From NCBI GenBank assembly GCA_966211115.1, contig CBIHMX010000001.1:1-33685 (forward strand): a stretch of DNA of 33,685 bases. The letters are read 5' to 3'. Numbering within the stretch: the first letter of the stretch is position 1; each line of letters opens with the position of its first letter. The position numbers and the translations under genes are program-made. Below the pieces are notes generated by a model that saw nothing but the letters and a program-made list of their open reading frames with translations, did no database searches and was not told the DNA's origin. The DNA comes from an uncultured Gemmatimonadaceae bacterium (GTDB lineage: Bacteria; Gemmatimonadota; Gemmatimonadetes; Gemmatimonadales; Gemmatimonadaceae). Below, in pieces: positions 1-33,685 of this stretch.

Positions 1-1367
1 TGGCCGGCGTTCAGGAATCCGTGCGGACCGGCGTCGACGATCATCACGCTCGACTCGGGAGTCCAGCCGCTGCGGATCACGCAGGTGCCGCCGTCGGCAA
101 ACCGGCGCGCGGTCGTGTCCGGTACGTTGCGTCGCAATTCATATAATGAAGTGGCGCCAGCCGGCCCCAGCAGCCAGACCAGTTCCGCACCCGGGGGGTT
201 GCCCACCGCGGCGAAGTCCTCGCGGCCGAACAGCGCCGCGCCTAACGAGAGCGGTGTCCGCGTGTCCTGTGCCGTCCGTTCATCGAGAAAGAGCAACCGC
301 CCGCCGTCGTCATCACCCACCAGCGGCATCGTTCCATCGGGCCGCGTCAGCCACATCAGGTGCTCGAGCAGCCCCACCAGCGCGCGCTCGAGGCGCGGGC
401 GCACGGTCATCCGTGCCCGTTCGGCCAGCACCAGGAAGTGGAGGTAGAAGTCGGTGGTGTAGCGGTGATACCACGTGGACTGCTCCACGTACGAACCGTC
501 GGGCCGGACGTGCCGGTCCACCCAGTCGAGCAGGATAGCCGACCCGATGCGTTGCCACGACGACGCTTCACGAATCTGCGGCAGCGCGGTGCCGATGGCG
601 AACAGGCCGAGCGCCTCGCCGGTGAGGTGCGTGTTCGGGCTGAACCACGTGGAGAGGTGCCGCTCGATATGCCGGCCGGCGATGGCGATGTGGCTGATGA
701 CGCGCAGGCGCAGTTCGGCGGGCATGCGGTCGTCGAGCAGCGCCAGCACCCAGAGCCAGGCGATCGACCGGAAGGACAGTTCGAGGCTGCTCGACCAGTG
801 CACTCCGCGCTTGGGCGGGTTGGCGGCCAGCCAGCTGCCTAACAACTCGACGCAGCGATCTGCATAACGAGCGTCCTGCGTGCACCACCACGCCTGCCCG
901 AGCGTCACCAGCGCCTGGTGCCGCCCGAGTTCCCACACCAGCTTGTGGTCACCCACCCGCGCCGGGTCGAGGAAGTCGATCTCGCTCCAGTGCGCGTCTG
1001 GCGCGCGCACCCGCGCCTGCGGCTCCATCCACCAGTCGATCGGGTCGGCGAGGACCAGCCCTCGATGGCCAAGCAGGTCGTACTGGTTGGCCAGCAACCG
1101 GTCGGCCCGTTCACGCAGGCGCGTGAGGTAGTTGGCGTCGAGGGTAGCGAGTGCATCCAGCGTGGCCTGGCGATCGTCGAACGCCGCAAAGAACGGCCCC
1201 GGCAGCCCGCGCGATGACGTCGTGTCCGCGACGAGCAGGCGGCGGGGATCGGGCTCACCAACGTCACCAATGCCGACGCGTTCCAGCCAGCGCGTGGCGC
1301 CCTGCCTCGCCCGATCGAGGAGCTCGGACGCGGAGCGCCCGCGCAGTTTGGCGAGTGAGGTGACCAT
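1..1367 (-). CDS. Heparinase II/III family protein (alginate-lyase-like N-domain), partial: the N-terminus is in the window and the C-terminus runs off the left edge
   Basis: My own translation of the minus strand from the ATG at 1367-1365 gives an uninterrupted frame to position 1. It reads MVTSLAKLRGRS...DHKLVWELGRHQALVTLGQAWW...HWSSSLELSFRSIAWLWVLALL...PDGSYVEQSTWYHRYTTDFYL...RPDGTMPLVGDDDGGRLL. These are typical heparinase II/III N-terminal and catalytic-region motifs. The gene is absent from the ORF track because the frame is not closed inside the window. Its ATG overlaps the TAA stop of the upstream GT4 gene by 1 nt. Confidence 0.8.
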   Translation of the reverse strand, partial: MVTSLAKLRGRSASELLDRARQGATRWLERVGIGDVGEPDPRRLLVADTTSSRGLPGPFFAAFDDRQATLDALATLDANYLTRLRERADRLLANQYDLLGHRGLVLADPIDWWMEPQARVRAPDAHWSEIDFLDPARVGDHKLVWELGRHQALVTLGQAWWCTQDARYADRCVELLGSWLAANPPKRGVHWSSSLELSFRSIAWLWVLALLDDRMPAELRLRVISHIAIAGRHIERHLSTWFSPNTHLTGEALGLFAIGTALPQIREASSWQRIGSAILLDWVDRHVRPDGSYVEQSTWYHRYTTDFYLHFLVLAERARMTVRPRLERALVGLLEHLMWLTRPDGTMPLVGDDDGGRLLFLDERTAQDTRTPLSLGAALFGREDFAAVGNPPGAELVWLLGPAGATSLYELRRNVPDTTARRFADGGTCVIRSGWTPESSVMIVDAGPHGFLNAG

Positions 1368-2557
1368 TACGCCGGTGCGGTGGCGCGATGCGCCGCCATG
1401 TCCCGGTACAGGTGGACCCATTCGTCGCGGACGGCCGGCCAGGTATAACGCTCCAGGCAGGCCGCTCGCGCCGCCCTCGTCAGGCGCAACGCCAGACCCG
1501 GCTCCTCGAGCAGACGCAGTGACGCACGGGCCAGCGCGTCGTGATCGCCCGGCGGCACCAGCAAGCCCGTGTCCCCGTCCTTCACGATCCAGGGGATGCC
1601 GCCAGTTGACGTGCTCACGACCGGAACCCCGGCTGCCTGGGCCTCGATCAGCGACAGCGGCATGTTGTCGATATCGGGACTATTCAGGAGAATGTCGGCA
1701 TCGTTCAGCAGCCTGGCCATCTCGTCAGGCGGAACACGCCCCGTGAACGTCACGTTCCGGAGGTTCAGTGACCTGACCAGCGCTTCGAGTTTCCCCCGTT
1801 CACGACCGTAACCCGCCACCGTCAGCGTGGCCTCGGGTATCCGCTCCTGCACCAGCGCGAACGCGCGGATCGAGCACGACACATTGTAGTGCACCTCGAA
1901 ATTGCGATTGCTGAGGAACACCGGTCGAACCGTCGAACGTTCGCGGTACGGAAACGCATCGGCGTCGATGAAGTTGTGGATGGCAATCGTTTCGAGGCCG
2001 AACCGGGCAAAGACTTCTCGCAGGTAGCCAGAGGGCACCACGATCCGGTCGGCGAGCCGCGACAGCGGAATGGCGCTGCGCCAGTTGGCCAGGTGATCCT
2101 CTGCTTCACCACTGTGGTAGTTCAGCAACGCGGCGCGGCCAAAAAGGCGTGCCACAAGCATGGCCGGCACCGGACCAAGCAGGAACGCCCAATACGAAGG
2201 TGAAAAAGCGTGGACCACATCGAACTTGCGAACGCGCGACATGAGCAGGAACCAGTAGCCGATGGATGTGACGATAGTCCGGACGTACTTCACCCGCTGC
2301 AGTGCTCCGAGCGGCCCCGGAAGCCGCGGGTTCATCGGGAGAAACCCTACCTCGATGCCGGGTGTGCCGAGCAACCGATGATGAAGGCGCGCGAGTTGGA
2401 CAGCCTGACCACCAAGGATGTCCATCGAAGGACCGGCCAGACACACCCGAACCGGGACCACGGAAGGTTCGGGAGCCCGTCGCGCTAAACCTGTCAGTGG
2501 TCGTTCCCGGGTTGCCGTACGCTCCGTCAACGCGTCCTCATTCGGTGCGGAAGTCAT
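1367..2557 (-). CDS. Glycosyltransferase family 4 (GT-B fold, Glycos_transf_1)
   Basis: The ORF is 396 aa. Its C-terminal region (NSPDIDNMPLSLIEAQAAGVPVVSTSTGGIPWIVKDGDTGLLVPPGD) matches the retaining GT4 E-x7-E nucleotide-sugar binding signature. Confidence 0.9.
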   Translation of the reverse strand: MTSAPNEDALTERTATRERPLTGLARRAPEPSVVPVRVCLAGPSMDILGGQAVQLARLHHRLLGTPGIEVGFLPMNPRLPGPLGALQRVKYVRTIVTSIGYWFLLMSRVRKFDVVHAFSPSYWAFLLGPVPAMLVARLFGRAALLNYHSGEAEDHLANWRSAIPLSRLADRIVVPSGYLREVFARFGLETIAIHNFIDADAFPYRERSTVRPVFLSNRNFEVHYNVSCSIRAFALVQERIPEATLTVAGYGRERGKLEALVRSLNLRNVTFTGRVPPDEMARLLNDADILLNSPDIDNMPLSLIEAQAAGVPVVSTSTGGIPWIVKDGDTGLLVPPGDHDALARASLRLLEEPGLALRLTRAARAACLERYTWPAVRDEWVHLYRDMAAHRATAPA

Positions 2558-2664
2558 TGTGATATTAGCTTGTTACGCGCTGGCGACCCTCTGACTTCCC
2601 GTTCTCGGGAAGGGTCACGGACAACCACGCCCGGGCTTTCCCTTACCGAAACGTAGTCCCCAAC

Positions 2665-3636
2665 ATGGCATCGAGAGTTCTGGTTACCGGCGGCGCCGGG
2701 TTTATCGGTTCCCACCTGGTGCGGCGCCTGCTCGAAACCGGCCGGTCGGTTCGAGTGGTTGATAACCTCGCCACTGGCTTCCGGCACAACCTCGACGAGG
2801 TCGGCCCGGACATCGATTTCATCGAGGCAGACGTCAGCGATCCCTATGTCTGCTCCGAAGCCGTCGCGGGCGTCGATACCGTCTTCCATGTCGCGGCCCT
2901 GCCAAGTGTTCCGCGCTCAATGGCGGATCCAATCGGGACACATAACGCCAACGTCAACGCGACCCTCAACCTTCTCGAGGCATCGCGTCGAGCCTCCGTG
3001 CGGCGTTTTGTCTACTCGAGCTCGAGTTCGGCGTACGGCGATACGCCGGTTCTGCCCAAGGTGGAATCGATGGAGCCGCTCCCCCGGTCGCCTTATGCCG
3101 CAGCGAAGCTCTCCGGCGAGATGTATGCCCTCGCGTACGCTCGAGCCGGGCTCGTCGAGGCAGTTGCCCTCCGCTACTTCAATGTCTTTGGGCCGCGGCA
3201 GGACCCCAACGGACCGTACGCTGCGGTAGTGCCCCTCATCTTTCGGGCAATACTCACCGAAACGCCGATGACGATATTTGGGGACGGTCGGCAGACTAGG
3301 GATTTTACCTACGTCGACAACGTCGTCGACGCGAATGTACTCGCTGCCACCGGTCCGGGGGACAAGGTGAGCGGTCATGTGGTGAATGTTGGAACGGGAA
3401 ATCGCATCTCGTTACTCGACCTCGTCGCGCTGGCGGAGGACATCACCGAACGGCGCGTTGAGGTCCGTCACCTCAGGGAAAGGGCCGGCGATGTGCGGGA
3501 TTCCCAGGCGGGACTCGACCGGGCACGCGATGTGCTGAACTACCAGCCGCACGTCTCCATCCGCGACGGTATGGCGCGACTGTGGTCCTGGTATGCCGCG
3601 AATCCGTCAGCAGTCATTGCCGCCACGCCTGGATGA
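2665..3636 (+). CDS. NAD-dependent sugar-nucleotide epimerase/dehydratase (extended SDR; UDP-sugar 4-epimerase or decarboxylase-like)
   Basis: The ORF is 323 aa. It has the Rossmann motif VLVTGGAGFIGSHLV and the catalytic YAAAK (YxxxK). It has no in-window rival frame with sensible composition. Confidence 0.9.
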   Translation: MASRVLVTGGAGFIGSHLVRRLLETGRSVRVVDNLATGFRHNLDEVGPDIDFIEADVSDPYVCSEAVAGVDTVFHVAALPSVPRSMADPIGTHNANVNATLNLLEASRRASVRRFVYSSSSSAYGDTPVLPKVESMEPLPRSPYAAAKLSGEMYALAYARAGLVEAVALRYFNVFGPRQDPNGPYAAVVPLIFRAILTETPMTIFGDGRQTRDFTYVDNVVDANVLAATGPGDKVSGHVVNVGTGNRISLLDLVALAEDITERRVEVRHLRERAGDVRDSQAGLDRARDVLNYQPHVSIRDGMARLWSWYAANPSAVIAATPG

Positions 3637-4784
3637 CCGCACTCGAATCAGAAAACCGAACCAACACCGAGACCAGGTGGTCCTGGCCGGGCGAATTGTC
3701 GGCGCCCGCAGGTACCTCCACACTTCGCAGCGCCAAGTTGTGGGCACTCGGCCAGGCCAGGCGTGCTGGCGTGGTGCGGGCGGTCCGGGACAGCCACTGG
3801 CGAGGCCGGCGACTGCTGATTCTCGCCTATCACGGCCTGTCGCTGCGTGACGAACACGAATGGAGTCCCGAGCTCTACCTGCCCGTCGAAGCGTTGCGGG
3901 CACGGTTCGAAATCATACGCGACCAGGGCTACCAGGTCCTGCCGCTGAGCGAAGGCGTTCAGCGCCTGCGCGAAGGGTCCCTGCCACCGCGCGCCATCGC
4001 CCTCACGTTCGATGACGGCATGTGCGATTTCCTCGACCTCGGCGTTCCGCTCCTGCGCGAGTTCGGCTATCCAGCCACCGTGTACGTGACCACGTACTAT
4101 GCGGAAAAACAGGTGCCGGTTTTTCGCGTGGCTTGCCGGTATTTCCTCTGGCGTGGGCGCGACCGGGTGATCAGCGGGAAGGACCTGACCGCCGATGGCG
4201 GAACGCTGAAGCTCACGACCCTCGACGACCGGGACGCAGTGCTGCAAGCCATCGAGGACCGCTTGACGAGTATGGACGGCGGCATCGACGAGGAGTCGGC
4301 AACCTTGCGACGGCTCGCGGACCGTGTCGGCGTGGATTACGACGAGTTCCTCAGGGACCGCCTGTTACGCGTGATGTCGCCTGACGAGATCCGTTCCCTG
4401 CCGCCGGAACTCATCGACGTGCAGCTCCATACACACCGCCATCGCGTGCCGCTACGGAAGGAATCCTTCGTTCGCGAGATTGAGGACAACCGTCGTGCCC
4501 TTGCGCTGTGGCGCCCGGGGAGCCATTTCGACGCGTTCTGTTATCCGAGCGGAGTGACCGACGCGCGCTTCCTGCCCTGGTTGCGCGAGCAGGAAATACA
4601 GAGCGGGGTGACCTGCAAGGTCGGGCTCGCGACCGATCGTTCGGATCCGCTCCTGCTGCCGCGATTCGTGGACACGTCGTTGCGCACGCGCGTGGAGTTC
4701 GAGTCGTGGCTCTCCGGATTCGGCAGCCTGCTACCGCGGCTCCCGCACGCGGGCCGTTACAAACCCGGACCCTTCAGCGACTGA
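3633..4784 (+). CDS. Polysaccharide deacetylase (CE4 / NodB homology domain)
   Basis: The ORF track frame is 3582..4784. I prefer the ATG at 3633, which overlaps the epimerase TGA stop as ATGA. CE4 motifs present are LILAYHGLS, ALTFDDG and the HTHRH histidine cluster. Confidence 0.85.
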   Translation: MTALESENRTNTETRWSWPGELSAPAGTSTLRSAKLWALGQARRAGVVRAVRDSHWRGRRLLILAYHGLSLRDEHEWSPELYLPVEALRARFEIIRDQGYQVLPLSEGVQRLREGSLPPRAIALTFDDGMCDFLDLGVPLLREFGYPATVYVTTYYAEKQVPVFRVACRYFLWRGRDRVISGKDLTADGGTLKLTTLDDRDAVLQAIEDRLTSMDGGIDEESATLRRLADRVGVDYDEFLRDRLLRVMSPDEIRSLPPELIDVQLHTHRHRVPLRKESFVREIEDNRRALALWRPGSHFDAFCYPSGVTDARFLPWLREQEIQSGVTCKVGLATDRSDPLLLPRFVDTSLRTRVEFESWLSGFGSLLPRLPHAGRYKPGPFSD

Positions 4785-4793
4785 GGCAGGAAC

Positions 4794-6138
4794 TCAGAAA
4801 GCGGGTACCCGAATACCCATCGTCCGGCGGATGTAGATCCTGAGCGCCACGACACGGCCCGTCGCTGCGACCAGTGTCGCCGATGCGGTTCCGACCGCGC
4901 CATACCTTGGCGTAAGCAGCAAGGCCAGCCCGAGGTTCACGATGGCCGTCATGCCGATGATCCACGCTGCCTCTTTCTCGTGCGCCGTCATCGTCATGAG
5001 GTAGCCCGCAACCGCCCCCGAAATCCCGACGACCAGTTGGGCCAGGGTGAGGATAATCAGCACCTCGTGTCCTTCCGTCATGCCGTACAGCGAAAGCAGG
5101 AATGGGCCAAGGACGATCAGGCCGATCGCGATGGGGATCGAGACGCCAGCCGACAGCCACGTCACTGCGCGCACCAGCGACTGGAGTCGTCCCGGATCGC
5201 GGGTGTAGAGTTCGGCGATCATCGACATGGCGACGTACGTTACCGCCGACGAGGCGAGTGCCACTGGCAGCGTAAGCTGCGACGCGGCCGCGTACACTCC
5301 GGCTTGAGCCGTGGTGAGCATGGTTCCCACCACGATGACGTCAGCCTGCTGCGAGATGATCACCTGGCCGAGCGACACCGCGAAGAGCGGGTATGTGGTT
5401 CGGATCCCGGTCGTAGGTCGCCACCGCCGACCGCACAGCCTCCGGTACCGCGCGCTTCCGCCAGTACCGCGCCACGATCAGCGCCACGACGGCGCCCCCC
5501 AGGTTTGCCGCCACCGCCACCGACGTGGTGAGGCCCTCCTGGATCCGCACAATCACGACCATGATGATGCCGAACGCCGCCGGCCGCAGGAGATTCACCG
5601 GGAACTGCGCTTCTGCATAACGCTGGAAACCCTGCAGAATGGCGCCTTCGTAGAGGAGCAGCGTCAAGACGGGGAGCAGAGCGCACGCCACGATCAGCGC
5701 GTCAGGCAGCGAATGGTGCTTGCCAGCGAGGCCATCGCGGAAGAGCTGGATTCCGAGGACGCTGAGGATGGCAATCGCGACCGATACCGTGATCAACGCC
5801 GTGCGGCCCGCGCGGAGGTAACCCCGGAGCACGCCCCACTCCTCCGTGGCGGCGTACTTCCCGATGAATCGAACCGCCGTCACGTCGAGTTCCAGCTTGC
5901 CGAAGATCGTGGCAATCGCGAGCCAGCCCATGACAACGGCGTAGGTGCCGAAGGAGGCCTGTCCGAGGGCCTGGGAGAGCCCCATCTGCACGACCATGGA
6001 AATCGCGGCGCCGATGCCGCTGACCATGATCGTCTGCAGCGTCCCGCGCGCGACCTTGCCGCCCATCCTGTCCCGGGACAGGCGGGAGCGGATCATCTCC
6101 ACGGCTTCCGTGAACGCTGACTTCTCGCGCGCGGTCAC
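4794..6138 (-). pseudogene. Wzx/MOP-superfamily polysaccharide flippase (Polysacc_synt), split into two frames by a 1-nt frameshift
   Basis: The N-terminal roughly 250 aa lie in the frame of ORF 5341..6516 (..VARGTLQTIMVSGIGAAISMVVQ..ARYWRKRAVPEAV..). The C-terminal 194 aa lie in the +1 frame, ORF 4794..5378 (YPLFAVSLGQVIISQQADVIVVGTMLTTAQAGVYAAASQL..). Joined, they give about 448 aa, a normal flippase length. A possible GTG start at 6138 overlaps the upstream TGA stop as GTGA; an alternative ATG lies at 6096. Confidence 0.7.
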
Positions 6139-7658
6139 TTCTGTCGAGTGACGGCGAATGGTCCGCTGTCGGGAGCGGTTGATGGGGAACGCGCGATGAA
6201 ACGGCGCACGTCGTAGGTCTCGTTGGCAAACACTTCGGGGAACTGCGCCGGTCTCGCTTCCACGTACTCCCGGAACTTCCGCTCCGAGCTTCGCTCGACA
6301 TGCTCCAGCGGAATGACGACGTGCGTGATGCGCTGTCGATCCATTTCGGCGAGGACGTCTTCTGCCTCGCCATTTGGAATTCCCATCGAGGGCACTCCCG
6401 TTTCCAGCGTCAGCACGCGCGGATTGGTGAAGACGATTCGCATCCCCGATGAGTCTCCGGCTGTGCGTGCCCAGTCGAACAGCGCCATCGTGTCCGGGTC
6501 GCCGTAGAACGACCATCGAGCCGGCCGCCGCGCAACATGGATGGACGCGCCAATCGCCACCACCCCAACGAAGGTCAGGACGAACTTCGGCCAGTCGGCA
6601 CGAAGACCGGCAGGCGCATAACGAGTACCCAGCCAGAGCAACCCGATCGTGACCCAGGCCATCACGAGCGGAATGAGTGGCCAGGCGTAGCGCGGCTCGT
6701 GTACGGGAGCGACCAGTAGCACGCAGATGTACGCCAGCGTGAAACAGGCGAGTGCGGACCGGTACTGGCGCCGCGCAAACACCACCAGACCAATGACCAT
6801 GGGAATGGCCGCGACGAGGTGGTAGAAGTCGTCGGCGACGTTCACGTCGAACGGGTAGAGCGCCCCGGTGGCGAGGGCCACGACATACGTGGAAGCCAGC
6901 TTGGCGAACGAGAAGTTGCGTAATCCGTTTGCGATGCGGTCGTGGAACGGAATGCGGTCAAAGCCGATCCAGAGCACGAGCAGGAAGGCGACGGCCACCG
7001 CGGCCAGGGGAGCGAGCAACTTCCAGCGCCCATCGCGCTGGCGAAACCACGCAAACAGGAGCAACGCGGGCAGGACGGCGAGACCCGCCACCCGCACCGA
7101 AAGGACGGCCAGGCTCAAGACGCCGAGCGCCACGGCCTGGCGCCACCCAAAAGGACCCTCGGCATCTGCGACGAGCAGCATCATCCAGACCAGGAAGCAG
7201 AACAGCGGGTCCGAAAGCGCGGAGCTGTTTGCATACTGTGCCATCAGGGCAACCGGAGCCGCCGTGGTGGCCGCGATCCCAACGATCGGCTGACCGCGCC
7301 GCACAAAGTATATCCCTGTCGCAATTCCAAACGCTGCGACAAGCAGGGTCACCAGCGCCTTGGCCATGTCGAGACTGGTGCCGAAGACCGCCACAAATGG
7401 GGCCAGCACGAGCGGCCACCCGGGCGGCTGAAGGCTGGGCCCGACCAGATTCATTCTCGTGTAGATGTAACCGATGTCCTCGAACGCACGGCCTTCGGCG
7501 ATTGCCTTCGCGTGAAGCAGGTAATGCGCATAATCCCCGTCGGTGGCAGCTGGCGGCTCGGACCACGTCGCCACCACGATCAACAGGAACGGCAGCAGCG
7601 CCGCCAGCAGCAGCCAGCGTACCTGTCGCGGCGTCGGTGACCATATGTCCTGCGTCAT
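6135..7658 (-). CDS. Polytopic membrane protein, GT-C fold glycosyltransferase-like (ArnT/PMT_2-like), with a C-terminal soluble domain
   Basis: The ORF is 507 aa with about 10-12 hydrophobic segments. It has an early acidic loop (TDGDYAHYLLHAKAIAEGRAF) and a PPGWPLVLAPFVAVFG segment resembling GT39/GT83 enzymes. The functional call is pattern-level only. Confidence 0.55.
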   Translation of the reverse strand: MTQDIWSPTPRQVRWLLLAALLPFLLIVVATWSEPPAATDGDYAHYLLHAKAIAEGRAFEDIGYIYTRMNLVGPSLQPPGWPLVLAPFVAVFGTSLDMAKALVTLLVAAFGIATGIYFVRRGQPIVGIAATTAAPVALMAQYANSSALSDPLFCFLVWMMLLVADAEGPFGWRQAVALGVLSLAVLSVRVAGLAVLPALLLFAWFRQRDGRWKLLAPLAAVAVAFLLVLWIGFDRIPFHDRIANGLRNFSFAKLASTYVVALATGALYPFDVNVADDFYHLVAAIPMVIGLVVFARRQYRSALACFTLAYICVLLVAPVHEPRYAWPLIPLVMAWVTIGLLWLGTRYAPAGLRADWPKFVLTFVGVVAIGASIHVARRPARWSFYGDPDTMALFDWARTAGDSSGMRIVFTNPRVLTLETGVPSMGIPNGEAEDVLAEMDRQRITHVVIPLEHVERSSERKFREYVEARPAQFPEVFANETYDVRRFIARSPSTAPDSGPFAVTRQK

Positions 7659-7744
7659 GAATTCGTGCTGGGGCCTAACTTCATCGCGACAGTTGAGAGG
7701 ACCGTTGATTAAACGCGCTTCATGATGGCGAAACGACCCCCCGG

Positions 7745-9031
7745 ATGGTAAGCCAACCCAGCCGTTTTGCGGCGGCGGCTTTACTCGTCCCGGCTACTGC
7801 GTTCATCGCCCTGATGACGCTACGACCCGCCGCCGGGCCGACGATCCCACTGCCGTTCGCTTGCATCTTCTGCGGCACGCTTGGAGGCGTCGATTTCCTC
7901 CTCAATACGGTGCTGTTTGTGCCCTTTGGATTGGCGATATACTGGCTGCTCGGCTCAAAGAGGGCGACGGTGGCGGCCGGATTCGCCTTCACCCTCGTCA
8001 TCGAGGCGCTGCAGTGGCAGTTCATCCCGGGCCGCGATGCGTCGCTCGGTGACCTGGTCGCGAACACACTCGGCACCGTGGTCGGCGTGATGCTCGCCGT
8101 CCTCGGAAGTGCCGGACTGTATGCCATCGGGCGGCGAGCACGAATACTGGCGGCTTCGTTCGCCGTCTTCGGGTCGCTGGTGATCGTCGTGACCGGGTGG
8201 CTGCTGCAACCGGCTGGCGTTAGGCACGCGCTGGCCGTCCAGTGGAAGGCGTCCCGGCCGAACATGGACGACTTCGCGGGCGACGTACGGAAGGCGTTGG
8301 TCAACGGCACCAGGATATATCCGTTCCAGTGGATAGGACCCCGCGAATTCCTCGAGCCCGGGTCACTGACCGTTTCCGTGGAAGCGGACATCTCCCGAGG
8401 AGCCGCACCGACCGCCCGGCAATCGATCATCGTCCGGCTCGCCAACCGGTTCGAGGAGGGGTTTCTGCTGGGGCAATGGAAAGACGCCGTCATCGTTCGC
8501 TCGCATCAGGTAGCGGAAAAGCTCAGGTTCCGGTCCCTGCTCGTGGGGTTCGACGGAGTGCTGGAAGCGGAAGGCACGGCTGAATACATCACCATGAAGG
8601 CCACAAGCAATCCCCGCGCCATCTCGTTACTCCTGACGGAGGGCCGCGAAGCCACACGGTTGGACGTCCGCCGTTCCGTAGGGTTGGGCTGGACCCTCAT
8701 CCTGCCGTGGGATGTAGCGGTCACCCCCCGGTGGTGGGTTGCCAATGCGGCATGGTTGGCTGCCCTGCTGCTGCCGGTTGGCTTTTTCACCTTCCGGTCC
8801 GGGCGTCATCGAAACGGCGCCGGTGTCGTGGTGGCCTCGTGGCCACTCCTTCTGACTGTCGGAACGCTCCTGATAACATCGCGAGTGTTCGGGCTGAGCA
8901 GTCCCGGTGTCGGAGAGTGGATCGGCGTCATCGCTGGAATCGTGGCGGGTGGCACGCTGGAAAAACTCATTCCCACACATCTGCCCGCGCCCTTGAATCC
9001 ATCTGTCGTTGCGGGGACCATTCAATCGTGA
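7745..9031 (+). CDS. VanZ-like family membrane protein with an extended C-terminal region
   Basis: The ORF is 428 aa. The N-terminal region (FLLNTVLFVPFGLAIYWLL ... TLVIEALQWQFIPGRDASLGDLVANTLGTVVGV) matches the VanZ signature. Further TM segments lie at the C-terminus. Confidence 0.75.
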   Translation: MVSQPSRFAAAALLVPATAFIALMTLRPAAGPTIPLPFACIFCGTLGGVDFLLNTVLFVPFGLAIYWLLGSKRATVAAGFAFTLVIEALQWQFIPGRDASLGDLVANTLGTVVGVMLAVLGSAGLYAIGRRARILAASFAVFGSLVIVVTGWLLQPAGVRHALAVQWKASRPNMDDFAGDVRKALVNGTRIYPFQWIGPREFLEPGSLTVSVEADISRGAAPTARQSIIVRLANRFEEGFLLGQWKDAVIVRSHQVAEKLRFRSLLVGFDGVLEAEGTAEYITMKATSNPRAISLLLTEGREATRLDVRRSVGLGWTLILPWDVAVTPRWWVANAAWLAALLLPVGFFTFRSGRHRNGAGVVVASWPLLLTVGTLLITSRVFGLSSPGVGEWIGVIAGIVAGGTLEKLIPTHLPAPLNPSVVAGTIQS

Positions 9032-9621
9032 GCAACCTTCTCATCGGCTTTACGGTCGCGCGAGAGATCCTCAAGAACGTCCTGCTCTGGGGCGCGCTGT
9101 TGGTGACCGCGATCGCGACGATCGACTGGCTGGTTCGTACGCGACGGGTCAGCCCGTTCGGTCCCGTCGCGCGGTTCTTTCGCGACCGGATCGACCCCCT
9201 TCTTGCGCCTCTCGAGCGGCGCGTCGTGCGCGCCGGCGGCCTGCCCGCCTCCGCGCCGTGGTGGGCACTCGGAGCAATCGTGGTCGGGGGAGTCCTGCTA
9301 CTGGCCCTCGTCGATTTCCTCGGCGGGCTGCTCGTGGACATCGCCCGGGGGGTCGACGGAGGTCCAACCGGCATGATCGGCCTTGTGGTCTATTGGGCCT
9401 TTGCCCTGCTGCGACTCGCCATCATCGTCCGCGTGCTCGCGTCGTGGCTTCCGATGGGTCCGTATTCGCCGTGGGTGCGCTGGTCGTTCACGTTGACCGA
9501 GCCGATCCTCCGGCCTTTACGAGGCATCATTCCACCGATCCGTTCGATCGACATCACGCCGATCGTCGCGTTTTTCCTGATCGGCATCGTCGAAAGCCTC
9601 GTCCGCAACTGGTTAGGCTGA
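9028..9621 (+). CDS. yggT: YggT family membrane protein
   Basis: This is the frame of ORF 8707..9621. The upstream part of that ORF overlaps the VanZ gene, so I place the start at GTG 9028, which overlaps the VanZ TGA stop as GTGA. The YggT signature is LRLAIIVRVLASWLPMGPYSPWVRWSFTLTEPILRPLRGIIPPIRSIDITPIVAFFLI. Confidence 0.8.
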   Translation: MSNLLIGFTVAREILKNVLLWGALLVTAIATIDWLVRTRRVSPFGPVARFFRDRIDPLLAPLERRVVRAGGLPASAPWWALGAIVVGGVLLLALVDFLGGLLVDIARGVDGGPTGMIGLVVYWAFALLRLAIIVRVLASWLPMGPYSPWVRWSFTLTEPILRPLRGIIPPIRSIDITPIVAFFLIGIVESLVRNWLG

Positions 9622-9622
9622 T

Positions 9623-9910
9623 TTGCGGATCAGCGAACGCGCCGGCACCTTGCGGTTCGACGTCCGTGTCCAGCCCCGGGCATCAAAGGATGAGATCACC
9701 GGTGTCCATCAAGGCGCCCTCCGCGTGAGGCTGCGCGCGCCTCCGGTTGATGGGGCCGCCAACGACGCGCTGGTGATTTTCCTCGCTGGCGAACTCGGCC
9801 TTTCGCGCCGCGAAGTGCGCATCGTATCAGGACATGGATCACGGTCAAAGGTCGTGGAGATCGATGCAAAAGCTCGATCGGCCCTTGACCGGATCGCCTC
9901 TTCGACCTAA
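9623..9910 (+). CDS. DUF167 (YggU) family protein
   Basis: The ORF is 95 aa. The sequence LRFDVRVQPRASKDEITGVHQGALRVRLRAPPVDGAANDALVIFLAGELGLSRREVRIVSGHGSRSKVVEI is a typical DUF167 core. It lies directly downstream of yggT, as in many genomes. Confidence 0.85.
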   Translation: MRISERAGTLRFDVRVQPRASKDEITGVHQGALRVRLRAPPVDGAANDALVIFLAGELGLSRREVRIVSGHGSRSKVVEIDAKARSALDRIASST

Positions 9911-9919
9911 CGATCCCCC

Positions 9920-10330
9920 ATGATCCTCCTCGCCGGCGGAAACACCGCACTGCTCGAGGGACTTGCACAGGCGCTGGCCAACACCGGGCAGCGGGTCGCC
10001 GTCGCGCACTCGCTGGACGAAGCCGAGGAGCTGCAGGCTCAGCAGCCGTCCATCCTGACGGTGGTGGAGCGCGGATGGGTTTCCGAGACGGATCCCGCGC
10101 GATCGTTCGTTCGCGCGACGTTAGGTGGAGGCGGGGCGCTCGTCACGTACCGCGAAGCTGGTGACACGTCGCGCGCCCTCGTCGCCTCACTGGCACGCCA
10201 CGTCCTGGCCGACCTCGTGCTGCCGCTCGAACGGAACCGCATGGTCGCCCTCGCGGAACATCTGTCGACCCGTGCCAGGGTCATTGGCCGCTCTCCCGAA
10301 ATCACGCATCGGGACTCGCCGGCGACCTGA
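9920..10330 (+). CDS. Hypothetical protein, possibly a degenerate CheY-like receiver fold
   Basis: The ORF is 136 aa. The N-terminus (MILLAGGNTALLEGLAQALANTGQRVAVAHSLDEAEEL) has an alternating beta-alpha pattern, but I cannot identify the acidic pocket or phospho-acceptor. It is tightly packed behind DUF167. Confidence 0.45.
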   Translation: MILLAGGNTALLEGLAQALANTGQRVAVAHSLDEAEELQAQQPSILTVVERGWVSETDPARSFVRATLGGGGALVTYREAGDTSRALVASLARHVLADLVLPLERNRMVALAEHLSTRARVIGRSPEITHRDSPAT

Positions 10331-10348
10331 GACCGCTTCGGCGGACTA

Positions 10349-11230
10349 TCAGCGTCCGAGGATGCTTTCCCGGATCCGCAGGTAATGCTTTCCGCCAACC
10401 GCCTTGGCCAGCTTCTTGGCATTCCACTGCGCCCATTGTGCCGTGCGAGTGACGGGTGAAGGTCCGACCAGCCTGGCGGCGTAATCCGGCGTACTCGCGC
10501 TGCGCAGCGTAAAGCGCCCCACGACCCGGCACCCGTCGACCAACCTTATCCTGGCTTCCGGCTCTGACGTGAACAGCGTCGTTATGCCGTTGGCGGCCGC
10601 CAGTTCGGCGACACGGCGGGAGTGATACCCGCCCGGCACGGACGCCACCGTCACGGCGTTCCCCAGGACGTCCTGCAGGTCTGACAGGCTTGTCCTCCAC
10701 TCGGCGTCGATGTCGGCGGGCGGCAGTGCTGACATGCGAGGCGGGTGATTCCGGGAGTGGCTGCCGATGACGTGACCGCGATCCCGCAGCGCGCGCAGGT
10801 CGCGCCCGCTGAGAAACCCCGGCTTGTCGATGCGGCTCGTCGTCATGAACACGACGCCACGCCATCCGTGCTGTTCGAGCAGGTCGGCGGCGTGCGTGAG
10901 GTAGCCGACGCCGCCGTCGTCAAACGTGAGCACCACGCCCGGCACTCGCGCGTTGCCAGGCATGGATGCGGTGACGGGTACGCGCGCGTTGCTCAATGCT
11001 TCGAGGTGTGCCGCAAATCGCTCCACGCTGAGCTTGTAGGTCGCCGCCGCGGGGCCGGGGAAGCCACTTTCATCCCACCAGCGCTCGCGAACGACATCGT
11101 GATACTCAAGCGCGATCAGTGACACCAGGACTCCGCCGTGCACGTGTTTTCCACCGCCGCCAGGCGGTGAGCCATGGTTGTCCCCATTCGCGGGACGCCC
11201 GTCCGGTGACGTCGACGGGACGAACACCAC
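10349..11230 (-). CDS. Polysaccharide deacetylase / deformylase-like (CE4)
   Basis: CE4 motifs are IALEYHDV, VVLTFDDGGVGY and GSHSRNHP. The annotated 5' end overlaps the upstream formyltransferase gene by 125 nt, so the true start is probably internal (for example GTG near 11125). Confidence 0.8.
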   Translation of the reverse strand: MVFVPSTSPDGRPANGDNHGSPPGGGGKHVHGGVLVSLIALEYHDVVRERWWDESGFPGPAAATYKLSVERFAAHLEALSNARVPVTASMPGNARVPGVVLTFDDGGVGYLTHAADLLEQHGWRGVVFMTTSRIDKPGFLSGRDLRALRDRGHVIGSHSRNHPPRMSALPPADIDAEWRTSLSDLQDVLGNAVTVASVPGGYHSRRVAELAAANGITTLFTSEPEARIRLVDGCRVVGRFTLRSASTPDYAARLVGPSPVTRTAQWAQWNAKKLAKAVGGKHYLRIRESILGR

Positions 11231-11939
11231 CCTCGCAGAAACTCGTCAGCAACTCGCGGATGCCGTCGAGGTTGTCGAGCACCATCTGGTGCTGGATCCT
11301 GATGTGCGAGTCCCGTGCCTCATCATAGCTGGCGCGGAAGTAACCCAGAACAGGTCCGGTGTCGATGCCCTTGTCGATGCGCAGCACGGTCATACCGACG
11401 CGCTCCAGGTCGTTGGAAGCCAGCGCCCAGAAACACCCGTGCGCGTTCCGGTACTCCGGGCAGATACCTGGATGGAAGACCACCGTGCCGCACTGCGCCA
11501 GCGAGAAGACCTTGTCCGACAGGATGTTCTTGCATAACGCGATGATGAGGTCCGGCCGGGCATTCGCGATGAACGACCGGCTTTCGACCGAGTTCGGGGA
11601 TGCAACATCCAGTCGTGGAGGCGATGGTGCCGGCGTCGGGTATTTTGCCTGCAGGTCGCCGAGCCGGCTGGCGAGCCACTCCGCATCCTGAGTCGCCAGC
11701 CGAAGCCGGTAGAAGAGCCGGAAGGCGAGAACATCCAGGAGCCTCACGGCACCAATCCGCCGCCATTCGCGACGAAGCCGACGCCAGAGGATCTGTCGCG
11801 GCTCGTGAATCACGACTATACCGGCGAGCGTCGCCCAACTCGCCAACCACCTCGAAACCCCGTCGACGTGCAGCGGGGCATCGTGGTGGGCCAGCAGCAC
11901 AATACGCAGGCGCTCCTCACTGTTTGACCGGATCGTCAT
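11106..11939 (-). CDS. Formyltransferase-family protein (Fmt/ArnA N-domain-like)
   Basis: The ORF is 277 aa. The sequence PDLIIALCKNILSDKVFSLAQCGTVVFHPGICPEYRNAHGCFWALASNDLERVGMTVLRIDKGIDTGPV resembles the formyl_trans_N core (HPS/LP.yRG-type region). Confidence 0.8.
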   Translation of the reverse strand: MTIRSNSEERLRIVLLAHHDAPLHVDGVSRWLASWATLAGIVVIHEPRQILWRRLRREWRRIGAVRLLDVLAFRLFYRLRLATQDAEWLASRLGDLQAKYPTPAPSPPRLDVASPNSVESRSFIANARPDLIIALCKNILSDKVFSLAQCGTVVFHPGICPEYRNAHGCFWALASNDLERVGMTVLRIDKGIDTGPVLGYFRASYDEARDSHIRIQHQMVLDNLDGIRELLTSFCEGGVRPVDVTGRASREWGQPWLTAWRRWKTRARRSPGVTDRA

Positions 11940-12141
11940 TTTTCCGAAAAGGGGTCAGACACCATTTACAGGGACGACGGAGACGGATGTACTTCCCGGA
12001 AAATGGAGGATCCTCCCGGGTGACCTGGCCACGTTGCGGGCGTCGTTCAGCGGGACCGCTTGCTCTGGATCTGCAGTCCCGTTATTCCTGAATACGACCG
12101 GTAGCGTCACCTCGGTGCCGCTACCGAAAAAAAACTGACCC

Positions 12142-12195
12142 GTGGCGATTTCAGGCAAATTGCGGCCACGTAAAACAACTCGCTAAAGCGCCAGC
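12142..12195 (+). promoter_or_regulatory. Candidate structured leader element (SAM-II/SAM-V-like?) upstream of metH
   Basis: The sequence is GTGGCGATTTCAGGCAAATTGCGGCCACGTAAAACAACTCGCTAAAGCGCC. GTGGC/GCCAC forms a hairpin. GGCGATTT can alternatively pair with AAAGCGCC, with one mismatch. The GAUUU, UUGC and GCUAAAG pieces recall the SAM-II consensus as I remember it. This has not been verified with a covariance model. Confidence 0.2.
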
Positions 12196-12198
12196 CCG

Positions 12199-15100
12199 GT
12201 GCTTACGCCTCGGGCAAATTTTGTATCCGGGATCCCGTTGACTAGAAACGACTTAGCCAGGAATCCATCCGCCTACCTGGACGCCCTCGACCGGCGCGTC
12301 CTGGTCTATGACGGAGCGATGGGCACGAGCATCCAGCGTTACAAACTGACCGCGGACGACTTCGGCGGCAAAGCCCTCGAAGGATGCAACGATCATCTCG
12401 TATTGACGCGCCCGGATGTCATCCGGGAAATCCACGAGTCGTTCATGGCAGCAGGGTGCGATGTACTGGAAACGTGCACGTTCCAGTCGACGCCCCGGCG
12501 CCTGGAAGAGTGGGGCCTGCTCGACAAGGCGCGCGACATCAACGTCCAGGCCGCCCGGCTCGCCCGTGAAGCCGCTGATCGTTATGCAACACCAGACCGT
12601 CCGCGATTCGTGGCTGGTTCGATCGGCCCGACCGGACTCCTTCCGTCCAGCAGCGACCCGGTCCTTTCCGATACCACGTACGAGGAACTGCTGGACCAGT
12701 ATTACCAGCAGGCCAAGTACCTCGTCGAAGGCGGCGTGGACGTCCTGCTGGTCGAGACGGCGCAGGACATCCTCGAGGTGAAAGCCGCCCTCGCCGGGTT
12801 CGAAAAGCTCTTCGCGGAACTCGGCCGGCGCGTGCCGGTCCAGGCCCAGGTCACGCTCGACACCAGCGGCCGGATGTTGTTAGGCACGGACATCGCCAGT
12901 GCGATGACGACGCTGGAGTCGCTCCGCGTCGACGTCCTGGGGTTGAACTGCTCGACGGGCCCCGAGCACATGCGGGAACCGATCCGGTACCTCACCGAAC
13001 ACGCGACGCGCCCGGTGTCCTGCATCCCGAACGCGGGGCTGCCCCTCAACACGGGAACCGGCGACGCGGTCTACCCGCTCGAGCCGGAACCGATGGCCAC
13101 GATGCTCGCCGAGTTCGTCCGCGACTTCGGCGTCAGGATCGTGGGCGGCTGCTGCGGCACGACTGCAGAGCACCTGCAAGCGGTGTGTCGCGAGATCGAT
13201 GCCCTCGGGGTCAGGGCGGTCCCGCACACCCAGACTGATGGTCTCGAACGTCCTGATTCCCGATTCCCGATTCCCGATTCCCGGATCCCCGATTCCCGAT
13301 TCCCGATTCCCGATTCCCGGATTCCCGAATCCCGTCGCCACGCGGTGCCCCGTCTGTCATCGGCAATGCGCGCCATCACCATGCGCCAGGATCCCGCCCC
13401 GCTCCTCGTCGGAGAACGGGTGAATTCGCAGGGTTCGCGCAAGGTGAAGCGCTTTCTCCTCGCCGATGACTACGACGGCATTCTCGACGTCGCCCGTGAA
13501 CAGGCCGAGTCCGGCGCGCATGTCCTCGACGTGTGCGTCGCACTCACCGAGCGTGCCGACGAAGCCGAGCAGATGGCGAAGGTCGTGAAGCTGCTCTCGA
13601 TGAGCGTCGAGTCGCCGCTGATGATCGACTCGACCGAGGCCGGCGTCATCGAAGCCGCGCTCGAGCACGTTCCCGGCCGCGCGATCATCAACTCCATCAA
13701 CATGGAGAACGGCCGCAAGCGTATCGACGCGGTCGTGCCGCTGGCGAAGAAACACGGCGCGGCGCTCGTCGCGCTCACCCTCGACGAAGTCGGCATGGCG
13801 AAAACGCGTGATCGGAAGCTCGAGATCGCGAAGAAGATCCATGACATCGTCGTGAACGAGTACGGGCTCACATCAGGGGACCTGGTCTTCGACGCCTTGA
13901 CCTTCACGCTGGCCACCGGCGACGCCGAATGGATCGAGTCGGCGAAGGAAACCATCGAGGGCATCCGGCTCATCAAGCGCGAACTGCCAGGCGTCTTCAC
14001 CATCCTCGGCGTCTCCAACGTCAGCTTCGGCCTGTCGGCCGGGGCGCGCGCCGTGCTGAACTCGGTGTTCCTGCATCATTGTGTGCAGGCTGGACTGGAC
14101 GCGGCGATCGTGAACCCCGCCCACGTCACGCCGTATGCCGAGATCCCGCCCGGCGAGCGCACGCTCGCGGACGATCTCGTCTTCAACAAGCGGCCGGACG
14201 CATTGCAGCGGTTCATCGAACACTTCACGCAGGCCGAAGGCGGCAGTGCAGCGGCCGAAGTGACGCGCGTGGATCCCACGATAGGCATGACGCCCGACCA
14301 ACGCGTGCACTGGATGATCGTCCATCGCAAGAAGGATGGGATCGAGGAGTCGCTCGATGCCGCCGGCGTTCGCGAAGCTCCGGTCCGTGTCCTGAATGAC
14401 GTCCTGCTCCCTGCGATGAAGGAGGTCGGCGACAAGTTCGGCGCCGGTGAACTGATCCTGCCATTCGTGCTGCAGTCGGCTGAAGTGATGAAGAAGGCCG
14501 TGAAGCACCTCGAGCAGTTCCTCGAACGTTCCGAGGGATACACGAAAGGCCGCGTGGTGCTCGCCACCGTGTACGGCGACGTCCACGACATCGGCAAGTC
14601 ACTGGTCAACACGATCCTCTCCAACAACGGCTACACGGTATTCGACCTCGGCAAGCAGGTGCCGGTGAACACGATCATCGACAAGGCGATCGAAGTGAAC
14701 GCCGATGCGATCGGCTTGTCGGCGCTCCTGGTAAGTACGTCGAAGCAGATGCCGATCTGCGTGCAGGAACTGGACAAGCGGGGGTTGAGCGTCCCCGTGC
14801 TGATCGGTGGCGCGGCAATCAACCGGCGGTTTGGCCGGCGTACGCTGTTCGTCGAGGGCGAGCGCGCCTACGGCCCGGGAGTGTTCTACTGCAAGGACGC
14901 CTTCGAGGGACTGGACACGGTCGAGGCGCTGATGGACGTGCCTAACCGCGCGACGCTGGTGAGGAAACTCGTCGACGAAGCACGCCGGGACGTGTTCCTC
15001 AACACTGCCATGGGCAAGGAGGATCGGGGGGGCACGACCGACACGCAGCGCAGTTCGGTCTCGGCTTCGAATCCCATTCCGTCGCCGCCCGCCTGGGGCG

Positions 15101-15930
15101 TGCGCGTGCTTCGCGACATCCCGCTCGATGAAGTCCTTGAACTCCTCGACCTGGATGAACTGTACCGGTTGCAATGGGGTGGTCGCGGTTCCGGCGAGGC
15201 GTACCAGGCATCGGTGCGCGACGTGTTCGCCCCCACGCTGGCCCGCTTGCGTGATGACGCGATGACCCGGGGCTGGCTCCAGCCGCAAGCCGTGTACGGG
15301 TACTTCCCCGTGCAGTCCGACGGGAACAGCGTGATCGTGTACGATCCAGCGGCGCTGGAGAGCGACGGAGGAGCGCGTCGCGAGGTGGCCCGTCTCTCGT
15401 TCCCCAGGCAGGAGGGTCGCGAGCGCCTTTGCCTGGCCGATTACTTCCGCTCGGTCGAATCAGGCGATGTCGACGTACTGCCCTTGCAGATCGTGACGGT
15501 CGGCGACGCCGCCGCGCGCCGGTTCGATGAGCTCCAGGCGGCCGGCGAGTACTCCGAGGCGTATTTCGTGCACGGCCTGGCCGTCGAGGCGGCGGAAGCC
15601 GTGGCCGAATGGCTGCATCGCCGGATTCGCAGCGAGCTTGGCGTGCCGGCCGGACGCGGCAAGCGCTACTCGTGGGGATATGGGGCCTGCCCCGACCTCG
15701 ATGACCACGCGGTGGTCTTCCGGCTCCTACCGGCCGAATCTGCGTTAGGCATGTCGTTGACCAGCGCGTTCCAGCTCGTGCCGGAGCAGAGCACGGCCGC
15801 CATGATCGTCCATCACCCCGAAGCGAAGTATTACAGCATTCGCGGCGAAGGCTCCGCTGAAGTCGACCGCCAGAAGCGGGAAACGGTGGGAACGGCCGAT
15901 TCCCGAATCCCGATTCCCGATTCCCGGTGA
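12199..15930 (+). CDS. metH: Cobalamin-dependent methionine synthase
   Basis: The ORF is 1243 aa with all four modules. The Hcy-binding domain has VLVYDGAMGT and GGCCGT. The pterin-binding domain has LLVGERVN. The B12-binding domain has the DxHxxG motif GDVHDIGK plus SALL and GGA. A C-terminal AdoMet activation domain is also present. The true start may be TTG 12238 (..TRNDLARNPSAYLDALDRRVLVYDG). Confidence 0.95.
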   Translation: MLTPRANFVSGIPLTRNDLARNPSAYLDALDRRVLVYDGAMGTSIQRYKLTADDFGGKALEGCNDHLVLTRPDVIREIHESFMAAGCDVLETCTFQSTPRRLEEWGLLDKARDINVQAARLAREAADRYATPDRPRFVAGSIGPTGLLPSSSDPVLSDTTYEELLDQYYQQAKYLVEGGVDVLLVETAQDILEVKAALAGFEKLFAELGRRVPVQAQVTLDTSGRMLLGTDIASAMTTLESLRVDVLGLNCSTGPEHMREPIRYLTEHATRPVSCIPNAGLPLNTGTGDAVYPLEPEPMATMLAEFVRDFGVRIVGGCCGTTAEHLQAVCREIDALGVRAVPHTQTDGLERPDSRFPIPDSRIPDSRFPIPDSRIPESRRHAVPRLSSAMRAITMRQDPAPLLVGERVNSQGSRKVKRFLLADDYDGILDVAREQAESGAHVLDVCVALTERADEAEQMAKVVKLLSMSVESPLMIDSTEAGVIEAALEHVPGRAIINSINMENGRKRIDAVVPLAKKHGAALVALTLDEVGMAKTRDRKLEIAKKIHDIVVNEYGLTSGDLVFDALTFTLATGDAEWIESAKETIEGIRLIKRELPGVFTILGVSNVSFGLSAGARAVLNSVFLHHCVQAGLDAAIVNPAHVTPYAEIPPGERTLADDLVFNKRPDALQRFIEHFTQAEGGSAAAEVTRVDPTIGMTPDQRVHWMIVHRKKDGIEESLDAAGVREAPVRVLNDVLLPAMKEVGDKFGAGELILPFVLQSAEVMKKAVKHLEQFLERSEGYTKGRVVLATVYGDVHDIGKSLVNTILSNNGYTVFDLGKQVPVNTIIDKAIEVNADAIGLSALLVSTSKQMPICVQELDKRGLSVPVLIGGAAINRRFGRRTLFVEGERAYGPGVFYCKDAFEGLDTVEALMDVPNRATLVRKLVDEARRDVFLNTAMGKEDRGGTTDTQRSSVSASNPIPSPPAWGVRVLRDIPLDEVLELLDLDELYRLQWGGRGSGEAYQASVRDVFAPTLARLRDDAMTRGWLQPQAVYGYFPVQSDGNSVIVYDPAALESDGGARREVARLSFPRQEGRERLCLADYFRSVESGDVDVLPLQIVTVGDAAARRFDELQAAGEYSEAYFVHGLAVEAAEAVAEWLHRRIRSELGVPAGRGKRYSWGYGACPDLDDHAVVFRLLPAESALGMSLTSAFQLVPEQSTAAMIVHHPEAKYYSIRGEGSAEVDRQKRETVGTADSRIPIPDSR
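13255..13333 (+). repeat. Heptanucleotide microsatellite (GATTCCC)n organised as two 36-nt in-frame higher-order units, inside the metH coding sequence
   Basis: The array has twelve 7-nt units. Positions 13255-13290 and 13291-13326 each consist of 4 x GATTCCC + G + one more heptamer (36 nt). They differ at one base. A GAATCCC unit follows. The array is translated as PDSRFPIPDSRIPDSRFPIPDSRIPESR. Confidence 0.95.
15898..15925 (+). repeat. Second (GATTCCC)n array (4 units) forming the last codons of metH, immediately before the metF-like start
   Basis: The units are GATTCCC GAATCCC GATTCCC GATTCCC, followed by GGTGA. They are translated as ADSRIPIPDSR followed by the stop. The GTG start of the next gene (15927) overlaps the TGA stop. 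Confidence 0.95.
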
Positions 15931-17855
15931 CGGTGCGCTCGGCTCTTCTCGAACGCCTCCTGGATCCCGAAAGCGTCGTCGTCTTCGACGGCGCGATGGG
16001 AACGATGCTCTATGCCCGCGGCGTGTTCATCAACCAGTGTTACGATGAGCTCAATACGCGCGCGCCCGACCTCGTGCGGGCGGTGCACGCCGAATACGCG
16101 AAGGCCGGCGCCGAGGTCCTCGAGACCAACACGTTCGGGGCGAATCGTCCCAAGCTGACCCAGTACGGCCTCGAAGGGCAGGTGGCCACGTTCAACCGCG
16201 CCGCGGCGCAGCTGGCGCGCGACGTGGCCGGCGAGACCCACCTCGTCGCCGGAGCCATCGGACCGTTAGGCGTTCGCCTCGAACCGTTCGGGCCCACCAG
16301 CCTCGACGAGGCGCGAACCGCGTTCGCCGAACAGATGACCGCGCTCAGGGAAGGGGGCGCCGATCTCTTTATCATCGAGACGTTCGGTGACCTCGACGAG
16401 ATCGCGCAGGCAGTGAAGGCGGCGCGCGACGTCGACCCGACCATGCCGGTCGTCGCACAGATGACCATCGGTACCGATGGTCGCACCCCGTTCGGCGCGT
16501 CGGCGGAAGACGTCGCCGGCTGGCTGGACGGACTCGGCGCCGACGTGATCGGGTTGAACTGCTCGGTCGGGCCACAGGGCATCCTCGAGGGCATCGAGCG
16601 CATGGTGCACGTCACGCGGCGGAAGCTGAGCGCGCAACCTAACGCCGGAATGCCGCGCGAGGTCGGCGGGCGCGCGATGTACATGGCCAGCGCCGAATAC
16701 ATGGCCACCTACGCCAGGCACCTCGTCCAGGCCGGCGCGCGGATCGTCGGCGGCTGCTGCGGGACGACCCCGGAACACATCCATGCCATTGCCGAAGGCG
16801 TCAGGCCGCTGGCACCCCGACTGGGACTGTACCGATCGAGAGGCCACGCGTCGCAGGCCATGGGAACGGCCGAGGCTCCGCCTGCCGGCCAGGACTCACC
16901 TGCGCGCGACTCACGAGTTGCGACTCACGAGTCACGCGCGGTCGAGTCCATTCCCTTCGCCGCTCGCTCGAGATGGGCGGCAAAGCTCGCAGCGCGGGAA
17001 TTCGTGACATCGGTCGAGATCGTGCCCCCGCGCGGCGTGAATGCCGACCGGATGCTCGCTGACGTCGGGTTGCTCAAGGCGGCCGGCGTCGACGCGGTGA
17101 ATGTTCCCGACGGTCCGCGCGCGCAGAGCCGCATGGGCGCGGTGATGACCAGCCTCCTCATCGAGCAGCGCGTCGGCATCGAGACCGTCACCCACTACTG
17201 CTGCCGCGACCGCAACCTGCTCGGGATGCTCAGCGACTTGCTGGGTGCGTCGGCGGTCGGGTTGCGCAACATCCTGCTCATCACCGGCGATCCGCCCAAG
17301 ATGGGCCCGTACCCCGACGCGACGGCCGTCTTCGACATCGATTCCATCGGCCTTACGAACCTGGTGCGGCACCTGAACGAGGGACTCGACCCGGGCGGCA
17401 ACCCGATCGGGGAGCCGACTCGTTATGCGATCGGCGTGGGCTGCAACCCCGCCGCGCTGGACCCGCAGATCGAGTTGAAGCGGTTCATGTACAAGGTCGA
17501 GGCTGGCGCCGAGTTCGCCGTGACGCAGCCGGTGTTCGACGTCGCCCAGCTCGAACGCTTCCTCCGGGAGATCGACAGCGTCCGCATTCCGGTGGTCGCC
17601 GGGATCTGGCCGCTCGTCTCGGCACGTAACGCCGAATTCCTCGCCAACGAGGTACCTGGCGTCGTGGTGCCGGAGGCCGTCCTGCACCGCATGCGACAGG
17701 CGAACGAGCGCTCAAAAGAACACGCGGTGGCCGAGGGCATCGCGATCGCCCGGGAAATGCTCAGCCAGGTCCGCGACACGGTGAGCGGGGTACAGGTTTC
17801 GGCGCCGTTCGGCAAGGTTGACCTCGCCCTTCAGGTGTTCGCCGGTACTTTGTAA
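15927..17855 (+). CDS. metF: Bifunctional homocysteine S-methyltransferase / 5,10-methylenetetrahydrofolate reductase (YitJ-like fusion)
   Basis: The ORF is 642 aa. The N-terminal S-methyl_trans domain has VVFDGAMGTMLY and GGCCGTTPEH. The C-terminal MTHFR domain has SVEIVPPRG, THYCCRDRN and ITGDPP. It shares a 4-nt GTGA overlap with metH. Confidence 0.9.
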   Translation: MTVRSALLERLLDPESVVVFDGAMGTMLYARGVFINQCYDELNTRAPDLVRAVHAEYAKAGAEVLETNTFGANRPKLTQYGLEGQVATFNRAAAQLARDVAGETHLVAGAIGPLGVRLEPFGPTSLDEARTAFAEQMTALREGGADLFIIETFGDLDEIAQAVKAARDVDPTMPVVAQMTIGTDGRTPFGASAEDVAGWLDGLGADVIGLNCSVGPQGILEGIERMVHVTRRKLSAQPNAGMPREVGGRAMYMASAEYMATYARHLVQAGARIVGGCCGTTPEHIHAIAEGVRPLAPRLGLYRSRGHASQAMGTAEAPPAGQDSPARDSRVATHESRAVESIPFAARSRWAAKLAAREFVTSVEIVPPRGVNADRMLADVGLLKAAGVDAVNVPDGPRAQSRMGAVMTSLLIEQRVGIETVTHYCCRDRNLLGMLSDLLGASAVGLRNILLITGDPPKMGPYPDATAVFDIDSIGLTNLVRHLNEGLDPGGNPIGEPTRYAIGVGCNPAALDPQIELKRFMYKVEAGAEFAVTQPVFDVAQLERFLREIDSVRIPVVAGIWPLVSARNAEFLANEVPGVVVPEAVLHRMRQANERSKEHAVAEGIAIAREMLSQVRDTVSGVQVSAPFGKVDLALQVFAGTL

Positions 17856-18023
17856 TTCGTTATGTTGTAAGAGTTTACCCAACAAAGCTCACAGTCGTCC
17901 TAGAGAACCACCCCCGGGGTCCGCCCCGGAACCGTGCACTGGGATTTGAGCATATTGCAACTCCGATCCCGGCACCTCGCTTCGATCTTTCGTTAGGCCT
18001 CTCACCGACCCGTTCGTCGACGG

Positions 18024-19178
18024 ATGATCCTGCTCATCACGGCTGCAGTCGCATTTTCCCTGCTGGTGCTGGCGTGGGTCATATACCCTGCCGCCATGCG
18101 GCTCAGGGCGGGTTCGACTCGGGCCGAAGCCGTGGAAACGGGCGGGCCAGACGAACGCGTCGCGGTGATTCTTGCGACCCGCGATGATCCCGCATTTGCC
18201 GTGACGCGGGTGCAGAACCTGCGCGCGAACGACTATCCCGAGTCCCTGCTCCGTGTCGTGGTCGGCGTTGATGTCAATTCGATGTTTCCACTCGACGCCT
18301 ATCGGCAGGTGCTGGCCGGTCTCGCCGACGTCGTTCCGGGTGATGCGGGTGGCGGCAAGGCGTTGACCCTGAACGCTGCCGTGCGCACCGCGACTGGCGC
18401 AGACGTGCTGGTGTTTGCCGACGTTGGCCAGGAGTTCAATCGAGAAGCGATCGGGATTCTCGTCGCTGCCCTGCGTGACGGCACACGCGGGGCCGCCACC
18501 GGCCGCTATACGCACGGTCGTCAGGATGGCATCATGTCCGCCTACGCCGACCTCGAGGCGCTGATTCGATCGGGGCAATCAGCTGGCCGCAGCGTGGTTT
18601 CGGCAACCGGCGCGATCCTCGCCCTCAGGCCGGCACTCTGGAAGGACATGCCGGCCGGCCTCATTTGCGACGACCTCTTCACCGGACTCTCCGTCGTCAG
18701 GCAGGGATCGCGCGTCGTGTTCTGCCCCGAAGCCGTGGCGTACGACCCGCGCACCTTCACGCGCGACCAGCAGTTCGCGCGGCGCGTGCGCACGCTCACG
18801 GGGCTGATCCAGTACTGCATGATTGCCCCCGCCGCGCTGTTCCCATGGAGCAACCCGGTCTGGGGGCACTTCTTCATCCACAAGATCCTGCGATTGCTCA
18901 CGCCGCTGTTGTTCGCCGTCGCTGTGGTCTCGGCCGGCGCCTGGCTCGTTCCCCGCGCACCCTTCGTGGTGATCGGCGCGGTAGCGGCGGCGGCAGGTAT
19001 CGCCGGGGCGATCTGGCTGTTTTCTCCCGAGAAGTTCCGGAAGCTGCGCGACCACGTCATCTGGGCGTTCCGCCTCATGCTCGTGCCGATCCTCGCGATT
19101 GCCAATGGCATTCGCGGTCGCTGGTCCGTCTGGGGCCCCACGCCCCAGGTGCGCGCTACCCCGCACCCGGGCGCCTGA
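18024..19178 (+). CDS. Glycosyltransferase family 2, membrane-anchored (processive-type architecture)
   Basis: The ORF is 384 aa. It has an N-terminal TM segment, a GT-A core (VAVILATRDDP, GGGKALTLNAAV, VLVFADVG, LICDDL) and a QQFARRVR (QxxRW-like) region, followed by C-terminal TM helices. Confidence 0.85.
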   Translation: MILLITAAVAFSLLVLAWVIYPAAMRLRAGSTRAEAVETGGPDERVAVILATRDDPAFAVTRVQNLRANDYPESLLRVVVGVDVNSMFPLDAYRQVLAGLADVVPGDAGGGKALTLNAAVRTATGADVLVFADVGQEFNREAIGILVAALRDGTRGAATGRYTHGRQDGIMSAYADLEALIRSGQSAGRSVVSATGAILALRPALWKDMPAGLICDDLFTGLSVVRQGSRVVFCPEAVAYDPRTFTRDQQFARRVRTLTGLIQYCMIAPAALFPWSNPVWGHFFIHKILRLLTPLLFAVAVVSAGAWLVPRAPFVVIGAVAAAAGIAGAIWLFSPEKFRKLRDHVIWAFRLMLVPILAIANGIRGRWSVWGPTPQVRATPHPGA

Positions 19179-19180
19179 CG

Positions 19181-21136
19181 ATGTGTGGCATCTGCGGCGT
19201 GGCATTCCCGGCTGGTTCGAACCGGCGGCTGGATCGTGCGCTGATCGAACGCATGAACAGCACCATCGCCCATCGGGGTCCGGACGGTGAAGGCATCTTC
19301 GTGCAGGACGGCATCGGCCTCGGTCATCGGCGGCTGAGCATTGTCGACGTCGCCCTGGGCGCGCAGCCCATGTCGGTCCGGGATGGCGCCGTCCAGATGA
19401 TCTACAATGGGGAGATCTACAACCACCCGACGCTGATGCCGGAGCTCAAGGCCGCCGGCGTGCAGTACCGGACGCGTTCGGACACCGAGACCATCCTGCA
19501 CCTCTACGAACGCGACGGGCGGGAGATGCCGAGGCACCTGCGCGGCATGTTCGCGTTCGCGATCTGGGACGCCCGTTCGCGCGAGTTGCTACTGGCACGC
19601 GACCGACTCGGCGTGAAGCCCCTGTACTACGTCCACACCGATGACGGCTCGCTCTTCTTCGCGTCGGAGATCAAGGCGTTGCTGGCCGGTGGCGCGGTGC
19701 AACCGTCGCTCAACCTCGCTGCGTTCCCGGATTACCTCGCCAACCACGGCACCTGCGGCGAGGACACGCTCTTCGAGGGCGTGAAACGACTTCCCCCGGG
19801 CCACACGCTCGTCTGGAAGGACGGCCGCATCCGGATCGACCGCTACTGGTCATTGAGCTTCAACCCGTCCGCCATCGACCAGCGCGCCGATCGCGTCCTC
19901 ATCGACGAGTACCGGGAACGTTTCCGCGAGTCAGTGCGGCTCCGCCTGATGGCCGACGTCCCGTTAGGCATGTTCCTGTCCGGCGGTATCGATTCGGCGT
20001 CGATAACGGCCATGATGAGCACGCTCGTGAACGACCCAATCAGGACCTTCTCGGTGGCCTTTGCCGAGCGAGAGGCGAACGAGCTGGCGTACGCGCGGCT
20101 GGTGGCGTCGAGGTACCGGACGGACCATCACGAGATCGTCGTCACGCCCGAGCAGTTCTTCGGGGCCCTGCCCACGCTCGTCTGGCACGAAGACGAGCCG
20201 ATTGCCCATCCCTCCAGCATCGCCCTCAACTTCGTGTCCCGCCTGGCCGCCGAGCGGGTGAAGGTCGTGCTCACCGGCGAGGGAAGCGACGAAACGTTAG
20301 GCGGCTATGGCCGGTACCGTTACACCATCTGGAACCTCATGCTCGGCCGCACAGCGCGGGCCGTCACCGGGTCCGCCGGTCACCGACTCGGCTCCGCGAT
20401 CGTCGAACGGTTGCCGCGTGGTTCGCGGTGGCAGGCACGGCTCCGACGGACCGCACTGAGCCGGCCCGCGACGCTCGACGACCTGTACTTCGACAACTTT
20501 GCCGTCTTCGACCGGCGCGCGATCCGCGCGCTCCTGGCCCCCGCCCATCGCGAGACGCTCGGCCACATCGATCCGTATGCCGTCGCACACGAACTGCTGC
20601 GCACGACCGATGCCGGATCCACGCTCAACCAGTTGCTCCACGTCGACCTGTTCACCTACCTGCACGAGCTGCTGATGAAGCAGGACCAGATGAGCATGGC
20701 CGCGTCGATCGAGAGTCGCGTGCCGTTCCTGGATCATCCGCTCATCGAGTTCACGGCCACGTTGCCCGAACGGCTCAAGCTGCGAGGCGGCACGACCAAG
20801 TATGTCCTGCGCGAGGCAATGCGCGACTTTCTCCCGCCCGAGATCCTCTCCCGCAGCAAGATGGGGTTTCCGGTGCCGGTGGGGCGCTGGTTCCGCGAGG
20901 CGTACGCCGGTTGGTTGAACGAGTTCGTCCTGGGAGAGCGCGCCAACGCCCGCGGCCTCTTCGATCCAGCGGCCACGCGCACGCTCGTGGCCGAACATGC
21001 GTCGCGCGAGCGCGACCACACCGAGCGGTTGTGGGCGCTCGTCAACGTCGAGCTCTGGCACCGCATCTTCGTCGACGGCGAGTCGCCGGAGGACGTCGGC
21101 CTGACCGCGCCGGCCCTCGCAGCCGCCGCCCGTTAG
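19181..21136 (+). CDS. asnB: Asparagine synthase (glutamine-hydrolysing) family amidotransferase of the kind found in EPS/exosortase loci
   Basis: The start at MCGICG (ATG 19181) places the Ntn nucleophile Cys at residue 2. The PP-loop FLSGGIDSAS is present. The longer track ORF 18665..21136 overlaps the GT2 gene in another frame and was trimmed. Confidence 0.92.
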   Translation: MCGICGVAFPAGSNRRLDRALIERMNSTIAHRGPDGEGIFVQDGIGLGHRRLSIVDVALGAQPMSVRDGAVQMIYNGEIYNHPTLMPELKAAGVQYRTRSDTETILHLYERDGREMPRHLRGMFAFAIWDARSRELLLARDRLGVKPLYYVHTDDGSLFFASEIKALLAGGAVQPSLNLAAFPDYLANHGTCGEDTLFEGVKRLPPGHTLVWKDGRIRIDRYWSLSFNPSAIDQRADRVLIDEYRERFRESVRLRLMADVPLGMFLSGGIDSASITAMMSTLVNDPIRTFSVAFAEREANELAYARLVASRYRTDHHEIVVTPEQFFGALPTLVWHEDEPIAHPSSIALNFVSRLAAERVKVVLTGEGSDETLGGYGRYRYTIWNLMLGRTARAVTGSAGHRLGSAIVERLPRGSRWQARLRRTALSRPATLDDLYFDNFAVFDRRAIRALLAPAHRETLGHIDPYAVAHELLRTTDAGSTLNQLLHVDLFTYLHELLMKQDQMSMAASIESRVPFLDHPLIEFTATLPERLKLRGGTTKYVLREAMRDFLPPEILSRSKMGFPVPVGRWFREAYAGWLNEFVLGERANARGLFDPAATRTLVAEHASRERDHTERLWALVNVELWHRIFVDGESPEDVGLTAPALAAAAR

Positions 21137-22365
21137 TGCACCTGCTCTGGCTGAAGACGGAGCTGCTCCACCCGATCGACAAGGGTGGACGCATCCGGAC
21201 CTACAGCATGCTGCGCGCCCTGAAGCGGCGCCACCAGGTCACGTACCTCACGCTCGATAATGGGCTGGCGGCACCTGACGCGGCGGCCAGGGCCCTGGAA
21301 TACTGTCACGAACTGATTCGCATTCCCTTCGTCGAAGCCCCGCGCGGCTCGCCGCGGTTCTGGATGGAACTGGCCGCCAACCTCGGGTCGTCGCTGCCTT
21401 ACGCGGTATCGAAGTATCGATCGGACGCGATGCGTCGCGCCATCGAAGACGCCGTGCGCACCCGGGCCATCGACGTCGTGGTCTGCGATTTCCTGTTTCC
21501 GAGCCAGAACGTTCCCGATCGGCTGCCCTGCCGAACGGTACTCTTCCAGCACAACGTCGAGGCGGCGATCTGGAAGCGACACGCGGACGTCCGCACGAGC
21601 GCACCGGGAAAGGCGTACTTTCGCGAGCAGTGGCGGCGCATGGCCCGCTTCGAACGGCAGGAGTGCCGCCGCTTCGACCAGGTCGTGGCCGTGTCCCGAA
21701 CCGACGCGGCGGCCATCGAACGGGAGTACGGTCTCGAGAACGTCGCGGACGTCCCGACCGGAGTGGACATCGACTACTTCCGTCCGGCAGGCCGGGCGCC
21801 CCTCGAACCGCACAACCTGGTGTTCACGGGATCGATGGACTGGATGCCTAACGAAGACGGGATCAACTGGTTCGTCGAAGACGTCCTGCCACGGATCCAC
21901 GACCGGCTGCCCGACGTCACCCTGACCGTCGTGGGTCGCAACCCCCCGGCCGCGATCCGGGCGCTCGCGGCCCGCGACCCCCGCCTTCGCGTGACCGGTT
22001 CGGTGCCTGACGTGCGTCCCTACATGGAAGCCGCCCCGGTCTTCGTGGTTCCCTTGAGGGTCGGTGGCGGAACACGGCTCAAGATCTTCGAGGCCCTGGC
22101 GATGGAGCGCGCGCTCGTCTCTACCACGATCGGCGCCGAAGGGCTTCCGCTGGTGGACGGACAGCACGCCCGCATCGCCGACCGTGCCGAAGATTTTGCC
22201 CGGCAGGTCATCGATCTCCTCAGCGAGCCCGCGCGCGCGGCACGTATGGGGCAGTCAGGCGCCGCGTACGTCCGCGAACGGTTCGGTTGGGATGGCGTCG
22301 CCGAGACGTTTGCCGCGCTGGTGACGGCGCCCGTCCCGCGCGGCGCTGCGCTGGCGTCGCGCTGA
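21136..22365 (+). CDS. Glycosyltransferase family 4, resembling PEP-CTERM/EpsH1-system-associated sugar transferases
   Basis: The start is GTG 21136, which overlaps the asnB TAG stop by 1 nt. The N-terminus VHLLWLKTELLHPIDKGGRIRTYSMLRAL resembles the LxPxxKGxxIRxY start of that family. The C-terminal GT-B part is FVVPLRVGGGTRLKIFEALAMERALVSTTIGAEGL. Confidence 0.8.
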   Translation: MHLLWLKTELLHPIDKGGRIRTYSMLRALKRRHQVTYLTLDNGLAAPDAAARALEYCHELIRIPFVEAPRGSPRFWMELAANLGSSLPYAVSKYRSDAMRRAIEDAVRTRAIDVVVCDFLFPSQNVPDRLPCRTVLFQHNVEAAIWKRHADVRTSAPGKAYFREQWRRMARFERQECRRFDQVVAVSRTDAAAIEREYGLENVADVPTGVDIDYFRPAGRAPLEPHNLVFTGSMDWMPNEDGINWFVEDVLPRIHDRLPDVTLTVVGRNPPAAIRALAARDPRLRVTGSVPDVRPYMEAAPVFVVPLRVGGGTRLKIFEALAMERALVSTTIGAEGLPLVDGQHARIADRAEDFARQVIDLLSEPARAARMGQSGAAYVRERFGWDGVAETFAALVTAPVPRGAALASR

Positions 22366-24063
22366 CTAGCGCCCGATCCGGCGCTTCACGTCAATCACGG
22401 TGAGCCCGCCGAGGGCATTCACGGTATGTACGCCGGTCAGCCCTGGTTGCCACTGCGGAAGCAACCGGGCCACAGTCGCTTCCTCGTAGTGGTGCTCGTC
22501 GAGCCGGACGATGCGCTGGATGTTGGTTGCTGACCCATAACCGCCTGACGAGTCCTGCGACGGGCGGTACCAGGCGCCGCCCCGCTGAAAGAGAGCACCC
22601 GCCGGACGCGCAGTGCGAACGTCGGACACCACCGGGTTCAGGCGGTGTGGCGTCCACGGGCCGATCGGCGATGGGGCGTGGAACAGGTGAAGTTCATCCC
22701 AATACGACGCACCGGGCACGGGACTGTTGGCGAACATCCACCACGTTCCGCCGATCTCGGCCAGCGTGCAGTCGGCGAGGGGAATGTCCTTCATGAGCAC
22801 CTGCTCGAGCGTCCACTCGTAAGGCGCCCTGATTCCGCGGTACAGCTCCACCCGGTGCTCATCGACCGATTCCGGAATCATGTACGAGTCGCCGCGCCAG
22901 CTGAACACGAACGGATACGAAAGGTGGTATCCGGGATTCAGCACGACCTGCGGTTCACCGACCGGGCCATCGGGACCGAGTTCGAGGGCCGAGATCACCC
23001 CGCGGTTGGTTGCATACCGGTAGTCCTCGAAGAGGACGTATTCGGCCCCGCCCACACGCATGGGAAACGGATCCGCCCAGTACTGGCCGGCCGGCGGCAG
23101 CAGTTTCCGGAAGCGGAAGGGCGACAGGTCCGGTTCGCGATTGTCGTCAGGCGCTCCGGCGCGCCGGCGCCAGGCAAGGTACCACTGCTCCTTCGACGTC
23201 AGCGATTGCCACTTCGCGTGAAGGCGCCGCGCGGCCAGACCGGGCAACGCCGCCAGCATGTCGGCATTTCGTGGTACGACGTACAACCGATGGCCGTAGG
23301 CGGACGGCGGCGCGGGCTCTTTCGCGGGCAAAAGTCCCAGCTGGACCCGCCGCATCGCGCGGGCAAGAAAGTCCGCGCTCTTCCAGTAGATCTCCACCCG
23401 GCTCCGCGCCACCGAGTAGATGTTCGTTGCGCCCCATGACCGGTACAGCACTTCCCCGTCGTCGAGCGACTCGGTCAACCGCTGGAGGATCGTTCCTGTT
23501 ATCGGCTCCGCTTCCATCACCTCCCAGAAGCAGGGCGGACCTCCTCGATACCGCGTGTTGTCGCCATGATGGTACGACCACACCCCATAACGAGCGGCGG
23601 AAAGAATGCCTCCCTTGAGGATCCGGAAGCCCAGCCTGACCAGGACGTCCAGGCGCGCCTGCCGAACGACAGTCACGTCGGCGTCGAGGAGTTCATCGGA
23701 TGACTGGGTCTGCTTCGGCATTACGTCCACCGTGCGGACGCCATCCAGGAGCGCCGAGATATCCCGCTCCGCGAACGGGTCGGGCTCCGCCCTGTACTTT
23801 CGGGAGTCGAATCGCTGGTACAGCGCAAAAAGCAGTTGCCGTCGATTCCTCCAGTATGACGCGACCCGTGATCGCTTCGGTGGTGGAGGCGTCGCATTGC
23901 GGACAATCAGGTGAAATTCACCCGCTCCCGAGTCGACGATCTGTCGTAAGGCACGTTCGACCCATGCCGGCTGAGTGAACGAATCGACCAGCAGTCCCAC
24001 GCGAAGTGGACCGACCGGTCCTTCGGGGGTCTCGGCGTCTGCGTCAGGCATCGGCGGACGCAA
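22366..24063 (-). CDS. Two-domain protein: formyltransferase-like N-domain fused to a beta-propeller-like domain (glucosamine-inositolphosphorylceramide-transferase-N / GH43-like)
   Basis: The ORF is 565 aa. The N-terminal part is LDVLVRLGFRILKGGILSAARYGVWSYHHGDN. The C-terminal part is YWADPFPMRVGGAEYVLFEDY...HLSYPFVFSWRGDSYMIPES...WWMFAN...LFHAPSPIGPWTPH. It is convergent with the GT4 gene, with zero intergenic bases. Confidence 0.7.
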   Translation of the reverse strand: MRPPMPDADAETPEGPVGPLRVGLLVDSFTQPAWVERALRQIVDSGAGEFHLIVRNATPPPPKRSRVASYWRNRRQLLFALYQRFDSRKYRAEPDPFAERDISALLDGVRTVDVMPKQTQSSDELLDADVTVVRQARLDVLVRLGFRILKGGILSAARYGVWSYHHGDNTRYRGGPPCFWEVMEAEPITGTILQRLTESLDDGEVLYRSWGATNIYSVARSRVEIYWKSADFLARAMRRVQLGLLPAKEPAPPSAYGHRLYVVPRNADMLAALPGLAARRLHAKWQSLTSKEQWYLAWRRRAGAPDDNREPDLSPFRFRKLLPPAGQYWADPFPMRVGGAEYVLFEDYRYATNRGVISALELGPDGPVGEPQVVLNPGYHLSYPFVFSWRGDSYMIPESVDEHRVELYRGIRAPYEWTLEQVLMKDIPLADCTLAEIGGTWWMFANSPVPGASYWDELHLFHAPSPIGPWTPHRLNPVVSDVRTARPAGALFQRGGAWYRPSQDSSGGYGSATNIQRIVRLDEHHYEEATVARLLPQWQPGLTGVHTVNALGGLTVIDVKRRIGR

Positions 24064-24292
24064 AATATGCCCTGCTCATCGAGGCATGCAACGCACGGGA
24101 ACAATGTCTTAACCGCGGTTGTTGGCTAGACTATCGTTGGAACTGGCCAAAACTGCGGAGGTCAATCGATGGGCTTCACATCAGGAAAGTCTGTCTGGCT
24201 GATACGAAAACACCACCGGCCGCCGGCGCCAGCGCGGATTACCACTCGGTGAACTCCAGATCGCCCTGGACCTCTCCCGCCCGGAACACATC

Positions 24293-24871
24293 ATGCTTGA
24301 CCTCACTTCGGCCCGGCTCTGCGTGGTCGACGTGGGATGCGGCATCGGACAGCTCTTCGTGGCGAAGGGCCATGAAATCCCGCCCGGCGTCAGGCGGTAC
24401 GCATTCGACGTCGATGCGGCCGCCATTGCTTACGCGAAGGAGAGGTGGCCGCAGCAGGCCGAATTCGCCGTGGCACCAGCCGAGAGACTGCCGCTGAAGG
24501 ATGATTCGGTCGATTTTTACGTGGCGAGGGTGGCATTGCAGGTCGCGCACATCCCGTCGGTTCTTCAGGAAGCGGCGCGGGTGCTCATTCCCGGTGGTCG
24601 CTTGTGGATCACGCCGCATCCGCTGTCGATGACGCTGGACGAGATCGGCACCGCGGTGCGCAAACTCAAGGTGAAAGAAGCTCGTCATCGGTCGATCGTG
24701 CTGGTGAACGGGCTCGTCTTTCAGCTGACTGGACGGCGGTCACGGATTCTTGGCGTCACCAGCGCGTGGCAGGGCGAACGGGGGATGCGCCGCGAACTCG
24801 CGGCCGACTTCCGGGACGTGCAGGTTACTTCCAGCAGGCGACACTTTCTGATCGAGGCCATTCGTCGATGA
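24293..24871 (+). CDS. Class I SAM-dependent methyltransferase
   Basis: The ORF is 192 aa. Motif I is VVDVGCGIGQL. The post-I region is acidic. LIPGGRLWIT is typical of Methyltransf_11/25. No earlier in-frame start exists after the stop at 24200-24202. Confidence 0.8.
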   Translation: MLDLTSARLCVVDVGCGIGQLFVAKGHEIPPGVRRYAFDVDAAAIAYAKERWPQQAEFAVAPAERLPLKDDSVDFYVARVALQVAHIPSVLQEAARVLIPGGRLWITPHPLSMTLDEIGTAVRKLKVKEARHRSIVLVNGLVFQLTGRRSRILGVTSAWQGERGMRRELAADFRDVQVTSSRRHFLIEAIRR

Positions 24872-24884
24872 TCCACCAGGTCGC

Positions 24885-26057
24885 GTGAGCCAGGTTGAGG
24901 GAATTCCGGAGACCGTCGGGGCACTGACCAGCCTGACGCCTGACGAGGCAATGTTTCAAGACGCCGTCGCGGCCTTCGCCGAGAACGAGGTCCGCCCGCG
25001 CGTGAATGCGATGGAGAAGGCGGCGCACCTCGACCCGGCGCTCATCCGCGCCGCCTTCGACCTCGGCCTCATGGGCATCGAAGTGGACGAACGGTTCGGC
25101 GGCGCATCAGGCTCGCTCATGATGGTGACCATCGCCGTCGAGGCGATCAGCCGTGTGGACGCGTCGGCGGCGATCATCATCGACGTCCAGAACACACTGG
25201 TGAACTACCCGATCGCCCGGAACGGCAACGAGGAGCAGAAGCAGCAGTATCTCACGCGGCTGACGTCGAACACCGTCGGTGCCTACGCGTTGTCCGAACC
25301 CGGTTCTGGCTCCGACGCGTTTGGCCTGGCGACGCGCGCCGAACGACGCGGCGACACCTGGGTGCTGAATGGCCGGAAGATGTGGATCACGAACGGCGCC
25401 GAGGCCGAAATCTTCGTGGTCTTTGCGAACGCTGATCCCGCTGCCGGGCATCGCGGCATTACGGCGTTCATCGTCGAGAAGGGTTTTCCGGGCTTTGCCG
25501 TCGGACGCAAGGAGGACAAGCTCGGCATCCGCGCCTCGAGCACGACCGAGTTGATCCTCGACAACTGCGAAGTCCCCTCGGCCAATGTGCTTGGTCCGGC
25601 TGGACAGGGGTACAAGATCGCGATCGACACGCTGAACGGCGGCCGGATCGGTATCGGAGCGCAGATGATCGGCGTCGCGCGTGGCGCCCTCGACGCGGCC
25701 ATCGGGTACGTCAAGGAAAGACAAGCATTCGGGAAGAGCATTGCCGAATTTCAGGGGATCCAGTTCCAGTTGGCGCAGGCAGCGACCGAGCTGGAGGCGG
25801 CACGCCTCCTCGTTTACAACGCGGCCAGGCTTCGCGACACCGGGCGGGACGTGATGAAGGAAGGGGCCATGGCCAAGTTGTTTTCGTCCCAGGTGTGCGA
25901 ACGCGTTACGTCGCTCTGCGTCGAACTCTTCGGTGGCTACGGGTACACGAAGGACTTCCCAGTCGAGAAGTTCTACCGGGACGCCAAGATCGGCACCATT
26001 TACGAAGGCACGTCGAACATGCAGTTGCACACGATCGCCAAGCAGATCCTCAAGTAA
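24885..26057 (+). CDS. Acyl-CoA dehydrogenase (short/branched-chain type)
   Basis: The ORF is 390 aa. It has YALSEPGSGSDA and WITNG, and the catalytic-base region is IYEGTSNMQ. Confidence 0.92.
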   Translation: MSQVEGIPETVGALTSLTPDEAMFQDAVAAFAENEVRPRVNAMEKAAHLDPALIRAAFDLGLMGIEVDERFGGASGSLMMVTIAVEAISRVDASAAIIIDVQNTLVNYPIARNGNEEQKQQYLTRLTSNTVGAYALSEPGSGSDAFGLATRAERRGDTWVLNGRKMWITNGAEAEIFVVFANADPAAGHRGITAFIVEKGFPGFAVGRKEDKLGIRASSTTELILDNCEVPSANVLGPAGQGYKIAIDTLNGGRIGIGAQMIGVARGALDAAIGYVKERQAFGKSIAEFQGIQFQLAQAATELEAARLLVYNAARLRDTGRDVMKEGAMAKLFSSQVCERVTSLCVELFGGYGYTKDFPVEKFYRDAKIGTIYEGTSNMQLHTIAKQILK

Positions 26058-26086
26058 CTGGGGTCAGCCCCCGAGCCGGTTAGTTC

Positions 26087-26135
26087 GGGGTCAGACACGG
26101 GGTCAGACCCCGGGTCTGACCCCGGGTCTGACCCC
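26087..26135 (+). terminator. 24-bp near-perfect inverted repeat (probable intrinsic terminator or protein-binding array) after the acyl-CoA dehydrogenase gene
   Basis: GGGGTCAGACACGGGGTCAGACCC (26087-26110) is the reverse complement of GGGTCTGACCCCGGGTCTGACCCC (26112-26135), with one mismatch. A T-containing tail (TTGGGTTTGACCTTGTTCT) follows. Confidence 0.5.
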
Positions 26136-26174
26136 GAACTTGGGTTTGACCTTGTTCTGACCACGGAGTAGCCG

Positions 26175-27695
26175 GTGAAACTGATCGCCCTATCCCTGCT
26201 TTTCGCTGCCTCGGCCTCGACGAGCAGCGCCGCCCAGATCACTACGCAGGAATACGAGCAGCGACGGGCAACCCTCGCGTCGCGGCTTCCCGATGGCCTG
26301 TTCGTCATCCGCGGCTCCGAATCTCCGGTGCAGGATTACCTCGCGTTCTACCAGAACAACGGGTTCCTGTACCTCACGGGTTATCGGGAGCCTGACGCGG
26401 CGCTGGTGCTGCAGAAGCGTGGCGGCCAGGCACAGTGGACGATGTTCGTGCAGATCAAGGTGCCGGCGCAGGAAGTCTGGTCCGGTCGTCGTTACGGTCC
26501 GGACTCGGCGGCGAAGGCAACCGGCATCGCGACGCGTCCGATCGCAGAGTTCGAGCCGCTCGTCGACTCGCTCCTCGAGGCGTCACCGCGGCTCTCGTTC
26601 CACGCCGACATCGCCGAAGGTGGGGACACGCTCAACAACGACCATCGCTTCATCGATGAGCTGCGTCGCAAGCACTCGGGCCTTCAGGTTGCGGATGCAA
26701 ACGACTTCGTAACCGCGATGCGTTCGAAGAAAAGCGCGGCCGAGATGGACCTGATCCAGCGCGCCGCTGCCATCAGCATGGAGGCGCACGCCGAAGCGGC
26801 GCGCGTGCTGGAACCGGGCATGAACGAGTTCGAGATCCAGGCCCTGCTCGAATACACGTTCCGTCGATATGGCGCTGACCGTCCGGCGTATGCCTCCATC
26901 GTCGGCTCCGGCCCGAACAGCACCGTGCTGCACTACAACCGCGATGACCGCTATATGCGGGCCGGCGATCTGCTGCTGATCGACGCCGCCGCGTCGTTCG
27001 GTGGATATGCGGCCGACGTGACTCGCACCTTCCCGGTGAGCGGCACGTTCACGCCGGAGCAGCGGCAGGTGTACCAGATCGTTCGCGACGCACAGGCGGC
27101 AGCCGAGCGGACCGCGAAGCCGGGTGTACGCTGGGCAGACGTGAGTCGAGCCGCTTCGGCGGTGATCGCCGAAGGGCTGGCGAAGATCGGCCTGATCGAT
27201 TCCGCGACCGCGACCTACGCCTGCGATTCACGCAGTGGCCGTTGTTCACAGGCGTCCCTTTACTACATGCACGGACTCGGCCACGGTATCGGCCTGGCGG
27301 TTCACGATCCCGACCAGAAGGACGGCGACGGCATCGGCATCGGCAGCGCGTACAGCATCGAGCCGGGCATCTACGTGCGGCAGGAACTGCTCGACATCAT
27401 CCCGAAGGAAGGCAACGAGGCATTCATTGCCCGCATCGCTCCCGCCGTGCGCAAGTTCGCCAATACCGGCGTGCGGATCGAGGACAACTATGTGGTGACG
27501 GAACAGGGGGTGAAGTGGATCTCGTGCGTCGCCCGCGAAGCGGACGAAGTCGAGGCCCTGATGCGCGAGCCTGTGAAGGGCCCCGCGGTGCGCGACGCCG
27601 ACAAGGTTGCCTGGTACGGCGCAGCCGTCGTCGACGCGAAAGTCGCAAAGCCGAATGCCGCTGCGGAACCGAAGGCCTGCAATCCGAGGATGTGA
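26175..27695 (+). CDS. pepP: Xaa-Pro aminopeptidase (M24B), secreted
   Basis: The ORF is 506 aa. The signal peptide is VKLIALSLLFAASASTSSAAQ. Metal-ligand motifs are DAAASFGGYAADVTRT, HGLGHGIGLAVHD, SIEPG and VRIEDN. Confidence 0.9.
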   Translation: MKLIALSLLFAASASTSSAAQITTQEYEQRRATLASRLPDGLFVIRGSESPVQDYLAFYQNNGFLYLTGYREPDAALVLQKRGGQAQWTMFVQIKVPAQEVWSGRRYGPDSAAKATGIATRPIAEFEPLVDSLLEASPRLSFHADIAEGGDTLNNDHRFIDELRRKHSGLQVADANDFVTAMRSKKSAAEMDLIQRAAAISMEAHAEAARVLEPGMNEFEIQALLEYTFRRYGADRPAYASIVGSGPNSTVLHYNRDDRYMRAGDLLLIDAAASFGGYAADVTRTFPVSGTFTPEQRQVYQIVRDAQAAAERTAKPGVRWADVSRAASAVIAEGLAKIGLIDSATATYACDSRSGRCSQASLYYMHGLGHGIGLAVHDPDQKDGDGIGIGSAYSIEPGIYVRQELLDIIPKEGNEAFIARIAPAVRKFANTGVRIEDNYVVTEQGVKWISCVAREADEVEALMREPVKGPAVRDADKVAWYGAAVVDAKVAKPNAAAEPKACNPRM

Positions 27696-28171
27696 GAGTG
27701 GAAAACCCTCTGCTCGCCGATCTCCGCCGGATTCATGAAGGCAACGCGTGGCATGGTCCGTCGGTGCTCGACGCGCTCGATGGCGTCACGGCCGAGCAGG
27801 CCGCGCGGCGACCGTTGGCCGATGCCCACTCGATCTACGAGCTGACGCACCACATCGCCGCGTGGATGGGTGAGGTGGTCCGGCGCCTGCAGGGGAACAA
27901 GCCTGGCATGCCGGCGGAAGGGGATTTCCCGCCCCCCGACACCAGGATCGATGAGGCGGCCTGGACACAGGTGCGGTCCCTGCTCGAGCGTCGTCAGGCA
28001 GAATTGCTCGAGGCGGTGTCCACGTTCGATGCCGCGAGACTCGACGAGCCGGTGAATCCGAAGAACAAGGGTGCAGACGGACCGGTCACGTACCGCGCCC
28101 TGCTCAGCGGTCTCGCACAGCATAGCGCCTACCATGCGGGACAGATCGTGGTGCTGAAGAAAGGTGTCTGA
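27692..28171 (+). CDS. DinB-family (DinB_2) four-helix-bundle protein
   Basis: The sequence AWHGPSVLDALDGVTAEQAARRPLADAHSIYELTHHIAAWMGEVV...YHAGQIVVLKK carries a His-triad-like pattern. The start is GTG 27692 (a GTGA overlap with the pepP stop) or GTG 27698. The longer track ORF from 27242 overlaps pepP. Confidence 0.8.
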   Translation: MRVENPLLADLRRIHEGNAWHGPSVLDALDGVTAEQAARRPLADAHSIYELTHHIAAWMGEVVRRLQGNKPGMPAEGDFPPPDTRIDEAAWTQVRSLLERRQAELLEAVSTFDAARLDEPVNPKNKGADGPVTYRALLSGLAQHSAYHAGQIVVLKKGV

Positions 28172-28190
28172 CCCCGCAGTTACTTGACGA

Positions 28191-30140
28191 TCATCCACCT
28201 CGCAGGATGCCGTTGCGGATCCTGATGGCCTTCGGCGAGGCATTCCGGTCGAACTGCACCGTCTCCACGGTTCGTAACCGGTTCCGCACCGGAAGGTTCA
28301 GCGTCAATTCCTGGTTGCCGCGGAGCACCACCAGCGGAACCGTCTGGCCTTCACCGCTGCGTGCATAACGAGCGCGGTACTTGGTGCCGAATTCCGGGTC
28401 CGCGACGTCGATGTCACCCACGCGGCGGAGGTAATCCCCGAGCTCGACGCCCGCGGCTTTCGCGGCGCCATCGGGTTCGATCTCCATCACCACGATGCCG
28501 GCCGAGTCGACGTTCGTCGCTACGCCGATCCACGGTTCGCGAATCGAGTCCACGTTCATCCGCAGGCCCGCCAGCGGGAGCAGCGTCGACCACGGGAACA
28601 CCTCGCGGCCGTCGACATAGCGCGTGTTGAAGTCCGCCAGTGACCGTCCGGCCGCCCGCTGCACCGCACCCCAGCAGTCCTGCGACGTGAAGCCGCGCCC
28701 ATTCGACTTGAACGTCTGCGCGTACACGTCGCGCATGACCGTATCGAGGGAACGGGCGTTGTCGCTGGCGTCACGGATCAGGATGTCCAGCGCCAGGCCC
28801 GCCAGCGACCCCTCGGGGTAATAGATGTAGTGCGTACCGTCGGTCGGCCGGATCCAGGCCGACAGCGAGGCGTCTTCGAGAGCGACGTTAGGCGCCAGGT
28901 CGACTTCACTGATCTTTCCCGTGACCAGGCCCAGGAACTGCGACGAGTCGATGACGCCACCTCGTACCTGCGCCACGTCCGCGTAGTAATCGGTAATGCC
29001 TTCGCTCACCCAGAGCCATGGAGTGGGCTGGGCACGATCATACCGGTACGGCACCATCTCCGCCGGCCGCATCCGCTTCACATTCCAGAGATGGAAGATC
29101 TCGTGGGCGGTGATCGACGGCAGGAACTCGTGATCGACGATGAACGGCGAGTAGATCCCGAGGTGGGAGTTCTGGTGCTCGAGCGCGGCCGCGCCGGCCA
29201 TGGTCGAGTCGAACAGGATCAGGGTCGTGTACGCCGTGACCGGCATCTCGCCGAACACCTCGACCATGGGCGGGACCATCTTTCGCACCTGCGTCCAGAA
29301 GCGCTCACGGGCGGCACCGCTCATGATGCCGCGTGGATACGTCACCGTGTGAAAGGTCGTCTCGCCAATGCGTGTACTGTCCACCTCGAGCGGCCCCACG
29401 AAAAACGGCATGTCCACCAGGTCGTGGTAGTTGCGCGCCGCGTACGTCCCGCGCGCCGACCCCGGCGTCATGCCGGTCGCGATGCGCCAGTCGGACTCGG
29501 TGGTTACCGTGACCGTGGCGGCAAAATCGGTCGGCCGTCCATCGGGATAAGGCAGCAGGTTCGTGCCGTTGAAAAAGGCGAAGTCGCTGGTTGCCCACGA
29601 CATCGCGTTGTCCATCGAATCCGCCGAGTACGAAAAGGACAGCGTGATGCTTCGCGCACCGTTCGGCATGATGCGCCACGTGTCCTGGTCGCTCTTGTCC
29701 CAGCGTGGCGTCCCGCCTTCGCCGGTGACGGCCAGGCCCGTGACCTTCCGCATGTAGTCGGAGATTTCGTAGGCACCAGGCGTCCACGCCGGCAGTGACA
29801 GCAGCACAGCATCGTTGCCGCCGACGCCGAACGTCATGCTCACGCGCAGACTCCTGGTGGCAGCGGTGCTGCGGTCGAACGTCACGCCGTAGCGGACGTT
29901 CGTGATCGGTGCGGACACGGCGGCTGCAGGCGCTGCGCCGCTGCGCTGCGCGCCAGCTCCGGCACTTGCACACGCAGCCGAGGCAAGCACGAGCGGGAGA
30001 ATTCGGCGAATCACGAGTGTGGGGGTGGTAGTGGTCTCAAGTCTAACACCAGGACGCCGCACGGGATCGTTCGAACTCTGGCGTGCCATTGATTGATGAC
30101 CCGACCCGCATGCATACTCGTTTCCAGTCAACGTCCTCAT
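28191..30140 (-). CDS. M61 glycyl aminopeptidase family protein with a C-terminal PDZ domain
   Basis: The zinc motif is HEIFHLWNVKRMRP and a downstream WVSEGITDYY is present. The PDZ-like region is GIVVMEIEPDGAAKAAGVELGDYLRRVGD. The signal-peptide-like VIRRILPLVLASAACASA suggests the real start is GTG 30014 or ATG 30089 rather than 30140. Confidence 0.85.
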   Translation of the reverse strand: MRTLTGNEYACGSGHQSMARQSSNDPVRRPGVRLETTTTPTLVIRRILPLVLASAACASAGAGAQRSGAAPAAAVSAPITNVRYGVTFDRSTAATRSLRVSMTFGVGGNDAVLLSLPAWTPGAYEISDYMRKVTGLAVTGEGGTPRWDKSDQDTWRIMPNGARSITLSFSYSADSMDNAMSWATSDFAFFNGTNLLPYPDGRPTDFAATVTVTTESDWRIATGMTPGSARGTYAARNYHDLVDMPFFVGPLEVDSTRIGETTFHTVTYPRGIMSGAARERFWTQVRKMVPPMVEVFGEMPVTAYTTLILFDSTMAGAAALEHQNSHLGIYSPFIVDHEFLPSITAHEIFHLWNVKRMRPAEMVPYRYDRAQPTPWLWVSEGITDYYADVAQVRGGVIDSSQFLGLVTGKISEVDLAPNVALEDASLSAWIRPTDGTHYIYYPEGSLAGLALDILIRDASDNARSLDTVMRDVYAQTFKSNGRGFTSQDCWGAVQRAAGRSLADFNTRYVDGREVFPWSTLLPLAGLRMNVDSIREPWIGVATNVDSAGIVVMEIEPDGAAKAAGVELGDYLRRVGDIDVADPEFGTKYRARYARSGEGQTVPLVVLRGNQELTLNLPVRNRLRTVETVQFDRNASPKAIRIRNGILRGG

Positions 30141-30205
30141 GCTCTACCACCAGGAAGAACGTCGCCTCGTCCATGCAGTCCCGTGATGTACCGCAAATCC
30201 ATTCC

Positions 30206-30580
30206 ATGACACCTCTCCATGCGATCCGGCTGGCCATGATGGGCGGAGTACTGCTCTTCGGAGGCGTTTCCTGGTTCCTGCATCGCACTCCGGATTGGAC
30301 ACCCGCCGATCCCGCCGTCGTCGCTCAACTGGCGACGGTTGGACGCGTCATGTGGCTGGTCGCGGGAATCGGTCTCGTCATTCTGTTCTTCCGCTTTCGG
30401 GACGCGGCCAATCCCGGACAGGCGAGCACGCTGGCCATCCTGGCCTGGGCGTTAGGCGAATCGGTGGCGCTGTTCGGCGGCGTGGTCTTCTTCCTCACCG
30501 CCGCCGCGGCGTGGTACGTCGCCGGTGTCGTCGCGCTCACCATAGCCTTCGTGGCCTTCCCGCCGCCGGTGAACCGGTGA
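30206..30580 (+). CDS. Small integral membrane protein (4 predicted TM segments), unknown function
   Basis: This is the frame of ORF 30083..30580. I trimmed it to ATG 30206 (MTPLHAIRLAMMGGVLLFGGVSWF) to avoid overlap with the divergent M61 gene. It is hydrophobic throughout. Confidence 0.55.
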   Translation: MTPLHAIRLAMMGGVLLFGGVSWFLHRTPDWTPADPAVVAQLATVGRVMWLVAGIGLVILFFRFRDAANPGQASTLAILAWALGESVALFGGVVFFLTAAAAWYVAGVVALTIAFVAFPPPVNR

Positions 30581-31485
30581 TGCGCGTAGCGGCCCTGCTT
30601 CCGGCCGCGACCGACATCGTGATCGCGCTCGGCGCCGGCGACCGGCTCGTCGCGGCCACTCACGCCTGCACATTGCCGCCGCAATTGGCCGGCGTTCCGC
30701 GCGTCACGCGAAGCCGCATCGGAACGGCCAGCGCAGCAGCCGTTGATGCCCAGGTGAGCGCGCTGTCCGAGGCCGGTGCCGCGCTGTTCGATCTCGACGA
30801 AGCGGCGCTCGCCGCCACCAGGCCTGACATCATCCTCACGCAGGCGGTCTGCGATGTGTGCGCCGTCCGTGAAGCGGATGCGCGCGCCGCGGCGTCGCGG
30901 ATGCAGCCACAGCCCCGACTCACGACCCTCGGTGCCAGCACGGTCGACGGAATCTTCGGGGACATCAGCGCCGTTGGTTCCGCCCTCGAGATCGATGACA
31001 CGGACGAACTCGTGCTCGGGCTTCGGTCGCGCATGGCGCGTGTGCATCGAACTCTCAAGGCGGCCCAGGCGCCACGACCACGCGTACTCGTGCTCGAGTG
31101 GACCGACCCGCCATTCAGCGCCGGCCACTGGGTACCGGACATGGTGCGCCGCGCCGGCGGCGTCGAGACGTTAGGCACGTCAGGCGAGGTCTCGCAGCGT
31201 GTGACCGTCAGCAACGCCAGGGAAACCGGACCTGACATCGTGATCGTTGCGCCCTGCGGCTACACGCTCGAAGAAGCCGTGGAGGAAGCACGAAGCCTCC
31301 GGGCCCACGACGGCTGGCAGTGGTTGCACTCGAAACCGGTGTGGGCGGTGAACGCGACGTCGTTGACGTCGAGACCCGGCCCGGCCGTCGTCCGCGGTAT
31401 CGAAGTGCTCGCACACCTCATGCACCCTGCCCTGTTCGGGCCGCCCCAACCCGGCGACGCCCTTCCCCTGACCTCCGAGCGCTGA
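30580..31485 (+). CDS. BtuF/TroA-like (class III) periplasmic-binding-protein fold, cobalamin or siderophore binding type, without a recognisable signal peptide
   Basis: The ATG at 30580 overlaps the upstream TGA stop by 1 nt. Supporting sequences are MRVAALLPAATDIVIALGAGDRLVA, PDIILTQAVCDVCAV, RVLVLEWTDPPFSAGHWVPDMV and PDIVIVAPCG. Confidence 0.7.
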   Translation: MRVAALLPAATDIVIALGAGDRLVAATHACTLPPQLAGVPRVTRSRIGTASAAAVDAQVSALSEAGAALFDLDEAALAATRPDIILTQAVCDVCAVREADARAAASRMQPQPRLTTLGASTVDGIFGDISAVGSALEIDDTDELVLGLRSRMARVHRTLKAAQAPRPRVLVLEWTDPPFSAGHWVPDMVRRAGGVETLGTSGEVSQRVTVSNARETGPDIVIVAPCGYTLEEAVEEARSLRAHDGWQWLHSKPVWAVNATSLTSRPGPAVVRGIEVLAHLMHPALFGPPQPGDALPLTSER

Positions 31486-31494
31486 GCTCCGTCC

Positions 31495-32562
31495 ATGCTC
31501 TCTTCCGATTCACTCGCGTTCCTCAGGCGTCTCCTCGACGTTCCCGGCCCGAGCGGCTTCGAGGCCGCGGCCGCAAAGGTCTGGCGCGACGAGGCAGCGA
31601 CGTTAGGCACCGTCACCGCCGATGTCACCGGGAATTCGGTCGCGATCGTCAATGCGGGAGCGCCGGTGACGGTGATGCTCGCCGGCCACATCGATGAGAT
31701 CGGCGTCATCGTCACCTGGATCGATGACGAAGGATTCGCCTGGATCGGGCCTATCGGCGGCTGGGATGCCCAGGTGCTCGTCGGCCAGCGCATCCGCTTT
31801 GCCGGCAGGCAGGGCGATGTCATCGGCGTCGTGGGGCGCAAGCCGATCCATCTCATCAAGCGCGATGATCGCGACAAGGCGGTGAAGTTCGAGGATCTCT
31901 GGGTCGACATCGGCGCATCGTCGCGCGAGGATGCCCTCCAGCGGCTCGACATCGGCGATGCCGGCGTGATCGATGGCCGTGCCGTCGACATGCCGAACGA
32001 CCGCATCATCTCGCGAGCCATCGACGACCGGATCGGCGCATTCGTGGTGCTCGAGGCCTTGCGTCGCTACGCGGGGCAACCCGGCGTGGCCGCGGTCGCC
32101 GCCGTGGCCACCACGCAGGAAGAAATCGGATTTCACGGCGGGGGCGCCCTGGTCGCCGCCGGGCGACTCGGTCCCACCATGGCCGTCGCTGTCGATGTCA
32201 CGCACGCTACGGATCATCCGACCGCCGACAAGAAGGACGCCGGGGATCACCGGCTCGGAGGCGGACCGGTGCTGGCGCGGGGATCGGTGGTCTCGCCGGT
32301 CGTGTTCAGGATGCTGCGCGACGCCGCCAGCCGGCTCGGGATACCGGTCACCATTCAGGCCGCGGGCCGCGAGACCAGCACCGACGCGGATTTCATCCAT
32401 CTCGCCCGCGAAGGGATCCCGACCGGCCTGTTGTCGATTCCCAACCGGTACATGCACTCACCGAGCGAGATGGTGAGCCTGCTCGATCTCGACCGCGCCG
32501 CCGACCTGCTGGCTGAAGCCTGCCGATCGATAACCCCCGGGACCGACTTCACAGCCCGTTAG
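31495..32562 (+). CDS. M42 family metallopeptidase (FrvX/YsdC-like aminopeptidase/endoglucanase family)
   Basis: The ORF is 355 aa. Supporting sequences are LAGHIDEIGV, RAIDDRIGAFVVLEAL, ATTQEEIGFHGG and NRYMHSPSE. Confidence 0.9.
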   Translation: MLSSDSLAFLRRLLDVPGPSGFEAAAAKVWRDEAATLGTVTADVTGNSVAIVNAGAPVTVMLAGHIDEIGVIVTWIDDEGFAWIGPIGGWDAQVLVGQRIRFAGRQGDVIGVVGRKPIHLIKRDDRDKAVKFEDLWVDIGASSREDALQRLDIGDAGVIDGRAVDMPNDRIISRAIDDRIGAFVVLEALRRYAGQPGVAAVAAVATTQEEIGFHGGGALVAAGRLGPTMAVAVDVTHATDHPTADKKDAGDHRLGGGPVLARGSVVSPVVFRMLRDAASRLGIPVTIQAAGRETSTDADFIHLAREGIPTGLLSIPNRYMHSPSEMVSLLDLDRAADLLAEACRSITPGTDFTAR

Positions 32563-32598
32563 GCAGGGCGGGTGGCCATGCCGAGGGCTGCCGCCTCG

Positions 32599-33685
32599 TC
32601 AGGCGGATAGCCTTTTCATCGCGTTTTCGACCGCCGCTCTCACGTCACGATCGCGGTCGGAGGCCAGCTCCTGCAGCGCCTGACGAGCCGAGGGTGTATT
32701 CGCGTCGGCCAGGGCTTCGATCGCCCGAATCCGCATGGGGGCCGGCTTTCGCAACAGCAACCCGCCCGCCTCCGCGGCGCGGATCAGCCGGGAGATGCCA
32801 TCTTCGGTCGGCGCCGAACCGAGCGCGCTCACCAGCGCCCCCTGGATGTCGGGATCCTGTTCGTGGTCCAGCGCCTCGATCAGCCAGGGCACGGCGCGCG
32901 GATTCCGGGCCGAGGCGATCGCCTGGATCACATGGAGGCGGACATCGGGCGACGGATCATTGATCGCCTGCAGCAGCGCCAGCACCGACCGGGACGTCGC
33001 CAGCCGGCCTAACGCGGTCGCCACGGCCCGACGCACCCGCGGCTCGCGGTGCGACAGCAATTCCGCCAGCCGCCGATCCGCGTCGGTTGACCCGATCTCC
33101 CCCAGCAACCACGCCGAGTTCCGGACCACGTACCAGCGGTCGTCCGTCAACAGGTGCAGCAGCGCATTCACCGCCGCCGGACACTGGCGCAAGGCATCCA
33201 GATAGGCCCGTCGCTCGCCCGAGATGTCGCTACCGATCAGGTTGTCGATCAGCACGTCCGCGCCGACCTCTCCCGCGCCGCTCAGCACGCGGGTGCACAT
33301 CTCGCGCATGTCGCGATGGCCGGGCAACAACCGTGCGACGCCCTGCAGCAGGACCGGCCGCTGGAGCCGACGGATGCCCACCAGGAACGCCCGCTTGGCA
33401 TCCCCGTCATGGAGGTGATCGTAATGGTGATGCATGCGATCCATCACCTGGACCAGCTCCGCCCACTTGCCTTGTCCACCAAAGTCTTCCGCGGCGCGGC
33501 TGACGTCGTCGACGATTGCCACCGTGTTAGGCGCGGTGACGGCCTGGTCGAGGCGTTCGATCATTTCCTTGACCGTCTCGTCGCGCCCGGCCACACGCAT
33601 GAGCTGCACCTGCATGATCGCGTGCGATTCACCGGATTTCTTCCGCGCCGGCAGGTCCTCGATGATGGGATTCAGGCCGACCGGC
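32599..33685 (-). CDS. HEAT/armadillo-repeat protein, possibly 5'-partial (frame still open at the right window edge)
   Basis: It has repeated HEAT units: DRWYVVRNSAWLLGEIG, REPRVRRAVATALGRL, DPSPDVRLHVIQAIASARNPRAVPWLIEAL, DPDIQGALVSALG and DRDVRAAVENAM. My translation of 33616-33685 in the same frame has no stop, so the first Met at 33615 may not be the start. Confidence 0.7.
   Translation of the reverse strand, partial: PVGLNPIIEDLPARKKSGESHAIMQVQLMRVAGRDETVKEMIERLDQAVTAPNTVAIVDDVSRAAEDFGGQGKWAELVQVMDRMHHHYDHLHDGDAKRAFLVGIRRLQRPVLLQGVARLLPGHRDMREMCTRVLSGAGEVGADVLIDNLIGSDISGERRAYLDALRQCPAAVNALLHLLTDDRWYVVRNSAWLLGEIGSTDADRRLAELLSHREPRVRRAVATALGRLATSRSVLALLQAINDPSPDVRLHVIQAIASARNPRAVPWLIEALDHEQDPDIQGALVSALGSAPTEDGISRLIRAAEAGGLLLRKPAPMRIRAIEALADANTPSARQALQELASDRDRDVRAAVENAMKRLSA

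Follow-up and report, generated by a model that had tools for sequence, protein, structure and literature searches.

In some soil Gemmatimonadaceae, including one cultured strain, there is about one copy per kilobase of the exact word (C)GTTAGGC, spread over both strands, and what maintains it is pressure at the level of the DNA, not of the proteins. The explanation that we favour, tentatively and at a probability of a little under 0.4, is that (C)GTTAGGC is a recognition word which occurs genome-wide without polarity and belongs in one class with the DUS/USS uptake sequences and HIP1, most likely serving as a self-DNA tag, a function that we infer.

Abundance in the window and across the family

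The window, by which we mean the whole 33,685-nt stretch of a Gemmatimonadaceae genome that was analysed, holds 20 exact copies of GTTAGGC or its complement GCCTAAC, every one of them at the coordinate first given for it. Dinucleotide shuffles yield a mean of 1.19 copies (maximum 5), and 1000 synonymous-codon shuffles, which keep the proteins and codon usage fixed, yield 3.71±1.24 (maximum 9), so the excess claimed in the initial annotation persists under each null tried, including the codon-aware one that had been proposed there. It had also been noticed that G precedes TTAGG in all 23 window occurrences, and that this is a short word and not a longer repeat, which is indeed what the flanks indicate: they add just a C at -1 (71%; at most 0.7 bit) and a purine at +7 (78%; about 0.25 bit), with no information further out. 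With its flanking C, the hyper-abundant word reads CGTTAGGC. A dispersed repeat element of the REP or MITE kind was considered and rejected, as no similarity extends past the core.

On one 1.1-Mb replicon of the cultured Gemmatirosa kalamazoonensis KBS708 there are 892 copies, 118-fold over a masked order-2 Markov model (824 dispersed copies against 7.0 expected), and the word ranks top among both 7-mers and 8-mers. Both Gemmatirosa megaplasmids carry the word, and densities of 0.4-1.3/kb recur in at least 3-5 separate Gemmatimonadaceae lineages. In certain lineages every replicon examined has about 0.6-1.3 copies/kb. Sister lineages of similar G+C have 0 words in 220 kb, outgroups have close to none, and no ‘dialects’ were seen among relatives, which have either this exact word or no word at all. 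The word itself is nearly all-or-none, with G preceding 824 of 826 TTAGGC and C following 824 of 830 GTTAGG; its 21 one-mismatch variants are not in excess (1406 versus 1474 expected), and only GTTGGGC is raised, by 2.5x.

A compositional, codon-pair or assembly artefact, or pieces of some longer repeat or mobile element, would fit the fact that one codon phase takes most copies, but we regard this reading as refuted: the codon-preserving null falls short by 5-fold or more, copies occur in either orientation, in stop codons and between genes, the flanks lack a consensus, and the same copies appear in independent MEGAHIT and SPAdes assemblies of six samples, with the word also in the finished genome of the cultured strain.

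Pressure on DNA, without polarity

The reading frames used are G-TTA-GGC and G-CCT-AAC, with their rare codons TTA-GGC and CCT-AAC, together with TAG and TAA stops, and the window illustrates most of this range. Sense copies on the minus strand read TCG-TTA-GGC (S-L-G; 240-246) and TTG-TTA-GGC (L-L-G; 837-843) in a heparinase-like gene, and GCG-TTA-GGC (A-L-G; 33007-33013) in a HEAT-repeat gene. On the plus strand, a VanZ-like gene has its copy in the GTT-AGG frame (V-R; 8219-8225) and the YGGT gene closes with TGG-TTA-GGC-TGA (copy at 9612-9618), while metH contains TTG-TTA-GGC (L-L-G; 12879-12885), in an alignment column also filled in L001 and L020, and GCG-TTA-GGC (A-L-G; 15744-15750), in one also filled in L011, L013, L017 and L024. 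CCG-TTA-GGC (P-L-G) occurs in the homocysteine-methyltransferase/MTHFR fusion gene (16265-16271), where L001, L013, L017 and L069 have the word and relatives without the word have CTC-GGC, and again in asnB (19963-19969), where it is kept in L001; a further asnB copy, ACG-TTA-GGC (T-L-G; 20296-20302), is GCTCGGA in L001. The same T-L-G reading, ACG-TTA-GGC, recurs in the genes for a periplasmic binding protein (31170-31176) and an M42 peptidase (31602-31608), and the plus-strand copy at 30451-30457 is read not as GTT-AGG but in the TTA-GGC frame of a small 124-aa gene 5' of the periplasmic binding protein gene. Antisense copies, all read G-CCT-AAC (P-N), lie in metH (14940-14946, minus), a GT1 glycosyltransferase gene (21846-21852, minus), the minus-strand M61 peptidase gene (28887-28893, plus) and the HEAT-repeat gene (33526-33532, plus). 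As had been observed, the plus-strand copy at 32558-32564 supplies the TAG stop of the M42 gene (GT-TAG-GC), and two copies are intergenic, one (7673-7679, minus) between the divergent uncharacterised 507-aa and VanZ-like genes, the other (17992-17998, plus) with a GT2 glycosyltransferase start 26 bp downstream. The three GTTAGGT variants are also present, with one coordinate to be corrected from 10119 to 10120: they are intergenic (9905-9911, minus), in a 136-aa ORF as ACG-TTA-GGT (T-L-G; 10120-10126, plus), and antisense as ACCTAAC (P-N; 16637-16643, minus) in the MTHFR fusion gene, where the same column holds the perfect word in L001, L011, L017, L020, L023, L024 and L032.

This use of both orientations, of stop codons and of intergenic DNA bears out the initial view that the pressure acts on DNA and not on codons or peptides. 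The word takes up 369 of 421 TTA codons, encodes 32% of the Pro-Asn dipeptides and 12-28% of the Leu-Gly ones, accounts through the context GCC-TAA-C for 64% of TAA stops and, in Gemmatirosa, supplies 45 TAG stops. Orthologues that have CTC-GGC in word-free genomes have TTA-GGC instead, with occasional amino-acid changes, and density is 2.4/kb in non-coding versus 0.63/kb in coding DNA. The copies, on average 1.27 kb apart, are spaced more evenly than by chance (CV 0.82, KS p=6e-10), their counts are under-dispersed, and relatives retain 22 of 44 of them, compared with about 16-27% for any aligned 7-mer.

The strand skew that had been described, 14:6 in the window, is not significant (binomial p=0.115), and the asserted independence from gene orientation does not hold either, for 13 of the 17 genic window copies are in the sense orientation. 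Leu-Gly dipeptides are about 5x as many as Pro-Asn, which explains the sense excess, and gene orientation together with this dipeptide supply explains the imbalance between the strands. Occupancy per available site is about equal in the two orientations (LG 15%, PN 20%, pooled), and once dipeptide supply is corrected for, the strand bias disappears at every locus (59:39 observed versus 57.8:40.3 expected for all loci pooled). Chi and KOPS/SRS sequences are likewise short, over-represented genomic words that act on the DNA level, and a Chi-like recombination hotspot or FtsK/KOPS-type guide sequence would suit the shortness, over-representation and lineage specificity of GTTAGGC and the 14:6 strand ratio that it seems to show in the window. 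These polar motifs are, however, strongly co-oriented with replication, the leading strand carrying about 75% of them or more. The complete 1.1-Mb Gemmatirosa replicon has 456:436 copies on its two strands and, as inferred from clear GC-skew extremes, 464:428 on leading and lagging strands (52% leading), and this near-equal split, taken with the gene-strand and dipeptide explanation of the window, leads us to reject the polar readings as very improbable. In addition, the word's 30-480-fold enrichment seems to exceed by far what Chi or KOPS sequences show. Of the functions initially suggested, the polar ones thus fall away, and the uptake-sequence, methyltransferase-site and DNA-binding-site readings are still candidates.

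Resemblance to DUS/USS and HIP1

The DUS of Neisseriaceae (core GCCGTCTGAA) and the USS of Pasteurellaceae (core AAGTGCGGT) are likewise short, non-palindromic and lineage-specific, at densities of roughly 1/kb, and competent cells preferentially take up DNA that bears them, by way of a cognate receptor such as a ComP-type minor pilin or its equivalent. As in those systems, the Gemmatimonadaceae word is present in hundreds to thousands of copies far above expectation (892 per 1.1 Mb), lies in both orientations without replichore bias (464:428, with no residual bias in the loci of metagenome-assembled genomes, MAGs), sits in tolerated frames of ordinary genes and more densely outside them, is poorer in mobile or acquired DNA, and is partly kept in position between relatives. 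DUS/USS also lack an orientation bias (PMC1939737). The differences are that our word belongs to another phylum (Gemmatimonadota, from soil), where competence is hypothetical, that it specifies only 7-8 bases, and that it shows no excess of one-mismatch forms, no terminator-like inverted pairs and no dialects. HIP1 (GCGATCGC) and the alternate HIPs of cyanobacteria resemble it in their enrichment of 15-fold to 300-fold or more (here 118-fold), in sharp exact-word behaviour, in being missing from some sub-lineages, in conservation of orthologous positions (here 22/44, above the neutral 16-27% or so) and in non-random spacing; HIP1, however, is palindromic and tied to known methyltransferases (CGATCG, GATC), whereas GTTAGGC is asymmetric and is not the site of a known resident methyltransferase.

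A HIP1-type origin, in which the word is the site of a putative orphan or Type IIG/III-like methyltransferase, or of a nicking or mismatch endonuclease, and has arisen through very-short-patch-like biased correction or through selection for marks scattered over the genome, which might for instance serve to tell strands apart or to label self DNA, seems to us rather unlikely. The restriction-modification-type sharpness (824/826 and 824/830, one-off variants at background) would suit it, as would the patchy phylogeny expected of a mobile methyltransferase or nuclease gene, an even spacing appropriate to a mark that has to lie within a set distance of every point in the genome, and the precedent of HIP1 and alternate HIPs, which co-vary with cognate methyltransferases (PMC4390886). 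Pure biased repair, however, predicts neither even spacing nor positional conservation, on which grounds it has been argued against for HIP1 (PMC5861425). Moreover, CTC-GGC becomes the word through 2-3 directed substitutions, not one, and constant conversion would deplete the one-off variants, which are not depleted overall. We consider it quite unlikely that the word is a site for a putative abundant protein that associates with the nucleoid or organises the chromosome, with selection keeping the sites at fairly regular intervals on all replicons, and we know of no candidate protein. Even spacing with under-dispersed counts, presence on both megaplasmids, orientation independence and a word-free ParAB origin module all speak for such a protein, and HIP1 has been interpreted in this way (PMC5861425); yet proteins of this kind rarely require an exact 8-mer, and the total lack of the word in close lineages of the same family would go unaccounted for.

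A recognition word fits the over-representation, lineage specificity and lack of polarity, and also the DNA-level pressure, higher non-coding density, even spacing and retention between relatives. Against it, one-mismatch forms are at background, unlike in DUS/USS genomes, where they are clearly over-represented (PMC1939737), which would imply either sharper recognition or a strong G+C pressure that wipes out imperfect copies. Known uptake sequences are also longer (9-12 bp plus flanks) than this word of 7-8 bp, which lacks an inverted-pair terminator arrangement, and in the literature we found no report that Gemmatimonadaceae are naturally competent or have an uptake receptor or a word-binding protein. 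Nor does a recognition word predict an exact match to the integron attC core site.

Integron core sites and acquired DNA

GTTAGGC is the canonical integron core site, which the initial annotation had overlooked. The attC/attI core is GTTRRRY (inverse core GCCTAAC), and the identity includes the preceding C. Gemmatirosa has a complete integron (IntI, 423 bits to TIGR02249; 78 attC sites over 58 kb) in which the word with its C is the modal R'/R'' core, GTTAGGC being the commonest box and C preceding R' in 77 of 78 attCs. Of the 16384 heptamers just 16 fit GTTRRRY, which makes a coincidence improbable from the outset. These facts, and a mean word spacing of the order of cassette size, favour the idea that IntI, or some factor that co-evolved with it, uses the dispersed copies as secondary sites in double-stranded form, whether as left boundaries for cassette formation and capture or as a tag common to cassettes and host DNA. 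We nevertheless hold this to be decidedly unlikely. Dispersed copies are solitary, lie inside conserved genes and lack the attC inverted-repeat structure: in Gemmatirosa true attCs are confined to the array, outside which attC-type pairs number 13 against 17-20 expected by chance, and the window has no RYYYAAC/GTTRRRY (R''/R') pairs 50-140 bp apart, its nearest minus/plus pairs being 519-804 bp apart. Their sequence spectrum is far narrower than that of attC boxes, for GTTAGAC and GTTAGCC each occur in 13 of 78 attCs yet are not enriched genome-wide, and GTTAGGC stands alone among the 16 GTTRRRY words in being hyper-abundant (next come GTTGAAC, 3.7x, and GTTGGGC, 2.5x). At most of the copies, an insertion would knock out an essential gene, for example metH. 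Nor does an integron generally go together with the dispersed word: six integron contigs, among them one from a 72%-GC Gemmatimonadaceae MAG and one from Minicystis, show 0 words across 58 kb of ordinary genes next to intI, and in 120 metagenome contigs of matching attC type the word occurs solely as attC boxes.

The window has no copy within 844-7672 or 21853-28886, which cover the motif-free stretches reported initially. That these are more recently acquired DNA, as was then suggested, is weakly indicated by the occupation of 0 of 27 available sites as against 16 of 73 elsewhere, in stretches that were picked post hoc. The small difference in the MAGs, where occupancy is 15% in locus-specific genes and 22% in conserved ones (p=0.07), counts against it. 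In Gemmatirosa, integron cassettes have half the density, 0.35 versus 0.79 words/kb, and the word is missing over the greatest lengths in the ParAB module of the plasmid backbone and in SusC/SusD loci; both findings weakly favour recent acquisition and are in keeping with a recognition word. Such a word would be read in double-stranded DNA by a sequence-specific protein, whatever the direction of replication or transcription, and segments with at least about one copy per kb would gain from that protein a selective or a transmission advantage. The most likely mechanism would be a self-DNA tag for the uptake and/or homologous recombination of conspecific DNA, in which copies would build up through uptake or recombination bias and then be kept, and newly acquired DNA would be word-poor at first.

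A short word under DNA-level pressure

The initial annotation had singled out the heptamer GTTAGGC (complement GCCTAAC), and the 20 copies that it listed are exactly those present, 14 on the plus strand and 6 on the minus strand; its three GTTAGGT variants are there as well, one of them starting at 10120 rather than 10119, and every TTAGG pentamer in the window (23 of 23) is indeed preceded by G. Dinucleotide-preserving shuffles of the window lead us to expect 1.19 copies, with a maximum of 5, and a codon null, in which synonymous codons are shuffled inside each gene while all proteins and per-gene codon usage are preserved, yields 3.71±1.24 and never more than 9 in 1000 shuffles. The observed count lies far above both, so the enrichment is real, and neither composition nor codon usage accounts for it. 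Nor is it an artefact of assembly or basecalling, since six further assemblies of soil metagenomes, produced by two different assemblers, contain the same species at 99.8% identity with every word copy intact; among these strains, which are 99.8% identical, no word site is polymorphic.

The word was also described as strand-skewed and independent of gene orientation, and neither description survives: a 14:6 split falls short of significance (p=0.115), and 13 of the 17 genic copies are sense and 4 antisense. Twelve of the sense copies are read G-TTA-GGC (Leu-Gly) and one GTT-AGG, the antisense copies are read G-CCT-AAC (Pro-Asn), and of the remaining three, two are intergenic and one provides the M42 gene with its TAG stop codon. 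The window's genes contain about five Leu-Gly pairs for each Pro-Asn pair, and occupancy per available site across ten word-positive loci is 15% for Leu-Gly and 20% for Pro-Asn. After stratification by dipeptide, no residual absolute-strand bias is seen at any locus (pooled, 59:39 observed and 57.8:40.3 expected).

What does stand is the proposal that the pressure acts on the DNA and not on the codon or peptide, since both orientations are used and both TTA-GGC and CCT-AAC exceed expectation in the window (11 of 82 Leu-Gly pairs, about 0.9 expected; 5 of 18 Pro-Asn pairs, about 1.2 expected). Twelve of the window's 24 TTA codons lie within TTA-GGY, all 12 after a codon ending in G. A cause at the level of mRNA or peptide can be set aside, given that the occupancy of antisense Pro-Asn sites equals or exceeds that of sense Leu-Gly sites and that stop codons and intergenic DNA are used too. 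The flanks of 130 copies pooled from word-rich loci show only three-base periodicity beyond positions -1 and +7, as befits a short word and not a repeat element, which was the annotation's view. At those two positions there is C in 71% and a purine in 78% of the pooled copies (86% and 84% in Gemmatirosa kalamazoonensis, discussed below), and the word is therefore slightly longer than seven bases.

The window, which its MetH relatives among species-representative genomes place in the Gemmatimonadaceae (top match 85% identity), carries by Pfam annotation polysaccharide-biosynthesis genes, metH, a fused homocysteine-methyltransferase/MTHFR gene, asnB, glycosyltransferases and several peptidases. 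The fused gene joins a second homocysteine S-methyltransferase domain to MTHFR and follows metH directly, with a 4-bp overlap, and this pair (12199-17855, plus strand) is kept across the Gemmatimonadaceae loci that we fetched. A polysaccharide flippase at 4794-6516 (minus strand) apparently falls into two ORFs that overlap in different frames, 5341-6516 holding the N-terminal part (Polysacc_synt) and 4794-5378 the C-terminal part (Polysacc_synt_3/MurJ), which could reflect a frameshift, a pseudogene or a sequencing error. Two one-off variants of the word are raised in the window, GTTATGC (8 vs 1.1) and GTCAGGC (24 vs 10).

Patchy distribution and retention among relatives

We surveyed about 35 Gemmatimonadota loci, each of up to 24 kb, and found the word to be hyper-abundant in four (L013, 19 copies; L017, 21; L027, 17; L069, 17) and of intermediate abundance in L001, L008, L011, L020 and L024, while nine other Gemmatimonadaceae loci of similar G+C have no copy in 220 kb against 3.8 expected, and Chloroflexota and other outgroups stand at background. 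In a distance tree of MetH and MTHFR, a two-protein tree with poorly resolved deep branches, word-positive genomes fall into at least three to five separate groups with negatives interleaved. Among near-variants, GTTGGGC is raised in the hyper-abundant group (67 vs 12) and GTTAGGT in the intermediate one (7 vs 1.1).

Codon alignments of metH and its neighbouring gene show G-TTA-GGC in word-positive genomes where word-free relatives have N-CTC-GGC or CTG-GGC, a synonymous recoding of two to three steps, and distant word-positive lineages occupy the same alignment columns. Some copies change the protein, as in V-K-H to V-R-H at metH column 789 and L-R/K/P to L-G at column 241. A mutational hotspot acting in one step, for instance 5mC deamination that converts GCCCAAC to GCCTAAC, is insufficient, since most orthologous precursors are CTC/CTG-GGC and need two to three changes. 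Copies are conserved between relatives, a check that the annotation had suggested: 22 of 44 copies are retained at 75-82% nucleotide identity, compared with 16-27% of arbitrary aligned 7-mers, a generous control because the word spans three third-codon positions. Where one partner has lost a copy, it often shows GTTGGGC, one step away from the word, in its place. Core and locus-specific genes differ only weakly in these MAG loci, ‘locus-specific’ being a poor proxy for accessory.

Candidate ‘dialects’, that is, private over-represented words of other Gemmatimonadaceae loci, proved in L011, L016 and L024 to be tandem repeats and not dispersed words. At L011:228-627, about 11 units recur in tandem with a period of 21 bp, each made up of GAT-CAGCTACAA and roughly 9 variable bases, and two word-free or word-poor Gemmatimonadaceae MAGs have heptanucleotide repeats in several separate places and on both strands, (CCCGTGT)n at L016:3341-3390, 16612-16626 and 23912-23946, and (CGGTTCC)n-like arrays at L024:8595-8700, 9594-9622 and 12198-12295.

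The word and the integron of Gemmatirosa

The cultured strain G. kalamazoonensis KBS708 has a finished genome, and its complete plasmid 1 (NZ_CP007129.1, 1,106,233 bp, 72.7% G+C) holds 892 copies (456 plus, 436 minus), or 0.81 per kb, making the word the top-ranked 7-mer and CGTTAGGC the top-ranked 8-mer. With the integron left out and the word masked in the model, there are 824 copies against 7.0 expected (order 2) or 1.7 (order 3); plasmid 2 is also word-positive (20 vs 0.8 expected in 50 kb). The word is close to all-or-none: 824 of 826 TTAGGC have G before them, 824 of 830 GTTAGG have C after them, 842 of 915 TTAG tetramers lie inside the word, and the 21 one-off variants are jointly at background (1406 vs 1474 expected), GTTGGGC alone being raised, 2.5-fold. 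The cumulative GC-skew curve has well-marked turning points near 1.03 Mb and 0.35 Mb, and the resulting 464:428 division between inferred leading and lagging strands leads us to reject the Chi-like or FtsK/KOPS-type polarity floated by the annotation, which fails the stratified strand test as well.

Using a simple gene caller, which reproduces the window's Pfam-supported gene map, we find 369 of the plasmid's 421 TTA codons inside the word, which accounts for 12% of Leu-Gly pairs (28% of those that follow a CG) and for 32% of Pro-Asn pairs and supplies 57 of 89 TAA stops (GCC-TAA-C) and 45 of 177 TAG stops (GT-TAG-GC). Genes hold 0.63 copies per kb and the DNA outside them or at their boundaries 2.39 per kb, with a peak between convergent genes. 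Copies are spaced more evenly than at random (gap CV 0.82, KS p=6e-10; variance/mean 0.66 for counts per 10 kb), with too few short gaps (<200 bp: 65 vs 120) and too few long ones (>3 kb: 48 vs 77). The longest word-free stretches are two SusC/SusD loci and a ParA/ParB module at the GC-skew minimum. The latter, the longest of all at 10.9 kb (1,021,206-1,032,069, L107:21206-32069), spans that minimum, carries ParA- and ParB-like genes with three neighbouring ORFs that have no Pfam match, and is probably a replication/partition module. Small tandem arrays made of the word itself also occur, at 1,005,342-1,005,430 (L107:5342-5430) and at L101:35994-36054, as (GCGTTAGGCGCG)x7, a 12-bp unit readable as Ala-Leu-Gly-Ala, and as 15-bp units (CCGTTAGGCGTCCCG)n.

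In the literature that we searched, the word turned up only in the biology of integrons, where GTTRRRY is the core site and GTTAGGC/GCCTAAC the canonical core and inverse core. Integrons are already known in Gemmatimonadota (PMC8618304), and a control scan for skewed 8-mers brought one to light on plasmid 1: an integrase gene, intI (856,827-857,786, minus strand, L104:6827-7786; TIGR02249, 423 bits, cutoff 265), adjoins an array of 78 co-oriented attC sites of 91-130 bp each that extends over 58 kb (797,717-856,168, L103:47717 to L104:6168), and shares the cassettes' direction of transcription (the ‘inverted’ arrangement). This is a complete and very large integron, and C precedes the R' box in 77 of the 78 sites, the commonest boxes being GTTAGGC (25) and GCCTAAC (24). 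The hyper-abundant word is thus the integron core sequence, and the genome concerned has a large cassette array.

The dispersed copies are not paired in attC fashion (13 pairs vs 17-20 expected by chance), and their spectrum is far narrower than that of the attC boxes, GTTAGAC and GTTAGCC (each in 13 of 78 attCs) not being enriched; cassette bodies are also word-poorer than the rest of the plasmid (0.35 vs 0.79 per kb). Six contigs whose IntI is 64-67% identical to that of Gemmatirosa, among them a 72%-GC Gemmatimonadaceae MAG and a Minicystis genome, lack the word throughout the 58 kb of ordinary genes next to intI, and in these, as in 120 metagenome contigs with the same attC type (G+C 38 to 73%), the word occurs solely as attC boxes. 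Taken together, these controls and tests mean that an integron is not a sufficient cause and that the dispersed word is not attC-derived. The L'' box AACGAATCGTTGCAGCTG of the Gemmatirosa attCs is found exactly in at least 120 soil metagenome contigs (L118-L237, G+C 38% to 73%), so that this attC type, presumably with its cassettes, circulates among very different genomes.

A proposed genome-wide recognition word

An exact word, at about one per kb on every replicon examined, in both orientations and every tolerated frame, in excess outside genes, evenly spaced, conserved above neutral, patchy in the family and sparser in mobile DNA: these features mark a non-polar, genome-wide recognition word in the class of DUS/USS and HIP1. 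Like the word, the uptake sequences DUS and USS show no orientation bias (PMC1939737), and HIP1 is likewise conserved and strongly enriched, 15-300-fold, its function being debated (PMC5861425, PMC4390886). Our favoured reading, to which we give a probability of about 0.38, is a self-DNA tag whose reader would be a factor specific for double-stranded DNA that acts in DNA uptake and/or recombination, since this is the sole established mechanism known to produce such a combination of features. Against it, one-mismatch forms of the word are not in excess, unlike those of DUS/USS, our literature search found nothing relevant on competence in Gemmatimonadota, and the identity with the integron core is left unaccounted for.

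A mark linked to a methyltransferase or to repair would be a rather unlikely alternative to the self-DNA tag, and a binding site for a nucleoid protein an improbable one; an integron-linked function strikes us as slightly less probable still. Polar motifs and artefacts are effectively excluded. The identity of word and core may be coincidence or may be the work of a lineage-specific factor that adopted the integron core. We hold it improbable that the two systems are functionally coupled, with the core CGTTAGGC adopted as a genome-wide self-tag or the dispersed cores serving as secondary integrase sites that delimit new cassettes. Under the former, the core might set, for example, the specificity of a DNA-uptake or recombination factor, and host DNA and cassettes would share one recognition signal; the latter, with thousands of dispersed cores, would if true bear on the unsolved origin of integron cassettes. 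Coming as it does with one of the larger known cassette arrays, the core identity is a striking coincidence or a lead into the interaction of integron and host genome.

To our knowledge, lineage-specific hyper-abundant words have been studied in two bacterial groups, as DUS/USS in two proteobacterial families and as HIP1 in cyanobacteria. Our search, over 8 million papers and preprints, found the word unreported outside integron contexts, and no hyper-abundant word or uptake sequence reported for Gemmatimonadota. A third case would broaden the phenomenon to a soil phylum and an asymmetric 8-mer. KBS708, cultured and fully sequenced, makes a tractable model in which uptake assays, methylome sequencing and protein pull-downs are feasible, and the word's patchy occurrence in close relatives lends itself to phylogenetic profiling for a reader protein. 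In word-positive genomes, the word could also serve to mark long-resident as against recently acquired DNA.

Follow-up and report, generated by a model that had tools for sequence, protein, structure and literature searches.

The cobalamin-dependent methionine synthase gene (metH) of an uncultured Gemmatimonadaceae bacterium carries a 79-base array of GATTCCC-type heptamers, in frame, in the linker between the homocysteine-binding and pterin-binding modules of the enzyme, and this array is probably a tolerated, lineage-specific slippage expansion of a dispersed (GGGAATC)n simple sequence repeat (SSR) in an unconstrained part of MetH. In the assemblies examined, the array behaves as a fixed and slowly decaying insert, without the signs that would be expected of a switch. 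The features discussed below are collected in Table 1, with positions given in the window, that is, the whole stretch of 33,685 nucleotides that was analysed.

The array was parsed into 11 whole units, namely nine GATTCCC, one GATCCCC and one GAATCCC, with single extra Gs at 13283 and 13319. Tandem Repeats Finder (TRF) recovered it both at period 7 (11.7 copies, 89% matches, 5% indels) and at period 36 (2.2 copies, 95% matches), and a two-unit pattern with at most two mismatches matched 12 times in the window against 0.39 matches expected from shuffles, a count reached by 0 of 100 shuffles. Lag-7 self-identity of at least 0.75 was found in the window only at the two metH arrays, and a scan of the window at lags 5, 6 and 8–11 gave nothing. 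The sequence, TRF and the shuffle test thus agree that the heptamer array reported in a preliminary description of this DNA is real, while its terms "perfect" and "twelve heptamers" had to be corrected for the variant units, the extra Gs and the count of 11. Parse and translation also agree on its two 36-nt units, which differ by one base and each encode DSRFPIPDSRIP. Two 1-nt insertions and two variant units break up the tract, whose longest perfect run is four units, and the array is stop-free in all six frames. When one or two heptamers were added or removed in silico, the product was truncated at 405–425 aa, as had been anticipated for a single heptamer. The accompanying statement that a 7-nt unit cannot keep the reading frame holds for one or two units and fails for three, since the frame is preserved by changes of three heptamers (21 nt, DSRFPIP) or of 36 nt.

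Table 1. Repeat arrays and coding features of the metH region in the window.
Feature	Position	Strand	Description
metH ORF, cobalamin-dependent methionine synthase	12199..15930	+	1243 aa from first GTG; five modules
Hcy-to-pterin interdomain linker	13195..13410	+	aa 333-404; Pfam boundaries; length and sequence hypervariable among orthologues
Main heptamer array	13255..13333	+	11 GATTCCC-type units and 2 extra Gs; DSRFPIPDSRIP twice, then ESR
36-nt super-unit 1	13255..13290	+	(GATTCCC)x4 + G + GATCCCC; TRF period 36
36-nt super-unit 2	13291..13326	+	(GATTCCC)x4 + G + GATTCCC; one base unlike unit 1; TRF period 36
Exact (GGGAATC)3GGG	13259-13282, 13288-13311, 13295-13318	-	Regex scan
Second GATTCCC array	15896..15926	+	4.4 units; last 10 metH codons (ADSRIPIPDSR*)
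Downstream ORF, homocysteine S-methyltransferase/methylenetetrahydrofolate reductase fusion	15927..17855	+	642 aa; PF02574 aa 18-290, PF02219 aa 353-617
Decayed GA(C/G)TCAC-type array	16893..16946	+	Interdomain linker of downstream fusion; DSPARDSRVATHESRAVES; TRF period 14 at 16906-16932

The product contains the five modules of MetH in order (Hcy, pterin, cap, B12 and activation), with Pfam domains PF02574 at aa 35–332, PF00809 at 405–639, PF02607 at 705–772, PF02310 at 784–873 and PF02965 at 1008–1215. Full-length Thermus MetH structures (8g3h and 8ssc) matched the product with E values of 1e-257 to 1e-263, and the best Foldseek matches were MetH, with a TM-score of 0.80 to 8ssc for the N-terminal half. 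Gene callers place the metH start 13 codons later, at 12238, which gives 1230 aa; therefore, an exact look-up of the 1243-aa product gave no match, and the 1230-aa form was present (P0125). No candidate for metE was seen in the window, where no ORF besides metH and one overlapping ORF is of metE size, nor among the gene calls of a near-identical contig that spans approximately 2,200–25,300 of the window.

Pfam places the array peptide (aa 353–379) between S-methyl_trans and Pterin_bind, which confirms the reported location in the linker between the two modules. In the orthologue alignment this linker measures 22–90 aa, with conserved flanks CREIDALG and VPRLSSAMRAIT. Alignments to the Thermus MetH structures break at query residues 340–382, where those chains have about 3–9 residues. 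AlphaFold2 gave pLDDT values below 50 at ORF residues 345–381, with no secondary structure across the insert, and about 85–95 for each of the homocysteine and pterin barrels; the model thus predicts that the array-encoded insert is a disordered coil. The closest relative (89% identity) lacks about 66 nt here, so the insert is lineage-specific, and this absence, the low pLDDT, the short Thermus linker and the place of the motif in a known dispersed repeat class (see below) all favor the earlier suggestion that a simple repeat invaded a flexible linker and was tolerated there.

On the minus (template) strand the main array reads (GGGAATC)n, with nine GGGAATC, one GGGGATC and one GGGATTC, and it is a member of the known dispersed (GGGAATC)n heptamer class (Rehm et al., 2015, PMC4692102). 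The units fit (GGGANTN)n, number at least two (at least 14 bp) and contain GGGAATC at least once, in line with the definition given in that study, and runs of at least four uninterrupted G-tracts are supplied by two blocks that each contain exactly four perfect units and by the four-unit 3' array. The class occurs in Xanthomonas and Nostoc; the Xanthomonas genomes contain 186 and 183 copies, most often of four units, and 70–75 inverted pairs each (PMC4692102). Xanthomonas copies are mostly intergenic, and the main metH array belongs to the intragenic minority, which makes up 7–11% there (PMC4692102). The class prefers the 50 bp beside ORF ends, the G-strand being non-coding in upstream copies and coding in downstream ones (PMC4692102); the 3' array of metH likewise lies 0–31 nt upstream of the next ORF, whose start it adjoins, and its G-rich strand is non-coding. 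A regex search of the window for canonical G3N1-7 x4 motifs gave 0 on the plus strand and 4 on the minus strand, all within the two metH arrays. Judged from these motifs, the template strand of the array would be capable of forming a G-quadruplex (G4), and the (GGGAATC)3GGG oligo forms a G4 in K+ by CD, with a T1/2 of 50.4 C (PMC4692102).

The window, 33.7 kb of the genome, holds two arrays and one decayed relative. In eight soil or rhizosphere metagenomes, the k-mer depth of the array was about 1,800–6,800 against about 5–12 for its flanks, and many metagenome contigs leave the array into unrelated sequence. Stretches with (GATTCCC)3 numbered at least 119 in species-representative genomes, including 12 from Gemmatimonadaceae/Gemmatimonadota, and among the tandem repeats of these stretches period 7 accounted for 421 arrays, compared with at most 46 for any other period. 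Judged from metagenome depth and from relatives, in which single arrays and inverted pairs occur, (GGGAATC)n may be dispersed and abundant in this organism's own genome, as it is in the published class. A literature search for heptamer repeats in Gemmatimonadetes yielded nothing specific; a paper on frame transitions (PMC3711429) was set aside as not relevant.

Seven distinct haplotypes, each a consensus assembly in which rare within-population length variants are invisible, were available as separate ENA contigs from MEGAHIT and SPAdes, and all of them have one array length and both extra Gs. They differ by point substitutions alone, inside and beside the array, and each shows 3–8 amino-acid differences, of which 3–6 are in the linker. 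Three other assemblies have an identical array structure. The array length therefore appears to be fixed in the assemblies examined. JGI metagenome contigs, scanned for length variants with anchors and a variable gap between them, contained no copy of this strain's locus. The runs that contain the sequence are represented by Logan k=31 contigs, which stop within the array and are dominated by other loci bearing (GATTCCC)n; they are therefore uninformative on length variants. Two apparent variants were rejected: a 1223-aa cluster member taken as a three-heptamer deletion was merely another start call, and 1-nt "left out" calls at 13283–13287 derive from pure arrays at other loci.

Heptamer arrays recur at the same sites in related genomes. 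Across 80 orthologous loci, picked regardless of repeats, the density of period-7 arrays was 2.60/kb in the Hcy-to-pterin linker, 1.64/kb in the next linker, 0.89/kb in the linker of the downstream gene and 0.58/kb at the tail/junction, compared with 0.01/kb in metH domain-coding DNA and 0.14/kb elsewhere; 16–24% of this unbiased sample had an array per site. Of 61 orthologous loci, about 16% had a clear array in the Hcy-to-pterin linker and about 20% had one in the next linker, so that, contrary to what had been supposed, such an insert is not unusual for metH within this family. An earlier set of four orthologous loci with arrays in every linker had been picked for visible peptide periodicity and hence was biased. 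The surveyed arrays represented 28 motifs in either orientation, with a median of 4.3 copies; nearly half of the motifs lack any G3/C3 tract, and G-tracts lie on either strand. In 120 orthologues, periodicity of 7 aa was enriched in the linker and tail and nowhere else, related arrays vary in length between species, and an independent case was seen in an in-frame inverted array pair within a carboxyltransferase.

Considering these results, we propose a plausible sequence of events for the metH array. GATTCCC units would have expanded by replication slippage in DNA free of sequence constraint, and, because seven is not a multiple of three, survival would have been limited to arrays with a total length that restores the frame. 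One extra G after a four-unit block would have restored the frame (4x7 + 1 + 7 = 36 nt), and the 36-nt unit would have been duplicated afterwards; this order of mutational events is suggested because both 36-nt copies have the extra G at the same position. The array would now be eroding through point substitutions. At the protein level, the linker would be lengthened by about 24–27 disordered residues rich in Pro, Ser, Arg and Asp, and the insert is presumably neutral, leaving the enzyme function of MetH unaffected.

Other explanations of the array were weighed against this slippage expansion. It is hardly credible that the array or its 36-nt duplication arose from collapsed or misjoined reads. 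Repeats are hard for short-read assemblers, as the Logan contigs that break inside the array illustrate, but the same structure with both extra Gs came from different ENA analyses and two assemblers with distinct linked substitutions, and 79 nt is less than a typical short read. The 1243-aa ORF also stays open through the array, with five domains intact. In addition, one k=31 contig of run X2 is identical to the window between the left flank and 13315, and a second X2 contig, which runs from 13290 into the right flank, differs at six bases, in keeping with a variant haplotype. The preliminary description had further raised a contingency locus, in which slipped-strand mispairing of heptamers toggles B12-dependent methionine synthesis in a subpopulation. 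Tandem repeats are slippage-prone in principle, truncation by one- or two-heptamer changes agrees with such a switch, and the lengths of related arrays vary between species (including those in PMC4692102). However, 7/7 haplotypes (consensus assemblies) share one length despite substitutions in or beside the array, the interrupted tract is not a long one, and MetH is a cytoplasmic housekeeping enzyme; on these grounds the proposed phase-variable switch was considered very improbable. Like arrays also sit in the linkers of unrelated enzymes and at positions where entire clades retain in-frame copies as they decay, and phase variation was judged unlikely by the authors who described the class, because most of the associated genes are general-metabolism genes (PMC4692102).

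An insertion of a REP- or MITE-like mobile palindromic element with heptamer-array arms is extremely improbable, since both metH arrays have one orientation and no inverted partner nearby, GGGAATC is found on the plus strand only once elsewhere in the window (at 30364), and terminal inverted repeats, target duplications and a stable fold are missing. The RNA fold of 13235–13350 was weaker than that of shuffled controls (z = +2.1), which speaks against hairpin arms, and the unit variants and 36-nt duplication are the expected products of slippage. Such an element would nevertheless account for the close inverted array pairs of many relatives, including pairs within metH linkers, and would have parallels in the inverted pairs of Xanthomonas (PMC4692102) and in a hairpin element of short tandem units in the window. 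A selected functional module at boundaries and junctions, which might act on transcription through a template-strand G4 or i-motif or tune the linker length for MetH domain motions, was considered improbable. In its favor, the density of arrays in linkers exceeds that in domain-coding DNA 100- to 260-fold and that in the remaining parts of the loci 10- to 18-fold, their copy number has a tight mode near four units, the 3' array occupies the commonest site of the class (0–50 bp upstream of an ORF, G-rich strand non-coding) and the exact oligo forms a G4 in vitro (PMC4692102). Yet motif, strand and presence are not conserved among the 28 motifs, nearly half of which lack a G3/C3 tract, at any one linker about 80% of orthologues lack a clear array, many orthologues have very short linkers, and the array is absent from the closest relative. 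The mRNA over the array folds less well than its shuffled controls (z = +2.1), so that mRNA structure was rejected as a function of this copy, and the Xanthomonas study detected no regulatory role of the class (PMC4692102). A tolerated slippage expansion thus remains the preferred reading.

The metH array shares several characters with (GGGAATC)n of Xanthomonas and Nostoc (PMC4692102): GATTCCC is the reverse complement of the unit, the array is built from blocks of four perfect units, it contains exact (GGGAATC)3GGG three times, and it is not tied to surface or virulence genes. In contrast to the copies described in that paper, the host belongs to the phylum Gemmatimonadota, which lies outside it, the main copy is intragenic and fully in frame in mid-protein, and its 11 units are arranged as two copies of a 36-nt unit in which an extra G restores the frame. 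Gemmatimonadaceae also differ in using many four-unit heptamer motifs besides GGGAATC, nearly half of which cannot form a G4.

Tandem heptanucleotides are likewise known as the STRR of filamentous cyanobacteria, where they are dispersed and mostly intergenic. Classical STRR motifs, unlike that of the window, have other sequences and lie in AT-richer genomes; GATTCCC arrays are present in genomes of Moorena, Microcoleus and Nostoc. Long SSRs with units of 5–11 nt are reportedly over-represented in large, high-GC genomes, in a 2007 survey (ref. 33 of PMC4692102) by Mrazek, Guo and Shah in PNAS. The heptamer unit of the window, in a GC-rich (65%) soil bacterium, resembles the SSRs of that survey, also in that its abundance is best explained by a general expansion tendency and not by a specific role; the survey reportedly presents genome statistics and is not known to describe in-frame arrays in enzyme linkers. 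STRR heptamers have been used for fingerprinting (PMC5088731). In Haemophilus influenzae, HMW1A is controlled by phase-variable 7-bp repeats, which like the metH array have a 7-nt unit that is slippage-prone in principle (PMC8262952). Tracts of the HMW1A type are long, uninterrupted and polymorphic between and within strains, and they control surface adhesins (PMC8262952), whereas the metH array is interrupted, has a fixed length across haplotypes and lies in a housekeeping gene. Tandem repeats in Borg proteins are reported to create new intrinsically disordered regions, and they too are recent, lineage-specific DNA repeats translated into disordered segments (PMC9879509). The metH array differs from them in its 7-nt unit, which keeps the frame only at the 21- or 36-nt level, in its location on a bacterial chromosome, and in belonging to a repeat class that also fills intergenic DNA.

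The metH array by itself is a curiosity, showing that an essential enzyme can accommodate a 7-nt repeat in frame when a 1-nt insertion compensates and a higher-order unit of 36 nt is duplicated. The GGGAATC repeat class is now extended to another phylum, and in Gemmatimonadaceae heptamer arrays of many sequences occupy unconstrained linkers and junctions of conserved enzymes. The four-unit habit of motifs that are unable to form a G4 bears on why the class prefers four units. For annotation, these arrays explain 7-residue-periodic inserts rich in Pro, Ser, Arg and Gly and length variation in Gemmatimonadaceae proteins, and they mark the break points of short-read graphs.

The reuse of linkers and the tight mode of about four units, even without G-tracts, could mean selection or an active process, and not passive slippage with tolerance. 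It is doubtful, though conceivable, that the heptamer arrays of Gemmatimonadaceae are modules of about four units (about 28–31 nt), produced or maintained by a process independent of G4 potential that preferentially builds disordered linkers and junctions in multidomain enzymes. If this were true, the metH array would represent two such modules in tandem, and junction arrays could serve as ready-made linkers when neighbouring genes fuse, because the array in the window, and presumably others, can be read through in every frame.

The second GATTCCC array, which lies in the same ORF and was absent from the preliminary description, adjoins the GTG start of the next ORF with a GTGA overlap and is identical in other haplotypes. 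The pair formed by metH and the downstream fusion gene is also found in relatives, and orthologues of the fusion gene have fresh arrays at the site that matches the decayed array of the window. In this Hcy-methyltransferase/MTHFR fusion, the arrays lie exactly at the joint. Elsewhere in the window, a hairpin element made of short tandem units is present at 26087–26136.

The heptamer array within metH (window 13255-13333, ORF 12199-15930 on the plus strand) belongs to the GGGAATC heptamer SSR class, a known kind of repeat, in this case with a Gemmatimonadaceae host and the minority, intragenic position. The array reads (GATTCCC)x4 G GATCCCC (GATTCCC)x4 G GATTCCC GAATCCC, and Tandem Repeats Finder reported it at two periods: 7, with 11.7 copies, 89% matches and 5% indels, and 36, with 2.2 copies and 95% matches. 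The two 36-nt units are one base apart, and each translates to DSRFPIPDSRIP in the ORF frame. A two-unit heptamer pattern (up to 2 mismatches) matched the window 12 times, against 0.39 expected from shuffles, and strong lag-7 self-identity was confined to this array and a 3' array at 15896-15926. These results show that the preliminary description of the array was right in substance, including its two frame-restoring 36-nt super-units; however, the microsatellite it called perfect has variant units and extra Gs, and 11 whole heptamers were counted, not twelve. All six reading frames through the array lack stops. The preliminary statements that a 7-nt unit cannot preserve the frame and that gain or loss of a single heptamer truncates MetH held in simulation for one or two heptamers (products ending at 405-425 aa) but not for three (21 nt, encoding DSRFPIP) or for 36 nt, which kept the frame open.

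In two Xanthomonas genomes, 186 and 183 copies of (GGGAATC)n have been described, with a modal length of four units, 89-93% of them intergenic and 7-11% overlapping ORFs; inverted pairs in convergent arrangement number 70-75 in each genome (Rehm et al., 2015; PMC4692102). Favored sites lay within 50 bp of an ORF, either ahead of its start, where the G-rich strand is non-coding, or past its stop, where that strand is coding; in vitro, (GGGAATC)3GGG folded into a G-quadruplex with a T1/2 of 50.4 °C in K+, no regulatory role was found and the authors deemed phase variation unlikely (PMC4692102). By sequence, the window arrays appear to fit this class: the identical oligonucleotide occurs three times on the window minus strand, both blocks of the main array have four perfect units, and the 3' array has four units adjoining the next ORF start with the G-rich strand non-coding. 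All four canonical G4 sequence motifs in the 33.7-kb window lie inside the two metH arrays. The 3' array supplies the last 10 codons of metH (ADSRIPIPDSR-stop), ending at the GTGA in which the metH stop overlaps the start of the next ORF, and its position and strand are those the class favors most in Xanthomonas.

The window ORF encodes a complete cobalamin-dependent methionine synthase, according to Pfam and structure matches, with Gemmatimonadaceae as its nearest named relatives. Full-length Thermus MetH structures match it at E ~1e-260 with an alignment gap at query residues 340-382, where Thermus chains have only about 3-9 residues, and the array-encoded peptide (aa 353-379) lies inside this gap. 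The Pfam boundaries and the gap bear out the earlier placement of the array in the homocysteine/pterin interdomain linker. AlphaFold2, run on the first 687 residues with 60 orthologues as input alignment, gave pLDDT ~85-95 for both barrels and predicted residues 345-381 to be unstructured (pLDDT <50); the model superposes on MetH of Thermus, human and Thermotoga. The downstream ORF (15927-17855) is a homocysteine methyltransferase and methylenetetrahydrofolate reductase fusion whose GTG start overlaps the metH stop. Between its S-methyl_trans and MTHFR domains a decayed GA(C/G)TCAC heptamer array (16893-16946, peptide DSPARDSRVATHESRAVES) was seen, at a joint where orthologues carry fresh arrays in 12/50 loci.

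Domains of the window MetH
Domain	metH position (aa)	Source
S-methyl_trans	35-332	Pfam
Pterin_bind	405-639	Pfam
B12-binding_2	705-772	Pfam
B12-binding	784-873	Pfam
Met_synt_B12	1008-1215	Pfam

Among the best 120 orthologues, lag-7 identity was 0.162 in linker 1 (other lags ~0.09) and 0.187 in the C-terminal tail, and was not raised in domain cores. Orthologue linkers and tails contain the 7-residue-periodic peptides VTSHESR, QAPGPRP, DSRFTIH, VPGSRFP and GNRESGI, from arrays of GAGTCAC, CAGGCCC, GATTCAC, GGTTCCC and GGGAATC (this last on the coding strand), respectively. Period-7 arrays were surveyed in 80 orthologous loci (668 kb) picked on MetH conservation alone.

Period-7 arrays by region in the orthologous loci
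Region	Arrays/kb	Loci with at least one array
Linker 1 (Hcy to pterin)	2.60	10/61
Linker 2 (pterin to cap)	1.64	12/59
Downstream fusion gene interdomain linker	0.89	12/50
metH tail + junction	0.58	7/53
metH domain-coding DNA	0.01 (1 array in 123 kb)	1/37
Elsewhere in loci	0.14	17/37

Among the 53 linker and tail arrays of this survey, 28 motifs occurred, and copy number had a median of 4.3 and a maximum of 9.3; 25 arrays had no G3/C3 tract, 22 had a G-tract and 6 a C-tract on the coding strand. Against these values, no array seen at this site is longer than the 11.7-copy one of the window, which lies in the less common orientation. GIGNRESGIG in linker 2 is common to a whole clade in graded states of decay, which shows that the heptamer arrays are inherited and erode slowly. 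Linker 2 (aa 655-712 in orthologues) is nearly constant in length (63-67 aa) despite heptamer-array sequence in one clade, and this sequence, with its decayed forms, is sometimes an inverted pair (locus L125, 4053-4129; L127, 11979-12009). Enzyme linkers in Gemmatimonadaceae are systematically occupied by heptamer arrays, which may be worth following up.

The repeat is also dispersed beyond metH. In contigs of eight soil and rhizosphere metagenomes holding the locus, k-mer depth was ~1,800-6,800 over the array versus ~5-12 in the flanks, and dozens of contigs ran into the array and then exited to unrelated sequence. A scan for (GATTCCC)3 in genomes, one for each species, gave at least 119 stretches; among the matches listed, hosts were Gemmatimonadaceae, Xanthomonas, Luteimonas, Pseudoxanthomonas, Dokdonella, Rhodanobacteraceae, Acidobacteriota, Moorena, Microcoleus and Nostoc, and tandem repeats numbered 421 arrays at period 7 and at most 46 at any other period. 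A second enzyme with the metH-like type of insert is an acyl-CoA carboxyltransferase (PF01039; stretch L007, 1788-1866), in which an inverted pair of GGGAACC and CGATTCC types lies in frame, mid-protein (peptide SGIGNRESGVDGYRGRSDSPFPVPGSQ).

Across 217 kb of Gemmatimonadaceae DNA, the lengths of perfect lag-7 tracts were bimodal, with a second mode at 24-35 nt separated by a gap (21-23 nt) from a background of 14-20 nt, both with and without G3/C3 tracts (a small sample, with 13 tracts lacking G-tracts, partly picked on GATTCCC arrays). The mode of about four units also appeared in motifs without such tracts, e.g., CGAGTCA, GAGGTCA and AGCCATC (stretches L128-L207 and the Gemmatimonadaceae of L003-L127). 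Therefore, G-quadruplex formation does not fit as the sole cause of the preference for four units described in this class, a side result possibly worth follow-up.

A slippage-born heptamer array in an unconstrained linker is, with high probability, the simplest account of the metH insert. Slippage would start and grow heptamer arrays wherever constraint on the sequence is absent, namely between genes, in interdomain linkers and in C-terminal tails, and selection would purge those that shift the reading frame or perturb a domain. In the window lineage, one extra G may have restored the frame of a linker-1 GATTCCC array before the 36-nt unit was duplicated, an order suggested by the extra G at the same position in both copies; substitutions would since have begun to erode it, leaving a longer disordered loop joining the two barrels. 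Linker 1 spans 22-90 residues between conserved flanks in the best 120 orthologues. In P0002, the closest relative outside the window's 90% cluster (89% identity), ~66 nt are missing exactly at the array position, so the insert is absent there, and the C-terminal tail has decayed GAGTCAC-like sequence in place of the 3' array. The predicted disorder, this absence and the dispersed repeat class agree with the tolerated repeat proposed earlier.

The other proposal, that the array is a contingency switch for phase variation, is very unlikely, since metH is a housekeeping gene, the tract is interrupted and its length is fixed. The cluster has seven full-length members from separate ENA contigs, with seven distinct sequences and four linker variants; array length was identical in 7/7 at the level of consensus assemblies, while the k=31 contigs of the sequencing runs break inside the array. 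A member 7 aa shorter differed only in its start call. Each haplotype has 3-8 amino-acid differences from the window, 3-6 of them inside the 72-residue linker, so that point mutation appears to have been faster than slippage here, the reverse of what a contingency locus would show. An assembly artefact has next to no probability: the array with both extra Gs recurs, with single substitutions, in three contigs, which stem from separate analyses and two assemblers, and it keeps the five-domain ORF open. No further copy of the window strain's locus turned up when JGI contigs were scanned with anchors.

Selection for a DNA- or RNA-level module is improbable; linker enrichment and the four-unit habit are suggestive of it, but motif, strand and presence are unconserved, any given site is without an array in most orthologues, and mRNA spanning the window array has less structure than its shuffled controls (z = +2.1). 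That the array is a mobile palindromic element is highly doubtful, as the window copies are all in one orientation and lack a stable fold.

At the 3' edge of the array (13319-13329), five substitutions within 11 nt change RIPE to QTPG in haplotypes P0121, P0122 and P0126 (sequencing runs X2 and X4). P0126 joins this variant with upstream variants of the other haplotype group, which suggests recombination or template switching rather than independent point mutations.

In locus L124 (contig_43195, 752 kb), a perfect (CGATTCC)x4.3 array lies directly past the metH stop. Gene calls near metH are broken up there, with Hepar_II_III in three pieces and the downstream fusion gene called only as MTHFR, and an unannotated ORF lying between on the minus strand; these look like indel errors of long-read assembly.

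Elsewhere in the window, an intergenic element directly past the stop of ORF 24885-26057 (26087-26136) is composed of ~12-nt units in tandem, set in inverted orientation (GGGGTCAGAC... / GGGTCTGACCCC). On folding it gives one long hairpin (-64.7 kcal/mol, z = -9.3), and it resembles a terminator or a REP-like element made of short tandem units.
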